In this document: piece by piece, positions 1 through 64,000 of the stretch
How the letters are laid out: each line of letters opens with the position of its first letter
Numbering within the stretch: position 1 is the first letter of the stretch
Assembly (NCBI GenBank): GCA_963709585.1
Contig: CAVPXI010000013.1
Location: 64,001-128,000 of the forward strand
Length of the DNA: 64,000 bases
Source: Candidatus Dormiibacterota bacterium
GTDB taxonomy: Bacteria > Chloroflexota > Dormibacteria > Aeolococcales > Aeolococcaceae
Direction: 5' to 3'
Translations under genes and position numbers: made by a program
The notes under the pieces: generated by a model
Database searches by the model: none
What the model saw: the letters and a program-made list of their open reading frames with translations, nothing else
What the model was told of the DNA's origin: nothing

Positions 1-1
1 T

Positions 2-1103
2 GTGGCCGACAGCTCGTTCGCCTTCCTCACGACCCTCCAGAGCTACACGTCGGTGAACTTCCCCGATCTCGGCTGGACGATGGGCTATGCGCTCATCGGC
101 CTCGCCGCGGTGGGCGCGCTGAGTACCTCAGCACATACCGGGGACGAGGCCATCCGGCAACCGCGGTGGACTCTGATGCTGCCGTATCTCACCGTCGCCG
201 CCGCCGGCATCGCAGCCGTAGTGACCGAGTTCATCGCCGGGTCGCTCAACCGGGTGCTGGAATGGGATCTCATCCTCACCATCACCGTTGTGCTCGCAAG
301 GCAGTATCTATACGCCCGTGAGACCCGCTCATTGAACGAACAGGTCGCGCGCAAGAACGAGGACCTTGATCTGAAGGTTGACGAGCGCACCCGGGCGCTC
401 GTCGAGAGCCTCGAGGACCTCCACCGCTCCAACGATGAACGCACCAAGCTCCTCCTCCGGCTTGTGACCGTTCAGGAGCAGGAGCGGCAGCACATGGCCG
501 GCATCATCCACGACGACATGCTGCAGTCGATGATCGCTGCGAAGATGCGAATGTTCCTGTTACACGGGAACGACGGGGTCGAGGACGCGACCGCTGCGTC
601 GATCGAAGTCTTCTATCGAGGGAGCAATCGTGCGCATGCGCACGATGCTGAGCGATCTCCATCCGCACATCCTCGAACTCGGCCTGCGTGCGGCGGTAGA
701 ACAGTCGATCTCAGAGTTCAACGACGACGAGAACCTTGTGGTGGTTCTCACGAATGAGCTCACTGGGGATCCATCCCCGATCGTGGCCACAACGCTGTAC
801 CGCATCATCCGCGAGGCGCTCACGAATGCAAGCAAGCACGCGCGCGGCGCGTCCGTCACGGTGTTCCTGAACGGTGATCAGGGCAGCGGCTTCGGTGCAC
901 GCATCAGCGACAACGGCCCTGGATTCGCGCCTCGAACCGACAAGAGGTCCCCGCAGGGTCACCTCGGGCTAAGCTCCATGCATGAGCGTGCGGAGGCGCT
1001 TGGCGGGTGGGTACACCTCGACAGCGCCGAAGGAGCAGGCACTGCCATTGAGGTATGGCTGCCTCAGAAGCTGAAGTCCGTCGTTGAGATGCCTGCGGCA
1101 TGA
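2..1103 (+). CDS. Membrane sensor histidine kinase (NarX/DesK-type HisKA_3 + HATPase_c), 5' partial, frameshift near 610
   Basis: ORF 2..757 has TM helices and the H-box QEQERQHMAGIIHDDMLQ; ORF 630..1103 continues with EALTNASKHA, DNGPGF and GHLGLSSMHERA boxes. Confidence 0.85.
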
Positions 1104-1166
1104 CGTTTTCGTGACGAGTCGGCCCCCGGCGGTGTAAGGCGGCGCCGGCGTCCAGAGTGAGCGGCA

Positions 1167-1562
1167 ATGAACGGCACGCGACTTCGTGTGATCATCGTGG
1201 ACGACAGCGGGGAAGTGCTCTCAGCTCTCGGACGGATCATCGACAAGCAGGTTGATCTCGAGCTGATCGGGGTTGCGTCCAGCGTCGATGACGGCGTCCT
1301 TTTGGTGCGTCAGCTGCAGCCGGACGTGGTCGTCCTTGACGTCAACATGCCCGACGGCGGCGGCCTCAGAGCCGCAAAGGAGATGGTTGTCGTGGCGCCT
1401 GCCGCCCGCCTGATCGCCTTCTCCGCGTTCGACAAGACGCTAATTCGTAGGGCGATGACTGTCGCCGGCGTTTCCGCATACATATCCAAGTCGGGTGACA
1501 TCCGCGAACTTCTCGACGCAATCCGCGTCGGGCGGGATGTCGACGCGTTCACACCCCGCTGA
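1167..1562 (+). CDS. Stand-alone response regulator receiver (NarL-type REC, no DNA-binding domain)
   Basis: IIVDD...DVVVLDVNMPDGGG...YISK motifs, 131 aa. Confidence 0.85.
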   Translation: MNGTRLRVIIVDDSGEVLSALGRIIDKQVDLELIGVASSVDDGVLLVRQLQPDVVVLDVNMPDGGGLRAAKEMVVVAPAARLIAFSAFDKTLIRRAMTVAGVSAYISKSGDIRELLDAIRVGRDVDAFTPR

Positions 1563-1600
1563 GGGCGCGCATCCAGTCGCCACGGTCGGTGCCTGATGGC

Positions 1601-1622
1601 GACAGGACTCGAACCTGCGACC
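1601..1622 (-). repeat. Isolated 22-bp T-arm piece of the family A tRNA-Pro fragment
   Basis: gacaggactcgaacctgcgacc is identical to part of the family A core. Confidence 0.6.
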
Positions 1623-1929
1623 GTTGATGAGCAGCCCCCGGTGTCATAGAGACTGCGGTCACTTAGTCCCAACGACCGACAGCTGAGAGTCGAGGCGGCC
1701 AGCGCCGCCGAGATGTCAGTCTGCGTCGTTGCCGAGGGCCCCAGCCGTGGAGCTGTCCCGGTCCATCGTGCTGACAGACGTATCCAGCCTCTAGAACGGT
1801 TCGAGCATCCCGCGGACGCTGCCGATCTCGTGTTGAACCGCGACCAAGTCGATCTCTTCGCGGGCTACGTTGGCGATTGCTCCAGCGCCCGTCACACTGG
1901 CCAGATAGAGCGCACAGATGACCGCGGTC

Positions 1930-2290
1930 CAAAACTGTAAGCGCTATGTAGGCGCTTGACTGCCACAATCTCTTGCTATGAGCAGCGGCATCCAGCCTCA
2001 ACCATCGGGATTGATGCCTTTTGCAGGAAAAGTGATCATTCCTGGTTAGAGCACTACACGACGTGGGCGCGCAGGCGCCCAAACAAACTGCGCAACCTCT
2101 CGTTGCGAACTCAAGTCGGACGTCCGTCGGGGAGACAGGACTCGAACCTGCGACCCCTGGTCCCCCAGACTAGTCCTCACTTCCTTGATAATGCTGAGTT
2201 CGATTTAGAGTGCTTTCGTCGGGAAATGGTTGGAATGACGACTAGAGCGCCTAATGGAATCCGTTGGACTAGCGTCGACATCCACAGAGG
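1930..2290 (-). repeat. Family A att-like repeat copy 1: ~195-bp left arm + tRNA-Pro(GGG) 3' half (2126-2173) + ~110-bp right arm
   Basis: Reverse complement of the core reads CTAGT-CTGGGGG-ACCAG GGGTC GCAGG-TTCGAGT-CCTGT CTCCCCGAC (anticodon arm, T arm, acceptor 3' strand); arms align with the copies at 26.3 and 48.8 kb. Confidence 0.9.
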
Positions 2291-2429
2291 TTTATTGAGC
2301 GTACCCCATCTCCCCTCTTCCCCGATTGTTCTTGTACCTCGAACTGGGCCGCATCGTAACGGGGCCACCAAGGGCGCATGGGATGACCATCTGCGGCTCC
2401 GTTTATTCGATTCGACCCTCCCCGGCTCC

Positions 2430-2490
2430 TGGAGCGGAAGACGGGGCTCGAACGCGCAATTTCAACCTTGGGAAGGGGGCGGTCCGTTTT
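2430..2490 (-). repeat. tRNA-Gly(CCC) 3' half (2430-2476) with short flank shared with the 46.9-kb site
   Basis: Reverse complement CCTTCCCAAGGTTGAAATTGCGCGTTCGAGCCCCGTCTTCCGCTCCA: CCC anticodon loop, T-loop, U discriminator + CCA; no D arm or 5' half. Confidence 0.8.
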
Positions 2491-2862
2491 TGTATTCAGC
2501 TGCGCCCGACAGACCGCTCAGGATGTCTATCCACCCCCATTTTCGAGCGCGATCACATGGCCTTCGCCAGTCACCATCGGCCAATCAAGTGGGAGTGGAC
2601 GGCAGCCATCTCAATACTCGATTGCTCCGGTCCTCCACCCTACAGTCCGCCGAGTTCAACCACCCGCTCACTGTGCGCTCGTCAAGTAGCTCTCCGACGT
2701 TGTGAGCACTCCACCGCTCATGTCCGCCAAACCGGGGCAGGCTCGCCTCAGCCCTGACCACCTTCAACCCGCCCCTCATCCACCGACCAGTTATGACGGT
2801 TGCAGAGGAGTACCAGGTTGTCCAGGTGTCGTCCGACGAGATGAATGACGAGTTGATGCCCT

Positions 2863-3290
2863 CTACGAGACAGCGGCAAGACACGTGGACTGCGCCTCAC
2901 TCGGCGCCACCGCCGCTCGAATCGAGACGGCAGGCGGTGACTGCAGCGAGTTATGCACGGTGCAATGGCCGATCGCTCGACGGACTGCTTCGACGCGAGA
3001 CTCAGTTGTGGTCGAAGGCAGGTGTACCTCGATGGCGATGCTGGCGACGCGCCAGGGTGGCGCTCGCTCATCGTCCACGTGCAACGCACCGTCGGCCTCT
3101 CCCCTCCGGAGCCCAAACCGCGGCGGGCGTAATGGGCGACGCACGACGCCAGGGATGCGACGAAGAGATCGATGGGGGTCGGACCAGCATCATCGCCTCC
3201 AAACTCTCGGGGCTGGTCGACGATCACTTCATGACCGCGCACCGTGATCCGGTGGCGGTCACCGCCGAGGCTGACCACTGTCAGTTCCAT
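2863..3290 (-). CDS. OsmC/Ohr family protein, frameshift near 3060
   Basis: DQPREFGGDDAGPTPIDLFVASLASC in one frame; AIGHCTVHNSL (second Cys) in the adjacent frame. Confidence 0.8.
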
Positions 3291-3297
3291 GGCTGCT

Positions 3298-3822
3298 TTA
3301 GGTGAAGATGATCTGGCCGCCGGCGGCCTTCTCGTAGAACTCGCCCACGGTGATGATGTCCTGCACCTGGGGGATGAAATCGTCCTTGGTGAGTCCGAAC
3401 AAGTCGACGGACGCCTTGCACGCATATAGGCCAGCGCCGGTGTCGGCGATCATCTCGACGAACTCTGGGATGGACGGAATATCGAGCTTCTCCATCTTGG
3501 AGGCCAGGTAGTGGGTCATCACACTCGACATGCCCGGAACACCCCCAAGCCAGGTGGAGAGATGCAATCCCGGGTTCCCCACGGTCGCGATCTTGATGTG
3601 CTCGTGACGCGCCTTGTGGACGGCATCGAGCCCGAAGAAGGTGAAGAACAGATTTGCCTCGATCCCCTCGGCGCGCGCCCCGTTGGCCATGATCAAGCCC
3701 GGGTAGACCCCGTCAAGGGATCCCTTGGAGATGATGATCGACACCTTCTCGACGGTCGCCGGCATGAATGCCCTTGGCGCCACCGTCGGTGCCGCGGTTG
3801 GTTCGACCGTCAGGGTGGTCAT
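3298..3822 (-). CDS. DsrE/DsrF/DrsH-like sulfur carrier protein
   Basis: ANLFFTFFGL and LYACKASVDLFGL motifs. Confidence 0.85.
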   Translation of the reverse strand: MTTLTVEPTAAPTVAPRAFMPATVEKVSIIISKGSLDGVYPGLIMANGARAEGIEANLFFTFFGLDAVHKARHEHIKIATVGNPGLHLSTWLGGVPGMSSVMTHYLASKMEKLDIPSIPEFVEMIADTGAGLYACKASVDLFGLTKDDFIPQVQDIITVGEFYEKAAGGQIIFT

Positions 3823-3837
3823 GTCAGATCCTCCTCG

Positions 3838-4155
3838 TCAGATGCAGCCGCGTGGCTTGGGGATACCGGCAATCCGTGCGGCCACCTTTGCCGGGCCCTT
3901 GGGGAACAGTTCGTAAAGCTCTTTGATGGAAACGCCAGATGCTTTGCCCAACACGCGCACGGTCGGTCCGGTCCCCTTCTCCAGGTACTCACTCCGCATG
4001 AAGCGGATGACCTGCCAATGACGGTCGGTGAGGTAGCTGATGCCTTCCTGCGCAGCGAGCGCGGGGACCATGGCGTCGCTCCACTGTGATGGGTCAAGAA
4101 AGAAACCTTCATCGTTGCGAGCGACGTCGGCGAACTCGACGGTTGCGACGTTCAT
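3838..4155 (-). CDS. tusE: TusE/DsrC family sulfur relay protein (C-terminal CysA only)
   Basis: EGFFLDPSQW...LTDRHWQVI...LYELFPKGPAKVAARIAGIPKPRGCI; lacks CysB of true DsrC. Confidence 0.88.
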   Translation of the reverse strand: MNVATVEFADVARNDEGFFLDPSQWSDAMVPALAAQEGISYLTDRHWQVIRFMRSEYLEKGTGPTVRVLGKASGVSIKELYELFPKGPAKVAARIAGIPKPRGCI

Positions 4156-4166
4156 GCTGCTTCCTC

Positions 4167-5420
4167 TCAATGCGTTCCCGCGGGAACCTTGTGTTTGCCG
4201 GCGGTCGGCATGTCCGATGCGATGCCGGGGATGGAATGACCCGGTAGCAGCGCGTGCCAGTAGAACCACTGGAACATCAGCTTGCCGAGGTGGTTGAGGT
4301 GCGACTCTTTCAGGAGCGGCAGGCCGATGCGGTCAGGAAAGTGACCGGGCAACGGTTCGGTGTCGTAGTTGAAGTCGATGAGCACCGCCTTGCCGAAGCC
4401 TGTCTCGATGAAACAGTTGGCATGGCCGTCGTAGCTCGCGTCAAGCGATTCCCCTTCGAGGAATCTCCGGATGTTCTCGGTGAGCACTTCGCCCTCGAAG
4501 TGCGTGACGGATCCTGCTTTCGATATCGGCAGCCCGGCCGCATCACCGATGGCGAAGACATTCGGCGCAGCCTTGGATTGCAGCGTGTGCGGATCGGTGG
4601 GTATGAAGTTGAGCTCGTCGCCCAGTCCTGGGGACCGCCCGACAAGATCGGCGCCACCGTGGAGTGGCACGACCACGCCCAGATCGAATGGCACCTCGCG
4701 CCCGTCGTATGCAACCAGCTTCCCCCTTGTGGCGTCGACGCTCCCGGTGTTGAACTCGGTGACGACCTCGATGTTCTTCTGCGCCAGGAGTTCGCCGAGC
4801 TGTCGTGAGGCCACTGGCTTGGTGAAGGCACCGTCGAGCGGAGTCACATACGTCAGCGTGACGTCGTCGCGGACGCCCTTCTCGCGGAAGAACCAATCGG
4901 AGAGGAAGCAGAACTCCAGCGGCGCCACTGGGCATTTGATGGGCATGTCGACGACGTTCACAACGATCCGGCCGGCCTTGAAGTTCGCGAGCGCGGGCGC
5001 AAGCGCGCGCGCTCCGTCGAGCGAATAGAACGTGAAAACGTTCTGTTCCCACCCGGGCCCGGCGAGTCCCTCAGTCTCACTGGGCATCAGCACCGCGCCC
5101 GTCGCGATGACGAGGACGTCGTAACGCTCACTGGTTCCATCCTCGAAATGCACCACATTCGCGCCGAGGTCAACGCTCTCGATGGTGGCTTGGAGGTAGC
5201 GGACCCCTGCATGCAACTGATCGCCCCGGGATCGCACCAGTTCCTCTGCCTGAGCCAACCCAAAGGGGACAAAGAGCAAACCAGGCTGATACACGTGGGC
5301 GTCGTTCCCATCGACCACCGTGATATCTGTCGATCGCGGCAGCACCCGGCGCAAGCGGTTCGCGGTGATCGTTCCACCGGTGCCGCCACCGAGAATGAGA
5401 ACGTGCTTTTGGTCATTCAT
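4167..5420 (-). CDS. sqr: Sulfide:quinone oxidoreductase (type III-like)
   Basis: ILGGGTGG FAD motif, YQPG, IKCPVAPLE, VFAIGDA, YDGHANCFIETG; next to tusE/dsrE. Confidence 0.85.
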   Translation of the reverse strand: MNDQKHVLILGGGTGGTITANRLRRVLPRSTDITVVDGNDAHVYQPGLLFVPFGLAQAEELVRSRGDQLHAGVRYLQATIESVDLGANVVHFEDGTSERYDVLVIATGAVLMPSETEGLAGPGWEQNVFTFYSLDGARALAPALANFKAGRIVVNVVDMPIKCPVAPLEFCFLSDWFFREKGVRDDVTLTYVTPLDGAFTKPVASRQLGELLAQKNIEVVTEFNTGSVDATRGKLVAYDGREVPFDLGVVVPLHGGADLVGRSPGLGDELNFIPTDPHTLQSKAAPNVFAIGDAAGLPISKAGSVTHFEGEVLTENIRRFLEGESLDASYDGHANCFIETGFGKAVLIDFNYDTEPLPGHFPDRIGLPLLKESHLNHLGKLMFQWFYWHALLPGHSIPGIASDMPTAGKHKVPAGTH

Positions 5421-5481
5421 CGCAGCCCCAGGATGGCACCTGGTGCGATCGTCAGCCAGGGTCCAATCGCATCGGTTTCGT

Positions 5482-5496
5482 GTGACCTTGGACCCT
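5482..5496. promoter_or_regulatory. DosR-like operator upstream of sqr
   Basis: GTGACCTTGGACCCT; the same motif recurs at 7840, 7931, 15320, 15894 and 23922. Confidence 0.5.
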
Positions 5497-5618
5497 TCTC
5501 GCGTCCGAACTTGACGTAGCAAGAGAATCGCCCTGAGCTCGGCAAGGCTGAGGTTGCCAATACCAACGCACTGAAGAGGGTCCCGGGGTACCGTCGCACT
5601 CCGAAGTGGGACGTTAAG

Positions 5619-6275
5619 TCAGTTGACGTGTTCGATCGAGTGCCGTTTCGCCGCGATCCAGGTGAAGGGTTGAACCGCGCCACCGGGTGTGACGTGCTCC
5701 TCGCGGCTCAACTCAGCCACTTTGAAGCCGTCGAGGAGGCGTTGGAGGTCGGTGGCGTCATAGCGCGACACAGGGAGCCCGGAGCAGTGGTCCGGTCCGT
5801 CGGCAGCGAACGTGGCCATGATCAGCGCCCCGTCGTCGCTGATCGCCTGACGCATCACATCCAGATACCTCGCCCGCTCCGCGGTATCGGTGAGAAAGTG
5901 AAACACCGCGCGGTCGTGCCACAGGCCATATCGGCGTTCCGGCTGCCAGGACAGGATGTCCTCGCGAAGCCAGCGCACCGGAGCGGCGTCACCGAGCCGG
6001 TATCGAGCAAGCTCAAGCGCCGTCGACGACACGTCGAGGACAGACACGTCGGTGTAGCCCCGAGCCAGGAGCTCGTCTACGAGGAGGGAGGCGCCGCCGC
6101 CGACGTCGACAATCGGCGCTGTCTTCGGCACGCCGAGACGGTCGATGAGAGTCAGAGACATCGCCGGTTCGCGCTGATACCAACTGACCCGGGTCGCTCC
6201 TGCGTCGGCGTAGCGCCGGTCCCAATGTCGACGTCGCGATATGGAGCGCGCCCACTCAAAAGGCATAGACGACAA
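5619..6275 (-). CDS. Class I SAM-dependent methyltransferase
   Basis: HWDRRY...VSWYQ...IVDVGGGAS...WHDRAVFHFL...CSGLPV. Confidence 0.85.
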   Translation of the reverse strand: MSSMPFEWARSISRRRHWDRRYADAGATRVSWYQREPAMSLTLIDRLGVPKTAPIVDVGGGASLLVDELLARGYTDVSVLDVSSTALELARYRLGDAAPVRWLREDILSWQPERRYGLWHDRAVFHFLTDTAERARYLDVMRQAISDDGALIMATFAADGPDHCSGLPVSRYDATDLQRLLDGFKVAELSREEHVTPGGAVQPFTWIAAKRHSIEHVN

Positions 6276-6530
6276 AGTCTGCCCCCGCGCAGTGGACGAG
6301 TGATCCTTCAGCGGTGCAACCGCTTACACCTGTATTGGGCGCTCGACGCAGCTGCTCGGTTTTCATCGAAACACCTGAATTGCAATCAACCGCGCGGAGC
6401 TTGCTTTAGCTCGGAGGTCACCTGCCGGTCGGATAGGCCGCCAAGAAGATCGTCGCTTCTTTGCAGTCGCGCGGCCATCGGTACGCGCGGCACCGGGTTC
6501 TCGATGGGAGGACAAGAACGTCCCCCGCTC

Positions 6531-7000
6531 CTAGCACCCGATCACCGGCATGGCGCTGATCCGCTCCCGGCTCATCACGCGGGCTGCTTCCTTGATGCGT
6601 GTCGACGTCGAAACCGTAACCGGATTGCGGGTCATGACCTCGGTCACTGTGACATGCCGGGTCGGGTCCTCGGCTGGACCAGCGCGTTCGGTCACGGCTC
6701 GACCCACCGCGGCTCCGGCGGCTTCTCCGGCCACGCCGGCACCACCAGCAGGGGGCTGTGCCCTGCGTGAATCAGTTTGGTGGAAACGCTGCCGAGGAGA
6801 AGGCGCCGTGCGGCCCCGAAACCACGCGCACCGACGACGATCAGAGTCGACCCCGGTCGATCACTTTCGCGTGCCAGCAGGGCGTCCGCGGGGTCACCGC
6901 TGTCGGTCGTTGCACTGACCGGATGACCCGCCACGGGCTCGAGATTCTCCGCGAACCGGTCCAGGCGCTCACGCTCGGTCTCGTCAGGATCGTCAAAGGT
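6531..7000 (-). pseudogene. Universal stress protein and CBS-domain remnants
   Basis: GDPADALL...LIVVGARGFGAARRLLLGSVSTKL (USP C-terminus) followed in another frame by VTEVMTRNPVTV...ISAMPVI (CBS), broken by stops. Confidence 0.65.
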
Positions 7001-7296
7001 GAAGTACCGCTTCGCCTCCGGTGCCGGCAGCGGCTACCCACGCACCCTTTGCGACCAGGCCATGCTGGCCGCCGCGATCGTCCGCGACGGGTGTCTCCTC
7101 GATAAGAAATCGACCGCTCGGGACGTCCACTTCGAGCGCGGAATGGCAGGTCGTAGCGGCTGCAGCGACGGATCGCTGCCTCACGCGCCTCGCAGACGCC
7201 ACCATTCACCCGGAGCCAGCCGCCTGCACCCAACGGCAGCCAGTGGAGATCGACGCCGGAGATCCTGTCCTGAGTCCTTGCAGGCGGCGCCTCAAC

Positions 7297-7755
7297 TCAG
7301 GCCGGCGTGGCCGAGGCTGGCAGTCCCTCCAGGAGACGCTTCAGGCTGGCCCATATGGTCCGCTCCTGGCGCTGACCGATCAGTGTGATTATCGGTCGCA
7401 TCAGCTTGAGCCCGCCGTGCGGCTGTAGGTTCCAGTCCCAACGCAGGATGGTGCCTCCAGCCACCGGGTCGAATCTCAAATCGCCTCGAATATCCATTCC
7501 GGGCAGGCGTGTCAATGACGCCAGGCGTCGGGGGCGCTCATACGACGTCCACTCGATGATCACCGACGACTTTCGTCCCATGGTGCTCACCTCGGCACGG
7601 AACTGCGAGCCCACGCCGATCGGCCCGGACGATGCCAGCTCAGCATAAGTCATTCGGGGGTTGTAGCGCGGCTCGTTGCGCTCGTCTGCGCAGAAGTCAA
7701 ACACCGCATCGGCTGGGCGCTCGATGATGATTTCACCGTTTATCCGCTTAGTCAT
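7297..7755 (-). CDS. SRPBCC (START/polyketide cyclase) family protein
   Basis: IIIERPADAVFDFCADERNEPRYNP...GPIGVGSQF. Confidence 0.8.
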   Translation of the reverse strand: MTKRINGEIIIERPADAVFDFCADERNEPRYNPRMTYAELASSGPIGVGSQFRAEVSTMGRKSSVIIEWTSYERPRRLASLTRLPGMDIRGDLRFDPVAGGTILRWDWNLQPHGGLKLMRPIITLIGQRQERTIWASLKRLLEGLPASATPA

Positions 7756-7839
7756 GGACAACTCTCCCGATACGCGAAAGGCATTGAAGGTCCACCACCG
7801 TCAGGAATCTGACTATCAATCTTTCGTGAAAGTGCCGCC

Positions 7840-7945
7840 AGGGTCTAAGGTCACCTGCGTCCGAGCCAGACAACAACTCCGCCTCCCGGGCGAGCCGGAG
7901 GCTAGGTAGGGTCCTGCGGCGGGCCTACTTGTGACAAGCGGCCCT
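7840..7945. promoter_or_regulatory. Divergent promoter region with two DosR-like boxes (7840-7854, 7931-7945)
   Basis: AGGGTCTAAGGTCAC (reverse complement GTGACCTTAGACCCT) and GTGACAAGCGGCCCT. Confidence 0.5.
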
Positions 7946-8029
7946 TTTTCCGTCTCTGCGGCTTCGCCCACAATCGTAACTACCGGCAGCGCTCGCCTAC
8001 TTCAGGGGCAGCCGGGAAGGAGGCGCAAC

Positions 8030-8239
8030 GTGGGCAGGATCGCCGACAGTGCGAACCACCGATGGTTCGGATTGACCCCCATGCAATTCTTCGGGGCCGT
8101 AGCCCTACGAGTGATAGTCGCCGCGATTGTCGGTGTAGTCGTGTACCTCGCCACTGGGAGCGTGCTCTGGCTGATCGTGGCGCTCCTGGCGACGAGTGTG
8201 GTGATCAGCAGCGTCGCAAACACACGTCACCGCGCCTGA
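8030..8239 (+). CDS. Small two-TM hypothetical protein
   Basis: GTG start after GGAAGGAGG RBS; two hydrophobic helices. Confidence 0.6.
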   Translation: MGRIADSANHRWFGLTPMQFFGAVALRVIVAAIVGVVVYLATGSVLWLIVALLATSVVISSVANTRHRA

Positions 8240-8479
8240 GGGAGGTCGGGTGCGCGGCCCGGCCCCCAGCGCGTACTACCCGCCGTGCTGGGAATCCGGG
8301 CGGTGACGTTGATCACTGCACTCACGCCAAGCCCGCGATGCCTTATCCGCACTCCCCGGTCCACCGTGCCAAAAGGCCCGAGAGATTTGTTACGTCCTCC
8401 CCTCGCCAACGAGCCTCCCGCAGTGTCTAGTTGAACATGTTGAATCGGGCGATCCGTGGGTTCGCCAAGGAGGCACGTC

Positions 8480-9259
8480 ATGAGCCGTGAGGATTCTCAG
8501 AAAGGGACCCGAACGACCATAATGGTCATCGAGGGCCTCGTTGGAATCGCCGCACTGATCGCTGGGCTCCTCTTCATCGTGCGACCTGACGGCTCTCTGC
8601 TTGGGATGGCCAGGGGCACCCTCTCCGGCACAGGGTTCAGCGACTACCTCGTGCCGGGCATCCTGCTCGTGGTCGTCGTCGCCGGCGGGACCCTTCTCGC
8701 GGCCGGTGCGGTTGGCCTGCGGACGCGCAATGCGGCCGAACTAGTACTCGCCAGCGGGGCGATGCTGCTGCTCTTCGAAGGTGTCGAGGAGGCGCTCATC
8801 GGCTTCAGCCCCGAGCGACCCCTCATTGTTCTTCTCGGTCTCGTCCTCATCGCGTTGTCGCTGCGGCTGGCTGGACCGATGCGAGCGGCTCAAATAGAAC
8901 TCGCGGGGGATAGGTTGGACGTTCAGTTTCCGGGCTCCTCGGCTCTTCTGGCGTTCAAGCGGCCACTCGCGATTCCTCTGGCACATGTCCGACGGGTGGA
9001 TCGCGCGACGCATGGCCCGGAGGAGCAGTGGAAGGGCTTTCTCGGGCTCGGTACATGGCTCCCCGGTGTCATCGGAGCGCCGAGATTCCGTCACGCCGGC
9101 GGCCGCGTGTTCTTGAACGTGAGTGATCCCGCGAACGCCATCGTGCTGCAGCTCGATCAGGAGCACTACTCGCGCCTGGTGATTGACGTGGCAGATCCGG
9201 ACCGAACCATTGCAACCGTCCGCGCGGCAATCGCCGGCCAAACCCGCAGCGCGGCCTGA
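8480..9259 (+). CDS. Membrane protein (4 TM) with a C-terminal PH-like domain
   Basis: AAGGAGG RBS; FSDYLVPGILL TM module; C-terminal LAIPLAHVRRV...GTWLPGVI...YSRLVIDVADP. Confidence 0.7.
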   Translation: MSREDSQKGTRTTIMVIEGLVGIAALIAGLLFIVRPDGSLLGMARGTLSGTGFSDYLVPGILLVVVVAGGTLLAAGAVGLRTRNAAELVLASGAMLLLFEGVEEALIGFSPERPLIVLLGLVLIALSLRLAGPMRAAQIELAGDRLDVQFPGSSALLAFKRPLAIPLAHVRRVDRATHGPEEQWKGFLGLGTWLPGVIGAPRFRHAGGRVFLNVSDPANAIVLQLDQEHYSRLVIDVADPDRTIATVRAAIAGQTRSAA

Positions 9260-9261
9260 GC

Positions 9262-11592
9262 GTGGCCAGTCGCGGCCCCCGGTTGCCGAACCTGCAAACG
9301 CTGCAGTTACTCGTTGCCGTGACAGGGTTAACCGTGGGCGCGGTTCTGCGCATTGTCGGCGCGGTCGCGCCATCGAACCTTCTCTGGGGTGCCACAGCGG
9401 CGGTCGCCCTGCTGCCAACAACGATCTCTGTTGCGCGTGACCTGCTGCGTCATCGCGCCGGGGTCGACGTCGTCGCGGTGCTGGCTCTGGGTGGCACCCT
9501 CGGTGTCGGTGAGTACCTCGCCGGCGCCGTCATCGCATTCATGCTCGCCACCGGCCGCGAGCTCGAGGCGAGGGCATCTGCACGGGCTCGTCGAGAGCTG
9601 TCCGCCCTCCTCGCGCGAGCACCGACCGTGGTGCACCGCGTTGAAGGCGACACGCTCATCACCCAGGCGATCGACACCGTCCGAACTGGCGATCTGCTCA
9701 TCGTTGCGCCCGGTGAGGTGGTTCCAGTCGATGGCCTGCTGGCAAGTGATATCGCCACCTTCGACGAATCGGCGCTCACCGGTGAAACGGCGCTGGTGGA
9801 ACGCGTGATGAGCGATCCGGTTCGGAGTGGTGGTGTCAATGCGGGTGGCGCGTTTCGTCTCCGCAGTACCGCCACCGCTGATGAGAGCACGTACGCCGGC
9901 ATCGTGCGGCTGGTGCGTCAGGCGCAGGAGTCGCGCGCACCGTTGGTGCGCGTTGCCGACCGGTTTGCCCTGTGGTTCGTGCCTCTGACCATCGCGCTCG
10001 CCGGACTGTCAGGAATCCTCGCTCGCGACCCCGTGCGCGCAGTTGCCGTGTTGGTGGTGGCCACGCCATGCCCGCTCATCCTCGCCGCGCCGATTGCGCT
10101 GGTTGGGGGCATGTCGCGAGCTGCGCGTCGGGGCATCGTGGTCAAGGGCGGCGCGGCGCTCGAAACGCTCGGACGTGCGAATGTCCTGCTCTTCGACAAG
10201 ACGGGCACGCTCACCGAAGGTCGAGCGCGAGTCGCCGACATCGAGACCGACGGCAGCATCAGCGCGGATGAGGTGTTGCAACTCGCCGCGTCGCTGGATC
10301 AGATGTCGACCCACGTACTTGCCCGGCCGATCGTCCAGGCAGCTCGCATCAGGGGCCTTCACCTCGCCCTTCCCGACGACGTACACGAGGACCCCGGCAG
10401 AGGCGTCTGCGGAGGCGTGGCCGGACGGAGCGTGACAATCGGTCGCGCCTCGTATGTCGCGGACGGCAGCGTAGTGCCGGCTTGGGCCGCGCGCGTGCGC
10501 AGACGCACTGCCTACGAGGGCCTCGCCAACGTGTTCGTGGGCGTCGACGGGATTCTGGTCGGCGCGATGGTGCTCGAGGACCCGCTCCGCCCCGACAGCG
10601 GCCGTGCCGTCGCACGTCTCCGGCGGGCCGGGATGCGCCGTATGGTGATGGTCACCGGGGACCATCCGGACGTGGCCCAGGCCGTCGCGTCGGCAATCGG
10701 CGTCGATGCGGTCTATGCCGAGCGCAGCCCAGCCGAGAAGGTCGACGTCGTGCGTGAGGAGCGCCAGCGAGGCGTCGTCGTGATGGTTGGCGACGGCATC
10801 AATGACGCCCCGGCGCTGGCCGCTGCTGACGTCGGTGTCGCCATGGGAGTTCGGGGGGCCACGGCGTCATCCGAAGCCGCAGACGTGGTGCTCATGGTCG
10901 ACCGCATCGATCAACTCGCCGAAGCGGTCCAGATTGCCCGCCGCTCCCACCACATCGCATTGCAGAGCATCGCCGTCGGTATGGGACTCTCGCTCGTCGC
11001 CATGGGCATTGCTGCAACCGGCGGGCTCGTGCCCGTTGTCGGCGCCGTCGTGCAGGAAGCGATCGATGTCGCTGTGATTCTCAACGCACTGCGCGCCCGC
11101 GGTGGCCGGGAGGAGCCGCGACCTTCCGAAGTGGCGCTGAGTGCCGGACGTCAGGTGCTTCTCGAGCACGCGGCGATGGAATGCGAGACAGCGCAGCTCA
11201 GAAGTCTCGCCGATGAGCTCGGGCACCTTCCGAGGGCCGCTGCCCGCATCCGCCTTGAAGAGGTGAAACGATTTCTGCGCGACGACCTTCTGCCGCACGA
11301 GCAGGAGGAAGAGCAGCATCTGTACCCGGTGGTCTCCCGTTACATCGGGGGCCCGGAGAGCGTGGCGGTGGCGCGCCGCGAGCACGCCGAGGTGGCACAT
11401 CTGTCGCGCGTGCTCAGCGGCATGATCGACGCACTGGATCCGGGCGGTCCCGATGACGAGGATCTGATCGGACTGCGCCGCGTTCTGTATAGCCTGTCGG
11501 CGGTCCTGAGCCTGCACCGGTCCGGGGAGGAGGAACGTCTCATCGCCGTGGTTGGCGAGCACGACGAAACGCCGATTCGCAGAACAGGATGA
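9262..11592 (+). CDS. Heavy-metal P1B-5-type ATPase with C-terminal hemerythrin domain
   Basis: TGET, TPCP TM motif, DKTGT, GDGINDAPAL, QEAID; C-terminal H..HEQEEE..LYP..EH..H...EE hemerythrin pattern. Confidence 0.9.
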   Translation: MASRGPRLPNLQTLQLLVAVTGLTVGAVLRIVGAVAPSNLLWGATAAVALLPTTISVARDLLRHRAGVDVVAVLALGGTLGVGEYLAGAVIAFMLATGRELEARASARARRELSALLARAPTVVHRVEGDTLITQAIDTVRTGDLLIVAPGEVVPVDGLLASDIATFDESALTGETALVERVMSDPVRSGGVNAGGAFRLRSTATADESTYAGIVRLVRQAQESRAPLVRVADRFALWFVPLTIALAGLSGILARDPVRAVAVLVVATPCPLILAAPIALVGGMSRAARRGIVVKGGAALETLGRANVLLFDKTGTLTEGRARVADIETDGSISADEVLQLAASLDQMSTHVLARPIVQAARIRGLHLALPDDVHEDPGRGVCGGVAGRSVTIGRASYVADGSVVPAWAARVRRRTAYEGLANVFVGVDGILVGAMVLEDPLRPDSGRAVARLRRAGMRRMVMVTGDHPDVAQAVASAIGVDAVYAERSPAEKVDVVREERQRGVVVMVGDGINDAPALAAADVGVAMGVRGATASSEAADVVLMVDRIDQLAEAVQIARRSHHIALQSIAVGMGLSLVAMGIAATGGLVPVVGAVVQEAIDVAVILNALRARGGREEPRPSEVALSAGRQVLLEHAAMECETAQLRSLADELGHLPRAAARIRLEEVKRFLRDDLLPHEQEEEQHLYPVVSRYIGGPESVAVARREHAEVAHLSRVLSGMIDALDPGGPDDEDLIGLRRVLYSLSAVLSLHRSGEEERLIAVVGEHDETPIRRTG

Positions 11593-14015
11593 CCCGGCAG
11601 GCGTTGACGCCCGTCGCCGCCGACGGCGCTCTCGACGTGGCGCGGGAGCAGGGCCTCAGCTCAGACGAGGTGGCGCAGCGGCAGCTTCGGGGTGAGGTCA
11701 ACTCGGTGCCAACTGGAACGAGTCGTTCGGTGGTCTCGATTCTCGCCGCCAACCTCTTCACCAGGTTCAACGTGTTGCTCGGCATTCTGCTGGTGGCGAT
11801 TCTTGTCATCGGGCCGCTTCAGGACGCCCTCTTCGGTCTCGTGTTGATCGTGAACACACCGATTGGCATCGCTCAGGAGCTCCGCGCCAAGCGGACACTC
11901 GATCGGCTCGCTGTGCTCACCACCCCTACGGCTCGCGTCATTCGCGATGGTGCGGAGCAGGAGATCCCCGCAACGGCTCTTGTGGTTGGGGATGTCATCG
12001 ATCTTCATACAGGTGATCAGGTGCCGGTGGACGGCAGCGTTATGCATGGCAATGGGCTCGAGATCGACGAGTCGCTGGTCACCGGCGAATCGGCTCCGGC
12101 TGAGAAGCGCAATGGCGACGAGGTGCTGTCGGGCAGTTTTGTCGTCGGGGGCAGCGGCTTGATTCGGAGTACCAAGGTGGGACTGGCGGCGTACGGAAAC
12201 GCTCTCGCCGCTGAAGCGCGTCGCTTCGCGCCCGTGCGATCCGAGGTGCGCCGCGGCATCGACCGGCTGCTCCTCATCATCGCGATACTGATCGTCCCCT
12301 TCGGCGCCGCACTGATCGTGAGCCAGATCGAGGCCAATGACACTCCCGTCGAGGCGGTGCGTTCTTCCGTCGCCGGGCTCGTGACGATGATCCCCGAGGG
12401 ACTCGTGCTGCTGACCAGCGTCGTCTTCGCCATCGCCGCCGTCCGGTTCGCGCAGCGCGGTCTGGTCGCTCAGGAATTGGGCAGCGTCGAGATGCTGGCT
12501 CGGGCTGATGTGGTGTGCCTCGACAAGACCGGAACACTCACCGATGGGCAACTCAGCGTTGAAACCGTGGTGGCTCTCGGAGGCGACGACAGCAGCGTCG
12601 TCGCTGCGCTCGGCGCGCTCGCAGCAGTGGATCCTCATCCCAATTCGACGCTGGCAGCGCTGGCGCGTGCATTTCCGACGCCGATGGATTGGACGCCGAC
12701 CAGCGTCGTGCCCTTCTCGTCCGGGCGCAAGTGGAGTGGCGCTACCTTCGAAGGTCGAGGCTCGTGGATCCTCGGAGCGCCGGAGGTGCTCACGCTCGCG
12801 CCCGACGCATCAGGTATGCGTGAGAAAGCGGAGCAATGTGCGGAAGCAGGGAACCGGGTCATGCTGATCGGGCGGCTGAGTTCGCTGCCCGCGATCGATG
12901 AAGCCATGACCTCTGTCGAGCCGCTCGCGTTAGTCGTCCTCCGTGAACGCCTCCGTCCGGATGCGACCCGGATCCTCGCGTACTACCGGGATCAGGGCGT
13001 CGCGGTCAAGATTCTCTCCGGCGATCATCCCGCCACCGTCGCCGCCCTGGCGGCGTCGGCTGGTATGCAGGGAGCTGATCACCCGCTTTCCGGCCCCGAC
13101 CTTCCAGGTGATGTCGCGGAGTTGGAGCGCCTCGCGGAGACGACGGCCGTTTTCGGCCGCCTGAGTCCGCAGCAGAAACGCGATCTTGTGCATGCCCTCC
13201 AGGCGCGCGGACATGTTGTCGCCATGACCGGCGACGGGGTGAATGATGTTCTGGCACTCAAAGCGGCGGATGTCAGCGTCGCGATGGGGTCCGGGAGCGC
13301 GGCCGCACGAGCTGTTGCACGTCTTACTCTCGTCCATGATTCATTCGGCAGCGTTCCGTTCGCCATAGGCGAAGGCCGCCGCGTGATTGCGAACCTGGAG
13401 CGGGTCGCGACCTTCTTCCTCACCAAGTCGGTCTACGCCATGGTGCTCGCGGCCGCCGTGGCACTACGCGCAACGCCCTTCCCACTCCTCCCACGACAAC
13501 TCTCGCTCATCGGGCTGCTGGCCATCGGTGTCCCGGCCTTCGCTCTGTCGTTCGCCCCGAGCGCGGAGCGAGCTCGATCAGGTTTCGTCTCGCGAACGCT
13601 GACCTTCGCAATTCCAGCCGGTGTCGTCGCCGGCGTTGCATCCTACGTGGCATTTGAGATCGCGATTGCCGCCGGGAGCAGCATCGATGACTCCAGAACC
13701 GTTGCCACGGTCGTGCTGCTCGGCATCGGCCTCTGGATTGTCGGACGCGTGGCCCAACCGATCGGCTGGTGGCGCCTCGGTCTCCTGGCTGCGATGGCTG
13801 CAGGAGCAGTGCTCGCCTTCACGCTCGAGGTCGGCCGCTTCGTCTATGGGCTGGCGCTGCTCGACCCCGGTGAGTGGCTCGAGGCCGCCGCAATCACCGC
13901 GCTGGCCATCGTCGTATTAGCGCTTGCCTTGCGCATCAGCGCCCGCCTCACAGTTGGGCTGCATCGGCGTGCACGCCGTTCGAGCGCCATGACCGTGAAA
14001 GGTGCCCTTCCCTAG
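11589..14015 (+). CDS. Cation-transporting P-type ATPase (CtpE-like)
   Basis: TGES, MIPEGL, DKTGTLT, FSSGRKWS, GDGVNDVLAL; overlaps upstream stop (ATGA). Confidence 0.9.
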   Translation: MTRQALTPVAADGALDVAREQGLSSDEVAQRQLRGEVNSVPTGTSRSVVSILAANLFTRFNVLLGILLVAILVIGPLQDALFGLVLIVNTPIGIAQELRAKRTLDRLAVLTTPTARVIRDGAEQEIPATALVVGDVIDLHTGDQVPVDGSVMHGNGLEIDESLVTGESAPAEKRNGDEVLSGSFVVGGSGLIRSTKVGLAAYGNALAAEARRFAPVRSEVRRGIDRLLLIIAILIVPFGAALIVSQIEANDTPVEAVRSSVAGLVTMIPEGLVLLTSVVFAIAAVRFAQRGLVAQELGSVEMLARADVVCLDKTGTLTDGQLSVETVVALGGDDSSVVAALGALAAVDPHPNSTLAALARAFPTPMDWTPTSVVPFSSGRKWSGATFEGRGSWILGAPEVLTLAPDASGMREKAEQCAEAGNRVMLIGRLSSLPAIDEAMTSVEPLALVVLRERLRPDATRILAYYRDQGVAVKILSGDHPATVAALAASAGMQGADHPLSGPDLPGDVAELERLAETTAVFGRLSPQQKRDLVHALQARGHVVAMTGDGVNDVLALKAADVSVAMGSGSAAARAVARLTLVHDSFGSVPFAIGEGRRVIANLERVATFFLTKSVYAMVLAAAVALRATPFPLLPRQLSLIGLLAIGVPAFALSFAPSAERARSGFVSRTLTFAIPAGVVAGVASYVAFEIAIAAGSSIDDSRTVATVVLLGIGLWIVGRVAQPIGWWRLGLLAAMAAGAVLAFTLEVGRFVYGLALLDPGEWLEAAAITALAIVVLALALRISARLTVGLHRRARRSSAMTVKGALP

Positions 14016-15106
14016 CCAGCCGGGAGCTCACCCACGGTCGCCGAGACGACTCGCTCGGCCCCGGCGGCCGTGATCACAGTGAGTGAGATCACCTGACCCG
14101 GTCGGCTGTCAGCGAGCGCCACTGAAAGGTCTGTCGTCGTTCGAATCCGCACGCTCGCGAACTGAACGATGACGTCTCCGGTTGTCAGCCCAGCCGATGC
14201 CGCTGAGCTGCCGGCCATCACCGCGGTAATCAAGGCGCCGACCGGAGTGTTCGTGCTGTCGACGACCGTGCTCGCGCGGACTTCGAGGTCCGCGCGATGC
14301 GAATTCACGACATGGCCATTGGTAATGATCTGGCTCGTGATGTCTTTGACCGTGTTGGCCGGAATGGCGAAACCGATGCCGTTTGCAGCGGCGCCCAGGG
14401 TCGGGTCGCCGGCAGTAAGTGTTGGGATCCCGACGACCTGCCCAGCGAGGTTGACCAGCGCGCCCCCGCTGTTGCCCGGGTTGATTGCCGCACTCGTCTG
14501 GATGGTGTCGGGAAGTGTGATGCCGCCAGGTTCGGAGACCGTCCGATCTACGGCGCTGACGATTCCCTCAGTCACGCTGCTCTGAAGCCCGAGCGGGTTA
14601 CCGATGGCGAGCACGATCATGCCGACCTTCAGAGTGGCAGAGTCCGCGAATGCGGCAGGGTCGAGGTGACCCGCGACATGGATGACCGCGAGGTCGCCGG
14701 CGGCGAAGGTGCCCACCAGCGAAGCGGCCTGCGTTTTGCCTTCCGCAGTGGTGACCTCGATGGTCGACGCACCGGAGACGACATGGTTGTTGGTCACCAC
14801 ATCGCCGTTGTCGTTGAGGACGACTCCAGAGCCCAGACCGAGGTTGGTCTGAATCTGCACGATCGAAGGACGCACCCTGTCCACCACTCCGACAAAAGCG
14901 TTCTGCAGGTCAGTGGCAGCGGAGCCGGAGCCAGTCCCGGCGGAGGTCGTTGCTGTGGGCGAGCCGGACGGTGCGTTTGCCGGCTGACTGCTGCACCCGG
15001 TGAACACGATGGCGATGAGCATCGCGCCCAAGCCCGCAACGAGTTTCAGCGTCCGAGGTCTGCGCATCGGGCGCCGCGCGAGTGCGGCCGTGCCGACCCT
15101 TGTCAT
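14012..15106 (-). CDS. HtrA/DegP-like trypsin serine protease with PDZ domain, probable lipoprotein
   Basis: GSG..VVTNNHVV, IQTSAAINPGNSGG, C-terminal PDZ; lipobox FTGC. Confidence 0.9.
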   Translation of the reverse strand: MTRVGTAALARRPMRRPRTLKLVAGLGAMLIAIVFTGCSSQPANAPSGSPTATTSAGTGSGSAATDLQNAFVGVVDRVRPSIVQIQTNLGLGSGVVLNDNGDVVTNNHVVSGASTIEVTTAEGKTQAASLVGTFAAGDLAVIHVAGHLDPAAFADSATLKVGMIVLAIGNPLGLQSSVTEGIVSAVDRTVSEPGGITLPDTIQTSAAINPGNSGGALVNLAGQVVGIPTLTAGDPTLGAAANGIGFAIPANTVKDITSQIITNGHVVNSHRADLEVRASTVVDSTNTPVGALITAVMAGSSAASAGLTTGDVIVQFASVRIRTTTDLSVALADSRPGQVISLTVITAAGAERVVSATVGELPAG

Positions 15107-15400
15107 TCCAACTTCTCACGATCCAGTGTGGCCGAGCTGGCAGTCCAGCCTGCTCACACCACCTTCGCCGCTTGTAGCGATGGCCACAAGAGGAAGAGGT
15201 CCTACGCCGGGAAGGACCTAGGGCACATGACTTCCTGGCTTGCGCCAGTTGCTCATCACGACCGCAATGCTCCAGCAGGGTCCAGGCTACCAACTGAGGG
15301 CGACGCTTCGACGGGGATGATGACCTTCGGCCCTGGTTAAGCGCGCAGGGAGGTGCGAGCCTTGATTCATGAATGAATACCGTTGTAGCGAGGGCTGATA

Positions 15401-15826
15401 ATGAATCGTGGAATGCGCCGCACCGTGCTCCTCGACCTGAACCTGTTTCTCGGCGTCACCGCAGTCGCCGGCGGCGTCGCCTTGCTCACGGGATGGATCA
15501 AGATGCCGCTGAGCTCACTCGCGGGCAGTCCGTTCAGTGACTACACGGTCCCGGCAATTCTGCTCGTCGTCGCGGTCGGCGGCACGGCCTTGCTCGCGGC
15601 ATGGCTCGTTCACCTGAAGCTGAGTGTCGGCGTTCCAGCATCAGTAGTCGCGGGGGGAGCGATCATGGTCTACGAGATCGTTGAGTGGAGCGTGATCGGC
15701 TTCGCGTGGCTGCAGGCAGCATATATGGCGATCGGTGTTCTCATCATCGGCCTCGCCATTTGGGTGCGTCTTGCACAGGTCTCTGGTCGAGCCGAGCGCC
15801 AAGGATCGCCGCACGCGATCCACTGA
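15401..15826 (+). CDS. 4-TM membrane protein, paralog of the N-terminal half of 8480..9259
   Basis: LAGSPFSDYTVPAILLVVAVGGT vs LSGTGFSDYLVPGILLVVVVAGGT. Confidence 0.75.
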   Translation: MNRGMRRTVLLDLNLFLGVTAVAGGVALLTGWIKMPLSSLAGSPFSDYTVPAILLVVAVGGTALLAAWLVHLKLSVGVPASVVAGGAIMVYEIVEWSVIGFAWLQAAYMAIGVLIIGLAIWVRLAQVSGRAERQGSPHAIH

Positions 15827-15998
15827 CCGATGGCGCAACCGTCTCCTCATTGGTCGCAACGCGTCCTCGGCCGCCGTTGACGCCAGGATTCCGATGACAT
15901 TCGACCCCGGACTTGGATGCCCTTGAGCACTGGAGAACAGAGCGTCTGTGCGGAGATACTGAATCCAGTGATCTCGTTGTCGCCATCGGAGGAAGATC

Positions 15999-16544
15999 AT
16001 GTCCGCTCAAACCCAACGCCGCCTGGAACGGCCCGAAGACCGAGTCATCGCGGGCGTGTGTCACGGCCTCGGCAGTTACTTCGACATGGATCCCGTCGTG
16101 GTTCGAATCGTCTTCGTGATCCTCACCGCAGCCGGTGGCGCAGGAGTGCTCGCGTATCTGATTCTTTGGATTGTGATGCCGACAGCTGGATCAACCGTCG
16201 CGACCGGCGGAGCAGGCATCGGTGAGGGAGTCCGCACCATGGCGACCGATTTGAAGGACGTCGGGCGCGAGTTCGGCAGCTCGGTGGCGGGCGCATGGCC
16301 GCCTCCACCGCCACCCCCGACCTATCCGTCGGGCGTTGACCAGGCGTCAGCCTCGCGGGCAGCGCGAAAAGCTGGGTATCGGCACGAGCGCGGTGTGCCG
16401 ATTCTTGGCCTCGCCCTCATCGTCCTGGGACTGTGGCTTCTTCTCGCCAATCTCGGCGTGCTCGACTGGGCGAGCGCGCGATACGTCTGGCCGGTTGCTC
16501 TTGTGGTTCTCGGTTTCGCCCTGCTCATACAACGTCTGCGCTGA
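15999..16544 (+). CDS. PspC-domain envelope stress protein with LiaF-like C-terminal TM pair
   Basis: RLERPEDRVIAGVCHGLGSYFDMDPVVVRI...AYLILWIVMP. Confidence 0.88.
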   Translation: MSAQTQRRLERPEDRVIAGVCHGLGSYFDMDPVVVRIVFVILTAAGGAGVLAYLILWIVMPTAGSTVATGGAGIGEGVRTMATDLKDVGREFGSSVAGAWPPPPPPPTYPSGVDQASASRAARKAGYRHERGVPILGLALIVLGLWLLLANLGVLDWASARYVWPVALVVLGFALLIQRLR

Positions 16545-16693
16545 GCACCAGGTCGAGACCGACTTCATCCTCTCGAAAGGGTGCACAGCGCAAGCTGTGA
16601 AAGCCCCCTCTTGGAGAGTCGCCGCATCGGGTCCACTACCCGCCAGCGGCGGCTCTCTTCCGCGCTGTCTCTGCGTAGCTTCACCACGCTCGT

Positions 16694-17020
16694 TCAGGGC
16701 TTCTTGACAACTGCAGAGCCGCCGGAAACGGTGACAGCGCTGGCCGCAGTGCCGGCGGTCGCTGTTCCTGGCGAAAGCGTGGTGGTCGTCGTCTTTGAGA
16801 TGACCCCGTCGTCACCGGTTGTGATGACGGTGGTCACCGTTCGCACGGCCGACACTGCCGGGATCGCCGTCTTTGTCGGAGCGCCGATGGCCACAAAATA
16901 GCCGACAAGACCGACCCCTGCGATACCCGCGGCGCCGGCGACCGCCTTGATCTTGCGGCGCAGAGCCAGGGCGCGATCTCGTCGCTCGACACGATCCTGA
17001 TGTGGCGGTACGGGTGACAT
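16694..17020 (-). CDS. Small membrane-anchored Thr-rich protein ending in VSGGS, candidate ApbE substrate
   Basis: RDRAL + single TM, Thr-rich linker, AVTVSGGS; GGAGA RBS; beside apbE. Confidence 0.6.
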   Translation of the reverse strand: MSPVPPHQDRVERRDRALALRRKIKAVAGAAGIAGVGLVGYFVAIGAPTKTAIPAVSAVRTVTTVITTGDDGVISKTTTTTLSPGTATAGTAASAVTVSGGSAVVKKP

Positions 17021-17162
17021 GTTGGTTCTCCGGAAGTTGCGTCTTGAGTGACATCAGCGTCCCATCGATGGCTGGCGACAACCTTGACGAATGCTCTGAG
17101 TTCGCTGAGACATCAGTCGATGCGGCGCCGCGATCAGCCGGCACGAGATCGATGCGTCTCAG

Positions 17163-17666
17163 GTGCGGGCGGCTCCATCGTCGTCAAGAAATCATGACGA
17201 CGCGGCAGACCGTATCCAACCTGGGATCTACCGCGACTTAGTGGCATGGATCAGGCGCCGTAGTGGCGCTCGCAACCCGGAGGACATCTTGCGCCGTCAT
17301 GCTCGTTCTCACTTCTTCTCCACGGTCGTACTCGTTGGGCTGGCCGGGGTCGTCACCGGCGTCGGTGCCGCAGGCCACATCGGCCCCTTCGCGGCGCTCG
17401 GCGCCGCTGCTCAGCACACCGTCGCCGCCCAGCTCCCGGGTGCCCCGCTTCGGGCCGACAGCCTTTATCCGGCTCCGACAAAGCCTCCGACCGTCCATGA
17501 AATCATCGTGATCACCGACCCGGCGCCAACTTCACGGCCCGGGTCTGGTTACTCGGCAGGTGGCCACAGCTCGACGGCGACACCCTGGCCGACCGTCACA
17601 GCTTCCCCGACACCGTGGTGCGATGACAGTTGTGGTGGTGGCGGCGGCGGTGGTGGAGACAACTGA
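17163..17666 (+). CDS. Hypothetical membrane-anchored Pro/Gly-rich protein (start uncertain)
   Basis: One TM, low-complexity tail ending CDDSCGGGGGGGGDN; abuts the next gene. Confidence 0.55.
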   Translation: MRAAPSSSRNHDDAADRIQPGIYRDLVAWIRRRSGARNPEDILRRHARSHFFSTVVLVGLAGVVTGVGAAGHIGPFAALGAAAQHTVAAQLPGAPLRADSLYPAPTKPPTVHEIIVITDPAPTSRPGSGYSAGGHSSTATPWPTVTASPTPWCDDSCGGGGGGGGDN

Positions 17667-17667
17667 G

Positions 17668-18048
17668 GTGGCGCACTATCGACCCGACGACCGCGACAAG
17701 GCGCTCAAGCGAGTTGCGTCATGGACGATCGGCGGCGTCTCTGGCGTCGTAGCGGTCACCGGAGCCCTGTCGGCGGTCAGCGCAGCGGGTTTTGCTGCCG
17801 CGACGAGCGCGCCGCTCGAGCGCGTGCCGTCGATTCCTCCCGAAGCAGCTCCGATCCAATCGACACCACCCTCGCCGGCCGTGATCATCAAAGTTGTCCA
17901 CGTTCCGGCTTCGGCAGGAGCCTACCGCGGGGCGCGCGGGATCTCCCCGCCTCGCGTAGCGCCCGGCGGCGTCGCGAAGGGTTCATCGCCACCGCCTCCT
18001 CCCCCGCCGCCACCGGTATGTCACTCGACGCCAACACATCCGTGTTGA
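17668..18048 (+). CDS. Small membrane-anchored Pro-rich protein
   Basis: GTG start; RDKAL + TM; poly-Pro; ends CHSTPTHPC; overlaps apbE start. Confidence 0.6.
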   Translation: MAHYRPDDRDKALKRVASWTIGGVSGVVAVTGALSAVSAAGFAAATSAPLERVPSIPPEAAPIQSTPPSPAVIIKVVHVPASAGAYRGARGISPPRVAPGGVAKGSSPPPPPPPPPVCHSTPTHPC

Positions 18049-18944
18049 CCTCTCGTGCATTCCGTGCAATGGGCACGATGAACGTCGTGGTGGTGGACGA
18101 CCCTGACGCGCTGGCGGCGGCGACCGCCGCCGCGCGCGCGGTGATCGACGCGGTCGACCGGGCATGCTCTCGGTTTCGAACGGAGTTCGGAGATCTCGAT
18201 GCTCAACAGCTCGGCAGGGTGCGGGCCGGTTCCCGTCTCGGAACTACTCGACGACGTCATCGGCAACGCCCTTTCGGCCGCCGCGGCCACCGACGGGCTG
18301 GTCGATCCCACCGTTGGTGGGCTCATGGAGCGCATCGGGTACACCGTGACCTTTGTCGACCTGCCCGGAGACGGTCCCTCGATCGATCTCCAGATCCGCT
18401 CAGCGCCAGGATGGACGAGCGTCGACCACGATCGGGTCAACCGCACGGTGACGCTCCCGGAGGGCGCGTCGATCGACCTCGGGGCGGTCGGCAAGGCCTG
18501 GGCCGCCGACCGCGCTGCCCTCGCCGCGGCGCGGCGAGCCGGCACCGGGGTGCTGGTGTCGTGTGGGGGCGATGTGGCGATGTCCGGACCGAGTCCCAAA
18601 GACGGGTGGTGCGTCAGGGTCGCCGAAGCGATCGACTTGGCCGACTGGCAGGACATCCAGGTGTTCGACGGCGGCGTTGCCACCTCTGGCACCGGCAGCA
18701 GGACATGGCGCCGTGGCGGAGAGGTCCTGCACCACATCCTCGATCCGCAACGGGACTCCCGTCGCGCTCTCCGTGGGTGATGGCCAGTGTCGCTGCCGCG
18801 TCGTGTACTCAGGCCAACGCTGCTGCGACCGCCTCGATCGTGCTCGGAGAAGGTGCGCCCTCGTGGCTCGACAGCCTTGGCGTGCCAGCACGGCTTGTCA
18901 GGCGTGATGGCTCGATCGTGAGGGTAGGACCGTGGCCGGTCTGA
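18042..18944 (+). CDS. apbE: FAD:protein FMN transferase (ApbE), two frameshifts (~18185, ~18750)
   Basis: FRAMGT, CSRFR, TDGLVDPTVG, IDLGAVGKAWAAD, GGD, VATSG, HHILDP, ANAAATA across three frame segments. Confidence 0.85.
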   Translation: MLTSRAFRAMGTMNVVVVDDPDALAAATAAARAVIDAVDRACSRFRTEFGDLDAQQLGRVRAGSRLGTTRRRHRQRPFGRRGHRRAGRSHRWWAHGAHRVHRDLCRPARRRSLDRSPDPLSARMDERRPRSGQPHGDAPGGRVDRPRGGRQGLGRRPRCPRRGAASRHRGAGVVWGRCGDVRTESQRRVVRQGRRSDRLGRLAGHPGVRRRRCHLWHRQQDMAPWRRGPAPHPRSATGLPSRSPWVMASVAAASCTQANAAATASIVLGEGAPSWLDSLGVPARLVRRDGSIVRVGPWPV

Positions 18945-19972
18945 CATCGGGGCCGGGCTTGATGCTCGCGTCGTTTTCAACCAACCCCAGCCCGCTGTGG
19001 TTTGCCACGCGCGGCGCCGGCGTGATGACGCTCGTCTGTCTGACCGGGGTGGTGATCCTGGGGATCTCAACATCGCTCCGGGTCACGGGTGGGCGCTCAC
19101 CGCGCTTCGTGATCGCGGCACTGCATCGCAACTTCGCGCTCTTCACGATCCTGCTCCTGGCGGTACACATCGCGACATCGGTTCTCGACCCGTTCGCCGG
19201 GATTCGGCCCGCCGATGCGGTCGTTCCGTTCAGCGGCGCGTATCGAACCTTCTGGCTCGGCCTCGGCGTCCTCGCCGCCGAAGTGCTGCTCGTGGTCACG
19301 GTGACCAGCCTCCTACGCGGGCGGATCGGGCCCCGCGTCTGGCGGATCATCCACTGGGCCGCGTATGCGTCGTGGCCGCTGGCGGTGGTGCATGGGCTCG
19401 GAACCGGCTCCGACTCCCAGGAACCGTGGATGCTCGGCCTCACCGCCGCATGCATGGCAGCGGTGCTCGTCAGCCTGGGGCAGCGCCTGCTGGTCGGACG
19501 GCTGCGCACCCTGCCGGTGCGCCTCGCAAGCGGGGTGGTCGCGGTGATGGCGACGTACGCGATCTGCGCCTGGAGCGTGGCCGGTCCGCTCCGTCCGGGG
19601 TGGGCCGTGACCGCCGGTACACCGGCGTCAATCCTCGCCTCGAAGCCGAGCGCGCCACCGATCCGTTCTGCCACGCACGGGTTCTCCGACGCCCTGATCG
19701 GCACGGTGACGAAAACATCGAGCGGCGTCGACATCGGATTACGGGACACCGTGGACACGGCGTTGACGATGGTGATCATGCCCGCCGGACCCACGGAAAC
19801 GTTGCCGCAGCTGACCGTCGCTCGCAACGCTGTGACCGTCTGCGCAAATGTGCCGGCCCGCGTGGGAGTTTCGGTTTATGCCGTCTGCAAGGGCACGCGC
19901 CTGGTCATCACCATGTTCGGGACTGGACCGTCGATCACGGGGCGTCTGGTCACCTCGGGACCCCTGGGGTGA
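18932..19972 (+). CDS. Ferric reductase-like transmembrane (heme b) protein
   Basis: LWFATRGAG, LHRN, HIATSVLD, WRIIHWAAYASWPLAVVHGLGTGSD. Confidence 0.85.
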   Translation: MAGLTSGPGLMLASFSTNPSPLWFATRGAGVMTLVCLTGVVILGISTSLRVTGGRSPRFVIAALHRNFALFTILLLAVHIATSVLDPFAGIRPADAVVPFSGAYRTFWLGLGVLAAEVLLVVTVTSLLRGRIGPRVWRIIHWAAYASWPLAVVHGLGTGSDSQEPWMLGLTAACMAAVLVSLGQRLLVGRLRTLPVRLASGVVAVMATYAICAWSVAGPLRPGWAVTAGTPASILASKPSAPPIRSATHGFSDALIGTVTKTSSGVDIGLRDTVDTALTMVIMPAGPTETLPQLTVARNAVTVCANVPARVGVSVYAVCKGTRLVITMFGTGPSITGRLVTSGPLG

Positions 19973-21282
19973 CCGCGACCGAGGTTCTCACTCCGCCGGA
20001 TGCACCGCCGCTCCAGTCGAAGCGTGCCGGTGGCACTCCACGCCTGCTCGCCGGACCACGGCTCGACTCCGGGGCGGAGACGCTGGTAGAGCACCGGGAG
20101 CGACTGGGCCGGCGCCCGATCGGCGGAGAGTGGCTTCTGGATGTCATCGAGCGCAGCGGCCTGCGCGGTCGTGGTGGCGCATGGTTCCCGACACACCGCA
20201 AGTGGCGCGGTGTGAGCCGGCTCGCGCTCGAGCGGGGGCCGTCGGTGGTCGTCGTGAATGCATCCGAAGGAGAACCCCTCTCGGCGAAGGACAAACTCCT
20301 GGCGGAGAAGCGGTCGCACCTCCTCATTGACGGTGCGCTGATCACCGCCGAGGCGGTGGGCGCCGATGATGTCGTCATCTATGTCTCGCGTCCGGCCCGG
20401 CGCGCAACGCGGGCGCTGCGGCAAGCCCTTGGCGAGCGCAGGCGCGACGGAGTCATGGAGCCGCATATCCGGATCATCCGCACGCAGCATCGATACGTCG
20501 CCGGTGAGTCTTCGGCGGTCGTGCGTCGTGTCAACGGAGGACCGGCGAAGCCGTCGTTCAGTCCGCCGCATCCGTCGGAGCGCGGTGTGCTCGGACGCCC
20601 CACCCTTGTACAGAACGCCGAGACGATCGCTCACGTCGCGCTGATCGCGCGGCACGGCGATGCCTGGTTTCGCGAGCGCGGTACCGCTGCAGCTCCGGGT
20701 ACGGGGCTGGTGACGCTGGCCGGCAACATTGCGCGGCCGGGTGTCTACGAGGTCGACCTCGGATCGTCACTGCTGAGTGTGGTCGGCGCCGCCGGAGGTG
20801 TGCTCTCGGCGCCGGCGGGACTCCTGATCGGTGGGTACTTCGGTACGTGGCTCGGGTCGGAGCGCGGGGCTGCGGCGACGCTCTGCCCGGAGCACGTCTC
20901 CGTCGGATGCGGCGTGATCGGCATGCTCGGCAGCGACGGGTGCGGCGTCGGCGAGTTGGCGAGGATCGTGAGCTACCTCGCCCGCGAGAGCGCCGGCCAA
21001 TGCGGGCCGTGTGTCTTCGGGCTTCGCGCCGTCGCCGAGGCCATGTCGCGGCTGGCCGCGGGCGACGCCGATCGCGGCGACCTGACCCGAATCCGTCGCT
21101 GGTCGGACCAGATCGTGGGTCGCGGAGCCTGCAACCATCCCGACGGCGCGGTCAACAACCTCCGCACCGCTCTCGATACTTTCGCAGCCGATGTCGAGCG
21201 CCACGTGAGCGGGCAGGCCTGCGCGGGGTTGGGTGCCACGCCGTTGCCTGTGCCTCCTCGCTCTCCGTTCGGATGGCGATGA
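19969..21282 (+). CDS. NuoF-like NADH/FMN/4Fe-4S oxidoreductase
   Basis: SGLRGRGGAWFP, NASEGEP, YVAGESSA, ESAGQCGPCVFG, GACNHPDG. Confidence 0.9.
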   Translation: MTATEVLTPPDAPPLQSKRAGGTPRLLAGPRLDSGAETLVEHRERLGRRPIGGEWLLDVIERSGLRGRGGAWFPTHRKWRGVSRLALERGPSVVVVNASEGEPLSAKDKLLAEKRSHLLIDGALITAEAVGADDVVIYVSRPARRATRALRQALGERRRDGVMEPHIRIIRTQHRYVAGESSAVVRRVNGGPAKPSFSPPHPSERGVLGRPTLVQNAETIAHVALIARHGDAWFRERGTAAAPGTGLVTLAGNIARPGVYEVDLGSSLLSVVGAAGGVLSAPAGLLIGGYFGTWLGSERGAAATLCPEHVSVGCGVIGMLGSDGCGVGELARIVSYLARESAGQCGPCVFGLRAVAEAMSRLAAGDADRGDLTRIRRWSDQIVGRGACNHPDGAVNNLRTALDTFAADVERHVSGQACAGLGATPLPVPPRSPFGWR

Positions 21283-21506
21283 GCGACACTGGCCCACGTC
21301 TCCGGGTCAACCCGATTCGATGTGACGGAGCCCGGTATTGCGCCGAGATCGTGCCGGAACTCGTCGGGCTCGATGAGTGGGGCTACCCGGTCGTGTCCTC
21401 GGTTCAGATCGAGGAAGCGCGCCTGCTTCGCCTGGCGGAGCGCGCGGTCAACGAGTGCCCGCGGGTCGCGCTCCAGCTCGTCCGGCTCCGCGCCCGCGAG
21501 CGCTGA
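21279..21506 (+). CDS. Ferredoxin (3Fe-4S type)
   Basis: VNPIRCDGARYCAE...LDEWGYP...ECPRVAL. Confidence 0.85.
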   Translation: MSDTGPRLRVNPIRCDGARYCAEIVPELVGLDEWGYPVVSSVQIEEARLLRLAERAVNECPRVALQLVRLRARER

Positions 21507-21508
21507 CC

Positions 21509-22249
21509 TCAGTCGTCCGGCGGCGGGGTCTGCCCGAGGCTCGGTGAGGGGTCAGAGCCACCTCCGTCGTTCCCGCTGCCTTCGGTCGGTGACGAGCTGC
21601 CGTGACCACTCGATGAGGACGGACTCTCGCTCCCATCCCCCGCGGCAGGATTCGCGCCCAAGCGGGGGGTGTCATCCTCGGTCGGGCGCGGGGTGCCGAT
21701 GGGCAGTGGCAAAGGGCTCTCCGACTCAATCCCGGATTCCTCGCTGAGCAGGGTTGCCTCGTCGAGTCGGTACCGTGACCAGAATGGCGACGACGGCTCG
21801 CCGGAAAGTGCCGTGAATGCGGCCTTGAGCTCCGTGCTGGCGTCCGCGAGGCTCTGGGCCGGATTGATTCCTCCTCTCGCATCCGCAAGGCTCGACTCGG
21901 CGAACTGGAGGTGGAGCGTCGCGTCATCCGCGCCAGGAAGCTTGAGCATCACGCCCTGGCGTGCCTCGCGTACCACGAAGAGCGCAGATCCTGGCGGTGC
22001 GTTCCATCCCGCGGCGGCGACGCTCGTAGCGGCCACGATCGTCGCCGTCGAGGCGATCACGCCTGCGCGGCCGAAACGCGGGCGAAGGCCGAAGAAGCTT
22101 CGCGCGCGAGGTCGCCGGGACGCGACGATTATCGCGTCGAGCATTGCGTCCTGCGCGCGCTCGCGAGCGTGGCGGCGGGGCGCGTGGCGGCTGCTCAGGC
22201 GCCAGGCGTCGAGCGAGGCGGAGAGCTGCGGATCGATCCAGTCGGTCAT
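21509..22249 (-). CDS. Putative anti-sigma factor (single TM, low-complexity tail)
   Basis: Coupled downstream of the ECF sigma; TM then APPGSALFVVRE segment. Confidence 0.6.
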   Translation of the reverse strand: MTDWIDPQLSASLDAWRLSSRHAPRRHARERAQDAMLDAIIVASRRPRARSFFGLRPRFGRAGVIASTATIVAATSVAAAGWNAPPGSALFVVREARQGVMLKLPGADDATLHLQFAESSLADARGGINPAQSLADASTELKAAFTALSGEPSSPFWSRYRLDEATLLSEESGIESESPLPLPIGTPRPTEDDTPRLGANPAAGDGSESPSSSSGHGSSSPTEGSGNDGGGSDPSPSLGQTPPPDD

Positions 22250-22830
22250 GCTGCCCTCTTCGGGCTGAGTGCCCGGCGCAGCGACTCGAGCGCCCGGTGT
22301 TGCATGGACTTCACCGCGCCGACGGTTTTCTTCGTCGTCGAGGCAACGTCCTCCAGCGATTGATCGAGAACAAACCGGCGGATCAGGACGTCGCGCTGGT
22401 CCTCGGTGAGGTGGACCATGGCGGTGCGAACTCGGTCCGCCTCCATGTTCATCTCAGCGATAGCTCCCGGATCTGCGCCCGGGGGGCCGGCGTCGAGTGC
22501 GAGCCCACGCTGGCGACTGCCCCGACGGATGTGGTCGACGACCTTATAACGGCAGATGTGCAGGAACCATGCCTGTACCGCGGGCTCCCGCCTGTCCCGG
22601 AGCGTCTTGATCGACGTCACTGCCGCCACAAACACTTCCTGTGTCACATCTTCAGCCGCCGCGAGGTCGCCGAGGCGCGCGAGCGCATAGGCATGCACAT
22701 CGGGGTAAAAGCGCTCGAACAGAGCGTTCCACCCGTGTGCCTCGCCGCGCTGCGCGGCCTCTACCGCCTGGGTGAGACGGTTGGTCTCTGCCAGGCTCGC
22801 GCCGCCGCTGTCGGATTCATCAAATATCAA
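22246..22830 (-). CDS. ECF sigma-70 factor
   Basis: AAEDVTQEVF, AWFLHICRYKVVD, LTEDQRDVLIRRF...GAVKSMQHRAL. Confidence 0.9.
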   Translation of the reverse strand: MIFDESDSGGASLAETNRLTQAVEAAQRGEAHGWNALFERFYPDVHAYALARLGDLAAAEDVTQEVFVAAVTSIKTLRDRREPAVQAWFLHICRYKVVDHIRRGSRQRGLALDAGPPGADPGAIAEMNMEADRVRTAMVHLTEDQRDVLIRRFVLDQSLEDVASTTKKTVGAVKSMQHRALESLRRALSPKRAA

Positions 22831-23401
22831 GTCGGCTGCGATGGCCTCCGGGATACGGGTGGCAGCGTACAGGTACCGGTCCGCGCCGCGGACGGCGGCT
22901 CAAGCTGCCACTGGTGATGTTCGTTCTCATCCTCGCGCCGCCCGGGGCGGCAGACAAAGGGCGCCGCTCCGCACCTGCGCACGCTCAACCAGCGCGATGG
23001 CGTGACGCATATGGTCAACCGATTCTCCGTCGGCAGGTGCGCCTGTGACAAACGCCTCTGTCGCCGCCGCAACGGAGCTTTCAACATGCTGACATGAAAC
23101 CTATAACCGTCAGGAGTAGTGCCATGACTGTATGTGTCTTCGGCAACGATGCGACAGCTGGCCGCGATCTGCGCGGCCCCATTGGGTACTTGGTAGCACA
23201 TCCCACGCTCCGCTTCACGTGCGCGGCTTCGGCGTTCACGACCAGCCTCTACGCCATCAGACACTCCGTCCGCCCCGCTACTAGCCTGAAGCGCGCCGCA
23301 TGGACGGCGCTCGCTGCCCTCACAGCCGTCGAGGGCGCCGGACTCGTCGCACTCCTTCCCCAGAGCCAGGGCTCGCCCCTGGACGGCGTGGGCGCGTCGG
23401 C

Positions 23402-23917
23402 ATGAGCATCCTCATTGCATATGCGAGTAAGCATGGCGCCACAGCTGGAATCGCCGAGCGCATCGGCGCAGCCCTGCATCTGCGCGGTCTGGAGGCATGC
23501 GTCATGTCCATTTCGGAGGTGCCGGATCTTCGGCACTATGACGCAGCCATCATCGGCAGCGCGGTCTATATGGGACGCTGGATGAAGGAGGCATCGTCGT
23601 TCGTTCGCCAACATCAAGCGGAGCTCGTGCGCGCACCGCTGTGGGTGTTCAGCAGCGGGCCTGTGGGGCCCAAGTCCTTACCCGAGGCCGCCGACCTCGC
23701 GGAGTTTCGCACTCTGCTCAACGTCATGGACGATGCCACATTTGATGGCGCCATCGACGCACAGAAGCTGTCGCTTTCGGAGCGGCTGATGGTCAAAGCG
23801 GTGCGAGCCCCATATGGCGACTACCGCAAGTGGGATCGCATCGACGAATGGGCCGGCTCGATAGCCACCTCTCTCGGCGCCTCCGCCATGCAGCACGGCG
23901 TTCAAATGGCCCGATGA
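23402..23917 (+). CDS. Flavodoxin-domain protein (HemG-like)
   Basis: ILIAYASKHGATAGIAERI, GSAVYMGRW, FSSGP, GDYRKWDRIDEWA. Confidence 0.85.
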   Translation: MSILIAYASKHGATAGIAERIGAALHLRGLEACVMSISEVPDLRHYDAAIIGSAVYMGRWMKEASSFVRQHQAELVRAPLWVFSSGPVGPKSLPEAADLAEFRTLLNVMDDATFDGAIDAQKLSLSERLMVKAVRAPYGDYRKWDRIDEWAGSIATSLGASAMQHGVQMAR

Positions 23918-24000
23918 GCCCATGACTTTCGACCCTGGCAGACGGCCGCGCTGAAGATCCACTCTCTGAGGTAGAACCTCGAGAACCAGGGAGAGCGGCC

Positions 24001-25536
24001 ATGAGTGCCCAACCATATGGAGCGACGACCAAATCTGCAGGCGGCTCGCGCGCCGGCGGTATCGCGCTTGTCATCCTCGGCAGCATCGTCGCGTTGATTG
24101 CACTCGGCCTGCTCGCCGGCGGCGGAGTGTTGATGTGGGCAGACCGAACGCAGCGTGATACTGCCGGCTACTTGACGTCTCCGAGCACCCGTCTCACGAC
24201 CGCCTCATACGCGATTGCGGCAACCGATCTCAACGTCGCCACCGATGCGCCTGGATTGCATGTCCCCAACGGGGCGCTCGGCTCGGTGCGCGTAGTGGCA
24301 ACCGCGGGCACAGCGAGCCCACTGTTCATCGGTATCGCGCCCAGCGCTGATGTGCAGCGATACCTCGACGGGGTCGCATATGACCAGCTTCAGGGATTCA
24401 TGGGGACGTCGGGAGGACCCGACTACCTGCCGCACAGTGGCGGTGCCCCTGCGTCGCCGGCTTCCCAGACCTTCTGGAAGGCGCATGTCTCCGGCAGCGG
24501 CACGCAGTCACTGACGTGGAACCCCGCAAACGGCCATTGGGCGGTCGTGCTCATGAATGCGGACGGCTCGCAGACTGTCGCCGCCGATGTGTCTGTTGGA
24601 GCAACTGCGCCATTCCTCTTCGCGCTCGCGCTTGGGGTGTTGATTGGCGGCGGCGTTGCTTTGCTGGTGGCTATCGCCCTCCTCTTCGGAGGCAGCGCCA
24701 TGTTGCGCTCTCGGGAACGGGGTCAGTCGAAAACCTGGTTGGCGCCACCCCCGTCTGCGCCAATCCCTCCGTCACCCTCCTTTGGCGCGGCGCTCCCGCC
24801 ACCGCTTGCTCCGACGGGCGTGAGCTACCCACTCCGCATCGAGGGACACCTTGATTCGACCCCAAGTCGGTGGCTCTGGTTGGTGAAGTGGATCCTCCTC
24901 ATCCCGCACTACGTCGTCCTTGCGTTTCTCTTCATGGCGGCGCTCGTGCTCACCGTGATCGCATTCTTCACGATCCTTTTCACCGGGCGGTATCCGCGTT
25001 CGATCTTCGATTTCAACGTTGGCGTTCTCCGCTGGTGGTGGCGGGTCAGCTTCTACGGCTACAGCGCACTCGGCACGGATCGCTATCCGCCGTTCACCCT
25101 CAATTCAGCAGCGGAGTATCCGGCGACCCTGGAGATTTCCTACCCAGAACGGCTGTCTCGAGGGCTCGTGCTGGTCAAGTGGTGGCTCCTCGCCATCCCG
25201 CACTATCTCGTTGTGGCGGTGCTGGTCGGTGGCACCGCGCTCGCCGTGCACGGAGCGTCGACATACTCCGCGCCGTACACGGGGCTGATCACGATATTCG
25301 TGTTTGTCGCTGCCATAGCCGTGCTGTTCACCGGGCGCTACCCACGCGGCATCTTCGACCTCGTCATGGGGCTGAACCTGTGGGTCTTCCGCGTCCTTGC
25401 ATACGTGCTTCTGCTTCGGGACGAGTACCCGCCGTTCCGGCTCGATCTGGGTGGTGATGAAACACCCGGCGCTCCTAGTGTGGAAGCACCGATGCCACCG
25501 AGCCCCTTCCGCCAACCGCACCGGCAGGGCATTTGA
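24001..25536 (+). CDS. DUF4389 domain membrane protein
   Basis: Two repeats of SR.L.LVKW.L.IPHY...TGRYPR.IFD...YPPF. Confidence 0.85.
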   Translation: MSAQPYGATTKSAGGSRAGGIALVILGSIVALIALGLLAGGGVLMWADRTQRDTAGYLTSPSTRLTTASYAIAATDLNVATDAPGLHVPNGALGSVRVVATAGTASPLFIGIAPSADVQRYLDGVAYDQLQGFMGTSGGPDYLPHSGGAPASPASQTFWKAHVSGSGTQSLTWNPANGHWAVVLMNADGSQTVAADVSVGATAPFLFALALGVLIGGGVALLVAIALLFGGSAMLRSRERGQSKTWLAPPPSAPIPPSPSFGAALPPPLAPTGVSYPLRIEGHLDSTPSRWLWLVKWILLIPHYVVLAFLFMAALVLTVIAFFTILFTGRYPRSIFDFNVGVLRWWWRVSFYGYSALGTDRYPPFTLNSAAEYPATLEISYPERLSRGLVLVKWWLLAIPHYLVVAVLVGGTALAVHGASTYSAPYTGLITIFVFVAAIAVLFTGRYPRGIFDLVMGLNLWVFRVLAYVLLLRDEYPPFRLDLGGDETPGAPSVEAPMPPSPFRQPHRQGI

Positions 25537-25557
25537 AGACACTGGGATCCAGACACG

Positions 25558-26135
25558 ATGCGAGGCCAAGTGAACACAGCGGCATGCGCCGACGCCACCG
25601 TTGATCTGTACTGGCTCCCTCTCGGCGCCGGCGGCCACTTCGTACGCTGGAATAGACGTGTTTATGAAGCGCTGATCGCACTCCGTGAGCGACGGCGGCC
25701 GCAGGATCTCTACCACTCGGCCCTGGTGGCCACGGTGGCGCAGAGCCGCTTCGTGATCGAGATGACGCCGGTCCGCGACGCCAACAGCGCTGAGCGCGGC
25801 GTGGTCGCGGAGGGGCTGTCGGCTCGCGACTGGCCGGACGGCTCCGCGTGTTTCGCTACGAGCTCCGCCCTTGGAATAATGGAGTCATCCCTGACGTCGA
25901 CGAGGCAGTCGAGAGTCCGGTGCATCTCAGCGGCGATTCGCGAGATGCCCGCCGAATCCTCGAGCTCGTGCCTGAGGTGCCGACGCTTGTGTGGGGTCGC
26001 GACGAGCTTCGCGCTGGTGAGATGTGGAACTCGAATTCGGTCGTTTCGTGGCTTCTCGTTCGCGCGGGTCTCGACAGCGACTTGATCCCGACCGCCGGCG
26101 GGAGGGCGCGCGCCTGGCTGGAAGGCCGGCCTGAT
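25558..26135 (+). pseudogene. Conserved hypothetical protein, frameshifted
   Basis: VDLYWLPLGAGGH...LYHSAL in one frame; FRYEL...WGRDELRAGEMWNSNSVVSWLL in another. Confidence 0.65.
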
Positions 26136-26332
26136 TGCTGCGTAACGCCCGCTGCTCAAGCGGACATCGCTCAGAACCAGGTCCGTGCGATGGCGCTCAG
26201 CCCTTGCGGACGAGCGGAGTGGAGGGGGTCCGGCTGTGCCAAGCATCAGGCGGACGCGCCGCGCACCGTCAAGCATCTCTTGGACCCGCGGTGGCCAAGT
26301 ATCTGCCGGGCTCTTACACGGTCGATGGCCGT

Positions 26333-26693
26333 CAAAACTGTAAGCGCTATGTATGCGCTGGACTGCCACAATCTCTTGCTATGAGCAGCGGCATCCGGCC
26401 TCAACTGTGGGGAATGATGCCTTTTGCAGGAAAAGTCATCATTCCTGGTTAGAGCACTACACCCCGTTAGCCGGCAGGCCCCCAACGCACCGCGCAACCA
26501 CTCGTTGCGAACTCAAATTGCGCGTCCGTCGGGGAGACAGGACTCGAACCTGCGACCCCTGGTCCCCCAGACTAGTCCTCATTTCCCGATGCGTGCTGAG
26601 TTCGATTTAGAGTGGTTTTGTGGGGAATTGGTTGGAATGACGACTAGATTGCGTGTTTTGGACTTCGTTGGAATCGCGTGGACATCATTGGAG
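26333..26693 (-). repeat. Family A repeat copy 2 (both arms; tRNA-Pro fragment 26528-26575)
   Basis: Core identical to copy 1; arms align. Confidence 0.9.
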
Positions 26694-26788
26694 GTAGTGG
26701 GCTCGTAATCGCCTCGGCGGGCGCCGGTTCGCCAGTCACGAAGGTTAGGGCGTCGCCGCATCAAATGGGCCGGCCGATCCCTTCCGCC

Positions 26789-27553
26789 TCAGCCCGTCGA
26801 GAGCGAACCCTCGGCGGCGGTTGCTGCGGTGGGATCCTCTCCGCCGGGACCACGCAGGACAAGGGCTATGCCCACCGCCAGCACCGCTCCAGCAGTGGGG
26901 CCAATCAGGTATATCCAGAAGTTGGCGAAGTTGAGGCCGACAAGTTCTGGCCCGAAGGAACGGGCCGGGTTCATCGAGGCGCCGCTGATGGGGCTGGCCC
27001 AGAGCCCGGCAAGGACGATGTAAGCGCCCACCGCGAGCGCTGAGAGCGGCCCCACATTCTGGGCAGCCGACGCCGTTCCCAAAATCGTGCTCACCAGGCC
27101 AAGGGTCAGGAGCACCTCGATCAGGAGCGCCTGCCATCCGTGTATCCCCTGGCCGGGCTGGGTGGCGCCAAGACCCCCAGCGTTGCCGAGGGCCGCCAGG
27201 AGAAACAGGCAGGCTAGCGTCGCACCCACGAGTTGGGTCACCACGTAGGCAGGGACGCGACGCCATGGGAAATCCCGACGCATTGCGAAAGCCAGAGTGA
27301 CCACCGGGTTGAGGTGCGCTCCCGAGATCTTGCCCATGAAGAGGATGACCGCCATCACGGTCAGGCCCGGGGCGGCAACCTCCGCCGATCTGCTGACCGC
27401 GCCGTGGCTGAGCGCGGCGACCACCCCTCCTCCCGCCGCCGCGACCACCAGGAGAAACGTGCCAAACAGTTCGGCGAAGAGCCGGCGCCACTCCTGCCTC
27501 GAGTTGCGGAACGCGGCAACCGGATGAGCCGTCTCCCCTTCCACGGGCCTCAC
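26789..27553 (-). CDS. MIP/aquaporin channel
   Basis: AELFGTF, SGAHLNPVVT and GASMNPARSFGP. Confidence 0.92.
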   Translation of the reverse strand: MRPVEGETAHPVAAFRNSRQEWRRLFAELFGTFLLVVAAAGGGVVAALSHGAVSRSAEVAAPGLTVMAVILFMGKISGAHLNPVVTLAFAMRRDFPWRRVPAYVVTQLVGATLACLFLLAALGNAGGLGATQPGQGIHGWQALLIEVLLTLGLVSTILGTASAAQNVGPLSALAVGAYIVLAGLWASPISGASMNPARSFGPELVGLNFANFWIYLIGPTAGAVLAVGIALVLRGPGGEDPTAATAAEGSLSTG

Positions 27554-27591
27554 GGGGTCGTCTTAAACCTGGTCGAAGTGGGCAACACCGT

Positions 27592-29013
27592 CTATGACCC
27601 TGTGCTGGCGGCGACGGTCCCGCGGGGTTTGTGCCACCTTTCACCGGGGCCGAGAAGCGCATCAGCTTGTTTGGGTCCCCATCCCCCTGGCTTGTACGCA
27701 ACTGCACGACGATGCCGCCTGAGAATGGGATCAACCACCGTCCACGCCGCCTCGACAGCGGCCTCGCTGGTGAAGAGGGTGCCGTCGCCTGCCATTGCGT
27801 CCCCGAGGAGGCGATCGTAGGGCGATTCGGCCCTACGCTCCTCCTCCATGAGTGAAAATTCCCGCTGGACGCCCGAGAACTCGTCACCTGCACGCTTCAA
27901 GCGAGCTGCAATCGCGATAGCGGGTCCGGGCTGGAGACGAAATCGCAGGTAATTGGCGCCACTGACCTGGCCGGGTGAGTTGGCGAAGAGGCGTTGCGGG
28001 GGCGGTTTGAGCTCGACGACTACTTCGGTCGCGGTCGCTGCCAGACACTTGCCCGCCCGGATGTACCAGGGCACGCCACCCCAGCGCCATGAATCGATGT
28101 GTACTCGTGCTGCACAGTACGTCTCGACGTCGGATCCTTGCGCCACGCCACCCTCGGTTCGGTATCCGATGTATTGACCGCGGACAATGTCGTCTCGCGT
28201 CAAGGGGCGCATCGAGCGAAAGACCTTGACCTTCTCATTGCGCTGGTCGTCGGCTGCGATGCTCGCTGGGGAGTCCATCGCCAGCAGCGCAACTACCTGG
28301 AAGAGATGGTTCTCCACCACATCGCGCAGGCAGCCGGTTGCATCGTAGAAGGCGCCTCGCCCCCGGACGCCGAATCGCTCCGCCATCGTGATCTGCACGC
28401 TCGCCACGTGGTCTCGGTTCCAGATTGGCTCAAGAAAGGAGTTGGCGAAACGGAAGTAGAGGAGGCTCTCGACAGACTCCTTGCCGAGGAAGTGGTCGAT
28501 CCGGTAGATCGAGTCCTCAGAAAAGACCGAATGGGCAACGCGGTTCAGCCGTCGAGCTGACGCGAGGTCGTGTCCGAATGGCTTCTCAACGACGACCCGC
28601 GCACCGTTGGCCAAACCTGCCGCTCCAAGCTGTTGGATGACATCGGCGAAAAGGCCGGGCGGAATCGCTAGATAGTGCGCGGGATGGAGGACCTTTTCAA
28701 GGGCAACCTTTAGCCTCACAAAGGTGTCGGCGTCCTTGTAGTCACCGTCAACGTACTGCAGCCTGGACAAGAGCTGGTTGAAAGCACGCCGGTCGTCGAT
28801 ACCCCCTGCAGAGTGCTCGATGCTATCGCGGGCCCGATTGCGCAGCTGCGCCAAGTCCCAATCTGACTGGGCGACCCCGACAATCGGAACGTTGAGCACG
28901 TTCCGCTTGGTCATGGCGTAAAGAGCCGGAAAGATCTGTTTGTGTGCCAGATCCCCGCTGGCGCCGAAAAAGACGAGCGCATCCGATGCGACGCCGGTGA
29001 TCGTCGTGGACAT
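27592..29013 (-). CDS. zwf: Glucose-6-phosphate 1-dehydrogenase
   Basis: [33 protein letters not shown]. Confidence 0.93.
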
Positions 29014-29017
29014 CGGG

Positions 29018-30031
29018 TCAGGTGGCTTTCTCGTTGTGACCACCGAACTGCTTACGCATGGCGCTCAGGAGGCGGTCAGCGTAGTCCGCGTCGCCCCGGG
29101 ATTCGAAGCGAGCAAACAACGCGGCGCTGATCACGGGAGCCGGGACACCCTCATCGACCGCCGCGAGTGCTGTCCACCGACCCTCACCTGAGTTGGACAC
29201 GTGCCCGCTGAAGTCGGCGAGCTCCGAATCACTGACCAGTGCGGCCGCCGTGAGGTCGAGCAGCCACGACGCGATCACACTCCCGCGACGCCATACCTCC
29301 GCGACCTCACCAATGTTCAGCAGGTACTTGTACGCGTCTGGATCTCGCAGCGGGGTTGTCTCCGCGTCTTCTTCTTGCTGACGCAGTCCGACGTCGGCGT
29401 TCTTGAGGATGTTCAACCCCTCAGCGTAGGCAGCCATCAGGCCGTATTCAATGCCGTTGTGCACCATCTCGACGAAGTGGCCCGCGCCGTTGGGGCCGCA
29501 GTGCAGGTACCCGTTCTCGGCGTGGCTCGGGGGTCCTTTCCGACCCGGAGTGCGTAGGGCAGACCCAACGCCTGGCGCAATGCTCCGAAAGATGGGATCC
29601 AGGTGGTGGACTACAGCGTCCTCGCCACCGATCATCAGGCAGAAGCCACGTTCGAGGCCGATCACACCGCCACTGGTGCCGCAGTCAACGTAGTGGACGC
29701 CGCGGTTACTCAGCTCCGCGGCACGCTCGATGTCGTCGCGGTAGTAGCTGTTACCGCCGTCGATGATCATGTCCCCGGGCTCGAGGTGCGTCGCGAGTTC
29801 GTGCACGGTGGCGCCAGTGACTGCAGCCGGCACCATCACCCATACGGCCCGCGGCTTCTCGAGCTTGGCGGCAAACTCGGCGATCGAAGTCGACGCCTGA
29901 GCGTGCTTGCCTGCAACCTTTGCGACGGCAGCGGGATTCACGTCGAAGACGACGCATTCATGGCCGTCTCTGGTGAGACGCTCGACCAGGTTGGCTCCCA
30001 TCCTCCCGAGTTCGATCATACCGAGTTGCAT
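29018..30031 (-). CDS. gnd: 6-phosphogluconate dehydrogenase (short decarboxylating type) with substitutions at key residues
   Basis: [27 protein letters not shown]; GMIELG and HFVEMVHNG deviate from consensus. Confidence 0.88.
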
Positions 30032-30086
30032 TCAGGTCCTCCTGTCAGCGCTCGCAGCGGGACTGTCGTTGCCACGCACCACCGCG

Positions 30087-30834
30087 TTAGTCATTGGCGC
30101 CGTCCCAGAGCTTGATGCCGCCGAGGATGCCGGCCACATTACCGACGATGTGTACCGACGGGTCCACGTGACCTTTGAGGGCTTGAGCGTTGCCGCCACT
30201 GACGTACAGCCGATCGTAGTTGATAAGAACGTGAAAGTTGCGAATGGTCTCTCGCACGCGTTTCCGCCACTTCTTCGGTCCGATCTTCTCGAACGCGGCG
30301 TTGCCGAGTTGCTCGTCGTACGTCTCGCCATGTCGAAACGGATGATGCGCAAGCTCGAGATGCGACGAGAGTTTGCCATCGACAAGCAGCGCCGTGCCGA
30401 CGCCCGTACCCAGCGTGACGACGAATTCAACTCCAGCGCCACTCACGACCTCGAGACCCTGTATGTCAGCATCGTTGGCAACTCGCACCGGGTGACCGAG
30501 CCGATTTGCCATCGCACCGGCAAGATCGAACCCTGTCCATGCGACGAGGAGCTTCTTCGCGACCGGCGATCCAGGACCCGACCGCGTGACGAAATCCGGT
30601 GCTGTCAAGAGGATCCCGTTCCTCACGACGCCAGGAAAGCCGATCGACGCCCGGTCAGCACCCGGAAGCGGCGCGACCAGGGTCGCAAGCATGTCGACGA
30701 GTTGCTCGGGCGGGCACGGATAGGTGGTCGGGACTTGGCACGCGGTGGGCCATGAGCCTGCCACCTGCGTCCAGTACGGATGCTCTAAGACCGGTGCCAC
30801 CGACATCGATCGCCAGTGTTGCCGGTCGCACCAT
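30087..30834 (-). CDS. ROK family (polyphosphate) glucokinase, frameshift near 30735
   Basis: LAIDVGGTG in one frame; IGFPGVV, NDADIQG, TLGTGVG, LELAH, GGNA in the next. Confidence 0.8.
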
Positions 30835-30943
30835 CTTCCTCGTAGCCACTGAGACCAAGCATAGACCGATGGTCACGGTGCCGAGACACTGTCCGATCGG
30901 ATGCGGATGCTGACCCTCGCAGCCTTCCGCTGTGGTCGGGCTG

Positions 30944-31141
30944 CTATCGCTTCGCGGTAGTGGGCCTCGGCGCAGGTGCAGGGAAATGGCGTCGTCCGCA
31001 GGTGACGCACTTGGCGGTGGGCCGGGCTCGTACATCGACCTCCTTTGCCCTCTGGAGGCTCGGGTAGGTCAGCGGTATGAACCGGTCCGCACCACAACCT
31101 TCGCAGCGCAGACTCGGAATTTCCGGTAATCGCCTGGGCAT
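30944..31141 (-). CDS. Small zinc-ribbon protein, paralog 1 (65 aa)
   Basis: CEGCGADRFIPLTY...RPTAKCVTCG; GGGGGAG RBS. Confidence 0.7.
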   Translation of the reverse strand: MPRRLPEIPSLRCEGCGADRFIPLTYPSLQRAKEVDVRARPTAKCVTCGRRHFPAPAPRPTTAKR

Positions 31142-31423
31142 CTTCGCACTCTCCCCCAGTGCGGAATCCGCCACCAAATTTTTAGAACCAGCAATCACTC
31201 TACTAGAGACTCGTCAGCTCTTTTGAAGCCCGTCCCCGAGACATCCTGAGGATGGCCGAGTGTCGAAACGGTGCATGGCGACGCCGCGTTTCGTCAACGC
31301 TTGCCCACCTCACGTCACGCATGGCATCGATCAACTGGTCAGGTCACCGTGCGGGTTAGATGCTCGGGGGAGCGGGTGACGCAGTGTCACCCGCTCAAGG
31401 GAGGGAGGACAGTTCGCCCAATA

Positions 31424-31443
31424 AAAACCAACGCGTCGGTTTT
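31424..31443. promoter_or_regulatory. Imperfect palindrome, probable TetR operator
   Basis: AAAACC-AACGCGTC-GGTTTT about 20 bp upstream of the TetR start. Confidence 0.5.
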
Positions 31444-31464
31444 ACTGGATGGTAGCATATCCTG

Positions 31465-32067
31465 ATGCCGCGCATCTCGACCGCCGCGCGTTCGGAGCGC
31501 CGGCAGCAGCTCATCGAGGCGGCGTGGCGTTGCGCTGGCCGGATGGGGTACAGCGAGCTCACCGTCGACGACATTTGCGCCGAGGCTGAAGTGAGCAAGG
31601 GTGCTTTCTACGGATACTTTTCGTCGAAGCAGGACATGCTCATCGCGCTCCTCGAAGCGGATGCCGCCGAACTCGACGGACGGCTCGAGAGCCTCGCTCA
31701 GCGCAACATCTCCAATGTCGAGCGACTTCGCAGCTTTGCTCGCGAGATGTGCGAGCGTGGCACCGACCAAGCAAGGGTCCAGGTTCGGTCGGACCTGTGG
31801 GCTGCCATCCTCACCGAGCCTGCCATCCGTGAGCGGATGGTGTCGGCCGTCGGACGGCGCAGAGCGATGTTGCGAGGCTGGATCGAGGTTGCCGTTGCCG
31901 ACGGCGAGATCACCGACATTCCGGCCAACGCATTCGCCTCGGTCCTGCTCGCACTCGGCGACGGCCTCACGCTGCACGGTTCTCTCGATCCCTCCGGGTT
32001 CCGCTGGAACAACATCGCTCGTGTCCTGGCGGCCATCTTTGCCGGACTCAGCGGCGACGAGGAGTGA
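31465..32067 (+). CDS. TetR/AcrR family regulator
   Basis: LTVDDICAEAEVSKGAFYGYFSSK HTH. Confidence 0.9.
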   Translation: MPRISTAARSERRQQLIEAAWRCAGRMGYSELTVDDICAEAEVSKGAFYGYFSSKQDMLIALLEADAAELDGRLESLAQRNISNVERLRSFAREMCERGTDQARVQVRSDLWAAILTEPAIRERMVSAVGRRRAMLRGWIEVAVADGEITDIPANAFASVLLALGDGLTLHGSLDPSGFRWNNIARVLAAIFAGLSGDEE

Positions 32068-33899
32068 CCTCAACCGCTCGCCGGATCCACATTCCGTCAG
32101 ACCTTCACCGACGAGCCCTCGACTGGGTACGAGGCACGCAGGGCGGGATCATCGCGATCGCGCTCGTGGTCGGCGCCGGCGGCGGACTCGGGGCGATCCT
32201 CTTTCGCGACATCATCCGCTGGTTCACCCTGCTCTTCACCGGTCACAGCGATTACAGCGCCGCTGGACACGCGATCAATCCCAATGTGCCGTGGCTTGGC
32301 ATCTACTTCGTCGTTCTCGCGCCCGTTGTCGGGGGTCTCATCTACGGCCCTCTGATCCAGCTCTTTGCTCCTGAAGCTCGAGGCCACGGCGTCCCCGAAG
32401 TCATGCTCGCCGTGGCTGATCGGGGCGGGAAGATCCGACCTCAGGTGTCTGTCGTCAAGTCGCTCGCCTCAGCGATCTGCATCGGCGCGGGCGGGTCGGT
32501 GGGACGCGAAGGCCCCATCGTGCAGATTGGCTCGGCGCTGGGCTCCTCGATCGGGCAGGTGCTGCACGTCTCCGAGAACCGATTGCGTTTGCTCGTCGCT
32601 TGCGGTACGGCCGCCGGTATCTCGGCCACGTTCAACGCGCCTATTGCCGGTGTCTTCTTCGCGCTCGAGCTCATCCTCCAGGACTTCGCCGTGGACTCCT
32701 TCGGTGCTGTCGTGCTCGCGTCGGTGACCGCCGACGTCATCGGACGCGCGGCGTTCGGCAACCAGGCGTTCCTCACGCTGCCCGCGTTCCACATCGTGTC
32801 CACCTGGGAGTTCGGCCTCTACGCGATCCTCGGGGTGCTGGGTGGCGTTGCCGGGCTTGCATTCATCCGCATCCTGTACGGGACCGAGGATCTCCTGGAT
32901 CGCATGTGGCATGGCCCCGAATGGCTGCGTCCGGTGGCTGGTGGCGTGCTCCTCGGACTCCTGCTGCTGGCGCTCCCCGAGCTCTATGGCGTCGGCTATC
33001 CGGTACTCCAAAACGCGGTCGCCGGACAGATCGTTCTCGGGCTGCTCCTGGTGTTGCTCGTTGGCAAGATGCTCGCCACAAGCCTGACGATCGGCATCGG
33101 TGGATCCGGCGGTGTCTTTGCTCCATCACTGTTCATGGGCGCGATGCTGGGTACCGCGTTTGGTCTGGTCGCCAACCTGCTGTTCCACGGTTCGGTTGCG
33201 CCCGCCGGGGCGTACGGGCTCGTTGGTATGGGGGCGGTGTTCGCGGGGGCAGCACGAGCGCCGATCACAGCCGTGATCATCATCTTTGAACTCACCGGCG
33301 ACTACACCATCATCCTGCCTTTGATGGTCGCGATTGTCGCGGCCACCGGGCTCAGCAATCTGTTGTCCAAAGACACCATCTACTCACTCAAGCTGCGTCG
33401 GCGCGGGATCGACATTCTCAGATCACGCAGCGCCAACCTCATGCAAGAGATTCGAGTCCGCGATGCCATGCAGCCAGTGCCAGAGCCACTCCTGGTCACG
33501 ACGCCCATGGACGACTTGGTCGGCCGGTTTGCGCGGCGCGACGTAGCCGCGCTCCCGGTGGTGGATGTTGATGGCGGGTACCGCGGCGTGGTGACCGCCG
33601 GAGAGCTCGAAACCGCCTTGGGTAACGACACGTTCGACATCACCGCGGGCGACCTTGCCCACCTGGCAACCGCCGTTGCACCAGACGCGCCCCTTGACAC
33701 CACGCTCTCGCAGTTCGTCCAGCAGGGCACCTCGGCATTGCCGGTGATGGACCCAGGCGGTTCGACCATCCTTGGATGGCTGACCCATCGCGACATCCTG
33801 GCCGCATACCAGACGCGGGTCGAATCAGACCGAGCCGACACCCGCAGCTCGCAGTCTTCGGCGGTGAAACCGGAGTCAGCGAAAGGAGCACCCTCGTGA
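32064..33899 (+). CDS. ClC chloride channel/antiporter with CBS pair
   Basis: GHGVPE, GREGP, FNAPIAG, GGVFAP, C-terminal CBS domains. Confidence 0.92.
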   Translation: MTSTARRIHIPSDLHRRALDWVRGTQGGIIAIALVVGAGGGLGAILFRDIIRWFTLLFTGHSDYSAAGHAINPNVPWLGIYFVVLAPVVGGLIYGPLIQLFAPEARGHGVPEVMLAVADRGGKIRPQVSVVKSLASAICIGAGGSVGREGPIVQIGSALGSSIGQVLHVSENRLRLLVACGTAAGISATFNAPIAGVFFALELILQDFAVDSFGAVVLASVTADVIGRAAFGNQAFLTLPAFHIVSTWEFGLYAILGVLGGVAGLAFIRILYGTEDLLDRMWHGPEWLRPVAGGVLLGLLLLALPELYGVGYPVLQNAVAGQIVLGLLLVLLVGKMLATSLTIGIGGSGGVFAPSLFMGAMLGTAFGLVANLLFHGSVAPAGAYGLVGMGAVFAGAARAPITAVIIIFELTGDYTIILPLMVAIVAATGLSNLLSKDTIYSLKLRRRGIDILRSRSANLMQEIRVRDAMQPVPEPLLVTTPMDDLVGRFARRDVAALPVVDVDGGYRGVVTAGELETALGNDTFDITAGDLAHLATAVAPDAPLDTTLSQFVQQGTSALPVMDPGGSTILGWLTHRDILAAYQTRVESDRADTRSSQSSAVKPESAKGAPS

Positions 33900-33987
33900 T
33901 CGCTCGGTGGTGCGTCGCCATCCTCGCCTGCGCTGGTCGCGACTGACCTGGCCTCTCCCCGCTGCACGACTGTTCCATAATCTGCAC

Positions 33988-34635
33988 ATGCGTGCAGCAC
34001 CGGGCGATCTCACCGCTGCGGCCACGATCCGGGAGACAGCCATGCGGCTCTTCGCCCGACGGGGTGCCGCTGCAGTGACCATCCGCGACATAGCCGCCGA
34101 GGCAGGCGTCTCACCCTCGCTGGTCATTCACCACTACGGGTCGAAGCAGGGACTGAGGGAGGCGGTCGACAATCGCGCGATCGCCCTCGTCAACGCTTTC
34201 GTCACCGAGCTCACGGCCGCTTCCGGTGGGGGGCCGAGCGCGTCACTGGCGGCAGCGCTCTCCAGCGAGCTCGAACGAGATCCGCTGCTCCCGGGGTACC
34301 TGCGACGCCTCCTCGTCGACGGTGGTAAGCCTGCCGAGACCCTCTTTCGGAGCCTCTTCGAGGCGGTGCTCTCGGGCTATGCAACCCTTGAAGCGGCGGG
34401 GCTGGTACGACCTTCGTCCGACGCCGAGGTCAGAGCCGCCTTCCTGCTGGTCAATGACCTTGCGGTTGTGCTGCTTCGTGACCAGGTGCACGAGGTCCTC
34501 GGCATTGATCCTCTCGCGCGCTCGGGGATGGAGCGATGGACCGCTCAGGTGCTCGACGTCTATTCGCGCGGGGTGCTGACGATCGGTGAGGTCTCTTCCA
34601 CTGAAACGGATCCGCCTCGGGGGGCCGGGTCATGA
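33988..34635 (+). CDS. TetR family regulator
   Basis: TIRDIAAEAGVSPSLVIHHYGSK. Confidence 0.88.
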   Translation: MRAAPGDLTAAATIRETAMRLFARRGAAAVTIRDIAAEAGVSPSLVIHHYGSKQGLREAVDNRAIALVNAFVTELTAASGGGPSASLAAALSSELERDPLLPGYLRRLLVDGGKPAETLFRSLFEAVLSGYATLEAAGLVRPSSDAEVRAAFLLVNDLAVVLLRDQVHEVLGIDPLARSGMERWTAQVLDVYSRGVLTIGEVSSTETDPPRGAGS

Positions 34636-35546
34636 CGGTTGTGGTGAGCGCAGAGAAGCTGACCAAGACCTTTGGGACACACCGTGGCATCGTCGGCGTT
34701 GACGTCAGCGTCGCGGAGGGAGATATCTTCGGGTTCCTTGGCCCGAACGGGTCCGGCAAGTCAACAACGATCCGTCTCCTGACCGGCCTCTTCCACCCGA
34801 CGTCCGGCACCGCAAAGGTCTTCGGACTCGACCCCATCGCAGACGCTGTCGCGATTCATCGACGTGTTGGATATCTTCCAGGGGAACTCGCGCTCCACCC
34901 TCGCCTGACCGGGCAGCAGCACGTCGACTTCGCCGCCAGGGTCCGCGGTCTGCAGGACAGAACCTTCCTCCATGAATTGGTGGACCGGTTCCAGATCGAC
35001 CTCGAGCGGCCCACTCGCACGTTGTCCAAGGGCAATCGACAGAAGATCGGCATCCTGCTCGCCGTCATGCATCGACCTGAGCTGGTCATCCTCGACGAGC
35101 CGACATCGGGACTTGACCCCCTGATGCAGGACGAATTCGAACGTCTGATGCGTGAACTGGTAAGCACCGGGGCGACCGTCTTCCTCTCTTCCCACGAACT
35201 CGACGAAGTGCAGCGCGTCACGACCCGCGTGGCGATCATCAAGGACGGACACCTCGTCGTCACCGACACGGTCGAGGCGTTGCGCCGGCGGGCACCTCGG
35301 ACCATCGAGTTCTCCTTCCCAAGGACCGTCGATCCGAAGCCCTTCGCATCGATCGAGGGCGTTCAGGTCGTCGCCGCCACTGGGCAACGCATCACTCTGG
35401 CGCTCCGCGGTGCCGTTGCCCCCGTACTTCGCGTTGCTGCCGAATTGGATCCGCTCGACATCGTCGCTCGTCCAGCCGATCTCGACGAACTCTTCCTCAC
35501 CTACTATCGGGACCCATCCGCGGAGGAGCCGGTCGATGCGCGCTGA
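34632..35546 (+). CDS. ABC-2 type transporter ATP-binding protein
   Basis: GPNGSGKST, LSKGNRQK, ILDEPTSGLD, SSH. Confidence 0.92.
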   Translation: MTVVVSAEKLTKTFGTHRGIVGVDVSVAEGDIFGFLGPNGSGKSTTIRLLTGLFHPTSGTAKVFGLDPIADAVAIHRRVGYLPGELALHPRLTGQQHVDFAARVRGLQDRTFLHELVDRFQIDLERPTRTLSKGNRQKIGILLAVMHRPELVILDEPTSGLDPLMQDEFERLMRELVSTGATVFLSSHELDEVQRVTTRVAIIKDGHLVVTDTVEALRRRAPRTIEFSFPRTVDPKPFASIEGVQVVAATGQRITLALRGAVAPVLRVAAELDPLDIVARPADLDELFLTYYRDPSAEEPVDAR

Positions 35547-36325
35547 CATCGCAGTCATCGACCTCCGCTTACGCCGGCGAGCCCTCCTCAGCTACGTGGT
35601 GGGGATGGCGTTGTACGCGTTGGTCATCGTGGCGCTGTACCCGCAGTTCAAGGGCGCCACGAGCCTGGATCAACTCACAAAGAACGGGTCGACATTCGCG
35701 GCACTCTTCGGGGCGACGGGGTCATTGACGTCACCGAGCGGATGGCTCGACGCCAACATCTATGAGAACTTCCTCCCGCTCATCATGCTGCTCATCACCG
35801 TGGGCTACGGGGCGTCCTGCATTGCCGGACAGGACGAGGACGGCACGCTGTCGCTTGCCACGATCCTCCCGATATCGCGACGCGCTGTGGTGCTTCAAAA
35901 GGTCGGAGCGTTGACCGTGCAGGCGCTCCTGCTCGCGATCGCAACCATGGGGTGCGTGCTCATCGGAAGGCAGTTCGATCTCTCCTTCCCCCTCACGCAT
36001 CTCGCCGGATTGAGTTTCTGGGGTCGCGCTCCTCGGCGTTGACTTTGGACTGTGTGCCCTCGCCGCCGGGTCGATCACCGGCAGCCGCGGGACCGCGCTC
36101 GGCGTCACCGCAGCGCTGGCCGCTGCCTCGTATCTGGTGAGTTCACTCGCCCCAGTAATCGGATGGATTCGCCCGGCTCGGTACGCATCGCTCTTCTACT
36201 GGTCGGTCGGAAACCAGCAGCTTGCCAACGGTCTCAGCCTCGCGTCTGTTGGGGTGCTGATCTCCGTCGGGGCCCTCTTGACACTGACCGGGGTTGCCGG
36301 GTTCCGCAGGCTCGACCTTCACTGA
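35536..36325 (+). CDS. ABC-2 transporter permease, frameshift near 36015
   Basis: IAGQDEDGTL...LPISR; C-terminus SLFYW...FRRLDLH in another frame. Confidence 0.8.
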
Positions 36326-36485
36326 TTCGATCAAGACAGTGGCTGTCGCAGGCAGGGCGGCGCCGACTCCCGCCCGGATCGGCTCGGTCGCTGCAGTACT
36401 GTGGCGCAGAGCAACGGCAGCGACCGCCGACGGCGGACGGTTGAGCCTGCAGACGTGGATGCACCATGGCGGCGCCATATCCGCG

Positions 36486-36535
36486 AAAGAGAGAAAGCGA
36501 GCCGGTCCCGCCGCCGCATCGGCGGAACTGGGGCT
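36486..36535 (-). terminator. Possible intrinsic terminator after flp
   Basis: Imperfect GC hairpin followed by TTTCTCTCTTT on the minus strand. Confidence 0.35.
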
Positions 36536-36543
36536 GACGATTC

Positions 36544-36750
36544 CTAGTTGCTGAGACCGTGGCTGATGTTGGAAAACACGTTGTTCACCTGATGGCCGAC
36601 GGTTGTGAGGATGACGATGACCATGATCGCAATAAGGACGAGGATAAGGGTGTACTCCACCATCCCCTGTCCACTCTCATCCGGACCGTCGAGCACCTCT
36701 GCCAGTCGAGTCAACGCGAACTCACGGAAGCGAAAGACCGAGGATTGCAT
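36544..36750 (-). CDS. flp: Flp (Tad) type IVb pilin
   Basis: ESGQGMVEYTLILVLIAIMVIVIL...GHQVNNVFSNI; CAGGAG RBS. Confidence 0.88.
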   Translation of the reverse strand: MQSSVFRFREFALTRLAEVLDGPDESGQGMVEYTLILVLIAIMVIVILTTVGHQVNNVFSNISHGLSN

Positions 36751-37130
36751 GGATTCTCCTGAGCAGTGTTGATTTGAGATCACGATGCAAGACCGACTTG
36801 AAAGTCGCCGAAATATCCTGCGACAGGCGCCCGTACCATCAGGCAACCCCGCGTGACGGAGGTGTGACGTGGGCCAGGCTTCCCTCGGTTCGTATACCGC
36901 TGGGATCAACGTGCGCAAAGGGCTCGACGTGCTGGTCAACCCGGATGTGACCGGAGAGGTCGACAGGCGCACACGGTCCATGCCGTCAGGAGCGCGTAGA
37001 CGCAGCGGGCGAGTTCGACCACTGCTCGGTCGCGCCATGTGCCGAGCCGTATGAAGCCAATGGGGACTGCAGGCTGCACCTACGGCGAATAACGGACCAC
37101 GGCGACGCGGGTGACTCGCATCGTTTACGT

Positions 37131-37490
37131 ATGGCGCCCTACCGCGGCGCGCTTTGGTCGGTCGATGGCTGTGAGCGCAGCGCGGACTCGGTCGGCCTTT
37201 GCCGCGACCACTACCTCATGTGGATCCGCGAGGACCCTGCCCGTCCGCGCTGTTCCGTCCCCGAATGCGGGCGAGGCGCCGAGATCCGCAGATCGGTGCA
37301 AGATGTGACGAGAAGGGGAGCACCTGCAACTCATTCCCTTCCTGAAGGAGGCCCTTGGCATCGCGCCAGGGGTCTCTCTTCATGCGAGAACGCCGAGGCC
37401 GCCGAGTGGTTACGGACCTGGTGTATCGCCTTTCTTTGGGACCGGCACTCCCGGCCTCGACTGTCTATGCTGCAAACGAGGGCCGGGTAA
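37131..37490 (+). CDS. Hypothetical Cys/His-motif protein, possibly degenerate
   Basis: SVDGCER...GLCRDHY and CSVPECGR resemble phage-type zinc-finger repeats. Confidence 0.4.
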   Translation: MAPYRGALWSVDGCERSADSVGLCRDHYLMWIREDPARPRCSVPECGRGAEIRRSVQDVTRRGAPATHSLPEGGPWHRARGLSSCENAEAAEWLRTWCIAFLWDRHSRPRLSMLQTRAG

Positions 37491-37624
37491 GCCACTCACA
37501 TCCTTCTCGGCGATCGGGCCGTACATTCCCCGACCGTCCGCAAGACCTGCCCGGCCCCCATGTCAACTGACGGTCCTTTCGCGGACAGACGGGATATCGG
37601 CACGCTGCGAGGATTGCGGGGCCG

Positions 37625-37795
37625 ATGATCGTTTGCCCCGCCTGCGGCTCCGACCGGCTGATCCCCCTGACGTTCGGTCTCGTGCTAGGAGATGACAAGG
37701 TCGACCTGCCGAGGCGACCCGTCGCCAAGTGCGCGAACTGCGGAGAACGGACCTACGTCAGCGCCAGAGCTCACCGCGCGCTCTCGGCAGACTGA
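37625..37795 (+). CDS. Small zinc-ribbon protein, paralog 2 (56 aa, absent from the ORF track)
   Basis: Manual translation MIVCPACGSDRLIPLTFGLVLGDDKVDLPRRPVAKCANCGERTYVSARAHRALSAD*. Confidence 0.7.
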   Translation: MIVCPACGSDRLIPLTFGLVLGDDKVDLPRRPVAKCANCGERTYVSARAHRALSAD

Positions 37796-37963
37796 GCTCC
37801 CCCGACCGGCCTACCCTGACCACGCGCTGGGGTGTGCGAGTGTTCCGTCCGGCGAGGCGGCCACCCGCATCCGCGTTGTCGACCGACCAGTCTCTGACCG
37901 GCTCGTATGGGCGCGGCAGCGCCGAACGTCGAGGCGAACGAGTAACTTGAAGGCAAGGATCAA

Positions 37964-38105
37964 GTGCGAATCGATAACTTCTCATTCGGCTCCATCCAGA
38001 TCGACGGCCGGACCTACGCCCACGACGTGATCATCGATCGGGGCCAGATCCGCAAGCGCAGGAAGGGCGCGTCGAAGCGTCACCGCGAGAGCTATGGACA
38101 CACGG
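37964..38105 (+). pseudogene. Mth938-like protein, N-terminal remnant
   Basis: MRIDNFSFGSIQIDGRTYAHDVII...RKRRKGASK...YGHT, then similarity is lost. Confidence 0.65.
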
Positions 38106-38244
38106 TGTCGATGGCGTCCAGTGGGCGCAAAGCTCATTCCCAAACCCGGCTGACCTCGATGTTCTCGAGGCTGCCGCTGCGGCCCCCGATCCGCTCTCCG
38201 TCCTGAAGCAGCGCACAGTAGCGGCGCCGTCTAAGAACCCTGAC

Positions 38245-38502
38245 ATGACGGAGGCCAATCGGCACGCTGCTGCACTCATCAGCATCTGGATATCGCACGG
38301 CGGCTACAGCGGAGAGCTGCAGAAGGCTCTGGACACGGCGATTGGTGGTGATGGTGCAAGAACGGTCGTCCCGGGCCTCGTCAATCTCTGCGCATACCTT
38401 GCCGCGATGGTCGGAACGCTCATAGGCTCGTCACCGTTGTCCCTGATCGGTGGCCTCACCATGGAAGCAGAGCCGCCCGAGGGGCCGGTACCGTCTCCAT
38501 GA
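38245..38502 (+). CDS. Hypothetical protein
   Basis: 85-aa ORF with protein-like composition only. Confidence 0.4.
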   Translation: MTEANRHAAALISIWISHGGYSGELQKALDTAIGGDGARTVVPGLVNLCAYLAAMVGTLIGSSPLSLIGGLTMEAEPPEGPVPSP

Positions 38503-38640
38503 GAGGTGCCAGGGGCTCTCCGCCCACCCACGGCGAACGAATTTCGATCACGCTTGAGGAGCCTGAGTGCGGCGTGATCGGCGGGCGAAGAGAGGGCTTC
38601 GTGCCGAAAGTTCGAATAAGGAGATCTTCCCCCGTGAAAA

Positions 38641-38662
38641 CTGCGGAGCTAGGATTCGAACC
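38641..38662 (-). repeat. Short tRNA 3'-end fragment (T-loop to discriminator, Gln-like)
   Basis: Reverse complement GG-TTCGAAT-CCTAG-CTCCGCA-G. Confidence 0.45.
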
Positions 38663-38680
38663 GCAGACACACCGGGGGTT

Positions 38681-38823
38681 TGACCGTCTCCAGGCCAAGC
38701 GTGGACGTCTGATGGACGTCTGATGGACGGGGCGGCGGGAGACGGGGGTCTCCCGCGCGCGTACCACCGGCGCGCACGGAGTTGACTTCTCTTATCGGTT
38801 CGGTGCAGCTACGTGAGGGGGTT
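38681..38823. repeat. Family B att-like repeat copy 1
   Basis: TGGACG at 38702/38713/38724; palindrome GCGGGAGAC-GGGG-GTCTCCCGC at 38735-38756; TTCTCTTATCGGTTCGGT at 38787. Confidence 0.85.
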
Positions 38824-38883
38824 GTTCTCAGGGCATCGAGCGATGCGGCTGCATTCGCGTTCGGGCGAGCGGGCGTTCCGCGT

Positions 38884-39378
38884 TTAGACGTCGCCGCCGA
38901 CGCTGTTGGTCGTGGTCCGGCGGAAGGTCGCGCGTGATGACGACGGCGACACAAGTGCGATGAAGATGACCGCGTTCACCGTGACGGTCACGATCCCTGG
39001 TATCGGGGTCGTGGCGATCCTGACGAACAGGACTCCGATGGCGATCCACACGACGCAGAAGAGCAGCGCGCTGATGAACATGGTCCGCGTCAGTAGCCAC
39101 CTCGACCCCACGGTCCACAGGCCCCATCCACCCATCGTGGCGATGACGATGCCGACTTCGACGACCCACCCGCCGATCGGGGGGTCGCCCGGAGGGTCGT
39201 TCACGATGCCGGGCAGGCCGCTGCCGCCGCGCAGCACGATCAAGCCGCCCACGACAAGGAGGGTGCCGAGAAGCAGCCACCAGGCACTCTCGATCCCGAG
39301 CAGCAAGCGCGCGATCGCGACGCCGCGAGGAAACGGTGCTGCCCGTGTCCGATCGGTCAACACGCTGTGCTCATCCAT
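38884..39378 (-). CDS. 4-TM hypothetical membrane protein
   Basis: Four hydrophobic helices. Confidence 0.65.
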   Translation of the reverse strand: MDEHSVLTDRTRAAPFPRGVAIARLLLGIESAWWLLLGTLLVVGGLIVLRGGSGLPGIVNDPPGDPPIGGWVVEVGIVIATMGGWGLWTVGSRWLLTRTMFISALLFCVVWIAIGVLFVRIATTPIPGIVTVTVNAVIFIALVSPSSSRATFRRTTTNSVGGDV

Positions 39379-39543
39379 CGCCTTTGCGTGATCCTGCGCG
39401 CGCGTACAGACCGACAGAGGTATGTGCACGAAATTCACAGGAAACCGTAAGGCAAACGTAACGACCGCGCAAGGTCGCGCCCGCATAGTCCTGCTCAGTG
39501 CTGCTCGGCATCCTGCCAGGCGCCGCCCGTCGGAGGTTCAGCG

Positions 39544-41361
39544 ATGATCGCGTTCGGATACCTGGGTGACGAGTTGCGCCGTCGCTGGGGTCGAACCGTC
39601 GTCACCGCACTTGGTCTGGCCGCCGGGGTTGGTCTCGTCATGGGAATCATCGGCGTGTCCGCGGGGCTGAGCGCGGCACAGAACCAGGCACTGTCGCCGC
39701 TCTCGTCGGTCGGGACCGACATCATCGTCACCAGAACGGTGGGTGCGACGACGACTGCAGCTGCATCACCGAGTCCGTCCCCTGGGGCAACGCAGAGCGG
39801 GGGGACCGGAGGCGGCGGGTTCTTTGGTCCAGGCGCTGGCGGCGGTGGTGGGGGCGGTGGCGGTGCCGGCCTCGGGGGTGCCGGCCTCGGGGGTGCCTCT
39901 TCAACCATCAGCCAGCTCAATGCTGCGGATCAGGCGGCGCTCTTGAACGCAAACTCATCGGTGCTGACCGATCTCGCCAAACTCGGCCCGTCAGGCACGG
40001 CGTTCGTGCACGACTTCTTCGTTCCCGGGACGCTCATTACGTTCCCCCAGGTTGCTGTTCAGGATGTGGCTTCAGTTCCTGGCGTGGAATCCGCCGTACC
40101 CGGACTGTCGCTGCAGGCGATCCATGAGTTGGGAACCGTACCGGCGATCACCGACACGGTGACAACCGGTGGCCAGACGATCACGTCGGTTGAGAAGCCA
40201 GCGCCGCTCACCGCTGCTGAACAGAAGTCGGTGTCCGCCTGCATCCGGGCCGCGGGAGGCTTCACGCGGCCCTCACCGGGAGCCACCCCAAACCCCGGGG
40301 GCGACGGTGGAGGTCGGGGATTCGGTGCGGCCTTTACGAAGTGCCTGCCGGCGCGTTTCCAGCAATACGAAGCCAAGGTGGTGGTGCCGACTTAAACCAT
40401 CACCCGCATCCTCAACCCGCCAACCACGAACACCCAGACCAAGACCTACACCGCAGCGGCAGTGAATCCGACAAACACCACCACGGGGCTGATCACCAGC
40501 GCGCAGGTCGTGTCTGGCAGCTGGTTCTCCTCGACGCCAGCCGATGAGATTCTCGTCAACACCGCCTATGCCTCGAGCAACAGCATCAAGGCCGGTCAGA
40601 CGATGACCATCAACGGTACGGTGTACACGGTCCAAGGGTTGGTGGCCCCGACGCTCACCGGCGACGTGTCGGACCTCTACTTCGATCTGACCACCCTGCA
40701 GTCGCTGTCGACCAACTCGTCGCGGGTCAATGAGGTCCTCGTCAAGGTGTCCAAAGCGAGCGATGTCGATGCAGTTGCCGCAGCGATCAAGGCCAAGCTC
40801 CCCGGAGCGCAGGTGCTCACCGCGAAGTCGCTCGCCAATCAGGTGACCGGTAGTCTGGCCAACGCTCAGACCATCGCGGCCAACCTTGGCGGCGCCTTGG
40901 CGGTGATCATTCTGCTCGCTGCGTTCCTGATCGCTGCCCTGCTCACCACGTCGTCCGTCAGCAAGCGTGTCCGCGAGATTGGCACCCTTCGCGCCATCGG
41001 CTGGCGCAAGGCTCGCGTAGTGCGCCAGATCATGGCCGAGACCGTTGGCATCGGCATCGTCGGGGCCGTGATAGGCGTGCTCGCTGGACTCGCCGTCGCG
41101 GAAGCCGTGAACCTCTTCGGGCCGACGCTGTCCTCAACGACGTCTGGCTTGTCCGTCGGTGCGTCGACGGCCAGCACTCTCTTCCATCAAGCTACGACGG
41201 CGTCGACCAGTCAGTCGCTGCACCTCCAAGCCGTGATCACGATCACGACCGTGCTCCTGGGCGTCGGGTTCGCGCTCCTCGGCGGACTCGTCGCGGGCGC
41301 GCTCGGTGGTTGGCGAGCGGCACGACTGTCGCCTGCGATCGCCTTGCGAGATTTGGGATGA
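39544..41361 (+). pseudogene. MacB/FtsX-type ABC permease with in-frame TAA at 40393-40395
   Basis: ELRRRWGRTVVTALG N-terminus; KRVREIGTLRAIGW and RAARLSPAIALR C-terminus; both ORFs share one frame. Confidence 0.8.
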
Positions 41362-42065
41362 CGACCATGGACGTGGCGACCCCCCTCTACCAGCTCCGAG
41401 GCGTCGAACGCCGCTACCTCAAAGGTGCGGCGGAAGTGGTCGCGCTCCGCGATGTCGACCTCGAAATCACCCGGGGCGAGTTCATCTCCATCGAAGGACC
41501 CTCCGGTTCGGGCAAGAGCACACTCCTCCAGCTCGTCGGGGCGCTCGACACGCCCAGCGCCGGAACAGTGCAATTTGACAACCAAGATCTGTCCAGAGCT
41601 CGGGATCGCGCCTTGACGGACATCCGGGCGACCCGGATTGGCTTCATCTTCCAGCAGTTCAATCTGATTCCCACCTTGAGCGCGGCCGACAACGTCGCCA
41701 TCGCCGTCGACCCGCACGTCTCCAAGACGGACCGCCGCGCTCGAGCCCTGGAGTTGTTGGCATCAGTCGGCCTGGCGCAACGTGCGCATCACCTGCCGTC
41801 GCGCATGTCGGGTGGCGAGCAACAACGCGTCGCTATTGCTCGGGCGCTCGCCAATCGTCCGGAGGTCATCATCGCCGACGAGCCCACGGGAAACCTGGAC
41901 TCCAAGAGCGCCGCCGACGTCATGGAACTGCTGGTTGGGTTGCGATCGGAGACGGGTGTCACCGTGATCGTCGCCACCCACGACGAGGAGGTCGCCAAGC
42001 ATGCCAGCCGTCGCATTCGGATCCGCGATGGCGCTGTCGTATCCGATACAGCCGCGCAGCAATGA
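41358..42065 (+). CDS. ABC ATP-binding protein (LolD/MacB type)
   Basis: GPSGSGKST, FQQFNLIP, MSGGEQQRVAIARAL, ADEPTGNLD. Confidence 0.92.
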   Translation: MTTMDVATPLYQLRGVERRYLKGAAEVVALRDVDLEITRGEFISIEGPSGSGKSTLLQLVGALDTPSAGTVQFDNQDLSRARDRALTDIRATRIGFIFQQFNLIPTLSAADNVAIAVDPHVSKTDRRARALELLASVGLAQRAHHLPSRMSGGEQQRVAIARALANRPEVIIADEPTGNLDSKSAADVMELLVGLRSETGVTVIVATHDEEVAKHASRRIRIRDGAVVSDTAAQQ

Positions 42066-42161
42066 CCACCGGTCGCTGCTAGCCGGCTCGCTCACTACCG
42101 CCCGTACAAGCCGCTCGGGTGGCCGCGCTGGCTCCGCGACTGCGACGGAGGCTCGTGCGCC

Positions 42162-42692
42162 ATGACCGACAGACCGCGCCCGCCGACCGAAGACGAGCGG
42201 TTGGCCTTTGATGCTGCGACGCGGGGGTCTCCCAGGGAGTTCGTCCGCATCTGCCGCCGGGCTGGCAAAGAGCCGGGACGCATGCTCGATAGGTTTGACG
42301 CGACGCCGTGGCGTTGGTTGTACTACTTCTCGCCGTCGGACTTGGTGAGCGACGGGATGCGAACCCTGCCCTACCCACCAGAGATCCGAGCACGACTCGA
42401 CGCGACTCGCAAATATGTCGAGGCCCCAAAATGGCAGCGCATGTTTTGCGTCAGTAGACGTGCCGCCGGTTGCCGCTACGGTCACGCGCCTGCGCGACCA
42501 GGGGGGCGATGCCGTCGCCGACCCGGGACCCGTCTGGCGATGCCAGCACGAGCACGGCAGCAGCGCGTGTGTGCGATGCGGCATCTGGTAACCGTTGCGC
42601 TTCATCCGCGACGTCTGGAGGTACAACCGATGACCGACACGGAGCAGACACTCCTCCTCTGGCCGTATCCGCACGCACCTTGGTTGTGGTAG
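42162..42692 (+). CDS. Hypothetical protein, possibly frameshifted
   Basis: GGAGG RBS; protein-like N- and C-termini, Arg-rich middle. Confidence 0.4.
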   Translation: MTDRPRPPTEDERLAFDAATRGSPREFVRICRRAGKEPGRMLDRFDATPWRWLYYFSPSDLVSDGMRTLPYPPEIRARLDATRKYVEAPKWQRMFCVSRRAAGCRYGHAPARPGGRCRRRPGTRLAMPARARQQRVCAMRHLVTVALHPRRLEVQPMTDTEQTLLLWPYPHAPWLW

Positions 42693-42831
42693 ACGTAGCC
42701 CTCGCTCGGGTGATCGTTGAGCGAAGTCGTATCCGTATGGAACGCTGCAACCTTGGCCACTTGTTTCCGAGTTACCTCTCCCAGGAACGACGTCTGTTAG
42801 CTACCGCACCGAGCGGGGGATGCATGAGCGC

Positions 42832-43023
42832 ATGCCCACAATTACGTTGCTGCTCTGCCCGTGGTGTCACTCCACCCGGCTCGTTCTGCTGACCTACACG
42901 GTGCCAGCCGTGGCAGGCACACGCGATCTGCCCGGGACTCGGCCGAGTGCGAAGTGCGTCGCGTGCGGGCACGCGCTGCTCGCGCGAGACGTCCCCGTGC
43001 GCATGTTGCCGAGGTCAGACTAG
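42832..43023 (+). CDS. Small zinc-ribbon protein, paralog 3
   Basis: CPWCHSTRLVLLTY...RPSAKCVACG; stop lies ~37 bp before family B copy 2. Confidence 0.7.
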   Translation: MPTITLLLCPWCHSTRLVLLTYTVPAVAGTRDLPGTRPSAKCVACGHALLARDVPVRMLPRSD

Positions 43024-43059
43024 GTTGTGGCGATCGTGTCGGCGTTACCTACCGTCACA

Positions 43060-43175
43060 GGCGCGACGTGGACGTCTCATGGACGGGGCGGCGGGAGACG
43101 GGGGTCTCCCGCGCAAGTACCACTACGACTGGCGGAGTTGTTTTCTCTTATCGGTTCGGTACCGCTGCGTAAGGA
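43060..43175. repeat. Family B repeat copy 2
   Basis: TGGACG at 43069/43080; palindrome 43091-43112; TTCTCTTATCGGTTCGGT at 43143. Confidence 0.85.
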
Positions 43176-43410
43176 GATGGCTCGCAGGAATGGAGCGATG
43201 CGGCTGCAGTATCCTTCGGGCGATCATAACCGAGCCGGACTTTGCTGACCACTTCGCCGACTGGAGGCGTGGCTCGTGAGCTGTCGGTTCATCTGCGCCA
43301 GGTCGGGTGACATAACGCTCGTGTGGGGGAGAGTGGCGAGTTGTTAGTTGAGCAGGTGACCGCCCGCCCATTCGCGCCTGGATGCCAGTGTGGGTCATCC
43401 AGGCGGTGAG

Positions 43411-43992
43411 CTATCGCAGCTCATCGATGCTGTCGAGGAAGCTAAGCGCGCGTTGCTTAAGCAGCTTCGCGGCACCTTCGTCGTAGTCGGGCAGGCTGTT
43501 GTCAGCGAACAGATGGCGGTCGCCGGGATATAGGAACAGTTCCGCGCCCTCTACGGTCTCAACGAGCTCTCGCGCGGCAGGGAGGTCCTCCATCGCCCAC
43601 TCGTCGGCCTCCATCATGTGGATCTGGAGCGGAACTCCCGGCGGCCACGAGCCGCCGAACTCGGAGGCCGGGAAGGCAGCGCTAAACAGCAAGCATCCTT
43701 TCGCGCCGGGACGCATCTGGGCGAGCATCTGCGCTCCCATCACCCCGAGCGAGAAGCCGGCATAGACGAGCTCGTTCGGCAAGCTCTTAGCGGCGAGTTG
43801 ACACCGCTCTAGGATCGTGTCGAAGCCGACCTGCTTGGCGTAGTCAACGCCCTCGTCGAGCGTAGCGAACGTCTTGCCCTCGTAGAGGTCCGGGGAGTGA
43901 ACCGTGTGCCCGGCTGCGCGGAACTCGTCGGCGAACGCAAGGAATCCGGGTGTCTCTCCCTGCGCGTGGTGAAATAGCAATATCTCGGCCAT
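43411..43992 (-). CDS. Dienelactone hydrolase family alpha/beta hydrolase
   Basis: LLFHHAQG, PDLYEG, AGFSLG, YPGDRHLFAD. Confidence 0.88.
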   Translation of the reverse strand: MAEILLFHHAQGETPGFLAFADEFRAAGHTVHSPDLYEGKTFATLDEGVDYAKQVGFDTILERCQLAAKSLPNELVYAGFSLGVMGAQMLAQMRPGAKGCLLFSAAFPASEFGGSWPPGVPLQIHMMEADEWAMEDLPAARELVETVEGAELFLYPGDRHLFADNSLPDYDEGAAKLLKQRALSFLDSIDELR

Positions 43993-44323
43993 CACGGGAT
44001 TTTCTACCACACCAGAGCTACCAGACCTTGACGCACCCGTCATCCACGGTCAGAGCAATCTGGACCACACTGGCGTAGCACCTTGTTTCTTGAGCGTTCG
44101 ACGCGATCGAAGCAAACCGGGCTCGAGCCGCTCTCGCCGCCGCGGCTTGACAAAAGGTGGAAGCCTCGCGAGACTCCGGCCGCGGAGCGGAGCTACGAGT
44201 TTGGCGGTAGTGTCGCCGTCCGTTGACACCGGCGAAGGCGAAGACCACGCTATGGCCCCATCATCCGACCGTCGCTGTCAGATCGGGGATGGGCGACAAC
44301 GGCACGGTCCGTAGACTCATACC

Positions 44324-44911
44324 GTGTCCATTCAGGTGCGCCCGGCGACTCCGGATCTGTGGAGCGACCTTGTCACGGTGTTCGGTCACCGCGGTGACGA
44401 TCCTTCGTGGTGCTGGTGTCGCCTATTCCTTCGTCCGGCAGCCCGCGAATCTGCAGCATCGGAACCGCCACCCAACAATCGCGACGCGCTGCGGAAGGAG
44501 ATCACCGATGCCGCCATACCGCCAGGGCTCCTCGCTTATGTCGACGATCAGCCGGTCGGATGGACAAGAGTTGGTCCTCGATCAAGTTTCGCTGGCGTTG
44601 GCGGCAACACAGCATTGGCAAGAGTGCTCGCGGAGGATCCAGGAGTTTGGTGGGTGACTTGCTTTGCGGTCGACAGCCGCTACCGGCGATGCGGGGTCGG
44701 GTCAACGCTACTCAGGGCGGCGGTCGAGTTCGCCCGTGAGCACGGTGCGACAGCGGTCGAGGGTCATCCGGTCGATGTGGCTGCCCTGCGCGCTGCTCGG
44801 GTCGGAGGGTCCGCCATCTACACAGGAACCGTGGCCATGTTCTCCGCTGCGGGGTTCACCGAGATTGCACGCAGCTACCCCACCCGGCCGGTGATGAGGC
44901 TTCTGGTGTGA
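44324..44911 (+). CDS. GNAT family N-acetyltransferase
   Basis: CWC, PGLLAY...VGW, VTCFAVDSRYRRCGVG, VEGHP, FSAAGF. Confidence 0.88.
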   Translation: MSIQVRPATPDLWSDLVTVFGHRGDDPSWCWCRLFLRPAARESAASEPPPNNRDALRKEITDAAIPPGLLAYVDDQPVGWTRVGPRSSFAGVGGNTALARVLAEDPGVWWVTCFAVDSRYRRCGVGSTLLRAAVEFAREHGATAVEGHPVDVAALRAARVGGSAIYTGTVAMFSAAGFTEIARSYPTRPVMRLLV

Positions 44912-45048
44912 TGCCCGGACAGTCGGGGAAGACCCTGATCGAACATCAACGCGCCCCGAGAAATATCGGCACACGGTCAAGTCCCCGGTAGTGGTGTGAA
45001 TTCGGTGGAGTTCTCACAGCGTTCGGCCAGCTACGCGACGAGTTCAGA

Positions 45049-45445
45049 CGCTGACAACATTCTCGGGCGAGCACGCGTCGCGTCCTTTGCCGGCATCCCG
45101 CGTGTCGTCTTCGCCGACCGGAGGTTGCTGCGATGGGTCTCACGGCCGACAAGGCTCGTCTGGGTGGCATCGACGCTGCCGCCGCTGAGATTAGCGTCGC
45201 CGACAGCGTGGACCCCTCCTGGACCTACGTACGAGATCCCCGTGGCGCCGTGGGCGTGGTCGCGGATCGCAGTCGTCGCGTGCTCGTGGGACGTGGACGT
45301 GCGCGCCGCTCGCCAGCGAGTGGCTCCACCAGGCTGCTCTCGCAATCCGGGCCGAGCTCTCGGTCGATGTCCTGTTCGACCAGGTCGCACAATATCCACC
45401 TACAGCGAGGCGTACCTCGCAGTCCTGGCCCGACTGGACTGGTAG
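45049..45445 (+). pseudogene. C-terminal dimerisation domain of a pyridine nucleotide-disulfide oxidoreductase, frameshifted remnant
   Basis: Stitched across frames: ADNILG..IPRVVF / MGLT..VVADRSRRVLVG / EWLHQAALAIRA..QY / TYSEAY. Confidence 0.6.
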
Positions 45446-45603
45446 GACCGGACAAGAATCGACGTCATGGCTCGGCGCAACGGCGTGAAACTGCGCTGGG
45501 AGAGTTCAGCTGCCGCATCTCACGCTGGAACCACACAGCGACCACACTCCATCGCACGTCCAACGAGCGCGCGTCCACGAAACGTGGCTGTCGAGCGCGA
45601 TAT

Positions 45604-45749
45604 TTTGATGAGCGTCTCATGCGCGGCGTGGACGCGTCATGGACGTCTGATGGACGGGAAGTGAGCAAGGGGGTCTCCCGCGCGAATACTACCGACGCGC
45701 GCGGAATTGATTTCTCTTATCGGTTCGGTGCGGCTGCGTAGGGGGGGTT
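45604..45749. repeat. Family B repeat copy 3 (left half of core palindrome altered)
   Basis: TGGACG at 45629/45640/45651; GGGGGTCTCCCGC; TTCTCTTATCGGTTCGGT at 45712. Confidence 0.85.
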
Positions 45750-46011
45750 CGCCGCCGTGACTTCTTCCGTCACTTCCGAATAGCCACCGACGAGCAGCAT
45801 ATGCACTTCGGTCTCGAGCCAGTTTGAGCAGGAATGTTGATCGAGGGCGCTGTCGGCTGGTGATATTTGTGTGCCGAGGTTGGCATGGGGCTGGCCTACT
45901 CAAACCTGGCAGAGGTACGCGAGCGCCTGGCCACGATCGCCAAGCCAGCGAGGTCATTGACCTCCTTCGGGGTCGGGAATCCGGGGCACCTCCTAGAAGT
46001 ACAGTTGTTCA

Positions 46012-46485
46012 ATGCCGAATCGTACGAAGGGCGCCTCGCTTGGCGTCCTAGTTGTAGCGTTCGGGGCATCGTGCGGCCAGCACGCGCAGCTCCCGACTAC
46101 GACGTCGGCTCCGACGAGCGCACCGGCGCTTACCTCGACGGCGGGAACTTACCCCGCCACCTTCGTCGGCGCCATCCAGGATGGCCTTGACCTCTTCAGT
46201 TCCACCAGCGGCAAGCCCATTCGCCGGCTCACCACCGCAGCCCTAAGTGGAGGTGATCAGTACCCAAGTCTCATCGGTGACGGTGAGATGGTCTATTTCG
46301 TTCGCGCCATATCCTCATGCGGCGAGAGTGGCTCGTCGGGCGGCATATGGGCCGTGTCCGCGGACGGCGGGCCGGCATCCGCCGTTGTCCCAACTCCGCC
46401 ACAGGACGTCGATCTTGTCCCGATCGTCAGTGGCGACGGCGAGATGCTCGCATGGGAGCGAGCGCGCCTCGCGGAGGAGCGCTGA
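46012..46485 (+). CDS. Putative lipoprotein with TolB/PD40-like repeats, probably truncated
   Basis: Lipobox-like GASC; P.LIGDGEMVYF and P.VSGDGEMLAW repeats. Confidence 0.55.
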   Translation: MPNRTKGASLGVLVVAFGASCGQHAQLPTTTSAPTSAPALTSTAGTYPATFVGAIQDGLDLFSSTSGKPIRRLTTAALSGGDQYPSLIGDGEMVYFVRAISSCGESGSSGGIWAVSADGGPASAVVPTPPQDVDLVPIVSGDGEMLAWERARLAEER

Positions 46486-46844
46486 CACCTCCCTCTCACT
46501 GCGGTCGCTGGTCGGGTCGAGGTCCGGCATCGTGGTCATTCTGACCCTTCCGGGCCCCCCTTCCTGACCATCGATAATGGAAAGGTATCGCTCGTGAGGA
46601 GGCGGAAAGTGGACGGCCTGCCGTGACTAAGAACCTCATCCCCAGCCAAGCCGCGCAGCTCGCCCGTCTCCGGGCGCTCGAGCGGCTGCCCGAGGCTACG
46701 CAACGGCGAGCAAGGCACCCCACACTCTCCGGGCGTGCAGTCGCGACCTCCGCGACCTCGAAGACGTCTATCGCAATGCCGGTGGCCTTCCACTCCTCGA
46801 GGCCTTAATGCGCGATGCGACGACATCGAAGGCGAACCCGATGT

Positions 46845-46965
46845 TAGATGACCGTCTGAGGCGCGGCGTGGACGCGTCATGGACGTCTCATGGACGGGGC
46901 GACGGGAGACGGGTCTCGAACCCGCAAGTTCAACCTTGGGAAGGTGACGGTCTGTTCTTGGTTCG
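46845..46965. repeat. Family B copy 4: TGGACG arm joined to a tRNA-Gly(CCC) 3' half (46903-46944)
   Basis: TGGACG at 46869/46880/46891, then cgggagacgggtctcgaacccgcaagttcaaccttgggaagg, which aligns with 2430-2476. Confidence 0.85.
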
Positions 46966-47200
46966 GGTCACGGACAAAACCCTCGCCCGATAACCGACGC
47001 GTTTGCACAGCTCGAGCTGTTCACGGTTCCGACCTCAGTGGTTATCCTCCGCCGAGAGTCGCGCGACTTAGAGTGGTTTTGCAGGAAAGAACATCAATCA
47101 GGGAATGCGTACTAGTCCCTGCAAAGTGACTGATCCCCGCAAGTTGGAATCGGCTGCATTTGAGTGGAAATGGCTTCACTGCAGTGCAATGGGATGCGAA

Positions 47201-47358
47201 TCGGGGAGACAGGACTTCGAACCTGCGACCCCTGGTCCCCCAGACTAGTCCTCATTTCCCGATGCGGGCTGAGTTCGATTTAGAGTGGTTTTGTGGGGAA
47301 TTGGTTGGAATGACGACTAGAGCGCGCGTTATGGATTTCGTTGGAATCGCGTGGACAT
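47201..47358 (-). repeat. Family A copy 3 (tRNA-Pro fragment 47201-47248 with 1-bp insertion + right arm only)
   Basis: Right arm nearly identical to copy 2. Confidence 0.9.
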
Positions 47359-47393
47359 GATGCGGGTACTCAGCGCGCAGCGGACCACCTTTC

Positions 47394-47792
47394 TCAGCCC
47401 CTCATCAGCACTTCAGAGTCGGCAACGGAGGTGACGTCAACGCCGCCATGCACGCCGAGCGCGAGGAGGTCGGCGTCGCCGGTGACAAGAGCATCGGCCG
47501 ATCCGGTTATGGCTATCGCAAGGATCTGATCGTCATCGGGATCCCGACAGACGCGCGGAACCTCAATCGGCGTCACCACATCGGCCATGGCCTCGAGCTC
47601 CGCTCGCACCGCGACAGCCCGATCGCTCGCCCAGCCACAGGTCTCGACGAGCACGGCCTCCAGCTCACGGAGGATCGCGGGACCGATGATCAGGGTGTGA
47701 TCACCACGGAGGACGTCGTCGAGGAGACGTCGCGGGCGTCCACCAAAGTGGAGCGCCGACACCAGCACATTGGTGTCGAGAACGACCCGCAC
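47394..47792 (-). CDS. PIN-domain (VapC-like) toxin
   Basis: MRVVLDTNVLVSAL...CRDPDDDQILAIA...LVTGDADLL. Confidence 0.9.
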   Translation of the reverse strand: MRVVLDTNVLVSALHFGGRPRRLLDDVLRGDHTLIIGPAILRELEAVLVETCGWASDRAVAVRAELEAMADVVTPIEVPRVCRDPDDDQILAIAITGSADALVTGDADLLALGVHGGVDVTSVADSEVLMRG

Positions 47793-48053
47793 TCAGCGTG
47801 TTGGTTTGCGGCGAGAGCGGCTGCGTCGCGATTTCACCGCAGCTACGACGCTATCTTCAGTCAGGGCACCAGCAGCCGCTCGGTCTTCCCCATACGCAAA
47901 GAGCTGATCCCATCGCTTGCGTCGCTCCGCGTACTGGCGGAACGCTTCTCGCAAAAGTTCGCTGCGCGTCCGGCCCTCCTGGTGCGCCAAGCGGTCGACC
48001 TCGACCGCGAGCTCTGGCGGGAGCGAGATGGTCACTGTCCCGGTCGTGCGCAT
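47793..48053 (-). CDS. Ribbon-helix-helix (CopG) antitoxin
   Basis: VTISLPPELAVEVDRLAHQEGRTRSELLREA; directly upstream of the PIN gene. Confidence 0.88.
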   Translation of the reverse strand: MRTTGTVTISLPPELAVEVDRLAHQEGRTRSELLREAFRQYAERRKRWDQLFAYGEDRAAAGALTEDSVVAAVKSRRSRSRRKPTR

Positions 48054-48178
48054 GAACAGGACGATAACACGAAGTCTTACCCGATAGGACCGCCGAACGG
48101 ATCGGGCTCACAGTGAACTCGGGCAACCATAGATGCGCCAATGGTGACATTGGCCTGCCGGAGGTCAATTTGCCGAGG

Positions 48179-48775
48179 ACCGGAAGCGATCTTCGGTTTC
48201 TCGGCCCGAAACGAAGAAGAGCGTTCTCGCTCCGATCAGGGCCTCGCGCATAGCGGCGGTGTCCGCATACGAGGGGTGCGGCGACCGCGATCGCCCCCGC
48301 CATGGGCGGCGCCGTCCCAACGCTGCGGACGATCAACCGCTGGGCGACGCCGCGGTCCGCGAGGCGTCGTGCCACCCGTCCGCCAAGGGCACCGGTGGCA
48401 CCGGTGATTGCGAGGTCTGGCAGCGTCAGATTGACTCCATTCCGAGCGGTGTAAGTATCCCGCCGAACCCCACCGACCGCGGTGGCACCACTACTCGGCG
48501 ATCGAGGCGGCCCTCGGCGCCGGCGTGGAGCGGATCGTCTACGTCTCTTTTCTCGGCGCCGCACCGGATGCGACGTTCACGCTAGCGCGGCAGCACTACC
48601 TCACAGAGGAGCGGATCCGAGCTGCGGGAATCCGGTACACCTTCCTGCGATCCAGCCTTTACGCCGACTTCGTACCGTTCATGACCGGAGATGATTTGGT
48701 GATGCGCGGTCCCGCCGGGACGGGTAAAGTCGGCTGGATATGCCGCGATGACATCGCTGACGTGGCAGCTCGGAC
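48179..48775. pseudogene. NmrA/QorB-like NAD(P)H-binding oxidoreductase, 5' part inverted, 3' part truncated
   Basis: AITGATGALGGRVARRL on the minus strand; GVERIVYVSF...RDDIADVAA on the plus strand. Confidence 0.75.
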
Positions 48776-48785
48776 GAGCTCGATG

Positions 48786-49135
48786 AAAGCTGTAAGCGCT
48801 ATGTAGGCGATTGACTGCCACAATCCGATCCATGAGCAGCGGCATCCGGCCTCAACCGTGGAGATTGATGCCTTTTGCAGGAAAAGTACTTATTCGCGTT
48901 TAGAGCACTACACCACGTGGGCGCGCAAGCGCCCAAACGCACTGCGCAACCTCTCGTTGCGAACTCAAGTCGGGCGATTGTCGGGGAGACAGGACTCGAA
49001 CCTGCGACCCCTGGTCCCCCAGACTAGTCCTCATTTCCCGATGAGCGCTGAGTTCGATTCAGACTGGTTTTGCCGGGAATTGGTTGGAATGACGACTAGC
49101 GCAGTTGCGATGGAATCCATTGGATTCCCGTCAAC
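48786..49135 (-). repeat. Family A copy 4 (both arms; tRNA-Pro fragment 48980-49027)
   Basis: Core identical to copies 1 and 2; arms align. Confidence 0.9.
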
Positions 49136-49403
49136 ACGCACCCACGGTGCTGGACATTACTTCCCTCCCTCACCCCTCTGGACTTTGGGCATTCTGACGG
49201 CCGTCGGGCGCGTCGATCATCTGAAGCCCGTGGATCTGCTGACAGGGCGCTTGTGTGCCGGAGATCGCCTCACTCGGTTTAGCATCCGCCTCAGGGCTGA
49301 CGCTCAGGCTTGGATCTCTCCCTCCATGTGGGATGCTGGCGCGGTGACCGGATGGGCCGCGCTCCACCAGATCATCGGGATGGCCGGAGCGAGCTCGCCT
49401 CTG

Positions 49404-51701
49404 TCAGAGGCTCGAGGAGATCCAGCCTGCGATCTGTGCACGTGAGTTGAAGCCAAGCTTGTTGAGGATGTGACCAACGTGGGTGGCGACCGTCCGTTCG
49501 GAAATGAATAGCCGGGCTGCGATCTGCTTGTTGCTGAGACCTTCCGCGACCAAGGCCGCGACCTCAGCTTCACGCTTCGCGAGGGGTCCGGAGTCCGCGC
49601 CGGAGAACGAAGCGGCCTCGCGCTGCTCGGATTCGCCGAGCGCCAGCCGCACCGCCGCGTGGCGGTCCAGGCGTTGCCCCGCCTCAAGCTCGGCCTCAAA
49701 TTTCGCTGCCCCGAGGGCTCGCATGGCCAATTCCCTGGCCTCGGTCTGGTATGGCGCATGCGGTCCAATAACCTTTGCGCCGGCGCCGGCACCGATGGTC
49801 TGCGCCGCCCCGAGCAGCCGGGCTGCGAGGCGCGGCTGGCCGGAGGTCGCGGCGAGCCAACTCATCGCAGCCAGAACGTAAAACTCGGCGATCCGGTCGT
49901 CGAACTGCCGCGCGACCCGCAACGCCTCGGCGGCACCCGCGTGTGCTTCGTCAAGGTCGCCCTTCGTGATGGCAATCGCACCGACATTGCGGAGCATCGA
50001 TGCCAGGTAAAAGAGGTCGCCAGCGTCGCGACTCAGGAGCATGCCCGCCGATGATGTCGCTGCGGCGGCGTCCATGTCATTTGCGAAGAACGCATGGACA
50101 GCTCGCGCCTGCACGAGCTCGATGGTCGCGGCATAGTCGCCGACAACAGCAGTGATCGCTTCGGCCTCATCCAGAAGGTCGCCGGCACCTGTGGGATTGC
50201 CGATCTGGTTCTCCGCGTTGGCGGCGACCGAGAGTGCCTGCGCCAGTTCCGCCGGCTGCCGGGTTTCCCGAGCCGTTGCGATGGCGCGAGCGAGCCATGG
50301 CCTGGCGGCTGCAGGGTCGGCCTGCACCACACTCAGCCAGCCACGAAGGACGAGAGCGCGCACCTGCGTGCGCGGAGACGCCTCCCCTGATGCAAACAGG
50401 AGATCCAGCCAGCGAATGCTCTCCGTGGTTCCGTGGGTGATCCAGTAGTACCGCAACGAGGCCGCTACATCGAGCCCTCGGCCGGAGTCTCGGTGCGAAA
50501 CGCAGTGCTGGAGTACCGCTCGAATGTTGTCGATTTCGAGCTCCACCCAGGCGAGCCAATCACGGAGCTGGTACCGGCCCTCGGCCTCGGTCGACAGACA
50601 CGTCTTCCAGTAATAGTCGACGCAACGCTCCGATAGTTCGCCGTCCTCATGTTCGTCGCGCAACTTGAGCGTGGCGTACTCGCGCATGGTTTCGTGAAGT
50701 CGATAACAGTCACGGCCCCCGAAGTCTTCCTTCATGAGCAGCGATTTCTCGACCAGTGATGACAGCAAGTCCAACGTGTCGGTTGCGGCCAGCTCGCCGT
50801 CGGTGCACACCGATTCGACGTCGTCGAGCGTGAATCGGGTGGCGAAAACGGAGAGTCGCCGCAAGACGTGCCGTTCACGCGCCGTCAGCAGGTCGTAGCT
50901 CCAGTCGATGGTCATCCGGAGCGTTTGATGTCGCGGCAGCGCGGCGCGGCTCCCTCCGGTGAGGAGGGCGAAGCGATCACGCAGACGCTCGAGGATCTGC
51001 TCCACGCTGAGGACCCGGGTTCTGACCGCCGCGAGCTCAATCGCCAGCGGCAGGCCATCGAGGCGCCGGCACACGGCAACCACAGCTGCCTGGTTCACAT
51101 CGGTGAGGACGAACGTGCCGGACGCCGCGGCTGCCCGCTCGGTGAACAGGACGACGGCTTCGTTCTCTCGCACGTGGGCGAGCGGTTCGGTTCCATCGTC
51201 GCGAGGCAGCTGGAGTGGCGTGACGGGCACCACGTGTTCGCCCGCCACCTGGAGCGGCTCCCGGCTGGTGGCGATCACGCGGATGTTCGGAGCGGAGCGA
51301 AGGGCCTCAGCGATGAGCTGAGCCGCCGCATCGAGAACGTGCTCGCAGTTGTCGAACACCAGCAGCAACGCTTTGTTCCGCCAGAAGGACCTCAGGATCT
51401 GCAGCGGCTCCACGCCGGCTTGGTCACGGAGGTCAACGGCCGCAAGCACGGCGCTGGGCACAAGGGCGGCATCGCGCACCTCGGCGAGTTCGACCAGCCA
51501 GGCGCCGTCGCTGAATCCGCGTGAGAGGTCGTCTGCAGCCCGCAATGCGAGCCGGGTCTTCCCCACTCCTCCTGGCCCGACGAGGCTGACGAGCCGGGCG
51601 GCCGCGAGTTTCTGCCTGATCTCGGCGAGCTCGCGGCGGCGGCCCACGAAGCTCGTGGTCTCGGCGGGCAGATTGCCCGAACGGTGACGTGGTCTCGCCA
51701 T
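49404..51701 (-). CDS. STAND (NB-ARC-like) ATPase-TPR-LuxR HTH transcriptional regulator
   Basis: [38 protein letters not shown]; C-terminal [19 protein letters not shown]. Confidence 0.92.
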
Positions 51702-51812
51702 GGTGAGTCCGAACCTACCCCTCAATCACGAGCGCTGATGTCCTTCGACTACGCATCGAATCCGTAATCCTGACGATTCGGCCGGTCCGGCCCCTGGCTC
51801 AGCCTGACACCC

Positions 51813-52031
51813 ATGACACACGAGCTGCCGAATCATCGGGTCGCGGCGACATTCGTCAGCCGACCTCCCATGCGTCAGATTGCCCGAGCGTCGGGTGTGA
51901 CCGACGTGGTGGTCGATGGCTGCCAGCTGCGCTGCGTGGTGCACGGCAGCTTTCAGCCCCTGCTCGAGGCGCTGCGCGGCTACGAGGTCATCAGCCTCAC
52001 TTCCATTCCGACCTCGGACGGAGGTGATTGA
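51813..52031 (+). pseudogene. Remnant resembling the C-terminal domain of an ABC-2 ATPase
   Basis: GVTDVVVDGCQLRCVVHGSFQPLLEALRGYEVISLTS, no nucleotide-binding domain. Confidence 0.45.
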
Positions 52032-52128
52032 TGGCCACAAGGCGAATCACGTCTCTCGATCCCGACCAGCCTGACGCATCCACATCGCACCTCAATCGGT
52101 GCTCATTCATCAAGACAAGGAGAACGAC

Positions 52129-52815
52129 ATGACCGTCACACCGAACACCCTCTTCCGAGCGACCGGCGTTGCCACGGCGGTGGCAGGAATGATCTTCATC
52201 GGCGTACAGATCGGGAGTCCGCACCTGGACGGCGCCACCATCACAACGACCAACGCGGTCGTCCGCGACAGCCTCAAGGTCCTCATGGCTGCCCTGGCGC
52301 TCGCCGGGATCAGCGGTCTGTACCTGTTCCAGGTGAGGAAGATCGGCGTGCTCGGCCTGGTCGGGTACCTCACCTTCGCCACCGGCTACCTGACGATGCT
52401 CGGGATTGAATTCGTCGGCGCTTTCGTCCTCCCGTCGATCGCGCACAGTTCCCCCGCCTACGTCAGCAATGCCATCGCCGAAGCCACCAACGGCACCGTC
52501 ACCGGCAGCATCGGGCTGATCAAGGTCGCGATCCTGGTCAACGGGATCACCTACGTCGTCGGCGGTGTCATCTTCGGCATCGCACTCTTCCGCGCCAATG
52601 TCCTCGCTCGATGGGCCGCCGTGCTCCTCGCCTGCGGCAGCGTCGCAACCGTCGCAACCGGCGTCATGCCGCAGTACGAAAGGCTGTTCGCTTTTCCCAC
52701 CGGCATCGCCCTGATCGGCCTCGGGTACTCCCTGTGGCAGGCGCAGCGCTCGCCAGCCTCTCGGGCCATCACCAGCTCGGTGAGCTCGCAACTCGAGGCG
52801 GCCGGAGCCAAGTGA
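52129..52815 (+). CDS. Multi-TM hypothetical membrane protein
   Basis: AAGGAG RBS; about six TM helices. Confidence 0.75.
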   Translation: MTVTPNTLFRATGVATAVAGMIFIGVQIGSPHLDGATITTTNAVVRDSLKVLMAALALAGISGLYLFQVRKIGVLGLVGYLTFATGYLTMLGIEFVGAFVLPSIAHSSPAYVSNAIAEATNGTVTGSIGLIKVAILVNGITYVVGGVIFGIALFRANVLARWAAVLLACGSVATVATGVMPQYERLFAFPTGIALIGLGYSLWQAQRSPASRAITSSVSSQLEAAGAK

Positions 52816-52828
52816 CCGTCCGCGTGGC

Positions 52829-52872
52829 AGCACACCCCACCCCGATCGACCGCGTCGATCGGGTGGGTGCCA
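52829..52872. other. Intergenic stem-loop
   Basis: CCCGATCGAC-CGC-GTCGATCGGG with outer CACC/GGTG pairing. Confidence 0.5.
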
Positions 52873-52925
52873 GTCGTCAATTCAAAAACCAAACGATCAC
52901 GACCCGATCACAAGGAAACATCCAA

Positions 52926-53654
52926 ATGACCACATCGCGAAAAACCGCGCTCGTTGTCGGAGTGCTGTTCATCCTCACCTTCATCACCTCGATCGCAGGA
53001 GAGCTCTCCTACGGCTCCGTCCTCAGCGATCCCCACTACATCACCAGTGCCGGCACCGACACCGGCGTGTTGGTGGGTGCGTTCTTCGAGATGTTCCTCA
53101 TCATCACTAATATCGGTTGCGCAGTGGTGTTGTTCCCGCTGCTCAAGCGTCAGAACGAGGCACTCGCCCTCGGCTACGTCACCGCTCGCCTCGTTGAGTG
53201 CACGTTCATCCTGGTCGGCATCCTGAGCGTCCTTGCGGTCGTCACACTGCGACAGCACGCCGGGAGCGCAGATGCGGGCTCACTCATCGTTGTCGGCAAG
53301 TCGCTGATCGCCATCAAGGCGTGGACACTGCTGCTCGGGCCCGGATTCGTCGACGGAATCGGGACTGGACTGATCCTGGGCTGGCTGATGTACCGGTCAG
53401 GGCTCGTGTCGCGCCGCATGGCGCTCTTCGGCGTCGTCGGTGGTCCACTGCTGGCCGCTTCAGGGATCGTTGTGCTGTTGGGCGTGATCCCACAACAATC
53501 GGCATTGCAGGGCATCGCGACCATCCCGGAGGTGATCTGGGAGGGGTTCTTGGGCTTGTGGCTCACCTTCAAGGGATTCAACGCGGTTGCTGTTGGTGCC
53601 GGCGAAACCACAGACGTCCGTCAAGCCGTAGTGATGGCTGCTGTTGATGCGTAG
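52926..53654 (+). CDS. DUF4386 family membrane protein
   Basis: RKTALVVGVLFILTFITSI, ALGYVTARLVE, LMYRSGLV, LWLTFKGF. Confidence 0.82.
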   Translation: MTTSRKTALVVGVLFILTFITSIAGELSYGSVLSDPHYITSAGTDTGVLVGAFFEMFLIITNIGCAVVLFPLLKRQNEALALGYVTARLVECTFILVGILSVLAVVTLRQHAGSADAGSLIVVGKSLIAIKAWTLLLGPGFVDGIGTGLILGWLMYRSGLVSRRMALFGVVGGPLLAASGIVVLLGVIPQQSALQGIATIPEVIWEGFLGLWLTFKGFNAVAVGAGETTDVRQAVVMAAVDA

Positions 53655-53683
53655 TTCCTCGGAAAGGGCCAGACTGCGACGCC

Positions 53684-54958
53684 ATGGCCGAGGTCACCTT
53701 CGAACCGGCGGTGGCTTCGTTGCGCCGGGAGGTGCCCACGGCACGAGTGGGAGTCGGGTTCATCTCCCTCTTCACGTTGGCGTACATGAGCGCCAATCTC
53801 GTCTTCCAGGCGCCGATACTGGTAACCCTTCCCTTGAAGGTCAGCTCGCTTGTCGGAATCAAACAAGCTCCGGGGAGCCTGGCGCTTGTCGCAAGCATCG
53901 GCGCTTTCGTGGCCATCTTCGGGAATCCCTTCTTCGGGCGGATGAGTGACCGCACGACGTCACGACTGGGGATGCGAAGGCCATGGATGGTCATCGGCGT
54001 GGTCGGCGGCACCGCCGGCGTCGCCATCGTCTCCTTCGCACCCAGCATCCCGGTTGTTCTGCTCGGCTGGTGCATCGCGCAGCTGTTCTTCAACGCGATG
54101 CTGGCTTCGCTCGCGGCGGTGCTTCCCGATCAGATCCCGGTCGCGCAACGCGGCACGGTCTCCGGTGTGCTGGGCATCTGCCTGCCGATTGCGGCGGTGA
54201 GCGGCACGTACATCGTGAAGCTCTTCAGCGGACAACACATCGCCACATTCCTTGTCCCGTGTGCGACGGGGGGCTTCTTCATCCTGCTGTTCGCGGTCGT
54301 GTTGAATGACCGGCACCTTGCGAAGGCGGATAGGCCGACTTGGTCCATACGGGAATTCGCAAGTACCTTCTATGTGAAACCGCGGACCAGCCCTGACTTT
54401 GCCTGGGCTTTCGCCAGCCGCTTCATGTTCCTGATGGCCTACGCCCTGCTCGCGACGTACGAGGCCTACTATCTGCTGCAGAAGATCGGCACCGCCGTGG
54501 CCGACGTGCCGCAACAGATCTTTCTCGGCACGCTCGTGCAGGGGGCCGTCATCGTCGCCGCGTCGCTCATCGGTGGGCATCTCTCCGACCGGACGCGCCG
54601 GCGAAAGATCTTCGTGTTCACCGCTGCGATCGTCTATGGCCTGGCAATGTTCGCGCTGGCGATAGCCAGCAGCTTCAACGGGTTCCTCGTCGGCATGGCC
54701 ATCAGCGGACTCGGTTTCGGCGTGTTTGCGGCTGTCGATCTCGCGCTCGTCGTTGACGTGCTCCCGAATCCGGGTCACAACGGCAAGGATCTCGGCGTGT
54801 TCAACATCGCGGGCGCGCTCCCGTTCTCGCTGGCGCCGGCGTTGGCGCCGACGATCCTGGCGATCGGCGGCGGCAGCTATGGTGTGCTATACGCCGTTGC
54901 GGGCGTCTGCGCCATCCTCGCTGCTGTCGCGATCATGGGCGTGAAGGGTGTCCGCTGA
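53684..54958 (+). CDS. MFS transporter
   Basis: GRMSDRTTSRLGMRRPW and GHLSDRTRRRK loops; 12 TM. Confidence 0.9.
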   Translation: MAEVTFEPAVASLRREVPTARVGVGFISLFTLAYMSANLVFQAPILVTLPLKVSSLVGIKQAPGSLALVASIGAFVAIFGNPFFGRMSDRTTSRLGMRRPWMVIGVVGGTAGVAIVSFAPSIPVVLLGWCIAQLFFNAMLASLAAVLPDQIPVAQRGTVSGVLGICLPIAAVSGTYIVKLFSGQHIATFLVPCATGGFFILLFAVVLNDRHLAKADRPTWSIREFASTFYVKPRTSPDFAWAFASRFMFLMAYALLATYEAYYLLQKIGTAVADVPQQIFLGTLVQGAVIVAASLIGGHLSDRTRRRKIFVFTAAIVYGLAMFALAIASSFNGFLVGMAISGLGFGVFAAVDLALVVDVLPNPGHNGKDLGVFNIAGALPFSLAPALAPTILAIGGGSYGVLYAVAGVCAILAAVAIMGVKGVR

Positions 54959-55489
54959 GCAGGGCCCGCCGTAGGTCGGCTCGCCCGCAAGGACTGAGTG
55001 CCATCGGAGCGACCAGCTTCGTGGCTTAGGGCGATGAGCAGCGGGTTCAGGCTCTATAGGTCCATATCGGTCCCGCTGCGAGGCCTGGATACAACCCAAC
55101 GGTCGGCCCGCTCGCTCGTCGCTCATCTCTATTGTCGTTGAGCACCCCGCTTACCGACGTAAGCATCGGCGCATAGTCTTGCCAGGAGTGGTCTGGTGAC
55201 AGCATGCCCGTGTGGCCGAGTACTACAGCGCGCCGATACCATGTCTGTCTCAATACAGAGCCGCGCCCGCACTGTCTCACCGCTGACGCTGGGCCTATGA
55301 GGGACTACAAAGGGCACCGTGGCTAAAAGGGAGGAATTCCCTAGTCGGTACCTTGAAGAAAACCGGGCAAGCCCGAACCACCTGAATGGGGCTCTGAACG
55401 CGAGTAAATCAGTGCGACAGCGTGGCCTCTGCTCTGCAAGCAGAGGCCACTGCGAACCGGGTGGTCAACACGGTGGACCGATCAGGCGG

Positions 55490-56230
55490 TCAACCCTGCC
55501 CGCCCTTGACTGACATGAAGCCGTTGATCGTTTCGATGTAGGCGGTCATGGTCGTCGTGCAGCCCGTGGTGCTCCGTGCCGTGGTGTATTCGGCGTTGAA
55601 CCGGTAGGTGCCGCTGCCGTCGAGCTGCGAGAGGCTGCCGGTGGCGACTGAAACGCTGAACGGCCCGGTCTGAGTGATGGTGCCGACGCAGGTCTTGGGG
55701 TCGAAACGGACGGTCGGCTGCCCAGTACTATGATCGATGCGGAAGGTGCTCCCGTCGATGACCGCGTTGTCGACGGCTCTACCCGGATGCTCGATCCCGC
55801 CTGCGTTGATCACTCCTGTCACGATGATGGCGCCGGGACCGGCTGGGTTGGTCGATGAGACATAGAAACGCTCGGTTGACCCGGAGGGGGCTGGACCCCA
55901 GCCGTGAGGTCCGAAGCCCGACCACGCGCTGCCTGCATCTGGGCTGCCCCATACGCTCCAGGGGTTTACGTCCGCCCCACCAGGTGTTGTCGACGGTGCA
56001 GTCGTCGTCAGTGCAGTGACCGAGGCCGTAGTCGAGGTGGCGGCCGCCGACGCGCCGATCACCGCCGCGAACGATGCGGCCGCCACAACACCCCCAGCGA
56101 TGACCGCCGCGACGACCCGAGACGATCTGCGCCAGAGGAAGAGGCCGATCACGGTGAGCCACAGGGTGCCGAAGACCAACGGAAAGATCCACCAGAAGGC
56201 AAAGCCGCCGCCGACCAAGTATCCGGGCAT
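55490..56230 (-). CDS. Hypothetical membrane-anchored protein with beta-rich C-terminal domain
   Basis: GGAGGA RBS; two N-terminal TM, Thr-rich linker, two Cys. Confidence 0.6.
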   Translation of the reverse strand: MPGYLVGGGFAFWWIFPLVFGTLWLTVIGLFLWRRSSRVVAAVIAGGVVAAASFAAVIGASAAATSTTASVTALTTTAPSTTPGGADVNPWSVWGSPDAGSAWSGFGPHGWGPAPSGSTERFYVSSTNPAGPGAIIVTGVINAGGIEHPGRAVDNAVIDGSTFRIDHSTGQPTVRFDPKTCVGTITQTGPFSVSVATGSLSQLDGSGTYRFNAEYTTARSTTGCTTTMTAYIETINGFMSVKGGQG

Positions 56231-56493
56231 GTCGTGTTCCTCCGAGTCGTGTGTTGTATGCAACGGCACCATCGTCGGAGGCTCGCGGTACTCCTGTCGT
56301 CCGTCCGGAAGCGACACCTTCGGCTACGTCCGGCGGCGTAGCTCAGTGACGACTTGCTTACGGCAGCGCTTGGCTCGCCGACACGTGCGCTCGTCCCTGA
56401 CAAGTCAGAGGAACCGCGATGTCCATTTCTCGATGTTCCCGTTCGTCTTAGGACTGAAGACCAACCGAACCGCCACTCACAAGGAGAGTCGCC

Positions 56494-56886
56494 ATGTCGT
56501 CGAATCAGGAAGCCACCGCCGTTGAGGTCGCTCGGGCTCACGTTGCCGCGTGGGGCAAGCACGACTACGAGGTCGCGCGCGCCGCGCTTGCAGCCGATGT
56601 CCACGTTTCGGTCTCGAGCGTCGATCCCGAGGCACCGAAGGTCGACACCACGGGGGTCCAGGACTACATGCAAGGTCTGATGCAGTTCGGTCATGCCGTG
56701 TTGCCGGGCACGACCACGGTGAACTCCGGGGTCGGCGATGAGACGCGGGCGCTGTTACACGTGACCTCGCGCGTGAAGTTCGGGCCAGATGCGCCAGAGA
56801 TGACGCTCCGGGGAGCGCGCCTCTATCGACTTGACGAGGATCAGAAGATCATCGACGAGCAGGTGGTGTTTTTCGTCACGCTGTAA
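56494..56886 (+). CDS. SnoaL/NTF2-like protein
   Basis: VARAHVAAWGKHDYEVARAALAADV...YRLDEDQKI. Confidence 0.8.
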   Translation: MSSNQEATAVEVARAHVAAWGKHDYEVARAALAADVHVSVSSVDPEAPKVDTTGVQDYMQGLMQFGHAVLPGTTTVNSGVGDETRALLHVTSRVKFGPDAPEMTLRGARLYRLDEDQKIIDEQVVFFVTL

Positions 56887-56975
56887 TCACGCGGCGGTAG
56901 CCGGGGGCCTCTTGAGGCCTCCGGTCGCTCGCGGTTGTTTGGCAGCAGCCAGCGAACAACTTGAAGGAGGACCCG

Positions 56976-57317
56976 ATGCGATATGCGATGTTGGTCTACG
57001 TCGACGAGAGGACAGACAGGAGCGAGGAGGCTGTCGAGAGCGAATACGCCGCGTTCATGGCGTTCCAGGACGAGATGGAAGCCCGTGGAGTTCTGGTCGC
57101 ACGCGAGCGTCTGCGCGAGGCGACGCTCTCGACGACGGTGAGGGTTCGAGACGACAGGCTCGTGGTCGCCGACGGTCCTTTTGCCGAGACCAAGGAGCAG
57201 ATCGCCGGCTTTTACGTCATCGAGGTCGCGGATCTCGACGAGGCGATCGAGATCGCTTCCCAGAATCCGGGCGCCCGCTCCGGCACGATCGAGGTCCGAC
57301 CAGTGTGGCAGCTCTAG
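56976..57317 (+). CDS. YciI/DGPF family protein
   Basis: DGPFAETKEQIAGFY...IEVRP. Confidence 0.92.
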   Translation: MRYAMLVYVDERTDRSEEAVESEYAAFMAFQDEMEARGVLVARERLREATLSTTVRVRDDRLVVADGPFAETKEQIAGFYVIEVADLDEAIEIASQNPGARSGTIEVRPVWQL

Positions 57318-58562
57318 CCGATGCGCAGGCGGCGGTCGACGAGGCCTTCCGGGCCAACTGGGGTCGCGTCGTCGCCTACCTGATCCACGTTACTGGCGAT
57401 TGGGACCTGGCCGAGGAGTGCGCCCAGGATGCGTTCGAGCGGGCTATCGCTCGCTGGCCACGCGATGGGATTCCATCGAGTTCCTGCGGCCTGGTTGAAA
57501 ACGACTGCGCGAAATCGTGCACTGGACCGGATGCGGCGAGACACGGTGGGCGAAGCCAAGCTCAGGGAGGTTGCTGTGACGGGACCCGCAGCACGTCACG
57601 ACGACGACAACGACAGCGGGATTGACGACGATCGGCTTCGGTTGATGTTCACATGCTGTCACCCAGCGCTCCCGGTCGAGGCTCAGGTGGCGCTGACGCT
57701 TCGCACACTCGCGGGTTTGACGACACCCGAGATAGCACGCGCCTTCCTGCTCCCTCAGGAGACGATGGCGAAGCGGTTGACGCGCGCTAAGCGCAAGATT
57801 GTCGAGGCACGCATTCCATATCGCGTGCCGGATGCGCGCCATCTGCAGGAGCGGCTGCGCGCGGTGCTGGCAGTGATCTACGCGCTTTTCAACGAGGGCT
57901 ACGGCGCGAGCACCGGCGACGAGCTGATTCGCAAGGAACTCTGCTCGGAGGCGATCCGTCTGGGACGGTTGCTGGCGGAGCTTATGCCCGATGAGCCAGA
58001 GGCCCTTGGGTTGCTTAGCCTCCTGCTCCTTCAGGACTCGAGGCGCCAGGCACGCATCGACGGCGAGGGCGAGTTGGTGACGCTGGCGGACCAAGATCGC
58101 GCGCTCTGGGATCGAGCCGGGATCGACGAGGCGTGCATGCTCCTCGATCGAGCCATGCGGCATCGACGACCGGGGCCGTACCAGTTGCAGGCCGCGGTCG
58201 CAGCCTGCCATGCCCAGGCTCGGACCTCCGACGAGACGGACTGGCGGGAGATCGTGGTCCTCTATGACCGGCTGAGCGAGATTGCACCGACGCCGGTTGT
58301 GCTGCTCAACCGCGCCGTGGCTGTGGCGATGGCCGACGGGCCGGCGGTGGGACTCGCGCTGCTCGTCGAGCTGGAACAAGCGGAAGTCCTGTCCGGTTAC
58401 TACCTGCTGCCCGCGACGCGTGCCGATTTGCTCAGACGACTGACGCGCCACGCTGAGGCGCAGACGGCATATCGCGAAGCGCTTGCGCTGGCGCCGACCG
58501 ACGCCGAGAAGCGGTTTCTTCTTCGGCGCCTATCTGAGCTAGCCCCGCCGGGCGACCGATGA
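57305..58562 (+). CDS. ECF42-type sigma factor with C-terminal TPR, frameshift near 57480
   Basis: DLAEECAQDAF; DDRLRLMFTCCHPAL; GPYQLQAA; paired with a DGPF gene. Confidence 0.88.
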
Positions 58563-58574
58563 CGGGGCCGGTTT

Positions 58575-58722
58575 GTCGGGGAGACAGGACTCGAACCTGC
58601 GACCCCTGGTCCCCCAGACCAGCACTTATTCGCGGATTCGGGTTGAGTTCGACTTACAGTGCTTTCGTCGGGAAATGGTTGGAATGACGACTAGACCGTG
58701 CGGATTGGAATCGCGTCGACGT
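58575..58722 (-). repeat. Family A copy 5 (tRNA-Pro fragment 58575-58622 with intact anticodon stem + right arm only)
   Basis: Reverse complement CTGGT-CTGGGGG-ACCAG perfect stem; right arm closest to copy 1. Confidence 0.9.
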
Positions 58723-58828
58723 ACCTCCGGGTAGAGCGACTCCTCGATGCTTTGGTTCGTGCTCAAAATCATCCAGTGCCCGCGTCCCTGCTAAGCGCAG
58801 GCGTAAAAAGCGCTTCGCGGGGCGAGGG

Positions 58829-59826
58829 TCACACCGCCTTGCTCGGGTTGGACGGATCGCGAACGTCGCTCAATGCATCCTCGTATCCTCCAGTGGCCCC
58901 TAAGCTTGACGCTCTGAGCCAGTTTCGAAGTTCGCCAACCGCGGCAATTGCGGTCTCGCCGTCGCCGGCGCACGGGATCACGTTGAAGACTGAGCATCCG
59001 GCCTCGATGTAAGGGCTCAGGAACTCCGCGACCTGCGCGGGGGTGCCGTAGGGCGAGTAGCGTTCGAAATTCTCGAATGGCGCCTGGTAAAAGGTCTGCA
59101 TCTGCGCGGCGAGTGGCTCGCGCGCGGCCTCACGCGTGTCGGCGAAGCCGCACCAGACGTTGAGCGCATGCTCGAACCCGCCCGAGTCTCTGCCGGCCTC
59201 CGATGCCTCCCGCGTGATGAGATCGCGCACCGTTGCGAACCTCCGTGAGGACACCCAGATGCCGAGCCACCCATCGCCGCGCCTGGCGGCACGGCTGACC
59301 GCCGCATCGGATCGTCCGCCGACGATAAGAGGTATCCGTGGCGACGGCGCGGGCACGATCAGGGCTTCATGGAGCGAGAAGAACTCACCGTCGAACGTCA
59401 CCGGCCTGCCCTCGGCGAGGTTGCGCAGGATCTGAAGGCATTCATCCATCCGGCGTCCACGCGTCTTCGGGTCCACCCCGCAGATCTCGACCTCGTGGCG
59501 ATCCTCGCCGCCGATCCCGATGCCGAGTGTCGAGCCGGCCAGGCGCGAGTTGCGCGAGAGTTCGCGAGCTGACGGGCGAGCGGAACCGGGTGGCGCAACG
59601 GCAGCAGGTAGAGCCCGACATACACGGGCAGGTCAGCCTGAGCACTGAGCAGCGATGTCGCTGTGATCAAGCCGTCCGAGCCTGCTCCGACAAAGAAGCT
59701 CACGTGATCGCCGACGCAGAGGTGGTCGACGCCTGCGTTGAGAGCGCGAGCAAGCGCCGTATCGAGCTCGGGACCGACCTTGATCGGTCCCGGTGAAGGG
59801 AAGCACCCGACGCGGACGCTAGCCAC
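58829..59826 (-). CDS. LLM-class flavin-dependent oxidoreductase, frameshifted near 59530-59560
   Basis: VGDHVSF, LLPLRHPVPLARQL; RGRRMDECL, PLIVGGRSDAAVSRAARRGDGW. Confidence 0.8.
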
Positions 59827-60190
59827 TGGGGGTCACCGCGATCGCGTCGATCGAGACCAACAGACCGCGGGGCAGTACTACGTTGGCCGGCGCCGAGCGC
59901 GCCGGTGGCGGATCCGGCATGTGCCGGTTGTATACCTCGTTGATCGTCGGGTAATCAGCCACATCGGTTTAGAAGATCGTGGTCTTCACCACGTCTGCCA
60001 TGGTTGCGCCCGCGGCGTCGAGAATCGCAGCCAGGTTGACCAGCGCCTGCTCAGTCTGCGCGGCGGCACCGTCGGGCACGGCCCCGGTTGACGGGTCGAT
60101 TCCCGCCGTCCCGGAGCAGAACACGAAGCCGCTGGCCACGATCGCCTGGCTATAAGGGCCGAGTGCCGCGGGGGCGCGTTCAGTCGTCAC
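59819..60190 (-). pseudogene. RidA/YjgF family protein with in-frame TAA at 59969-59971
   Basis: APAALGPYSQA...VVKTTIF*TDVADYPTINEVY...PPARS...LPRGLLVSIDAIA. Confidence 0.85.
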
Positions 60191-61421
60191 TGCTCGTCGA
60201 GTTCATCGATTCTCCTGTCCTCTGAGTCGAGCTTCGGACCACCGACTCGATCTGCTCTGTGGAGTACACGTCGTCGACCGGGATCATGCCGCCGAGCGCC
60301 CCGATAATCCGCGTCACTGTCTCGGGTCGTCGCGACGCAGCCTCGTAATAGCGTCGCAGGTGGGCTGGCAGGGGCTTGAGAGCCGCCGCGCTCAGGGTCA
60401 GGCGAAATCCGTTAGCTGTCGCGTCATCGCGGCGCCGCTGGTAATCGATGAGTGCCTCCTTCCACGGGCGAGCCCCGACCAGTGCCGAGTGGGCGGCGGC
60501 GGCCAGCATCTCCGCGGACGCGAACGCGTCCGACATGCCGAACCCGGTCGTCGGGTCCTTGTGATGACCCGCATCGCCGGCAAGCGCCCAACCGTTGCCG
60601 TAGGACTTGCGGTAAAAGTTCACGAGATCGCTCGCGCCTCGGAATCGCTCCTCGCGGCGTCCAGATGCGATCTCATCGTGCAGACCGGGGATCGCCTCGA
60701 GCGACTTCATGAAATTCCCCTCGATGTCGCGCCGGAACTCGGCGAACTCTGACTGGTGCCCGCCCACATAGACGCAGGTCAGGTCATCATTGGTCGGCCA
60801 GCGCAGAATCAGCCGGCCGGGGCGCATGTGATAGGTCGGCGACCTGGTAGGAACGCCGCTCCAATACGAGTAGTACACAAAGGTCAGTGGCGGCTCCAGC
60901 ACGTACGGCTCAGCGCCGGCCTCCGCGGCGATCACCGAATGGCGTCCATCCGCGCCCACAACGAGGCGAGCATCGATACGCCTGGCAGCACTGGACGATG
61001 GTTTGATATCGACACCGCAGGCGTGCCCATCAGACCACCTCAGCGATCGCACAGACGTGCGGTCGAAGAGTTCTACCCCCACCTCGAGAGCCGCACCAAC
61101 CAGCATGCTGTCGAGTACGGTCCGCCGAGGGCAGAAAGCTGCGCTCACTTCTCGAACCGACGGTACCTGGCCAGTGAGCGAAACTGAGCCGAAGTCAAAC
61201 GTCAGCGACGGGATCGGTTGGCAGCCACGTGATTGGAGGCGGTCGAGCAGCCCCCAGGACTCCAGCAGCGCGGCACCGTGCGGCCACAAAAAGTGGCTCG
61301 AGATGGTGTCGCTCGGGAACTCGGCTCTGTCGACCAGCGCGACGCGGTGACCGCGCCGCGCCAGGAGCATCGCGAGTGACGCTCCGGCGCAGCGCGCTCC
61401 CACGACGACGACGTCGTACAT
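60180..61421 (-). CDS. NAD(P)/FAD-dependent oxidoreductase
   Basis: YDVVVVGARCAGA, VGADGRHS, GWALAGDAGHHKDP. Confidence 0.88.
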   Translation of the reverse strand: MYDVVVVGARCAGASLAMLLARRGHRVALVDRAEFPSDTISSHFLWPHGAALLESWGLLDRLQSRGCQPIPSLTFDFGSVSLTGQVPSVREVSAAFCPRRTVLDSMLVGAALEVGVELFDRTSVRSLRWSDGHACGVDIKPSSSAARRIDARLVVGADGRHSVIAAEAGAEPYVLEPPLTFVYYSYWSGVPTRSPTYHMRPGRLILRWPTNDDLTCVYVGGHQSEFAEFRRDIEGNFMKSLEAIPGLHDEIASGRREERFRGASDLVNFYRKSYGNGWALAGDAGHHKDPTTGFGMSDAFASAEMLAAAAHSALVGARPWKEALIDYQRRRDDATANGFRLTLSAAALKPLPAHLRRYYEAASRRPETVTRIIGALGGMIPVDDVYSTEQIESVVRSSTQRTGESMNSTSSDD

Positions 61422-61446
61422 CGTCGGTCAGCCCAGGGCGGAGGGG

Positions 61447-61674
61447 TTAGCCGACGGGTTGACCAGCCGCGAGCGCCTTGACGTCGGCCGTCGTGAGGGG
61501 ATTGCCGGCGATTCCCCAGTCCCCACTTTTGACCTCCTCAACGATGACCCACGTCACCGGACGCAACGCCTCGCCCTCGATCTCCACCATCGTATCCGTG
61601 AGCCTGCGGACGATGTCGCGCTTCTGGCTCTCATTGAACACTCCCTCGATCAGCTTGACGTTCACCAAGGGCAT
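61447..61674 (-). CDS. 4-oxalocrotonate tautomerase family protein
   Basis: N-terminal catalytic Pro (MPLVNVK)...EEVKSGDWGIAG; AAGGAGG RBS. Confidence 0.9.
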   Translation of the reverse strand: MPLVNVKLIEGVFNESQKRDIVRRLTDTMVEIEGEALRPVTWVIVEEVKSGDWGIAGNPLTTADVKALAAGQPVG

Positions 61675-61692
61675 CGTGGCCACCTCCTTGAA

Positions 61693-61751
61693 TAGCACGA
61701 CCGATCGGTCGTTTGTTGTGGTGAGGACCATAACACGACCGTTCGTGCTAT
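61693..61751. promoter_or_regulatory. Tandem TetR operators in the divergent promoter
   Basis: Perfect 16-bp palindrome ACGACCGATCGGTCGT (61697-61712) and related ACACGACCGTTCGTGCT (61733-61749). Confidence 0.7.
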
Positions 61752-61762
61752 ACAAGTCCCTG

Positions 61763-62419
61763 ATGCCATTACAGACCACCCGCGGCCTCGCCACCAGGCA
61801 AGGAATCCTGGAGGCTGCGACGGCCATCGCGAGCGTGGAGGGTCTCGAGGGCCTGACGCTTGGTCAACTCGCCGCCGACCTCTCGATGAGCAAGAGCGGC
61901 CTCTTCGCCCACTTCGGCTCCAAGGAGGACCTGCAGCTGGCGACGATCGAACATGCCCGGCAGATCTATGTTGACCAGGTGATCCTTCCGGGCCTGGCCC
62001 ACGCGCCCGGTATCGCGACGCTCTACCAACTCTGTGATCGGTACCTCGCCCTCATGGAGCGGCGAGCCTTCCCCGGTGGGTGCTTCTTTGCCGCGGCGAT
62101 GGCGGAGTTCGACGCGCGGCCAGGTGTCGTACGCGACACGATCGCGATGTTGCAACGCCAGTGGCTGGACCTGCTCGAAGGGGCAGCCCGGGACGGAGTC
62201 CGCCTCGGCGAGCTGAATCGTGGCGTCGATTCGGTCCAGCTCGGCTTCGAGCTTGAAGCCGCGATGCTCTCCGCCAACTGGTACTTCCACCTCTACAGTG
62301 ATGCCCGGTTCTTCGCCCTATCCCGGGCCGCCGTACAACGCACGCTAAGAGCGGCGGCGACGTCGAAGGGTCGACGCACGCTCGAAGGTACGGAAGAGGC
62401 GGTCACGCAGGGCCGCTGA
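61763..62419 (+). CDS. TetR family regulator
   Basis: LTLGQLAADLSMSKSGLFAHFGSKEDLQ; FPGGCFF. Confidence 0.9.
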   Translation: MPLQTTRGLATRQGILEAATAIASVEGLEGLTLGQLAADLSMSKSGLFAHFGSKEDLQLATIEHARQIYVDQVILPGLAHAPGIATLYQLCDRYLALMERRAFPGGCFFAAAMAEFDARPGVVRDTIAMLQRQWLDLLEGAARDGVRLGELNRGVDSVQLGFELEAAMLSANWYFHLYSDARFFALSRAAVQRTLRAAATSKGRRTLEGTEEAVTQGR

Positions 62420-62555
62420 GAGGGCGTTGCCAGTGTCCCCCTTGGTCTCCGGTCTCCCGGGGCCGAGGCCACACCGACGTTCGCAAACAAAGTCCGCGCG
62501 AGCCCTATGCGGGTCCGGTTGACGGCGCGAGGGCTTCGGCCGCAAGCTCCCAGCT

Positions 62556-64000
62556 GTGCCACGTCGCCGACTTCCCACCGGGACGGTCACCCTCCTCTTC
62601 ACGGACATCGAAGGGTCGACGCGCCTCCTGCAGGAGCTCGGCGACGGCTACGGCGTCGTCCTGGGGGAGCACCGCCGACTGCTACGTGAGGCCTTCCAAC
62701 GACACGATGGCATCGAGGTGGACACGCAGGGCGACGCGTTCTTTTATGCGTTCGCGAGGGCCACCGACGCTACCGCGGCAGCCCGAGAGGGCCAAGCTGC
62801 GCTGGCCGGCGGCGCTGTCCGCGTGCGCATCGGCATGCACACTGGCGAGCCGGTTCTGACCGACGAGGGCTATGTCGGCATCGACGTCCACCGGGCGGCG
62901 CGCATCTGCTCGGCGGCGCACGGAGGCCAGACGATTCTTTCGGACGCGACCGCCCGCCTTGTTGAGGCCGACCTCCGAGACCTCGGTGATCAGCGCCTCA
63001 AAGATCTGGATGCGCCGCTGCATTTGTACCAGCTGGGGCAGGATAATTTTCCCCCGCTGCGCACGCTCAACCTCAGCAACCTTCCGATCCAAGTGACGGC
63101 ACTTATCGGCCGTGAGCGCGAGTGTGATCAGGTGAGCACGCTGGTAGGGGAGCATCGTCTGGTCACGCTGGTCGGTCCGGGCGGCTGCGGCAAGACGCGA
63201 CTCGCCTTGCAAGTCGCCGCCGCAGCGATCGATGAGTTCAAGGATGGCGTCTTCTGGATACCCCTCGCCCCAGTGCGCGAGCCGGACCTTGTGGAGCCGA
63301 CCATCGCCAAGGTTGTGGGCATCTCCGGCGGCCTCGCTGCTCATCTCGCCAACCGTAAGGCCCTCCTCCTCCTCGACAATTTCGAGCAGCTCATCGACGC
63401 GGCCCCCAACCTCGGCGAGCTGCTCGGAGCAACAACAGCGCTCAAACTGCTGGTCACCAGCCGCGAACCGCTTCAGCTCTCGGGCGAGTGGGAATACGCC
63501 GTGCCGCCGCTGCCACAGAACGACGCGATCGCCCTCTTCACGGAACGAGCGCGGGCGTTGAAGACCGACTTCGAGCCGGACGCCGCCGTCGCCGACGTCT
63601 GCCGCCGTCTTGACGGACTGCCGCTTGCGATCGAGCTTGCCGCAGCACGCGTGAAGGTGCTCGGACCCCAGCAGCTTCTCGACCGGCTGGGACGGCGCCT
63701 CGATGTCCTCACTTCCGGAACACGCGACGTCCCGACAAGACAGCGAACACTACGTGCGACGATCGACTGGAGCTACGAGCTCCTCGCTCCCACGGAGCAG
63801 GAGCTCTTCATGCGGCTCGCGGTGTTCCTGGGCGGTTGGACACTGGACGCAGCGGAGGCAGTCGCCGACGCCGGCATCGACACCCTGGAGTCGCTCGTCG
63901 TCAAGAGCCTGGTGGGTCGCAACGGAGATCGGTTCGGAATGCTGGAGACCCTCAGGGAGTACGCGCTCGAACGCCTGGATGCGTCGGGTCAGAGCGAGCG
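62556..64000 (+). CDS. Class III nucleotidyl cyclase-STAND ATPase fusion, 3' partial
   Basis: Manual translation: [61 protein letters not shown]; open to the window edge. Confidence 0.9.
   Translation, partial: MPRRRLPTGTVTLLFTDIEGSTRLLQELGDGYGVVLGEHRRLLREAFQRHDGIEVDTQGDAFFYAFARATDATAAAREGQAALAGGAVRVRIGMHTGEPVLTDEGYVGIDVHRAARICSAAHGGQTILSDATARLVEADLRDLGDQRLKDLDAPLHLYQLGQDNFPPLRTLNLSNLPIQVTALIGRERECDQVSTLVGEHRLVTLVGPGGCGKTRLALQVAAAAIDEFKDGVFWIPLAPVREPDLVEPTIAKVVGISGGLAAHLANRKALLLLDNFEQLIDAAPNLGELLGATTALKLLVTSREPLQLSGEWEYAVPPLPQNDAIALFTERARALKTDFEPDAAVADVCRRLDGLPLAIELAAARVKVLGPQQLLDRLGRRLDVLTSGTRDVPTRQRTLRATIDWSYELLAPTEQELFMRLAVFLGGWTLDAAEAVADAGIDTLESLVVKSLVGRNGDRFGMLETLREYALERLDASGQSE

Follow-up and report, generated by a model that had tools for sequence, protein, structure and literature searches.

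The 64,000-nt stretch of DNA analysed here (the window), from a Candidatus Dormibacterota bacterium, is, with a probability of about three in four, the middle of a tandem accretion array, in which non-autonomous, CIME-like islands lie one after another at a tRNA-Pro(GGG) gene and are served in trans. On our best reading the array is of a kind already known, from the Dehalococcoides ssrA islands and the tycheposon islands, although unusually large and standardised here, and it is not an integron. Its architecture matches what two sources describe for tRNA and tmRNA genes, where ICEs, IMEs and cis-mobilizable elements accrete (PMC3146451; bioRxiv 10.1101/2020.12.28.424599).

The anatomy of the window was observed directly. 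A repeat search found direct, in-register copies of the tRNA-Pro(GGG) 3' half at window positions 2142, 26544, 47217, 48996 and 58591, where a 145-nt repeat was 70-100% identical (spacing 24402, 20673, 1779 and 9595); the search also gave a 271-nt family with three copies at 1978, 26380 and 48832. Alignment of the five copies showed an invariant block running from the anticodon stem to the acceptor end of tRNA-Pro(GGG) on the minus strand, with a conserved arm upstream of the core in all five and a conserved arm of ~200 nt downstream in three. Five exact copies of ~44-48 nt within 64 kb cannot have arisen by chance. ARAGORN detected no intact tRNA in the window, and Rfam at the gathering threshold gave no match across it. 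The junctions and islands are as follows (islands from a Pfam scan).

1923..2125, minus strand: P'1 arm of junction 1 (~200 nt, type 1; 11 P'1 copies align), following the core when read in the direction of the tRNA and forming the proximal end of the left-hand island
2126..2173, minus strand: core 1, displaced tRNA-Pro(GGG) 3' half from anticodon stem to acceptor end (repeat search, alignment)
2174..2284, minus strand: P arm of junction 1, 110 nt long with ATTCCA three times as a direct repeat, where island A ends distally
2285..26324, no strand: island A, ~24 kb
26325..26686, minus strand: junction 2 (P'1 26325-26527, core 26528-26575, P 26576-26686)
26687..47014, no strand: island B, ~20.3 kb
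47015..47361, minus strand: junction 3 (P'2 ~47015-47200, core 47201-47249 with a 1-nt insertion, P 47250-47361)
47362..48776, no strand: island C, 1.4 kb
48777..49138, minus strand: junction 4 (P'1 48777-48979, core 48980-49027, P 49028-49138)
49139..58574, no strand: island D, 9.4 kb, P' arm absent
58575..58735, minus strand: junction 5 (core 58575-58622, diverged P arm 58623-58735, P' arm absent)
58736..64000, no strand: first part of island E, whose far boundary is the following junction at C13:129212 (window 65212), C13 being the contig that holds the window

The junctions thus have an arm-core-arm order and look like attP sites. The P arm has a sharp outer edge, and one block in it was at least 90% conserved among 31 displaced copies from C13, a second contig of the assembly (C14) and the complete genome of a relative (G019); this block and the ATTCCA repeats are as expected for arm-type integrase sites. 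On the other side of the core, the P'1 arm was common to 11 of 22 aligned copies and ended sharply before unrelated cargo. A second type, P'2, occurred in five of the 22 (the window copy at 47201 and four outside the window), while five junctions had no P' arm, the copy at 58575 being the only such case in the window. The original prediction of a ~110-bp arm beside every core agreed with the alignment; that of a ~195-bp arm in three copies was right for P'1 and missed the arm of the second type at 47201. A motif of ~26 nt is common to P'1, P'2 and the spacer between the core and the integrase gene (int) of the IntPro elements described below, where it coincides in part with the int ORF's upstream start; the arms without an integrase thus go back to an ancestor that carried int. 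Two further candidates within P'1 were dropped: a structured RNA, since RNAalifold on 11 arms found no covariation in its favour (compensatory changes in 5 of 49 pairs; covariation term +0.46), and a 13-codon ORF, because its start codon was absent in two aligned copies.

The array extends far beyond the window. In a BLASTN search of the genome with a 421-nt unit, C13 gave 17 copies, of which one is the intact tRNA and 16 are displaced, and C14 gave six, with one intact tRNA beside five displaced copies; every copy lies on the plus strand. The co-oriented repeats described in the original prediction are real, and their extent had been understated. The C13 chain spans nearly the whole 212-kb contig, giving an array of ~200 kb, and terminates 83.5 kb to the right of the window at an intact minus-strand tRNA-Pro(GGG) (C13:211509-211583, window 147509-147583), just where such a gene had been predicted. 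Both chains end at an intact tRNA-Pro(GGG) adjoining der/EngA, and at the head of the C13 array the tRNA gene is followed by a P'1 arm and then a GrpB gene. Outside C13 and C14 the genome held no copy of the unit, only matches of 32-40 nt on C15 and C7, one of those on C15 overlapping a tRNA-Pro(TGG) gene. The units are 1.4-41 kb in size and multi-gene; they encode regulators, and their genes lie on either strand. The C13 cargo includes hydrogenase, PFOR, stress, transport and regulator genes, and array bases make up ~6% of the assembly (about 212 kb of 3.52 Mb), which is a metagenome bin of 88.8% completeness. One module is repeated within the array, C13:155467-157577 being 94% identical to window 56388-58498 in opposite orientation.

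No recombinase was found along the array. Six-frame searches of the genome gave no match to PF00589 or PF00239 on C13, and neither the C13 nor the C14 chain contained an integrase, serine recombinase or relaxase; the sole mobility gene on C13 was one IS110 transposase (C13:147132-148388). In the window itself, comparison of 80 ORFs with Pfam revealed no integrase, transposase or relaxase, and the six-frame searches bore out this part of the original prediction as well. The C13 units are att-flanked and have no recombination or transfer genes, as CIMEs do. The expectation that an integrase might lie to the right of the window did not hold: none was found in the assembly, and in relatives the integrase is located on the same side of the tRNA as the islands rather than past the gene.

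That integrase, IntPro, is a tyrosine integrase (PF00589, 332-345 aa). Its position was read in two elements, of G004 and G019, where it lies ~85-120 nt 3' of a core and is 88% identical between the two. Orthologues (88-100% identical) occurred in 8 of 42 genus genomes, each directly 3' of a core and, in five of the relatives carrying it, beside the intact tRNA. In G019, IntPro heads a 7.5-kb element that closes with a standard P arm and core. The tRNA-proximal element of G008, the only tRNA-adjacent IntPro element followed further, encodes a TraI/RecD-like helicase, ParB, SSB, ArdC, a VirB4/TraG-like ATPase, a VirD4-like coupling protein and a T2SSE ATPase, and judged by these genes it is conjugative or ICE-like. 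In the present assembly, 88.8% complete and searched except for 8000 bases, no orthologue was found, the best match being 32% identical. The junctions are distributed across the genus, in multiple copies in all 24 of the same-genus genomes first searched, and the complete, single-contig G019 has the same architecture across 153 kb. Cargo differs and is mosaic among the genomes, so the identical gene order that would have spoken against serial insertion was not seen; the whole islands looked for in other genomes (island D and a 12.66-kb island of C13) were not found intact, only as modules.

One clean insertion of an integrase-less island was observed by comparing C13 with C14. A 5.3-kb part of one island, reaching to the core, is common to both contigs at 97.1% identity, while their tRNA/der flanks are 86.7% identical. 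Exactly between the shared island and the flank, next to the tRNA, C13 has an extra integrase-less P'1 island of 12.66 kb, bounded by a 51-nt core duplication, its end points being the core repeats. Since C13 and C14 hold one chromosomal locus twice, with a flank 85% identical, the bin probably mixes two related populations. Co-oriented 3' repeats, a cognate integrase in relatives and a core-bounded polymorphism are together the marks of tandem tRNA islands.

Under the accretion reading, islands would have been inserted serially by site-specific recombination into the 3' half of tRNA-Pro(GGG). Every insertion would rebuild the tRNA and move the displaced 3'-half core further down, so that the junctions would read P arm, core, P' arm, as regenerated attP-like sites. 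The islands of C13 would keep their arms without a recombinase, which would make them non-autonomous, and IntPro, carried by relatives, would be the enzyme fitting these sites. When its element is present, IntPro may integrate and excise integrase-less islands in trans at any core, and an ICE excising together with neighbouring islands could move them between cells by accretion and cis-mobilisation. From the sequences we infer that IntPro binds these arms and acts in trans, and that the islands are mobile at present. The original prediction had described att-type junctions of serially inserted integrase-less segments with standardised ends, which agrees with our results, and had attributed them to one trans-acting recombinase. 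For the latter, relatives do supply a single cognate integrase family, which would have to act in trans, this action being deduced. As no IntPro was found in the assembly, the array is probably at rest here. This absence weighs against the accretion reading, as do the damaged look of several cargo genes, the P'-less junctions, the missing gradient of arm decay described below, the occurrence of islands elsewhere as modules only, and the locus present on both C13 and C14.

Another view is that the array is a fossil, with islands that were once autonomous and have all lost their own integrase, and arms that are decaying relics without present function. The truncated or frameshifted look of several cargo genes and the P'-less junctions are compatible with decay, no integrase was found in this assembly, and the P' arms retain a remnant of the int 5' region. 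However, the 11 islands with an identical-ended, integrase-less arm of 200 nt need one deletion followed by spread rather than 11 identical deletions, the tRNA-adjacent island of C13 is itself integrase-less with clean core duplications, and P-arm blocks are strongly conserved in three arrays. Furthermore, arm decay showed no gradient with distance from the tRNA (C13, rho -0.19, p 0.48; G019, rho +0.20, p 0.56). A gradient would equally be expected if islands had simply been added one by one at the tRNA and had decayed neutrally. The missing gradient fits arm maintenance, insertion at internal cores or rearrangement and proves none of them. We consider the fossil view unlikely. Much less likely still is that exchange between arms, through homologous recombination, unequal crossing-over or gene conversion, multiplied the junctions in place of site-specific integration and left a recombination-shuffled hypervariable region. 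Such a process would accord with the duplicated modules, one of them inverted, with the mosaic islands and with the absent gradient, and homologous exchange probably contributes, yet it cannot make the first copies. The insertion in C13 is bounded exactly by the 51-nt core, and copies that all face one way at the 3' half of a tRNA, with a cognate integrase next to them in relatives, bear the hallmark of site-specific integration. That the repeats gave chimeric joins and a false island order has hardly any probability left: the genome is a metagenome bin with one locus in duplicate, and public contigs on the window are short and broken at the repeats, but the complete one-contig G019 has the same architecture, all 24 genomes first searched have junctions in multiple copies, and the repeats, at about 160-420 nt, are short and have diverged from one another (76-95%). 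The misassembly named as a danger to the original prediction is answered by G019 in particular. The same prediction would have failed had the copies been scattered as in a MITE or other transposon-derived repeat; all of them lie at two tRNA-Pro arrays on one strand.

The description of the array as functionally an integron was overstated. There is no intI-attI-promoter platform, with no PF00589 gene on C13 and a tRNA gene at the head; the units are multi-gene mosaics with their own regulators and genes in both orientations, not short, mostly single-gene, promoterless cassettes; and the sites are double-strand, attP-like arm-core-arm sequences rather than attC hairpins, no P'1 fold being supported. 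Sedentary chromosomal integrons do resemble the array in their long one-way chain of exchangeable units with standard sites and one tyrosine recombinase. In contrast, the array has neither the intI-attI-Pc platform nor attC-type folded sites, its anchor is a tRNA gene, and its integrase is carried on a mobile element and is often absent. A bolder extension of the accretion reading, which we put forward tentatively and hold to be possible rather than probable, is a working gene-capture platform across the genus and parts of the family: integrase-less frames (a P'1 or P'2 arm at one end, a P arm at the other) would have been selected for recognition by an ICE-borne integrase, and multi-gene islands would be cut out, change places at internal cores and leave the cell along with the ICE. 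If true, this would be an island-scale functional analogue of the integron in an uncultured soil phylum, with the ~6% of assembly bases given above as its exchangeable cargo.

Among known systems, att-flanked elements without recombination or transfer genes, in tandem with an integrase-supplying ICE, were reportedly described in Streptococcus thermophilus by Pavlovic et al. in 2004 (ICESt1/ICESt3). The ICE/CIME composite there can excise, and usually one or two CIMEs lie at the fda locus, whereas the present array has many units, at a tRNA, most sharing one standardised integrase-less arm. In Dehalococcoides, multiple ssrA-specific islands lie in tandem on the downstream side of a single small-RNA gene, in a region of about 100 kb, bounded by direct repeats of the gene's 3' end with extra conserved sequence beside the repeat and with strain-specific content; fifteen islands have no integration module, and the authors proposed that these are cis-mobilizable elements which move by accretion (McMurdie et al., 2011, PMC3146451). 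Tandem islands downstream of one small-RNA gene, 3'-end direct repeats with conserved sequence beside them, varying content and islands without an integration module are common to both systems. The Dehalococcoides target is tmRNA, with a 20-bp repeat and a serine integrase kept by 16 islands (PMC3146451). Here, in contrast, we found tRNA-Pro(GGG), a core of ~48 nt, arms of 110 and 200 nt, a tyrosine integrase in relatives, and 16 of 16 islands on the contig without an integrase in an array of about 200 kb. The tycheposon islands of Prochlorococcus are anchored at tRNAs, of which they hold complete as well as partial copies; older elements are displaced deeper into the island by newer ones, and most island DNA lies outside intact elements (bioRxiv 10.1101/2020.12.28.424599). 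Like the IntPro system, tycheposons use tyrosine recombinase integrases, but they have their own integrase and a replication module and are non-conjugative, and the available passages of the preprint do not describe long conserved arms on integrase-less units beside the partial tRNAs (bioRxiv 10.1101/2020.12.28.424599).

A full-text literature search returned no paper on genomic islands of Dormibacterota by title. Dormibacterota are abundant, uncultured bacteria of soil and permafrost. If our account is true, most of their accessory metabolism would be concentrated at one tRNA locus, and accessory genes would be exchanged as integrase-less islands dependent on a conjugative element, which would give the phylum a concrete, testable route of gene flow. 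The many junctions, two arm types and one integrase would also make an unusually clean natural system for how non-autonomous islands are built and kept recognisable.

The cargo of the window is diverse, and various genes appear truncated or frameshifted (80 ORFs compared with Pfam). Island A encodes DsrE, DsrC, two P-type ATPases, an HtrA-like protease, PspC, an ECF sigma factor, flavodoxin, a ferric reductase, a Nuo51-like protein and an apparently frameshifted ApbE. A tRNA-Gly(CCC)-like fragment also lies inside it at 2435-2492. Island B contains genes for aquaporin, G6PD, 6PGD, ROK, two TetR regulators, a CLC channel, Flp pilin, DLH, GNAT, and ABC and FtsX transporters, part of which are truncated; a different repeat family has four copies there, at ~38680, 43069, 45609 and 46849. 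In island C, a PIN-domain (VapC-like) gene at 47394-47792 on the minus strand abuts the P arm. This PIN module was matched in 17 of 41 other genus genomes, and it adjoins the P arm in those relatives whose coordinates were cross-checked. Island D encodes a LuxR-STAND regulator, DUF4386, an MFS transporter, SnoaL, YCII and an ECF-type sigma factor (DUF6596) whose gene stops 12 nt short of the core, and the start of island E a luciferase-like protein and RidA (both truncated), an FAD monooxygenase, a tautomerase and TetR.

In public data, Logan contigs of 20 of 22 runs hold part of the stretch, and contigs of four runs were aligned to the window. These contigs, short and broken at the repeats, gave no clean circle or empty-site joint. 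A backward joint (58693 to 46918; runs X1 and X4) has its simplest explanation in a contig that stems from a paralogous junction, the one at C13:15231, in which a P arm runs straight into a tRNA-Gly-like fragment, and loose ends at 58575 and 58626 were set aside as the intact tRNA with its P'1 arm mapped onto the core. A skip from 49134 to 56275 in X1, at a low depth of 5, may point to a population in which island D is shorter.

Repeat search and alignment revealed five co-oriented copies of one unit in the window. At the centre of the unit is an invariant block, the minus-strand 3' half of tRNA-Pro(GGG). The original prediction had their coordinates, spacings and arm lengths right. The search returned a 145-nt repeat with five copies in register (window 2142, 26544, 47217, 48996 and 58591) and a 271-nt family with three copies, and in the alignment the invariant block was visible together with its flanking arms. 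To the earlier account we add a left arm at the 47201 copy, different in type from the others. When the 421-nt unit was compared by BLASTN with the assembly (GCA_963709585.1; 3.52 Mb, 24 contigs), 30 rows were returned. The window occupies positions 64001-128000 of contig CAVPXI010000013.1 (C13). Seventeen copies were on this contig, spanning 11.6 to 211.6 kb of its 212.1 kb, and six on contig C14, between 13.5 and 71.7 kb, all on the plus strand; these positions gave C13 islands (the segments between successive junctions) of 1.8 to 41 kb. The other rows comprised three short internal hairpin matches, a single match of 25 nt, and matches of 32-40 nt on C15 and C7, and one of the short C15 matches overlaps the tRNA-Pro(TGG) gene found by ARAGORN. 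ARAGORN detected no intact tRNA in the window; on the genome, it showed each chain to end, on the right, in one tRNA-Pro(GGG) gene:

C13:211509-211583, minus strand, intact tRNA-Pro(GGG)
C14:71628-71703, minus strand, intact tRNA-Pro(GGG)

The C13 gene is the intact minus-strand tRNA that had been expected to the right of the window.

We consider, with a probability of about 0.75, that non-autonomous islands would have accreted here in tandem and site-specifically, with a tyrosine integrase carried by an ICE acting on them in trans. In tRNA orientation, each full junction consists of a P arm, the core and a P' arm. The P arm (110 nt, upstream of the core, with a sharp outer edge) was aligned from 31 displaced copies of C13, C14 and the complete relative G019 (34 found, three intact tRNAs dropped), and it contains blocks at least 90% conserved, among them CTAGTCGTCATTCCAACCA, and three direct repeats of ATTCCA. 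Between the anticodon stem and the acceptor end, the core is identical to the tRNA. The crossover point probably lies in or near the anticodon loop, because identity to the tRNA starts at the anticodon stem and the copies diverge from it further upstream. On the P' side, 11 of 22 aligned copies had the 200-nt P'1 arm, one a partial P'1, five (the intact C14 tRNA among them) P'2, and five nothing recognisable; the outer end of P'1 is sharp, with unrelated sequence beyond. No RNA in P'1 was supported by covariation in RNAalifold, and the Rfam search gave zero matches. Furthermore, a motif of about 26 nt, which overlaps the upstream start of a 345-aa integrase ORF, is common to P'1, P'2 and the core-to-integrase spacer of relatives, and because of it the integrase-less arms appear to descend from an ancestor that carried an integrase.

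Evidence for insertion at the core came from comparing the two contigs. C14:66361-71679 matched C13:193532-198848 at 97.1% identity (a shared island), C14:71629-72268, with the tRNA and der, matched C13:211510-212147 at 86.7%, and the 51 nt common to both matches are the core; therefore C13 has an extra island of 12.66 kb, which separates the shared island from the tRNA. It encodes GrpB, a lactonase-like protein and a STAND NTPase, lacks an integrase, and is bounded by a P'1 arm towards the tRNA and by a P arm at its other end. Similarity is far higher in the shared island than in the chromosomal flank, which would fit horizontal exchange of islands. Most probably, C13 and C14 represent one locus in two related populations that were binned together, because the der flank is duplicated at 85% identity (C13:211584-212147 and C14:71703-72268; on C13, the end of der/EngA is within the 564 nt that follow the tRNA) and G019 has only a single such array and a single tRNA-Pro(GGG) in the 180 kb that were read. 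C13 may come from the second of the two mixed populations. Each contig was treated as its own array. The GC content of C13 was 64.6%, compared with about 67% for most contigs.

Such junctions were widespread in relatives. Multi-copy arm-core-arm matches occurred in all 24 same-genus genomes first searched, and 15 of 16 sister-family genomes matched with E-values such as the 49-nt core by itself typically gives (G027 and G036, both flagged unpublished, are counted here). Family-wide, P arm plus core was found at E <= 1e-18 in 45/117 genomes and 6/22 genera, including one unpublished genome, G062. In the complete G019 chromosome, the array extends over about 153 kb, starting from the tRNA, and has 12-13 further copies. 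When PF00589 was searched in five relatives, matches adjoined cores in G004, 85 nt 3' of the intact tRNA, and in G019, within the array; these integrases (IntPro) are 88% identical, with PF00589 as their only domain. Orthologues of at least 88% identity were present in 8/42 genus genomes, five of them adjoining the short match of 68 nt by which an intact tRNA is recognised. The assembly studied here has no orthologue (best match 32% identical). In G019, IntPro stands at the head of a 7.5-kb element (int, Crp-like regulator, sigma-70, aldehyde dehydrogenase), which a standard P arm and core close at the other end. The first 12-13 kb of the tRNA-proximal element of G008 are also present in G016, G005 and G043; the early part of the G008 element encodes a TraI/RecD-like helicase, a ParA-like protein, RadC, ArdC, SSB and ParB, followed further on by a VirB4/TraG-like ATPase, a T2SSE ATPase, TadE, a VirD4-like coupling protein, CBASS Cap15 and GmrSD, and this gene content points to a putative ICE that is 55 kb or longer. 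Its defence genes are a CBASS Cap15-type effector domain and a split GmrSD restriction enzyme (L041:2063-2860 and L042:1986-3726, two stretches of the element).

Pfam scanning of 80 window ORFs and 118 called genes in the rest of C13 revealed metabolic, transport, stress and regulatory cargo, several genes being apparently truncated, and the sole mobility gene was an IS110 transposase (C13:147132-148388). Six-frame searches of the genome gave 11 PF00589 matches, none on C13 and a single one on C14, 250 kb from the array, and one PF00239 match, on C4. The P arm is directly abutted by a PIN-domain gene at three loci:

window 47394-47792, minus strand, PIN-domain (VapC-like) gene abutting the P arm
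C13:135007-135402 and C14:18182-18466, further copies of this gene

Its module (730 nt) was matched in 17/41 other genus genomes, directly adjoining the P arm where coordinates were compared. No antitoxin gene was identified; by analogy with the toxin-antitoxin cassettes of large integrons, it may be an addiction module stabilising the array. Parts of island D (window 49139..58574) occurred in 38 of these 41 genomes, inside arrays where cross-checked and in varying order and orientation, the whole island in none; the 12.66-kb island was likewise present as modules only, in 8/41. The islands are therefore mosaics. A SnoaL-YCII-ECF sigma module at window 56388-58498 recurs inverted at C13:155467-157577 (94% identity), beside another junction, and this inversion is beyond what co-oriented cores can explain.

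Several observations cut against accretion in trans: arm identity to the consensus showed no trend with distance from the tRNA, five junctions are without a P' arm, several genes are broken, the assembly has no such integrase, and public contigs yielded no sign of circles or empty sites. The original prediction had described an integrase-less, integron-like array; its repeats, arms and intact tRNA stand, but the integron was rejected, as its defining features are lacking here. The array is of the same kind as the tandem islands downstream of ssrA in Dehalococcoides, which are delimited by direct repeats and of which 15 have no integration module and were proposed as cis-mobilizable elements moved by accretion (PMC3146451), and as the tycheposon islands, anchored at tRNAs with partial tRNAs, in which newer elements push older ones inward (bioRxiv 10.1101/2020.12.28.424599). 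Compared with those descriptions, it differs in scale, in its long standardised arms, in two lineages of integrase-less arm that are distributed among many unrelated cargos, and in an ICE as the likely integrase source.

Besides the tRNA-Pro units, C13 carries a second repeat family with an arm of about 110-180 nt containing tandem TGGACGTCT repeats, joined in three copies to an antisense tRNA-Gly(CCC) 3' half and in the others to a GC-rich hairpin instead:

window 38680-38860, 43069-43208, 45609-45749, 46849-46960 and 2435-2492, second repeat family, co-oriented
C13:165630, 175713, 178261, 180562, 184915 and 15335, further copies
C4:124614-124685, intact tRNA-Gly(CCC) gene, with a displaced copy at C4:127336-127385

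The family was confined to C13 (and the C4 tRNA), being absent from C14 and G019, and may represent att junctions of another integrase system nested in the tRNA-Pro array. ARAGORN and the PF00589 search placed an integrase within about 0.1-1.5 kb of eight other tRNA genes:

contigs C4, C7, C8, C10, C14 and C20, tRNA genes Ser-TGA, Leu-CAA, Thr-GGT, Gln-CTG, Gly-GCC, Lys-CTT, Ala-GGC and Gly-TCC

With these eight, integration at tRNAs is pervasive in the lineage. A displaced copy of 40 nt lies 5.2 kb from the tRNA-Pro(TGG) gene (C15:40658-40732), at C15:35482-35521 (corresponding to C15:40660-40699), suggesting a small island at this tRNA too.

Follow-up and report, generated by a model that had tools for sequence, protein, structure and literature searches.

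Organization of the locus

The window, a stretch of 64,000 nt, lies on contig C13 of an assembly (G000) from a genus of Ca. Dormibacterota, a candidate phylum of soil bacteria. It contains four direct repeats (at 38.7, 43.1, 45.6 and 46.9 kb), here called B sites, which delimit three gene cassettes (Table 1). A repeat search returned them as a 77-nt family of four copies (38692, 43048, 45619 and 46859; 61-77% identity to copy 1) and a 78-nt family of three (38744, 43100 and 45669). Every copy has TGGACG units spaced by exactly 11 nt; copy 2 has two of them, the other copies three each. The invariant 18-mer TTCTCTTATCGGTTCGGT has three exact occurrences against 0.02 expected by chance, a number reached in 0 of 100 shuffles, and the 22-bp palindrome GCGGGAGAC-GGGG-GTCTCCCGC occurs twice (38735 and 43091; expected 0.00), its left half reading AGTGAGCAA in copy 3. 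All four sites are intergenic according to GC3-based gene calls. Copy 4 is without the second arm, and its nhmmer match is restricted to model positions 2-89. Repeats, phasing, palindrome and 18-mer had been noted in a preliminary description of this DNA and are borne out by the repeat search and chance tests; that description had four sites where the assembly has nine, and the 43-nt tRNA-Gly stretch in copy 4 likewise goes beyond it.

Table 1. Features of the B array and of the family A sites around it, in window coordinates
Feature	Position	Strand	Content or basis
Family A site, left closure of enclosing segment	26333..26687	-	tRNA-Pro(GGG) 3' fragment and arms
B site copy 1, full composite	38681..38880	-	repeat, motif and palindrome searches
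Copy 1 TGGACG arm	38681-38734	+	units start at 38702/38713/38724
Copy 1 palindromic core	38735-38756	+	
Copy 1 second arm	38757-38880	+	18-mer 38787-38804
Cassette 1	38881..43036		Pfam and translation
Membrane protein, 200 aa	38884-39486	-	no family
FtsX/MacB-type permease	39544-40395 and 40462-41361	+	read as two ORFs; Pfam
ABC ATPase	41310-42065	+	Pfam
B site copy 2, full composite	43037..43238	-	units start at 43069/43080; core 43091-43112; second arm to ~43238; 18-mer 43143-43160
Cassette 2	43239..45603		Pfam
Dienelactone hydrolase	43411-44043	-	Pfam
GNAT acetyltransferase	44324-44911	+	Pfam
B site copy 3	45604..45757	-	units start at 45629/45640/45651; degraded left-half core AGTGAGCAAGGGGGTCTCCCGC 45660-45681; second-arm 18-mer 45712-45729
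Cassette 3	45758..46843		single gene
Secreted protein, 157 aa	46012-46485	+	signal peptide, ...FGAS-C motif, by eye
B site copy 4, attL-like	46844..46945	-	units start at 46869/46880/46891; TGGACG arm joined to 43-nt tRNA-Gly(CCC) fragment (positions 28-70, reverse complement, 46903-46945, 95% identity)
Family A site, right closure of enclosing segment	47032..47358	-	tRNA-Pro(GGG) fragment 47201-47253 and arms

Pfam searches agree with the cargo first proposed for cassettes 1 (ABC exporter) and 2 (hydrolase and GNAT). The cassette 2 hydrolase gene, taken by itself, matches chromosomal genes of three relatives (G005, G008 and G002) at 84-90%. The cassette 3 product has no Pfam match and is plausibly a lipoprotein, as judged by eye from its N-terminus. 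Cassettes range from 1.1 to ~10 kb, with several genes in both orientations and their own regulators; the earlier label of integron-sized cargo therefore holds only in part, and in expression the cassettes are not integron-like.

Cassette 1 has a second copy at C13:180570-185112 (93% identity over 4.2 kb) with sites at both ends, in which the permease is one 603-aa ORF. Homology begins and ends inside the flanking sites, identity outside them drops to 30-40%, and the two copies sit in two arrays with different neighbours.

Site anatomy and its link to tRNA-Gly

ARAGORN, run on the whole assembly, places tRNA-Gly(CCC) at C4:124614-124685. The final 13 nt of this tRNA, CCCCGTCTCCCGC, correspond in reverse complement to the palindrome's left half together with its GGGG loop, which supports the proposed derivation of the sites from a tRNA-Gly 3' end. 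In the whole assembly (3.52 Mb) this 13-mer is found only seven times: one occurrence is in the tRNA itself, and the other six lie in B sites. Read in tRNA sense (minus strand of the window), the full site is bipartite, conserved over ~170-200 nt, and runs armR, core, armL. ArmR, a conserved stretch of ~100 nt that terminates one cassette, contains the invariant blocks CCGAACCGATAAGAGAA and GTGGTAC. The core is GCGGGAGAC-CCCC-GTCTCCCGC, and its final 13 nt match tRNA positions 60-72 exactly. ArmL forms the end of the following cassette and consists of 2-4 tandem 11-nt GTCCATnAGAC units followed by GAGACGGTCATCAATCA. The 6 nt following the core differ among junctions (CGCCCC, TGACAG, TGACCC, TGGCT).

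Both arms are 80-94% alike beside unrelated cargo, and they reassort. In 12 of 14 full sites, armL and armR have different nearest relatives; in copy 1, for example, the left half is closest to C13:175713 (0.91) and the right half to C13:180550 (0.91). The similarity matrices of the two arms are uncorrelated (Mantel r = -0.21, p = 0.88), which is what one would expect of junctions that each unite the ends of two separate cassettes.

Junctions in relatives and variation between samples

We interpret the repeats as attachment-site junctions left by site-specific insertion of recombinase-less cassettes at the extreme 3' end of tRNA-Gly(CCC) in this genus, a reading to which we give a probability of about 70%. 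A new cassette would recombine with the tRNA-proximal site or with any internal site, through a recombinase acting in trans and encoded outside the cassettes. Such an order of events would leave tRNA+armL where the array meets the tRNA, armR+core+armL at each joint between cassettes, and armR+core+native flank at the opposite end, and cassettes may still be mobile at present.

All four junction types predicted for integration at a tRNA are present. Intact tRNA-Gly(CCC) joined to armL is found in G026:C123 and, in diverged form, in G008, so that the arm sought beside an intact tRNA-Gly does exist; a tRNA fragment joined to armL is found in copy 4, G022:C92 and G015:C37. ArmR+core followed by the native flank (TGACA..CCAGTTTCG.., the sequence behind tRNA-Gly in G000) is found in G015:C91, G015:C37, G017:C94 and G010, in the last at 1.5 kb from its tRNA. 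Full composite sites lie between cassettes, eight in G000 and more in G026, G015, G017 and G022. The proposal of recombination-type sites that bound variable gene cassettes is supported. Among other genomes of the genus, 10 of 36 have sites, compared with 0 of 24 of the sister family; G062 and G010 are two additional site-bearing genomes. Of 15 exact-palindrome loci in a species collection, 14 also carried armR and 11 came under titles naming Dormibacterota, and a metagenome scan gave 30 loci, 13 with the TGGACG arm and five with the native tRNA flank. G066 counts against a simple tandem model, which does not predict inverted orientation: its two sites are inverted, 18.6 kb apart and away from any tRNA-Gly.

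Sites also vary between samples. A contig of run X1 has a third 11-nt unit in copy 2, inserted behind 43068; on one contig of run X4 a different sequence stands left of the copy 4 arm at 46847. For excision between copies 1 and 2 the one candidate is a single low-depth contig of run X5, in which the end of cassette 1 (43078) is joined back to copy 1 (38712); this joint (depth 3.4, 92% likeness) would fit another cassette order or a tandem duplication equally well. Homologous recombination between the 170-nt repeats could be a source of cassette duplication and of part of the arm reassortment.

One might instead take the sites for a dispersed REP- or MITE-like repeat, or a cis-regulatory or RNA element, lying between genes by chance and rearranged by homologous recombination. 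Their intergenic position, perfect hairpin and tandem-repeat-like changes in 11-nt unit number are in keeping with this. Yet the 3.5-Mb assembly has just nine copies, which lie in two clusters on the + strand of a single contig; this is not the REP-like dispersal that, according to the preliminary description, would refute the cassette reading. The core is a tRNA end, and the junctions with intact tRNA and native flank exist. Rfam gave no match to the sites at gathering or E<=1 thresholds, the palindrome shows no covariation (nine pairs never changed on both sides), and no T-run follows the hairpin at copies 1-3. We therefore consider such an element very improbable; the sites match no known RNA and show no structure other than the invariant palindrome, as would fit DNA sites bound by protein. 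A second helix proposed for the site was rejected, being paired in only 63% of cells and equalled by shuffles.

Nesting in a tRNA-Pro array

The B array of the window is nested in a far larger array of the same kind on tRNA-Pro(GGG). As first proposed, it is a second site family inside a family A segment: A sites flank the cluster at 26333-26687 and 47201-47358, the right closure as a whole being 87 nt from the tRNA-Gly fragment of copy 4. Since the array is off the tRNA gene, ends in a 43-nt tRNA-Gly fragment and lies inside the tRNA-Pro(GGG) array, it was probably carried there inside a larger element. Two features count against the insertion reading. Copy 1 bears a full armL where the end of an array would be expected, and the five sites outside the window form cluster II (C13:165.7-184.9 kb), which has neither a tRNA-type nor a native-flank end.

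Search for the recombinase

The preliminary description assumed a tyrosine recombinase, an assumption that found no footing at the sites themselves: PF00589 had no match on C13 or on the site-bearing contigs of 10 relatives. PF00239 and PF07508 likewise gave none on C13, and 265 ORFs on C13 yielded a single IS110 transposase and nothing else of this kind. A tblastn search with 10 recombinases against 440 kb of site loci returned fragments only, and the site-bearing contigs examined have no recombinase gene. The tRNA-Pro/der end of C13 has 86.7% identity to C14:71629-72268; the contig may thus belong to another, related population, so that statements that the genome lacks the enzyme are weak.

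A 307-aa Xer-like tyrosine recombinase is encoded 190-240 nt upstream of tRNA-Gly(CCC) in seven genomes (G008, G019, G030, G010, G014, G035 and G002), with orthologues (>=60% identity) in 16 of 42. In G026 the same layout, inferred from two contigs overlapping by 141 identical bases, heads an array of at least two cassettes. This could suggest an integron-like platform, in which a resident integrase would take up cassettes at the 3' end of the tRNA, just as IntI captures them at attI. However, a 70% orthologue in G016 lies in an 8.5-kb element with an AAA_25 replication-type ATPase; upstream of the element is a 37-nt stretch with 100% identity to positions 1-37 of tRNA-Gly(GCC), and downstream is the whole tRNA. 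The layout recurs in G008, where the copy is 36 nt long and covers positions 4-39 (alignment score 50; best of 200 shuffles, 28). These 5'-half copies imply that the enzyme inserts the element encoding it at the 5' half or anticodon region, and not at the 13-nt 3' core; the tyrosine integrase sought beside tRNA-Gly thus belongs to another element. Among 36 genomes searched for both, 10 have sites, 14 the integrase and four both, where independence predicts 3.9. The integrase is absent from the tRNA-Gly locus of G000, and it scores far below every NCBIfam cut-off for XerC/D or IntI. As stated, the platform is largely refuted, and we regard it as highly unlikely.

In G062, the gene of a large serine recombinase (Resolvase, Recombinase and Zn ribbon) ends within the 3' end of a tRNA-Gly(CCC) fragment. 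C-terminal remnants of this enzyme directly adjoin tRNA-Gly in one genome (G019) and B cores in two others (G066 and G036) and in metagenome contig L091. This recalls the large-serine-recombinase islands at RNA-gene ends (SCCmec with CcrAB; DsiB of the Dehalococcoides ssrA islands). In contrast to these, an intact orthologue is present in one of 42 genomes, not G000, and the other end of the G062 element has no B site within 18 kb. Serine integrases are not known to require long arms with phased repeats. The odds for the mover are about even between a large serine recombinase, remnants of which lie next to some cores, and another tyrosine integrase. It is from the anatomy of the sites that we infer site-specific recombination.

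Comparison with known systems

The arrays are CIME-like tandem tRNA-anchored islands. Genome islands are known to be built in this manner, but with cassettes none of which carries the enzyme that moves it, the form seen here is unusual. CIMEs and their three-step accretion model are set out in the passages of PMC5704250 used here. As in ICESt1/ICESt3-type accretion and the Dehalococcoides ssrA islands, direct repeats of tRNA-type 3' ends part islands stacked downstream. In the cited parts of PMC3146451, 15 ssrA islands are without an integration module and extra conserved bases lie beside the 20-bp repeat; islands that lack the module would be moved in cis or in trans. The B arrays differ from these systems in several ways. 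No B cassette examined bears a recombinase, and cassettes go down to 1.1 kb. The site is ~170-200 nt long and consists of two arms, one with phased 11-nt units, around a palindromic core. Arrays are also found at tRNA fragments that are nested in another array, at a distance from the tRNA itself.

The B sites could also be fossil scars only, that is, dead remnants of once-autonomous integrative elements (classical CIMEs) that lost their integration modules by decay and whose cassettes have not moved as cassettes. G000 has no cognate recombinase, the copy 3 core is degraded, the cassette 1 permease is split into two ORFs against one in the paralogue, truncated serine-recombinase fragments lie beside some cores, and exactly such a decay path is described in part of PMC5704250. 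Nevertheless, if independent elements had decayed, their ends should be heterogeneous and debris of integrases should be left behind. No remnant of an integrase lies inside any of the more than 20 cassettes examined, on site-bearing contigs of about a dozen genomes and on metagenome contigs, and the arms stay alike beside unrelated cargo. Moreover, arms reassort, one cassette is in two arrays, and sites vary between samples. We judge this explanation unlikely, if less so than the others, and retain insertion of recombinase-less cassettes.

Prochlorococcus tycheposons, many of which carry replication genes according to the portion of bioRxiv 10.1101/2020.12.28.424599 cited here, differ from the B cassettes, which are without such genes. 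The same portion describes shared features: tRNA-anchored islands, scattered partial tRNAs, successive integrations that push older elements inward, and niche-gene cargo.

Integrons (IntI, attI, attC) differ in that no integrase gene stands beside the B array, in the multi-gene organization of B cassettes described above, and in the site, which here is a short perfect palindrome with long sequence-conserved arms; attC is a long imperfect palindrome conserved in structure only. Both have rows of recombinase-less cassettes, each with a conserved terminal recombination site, composite junction sites made of two cassettes, and cassettes that are shuffled and duplicated.

Anatomy and copy number of the tRNA-Gly-derived sites

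The repeats at 38.7, 43.1, 45.6 and 46.9 kb of the window (copies 1-4 of what we call B sites, with cassettes 1-3 between them) are supported as tRNA-Gly-derived recombination sites that bound cassettes. A repeat search of the window showed that the four direct repeats of the preliminary description are genuine and mutually in register, and the spacing claimed there for the TGGACG motifs held as well, the units lying exactly 11 nt apart, two of them in copy 2 and three in each of the other copies. The 18-mer TTCTCTTATCGGTTCGGT has three exact occurrences where 0.02 would be expected, and the 22-bp palindrome two against an expectation of 0.00. The proposed tRNA-Gly origin is also supported: the left half of the palindrome together with its loop, read in reverse complement, gives the final 13 nt of tRNA-Gly(CCC), CCCCGTCTCCCGC. 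Read in tRNA sense, on the minus strand of the window, a full B site consists of one arm (armR), the 22-bp palindromic core and a second arm (armL) made of TGGACG units. Copy 4 differs from copies 1-3 in lacking the second arm; its TGGACG arm is followed by 43 nt of tRNA-Gly(CCC) (positions 28-70, 95% identity). The assembly (here G000) is a metagenome bin of 3.52 Mb in 24 contigs, 88.8% complete, and it contains the 13-mer seven times, once in the tRNA gene and six times in sites. The tRNA end is exact in six of the eight full B sites and carries single changes in the other two.

BLAST and an nhmmer profile found nine B sites in the assembly, every one on the plus strand of the window's contig (C13, of which the window is C13:64001-128000) and grouped in two clusters; recognisable array ends were not found for the second, cluster II, which lies outside the window. 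The motif could have been a dispersed REP-like repeat, a possibility that does not agree with nine copies on one contig and one strand, nor do the B sites show the many genome-wide copies in both orientations that characterize REP/BIME or MITE repeats.

Coordinates of sites and related features (bare positions refer to the window; C4 and C13 are contigs of the assembly)
Feature	Position	Strand	Remark
Family A site	1930-2282
Family A site	26333-26687		left of first B cluster
Family A site	47032-47358		right of first B cluster; tRNA-Pro fragment from 47201
Family A site	48786-49136
Family A site	58575-58712
Cluster II B site	C13:165661	+	BLAST + nhmmer profile
Cluster II B site	C13:175713	+	BLAST + nhmmer profile
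Cluster II B site	C13:178240	+	BLAST + nhmmer profile
Cluster II B site	C13:180550	+	BLAST + nhmmer profile
Cluster II B site	C13:184900	+	BLAST + nhmmer profile
tRNA-Gly(CCC)	C4:124614-124685		whole-assembly tRNA scan
Other tRNA-Gly(CCC) fragment	2433-2476
Other tRNA-Gly(CCC) fragment	C13:15338-15365
Other tRNA-Gly(CCC) fragment	C4:127344-127387
Intact tRNA-Pro(GGG)	C13:211509-211583
IS110 transposase gene	C13:147132-148391

At 43068 the 11-nt TGGACGTCTCA units vary in number: copy 2 has three in a contig from sequencing run X1 and two in the window. Four such units occur in the metagenome locus L084. Immediately past the TGGACG arm of copy 1 (38640-38680), and likewise past that of the cluster II site at C13:175713 (C13:175672-175712), there is a third tRNA-like piece, with CTGCGGTTCGAATCCTAGCTCC when read in tRNA sense; it matched none of the 49 tRNAs of the assembly at E<=1e-4. 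In several relatives, T-arm-like GGAGTCGAACC or GGATTCGAAC motifs are seen at the outer end of armR.

Junction types in related genomes

Sites were found in 10 of 36 other members of the genus and in none of 24 genomes of the sister family, as well as in two further genomes, G062 and G010. Every junction type expected from integration at a tRNA 3' end is present among the relatives and G000 taken together. An arm beside an intact tRNA-Gly, the check proposed for the tRNA-derived sites, was indeed found: on contig C123 of relative G026, tRNA-Gly(CCC) is joined to the TGGACG arm, and two more full sites lie at distances of 2.9 and 12.9 kb; in G008 the arm is diverged. This intact-tRNA array end is missing in G000, where the array ends in a tRNA fragment. 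The junction of a tRNA-Gly fragment (43-45 nt) with armL is represented by copy 4, G022:C92 and G015:C37, and full composite sites (armR, core and armL) are also found between cassettes. The opposite end, with armR and core followed by native flank, occurs in G015:C91, G015:C37 and G017:C94, and in G010 1.5 kb behind the tRNA; the native flank corresponds to the DNA downstream of tRNA-Gly in G000, TGACA..CCAGTTTCG..GGATCGGA... A one-genome-per-species collection yielded 15 loci with the exact palindrome, 14 of them with armR and 11 with titles naming Ca. Dormibacterota. A metagenome scan yielded 30 loci, with the TGGACG arm in 13 and native flank in five.

In G066, two B-type sites consisting of core and armR face each other 18.6 kb apart (G066:C2:22.9-41.5 kb, loci L062/L063) with no tRNA-Gly nearby, and beside one of them fragments of the serine recombinase gene described below are arranged as a 570-nt inverted duplication, a layout that suggests inversion between the sites.

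DNA site or RNA structure

No tRNA gene and no Rfam family were found in the window; ARAGORN called no tRNA or tmRNA in the B sites, and no Rfam family matched them. RNAalifold applied to 24 sites predicted a single element, the 9-bp stem of the perfect palindrome, the pairs of which are invariant. A second helix was considered and rejected, as 63% of the cells are paired and 37-76 of 500 shuffles equal that value. With no Rfam match and nothing but the palindrome in the RNAalifold prediction, a structured RNA or a folded single-strand site was rejected too. The long arms are conserved at the level of sequence. With the invariant palindrome as the only predicted helix and long arms conserved in sequence, the B sites fit protein-binding DNA. 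The TGGACG units presumably resemble the arm-type or directionality-factor sites of tyrosine systems.

Evidence for recombination at the junctions

Over 14 full sites, the similarity of armL is uncorrelated with that of armR (Mantel r = -0.21, p = 0.88), and the nearest relative differs between the two arms in 12 of the 14. In copy 1, for instance, the left half is nearest to the site at C13:175713 and the right half to that at C13:180550 (0.91 each). Cassette 1 exists in two copies that are 93% identical over the cargo and have different neighbouring cassettes; the identity climbs within the left site and drops to background just past the right one. Sequencing runs of other soil samples were compared as assembled contigs matched at 92% likeness rather than as raw reads, and stretches without cover in runs X4-X6 were not counted as absence. 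One X5 contig (depth 3.4) joins 43078 back to 38712, which could reflect a cassette 1 in circular form or in tandem duplicate, or alternatively a different cassette order, and one X4 contig has different DNA to the left of the copy 4 arm at 46847. Since the X1, X4 and X5 contigs were matched at 92% likeness, their support is weak.

The arrays of G008 and G026 were considered as an insertion polymorphism and rejected, their RHS-type genes being only 66% alike and G008 having no internal site. A sequence of 45-70 nt, GGTCAAGTCCCCGGTAGTGGTGTGAATTCGG..., at 44975-45043 recurs with 90-95% identity at three other places in the assembly, in or near islands, and in several copies each in many genomes of the genus; it also produces joints that appear to go back in the compared contigs.

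Candidate recombinases

The assignment of the sites to a tyrosine recombinase in the preliminary description was not supported: a six-frame family search found no PF00589 match on C13, and the 11 matches in the assembly all come from other contigs, where several are near tRNA genes. Tyrosine integrases are encoded next to tRNA-Gly(GCC) and tRNA-Gly(TCC) of G000 (C8:90778, C14:321552). No recombinase gene was found on any site-bearing contig examined, and the G000 assembly contains no large serine recombinase; one 196-aa resolvase is encoded on C4.

In eight relatives, a 307-aa Xer-like tyrosine recombinase is encoded just upstream of tRNA-Gly(CCC). One could think of it as a resident, integron-style integrase, a possibility we rejected, as the enzyme belongs to an 8.5-kb element of its own and is not associated with the sites; against the integron-integrase model, with its cut-off of 265, it reaches 19-20 bits. 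In G016, a 70% orthologue lies with an AAA_25 ATPase in the 8.5-kb element, which has a perfect copy of tRNA-Gly(GCC) positions 1-37 (37 nt) at one end and the complete tRNA at the other, and G008 has the same layout, with the tRNA 5' half as flank, reduced to the integrase alone. Enzyme and B sites are found in the same genome four times against 3.9 expected. From these two layouts and the lack of association with B sites, we conclude that the enzyme moves its own element into the tRNA 5' half. Insertion on the 5' side of tRNA genes is less common than on the 3' side. The loci concerned (L045/L046, G016:C3:34.4-43.0 kb; L030, G008:C1:253.2-254.6 kb) represent an element family on the 5' side of tRNA-Gly genes, with the first 37-39 nt of the tRNA upstream, the whole tRNA downstream and the 307-aa enzyme as the mover.

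A second candidate is found at the 3' end. In G062, the gene of an intact large serine recombinase terminates within the 3' end of a tRNA-Gly(CCC) fragment, and in G019 the last 40 residues of this enzyme are still readable behind tRNA-Gly. C-terminal or internal fragments of it adjoin B cores in G066 and G036, and on the metagenome contig L091 armR and core are followed by the start of the end portion of its gene. An intact orthologue of the G062 enzyme occurs in one of 42 genomes and on none of the G000 contigs, and at the far end of the G062 element no B site, core or repeat was found within 18 kb. A phage or plasmid carrier was also considered and rejected: IMG/VR holds no exact core, and relatives of the serine recombinase there are only 23-24% identical. 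In G062 (G062:C13:244475-246163, L064/L065), the recombinase frame continues through the reverse complement of the tRNA-Gly(CCC) fragment, so that the last ~15 residues (..ETGLEPATSTLGR) come from tRNA-derived DNA.

Nesting in a tRNA-Pro array and other tRNA-derived sites

The first B cluster is flanked by two sites of family A, and the description of it as nested is therefore right. Family A consists of 3' fragments of tRNA-Pro(GGG) (41-53 nt) with conserved arms of 100-300 nt, of a long and a short subtype. All 21 fragments have a single orientation; 17 are on C13, in a run that starts at 11.8 kb of the contig and ends at an intact tRNA-Pro(GGG), and four on contig C14 (C14:18-72 kb), before a second intact tRNA-Pro(GGG). 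The ~200 kb of the C13 array (C13:11.6-211.6 kb) contain no gene for a tyrosine or serine recombinase. The B family is a set of recombinase-less, site-conserving cassettes specific for the tRNA-Gly 3' end, within a tRNA-Pro super-array.

The end of C13 with tRNA-Pro and the start of a der/EngA-like gene (C13:210801-212147) is 86.7% identical to C14:71629-72268. Two versions of one chromosomal anchor are therefore present in the bin, either by duplication or from two related populations binned together, and because its tRNA-Pro/der end has this twin, C13 may be from a related population. The G+C content of C13 is 0.646, against 0.66-0.68 in the other large contigs.

Three other tRNA-Gly(CCC) fragments (28-44 nt, from position 28/29) are each preceded by a conserved ..ACGGACCG.. 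arm and represent a second type of attachment site in tRNA-Gly, at the anticodon loop. On C4 such a fragment bounds the 2.7-kb island that follows the real tRNA-Gly, and no recombinase is encoded in that island. The sole gene of this island, for a 545-aa protein, was considered as the mover and rejected; the product is by eye a Cys-rich secreted protein, with no Pfam match.

Relation to known systems

Tandem islands at tRNA genes are textbook knowledge, the usual picture being one of self-sufficient elements that decay after insertion. In Xer-dependent modules (dif/pdif), XerC/XerD bind 28-bp dif-like sites whose orientation alternates; the B sites, with a G+C-rich core and all in direct orientation, are presumably unlike these. 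As in accretion and in integrase-less att-flanked islands (CIMEs), the B junctions carry directly oriented repeats of the tRNA 3' part, and the relatives provide both the end with tRNA and arm (attL) and the end with arm, core and native flank (attR). Closest to the B arrays come tandem accretion involving CIMEs that have no integrase (PMC5704250) and, in Dehalococcoides, the stacked ssrA islands, 15 of which are without an integration module (PMC3146451); tycheposons are set apart by having an integrase of their own (bioRxiv 10.1101/2020.12.28.424599). Unlike integrons, the B arrays have no intI and attI beside the first cassette, and whereas attC is an imperfect palindrome conserved in structure, the B site has a perfect 9-bp stem and arms conserved in sequence. 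Among the matches listed by a full-text search for integron-like tRNA cassette systems, judged by title and abstract opening, nothing comparable appeared.

That Ca. Dormibacterota runs an integron-like gene-capture system built on tRNA ends is a tentative reading, to which we give a probability of about 0.3. Each recombinase-less cassette would have a two-part site of about 170-200 bp, made of a palindromic core from the tRNA-Gly acceptor end and a phased 11-nt repeat arm, and a rarely present enzyme acting in trans would insert, excise and shuffle them, with insertion possible both at the tRNA gene and into tRNA fragments within other islands. The enzyme may be the large serine recombinase described above, the gene of which runs into the tRNA-Gly end. 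The B and tRNA-Pro families together would build a super-array of 200 kb and about 25-30 cassettes. New with respect to the usual picture of decay is a cassette family that retains long conserved sites with no recombinase in the copies examined, in arrays nested in a far larger one of like logic (21 tRNA-Pro fragments over >200 kb). Should the cassettes still be mobilized in trans, this abundant, uncultured soil phylum would have a general integron-like route for exchanging accessory genes such as those for transporters, regulators, and stress and detoxification enzymes; even if the B sites are only scars, they are precise markers for units of gene flux in these genomes.

Cargo and gene content

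In the first cassette an FtsX/MacB permease is accompanied by an ABC ATPase; the second encodes a dienelactone hydrolase and a GNAT acetyltransferase, and the third one secreted protein. C13 overall carries transporters, regulators, and redox and stress genes. No integrase or replication module was found in the B cassettes scanned, and the IS110 transposase gene is the only mobility gene among the 265 ORFs of C13; it lies outside the window, ~370 nt from the family A site C13:148759. A 476-aa protein encoded in a 10-kb cassette of cluster II was considered as a mover and rejected; apart from a weak match to ThiF it resembles no known family, PHROGs included.

Toxin-antitoxin pairs are located at cassette ends, beside family A sites. 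A PIN-domain (VapC-like) toxin gene (47394-47792) adjoins one such site, and the 1.05-kb stretch containing it is 91% identical to a stretch at another (C13:135004-135663), where a ribbon-helix-helix partner gene is also called. Two further segments of 2.2 kb recur on C13: 60230-62430, with an FAD monooxygenase and a TetR regulator, is 97.7% identical to C13:12459-14659, and 56388-58563, with SnoaL, YCII and sigma-factor-like genes, is 93% identical, in inverted orientation, to C13:155402-157577.
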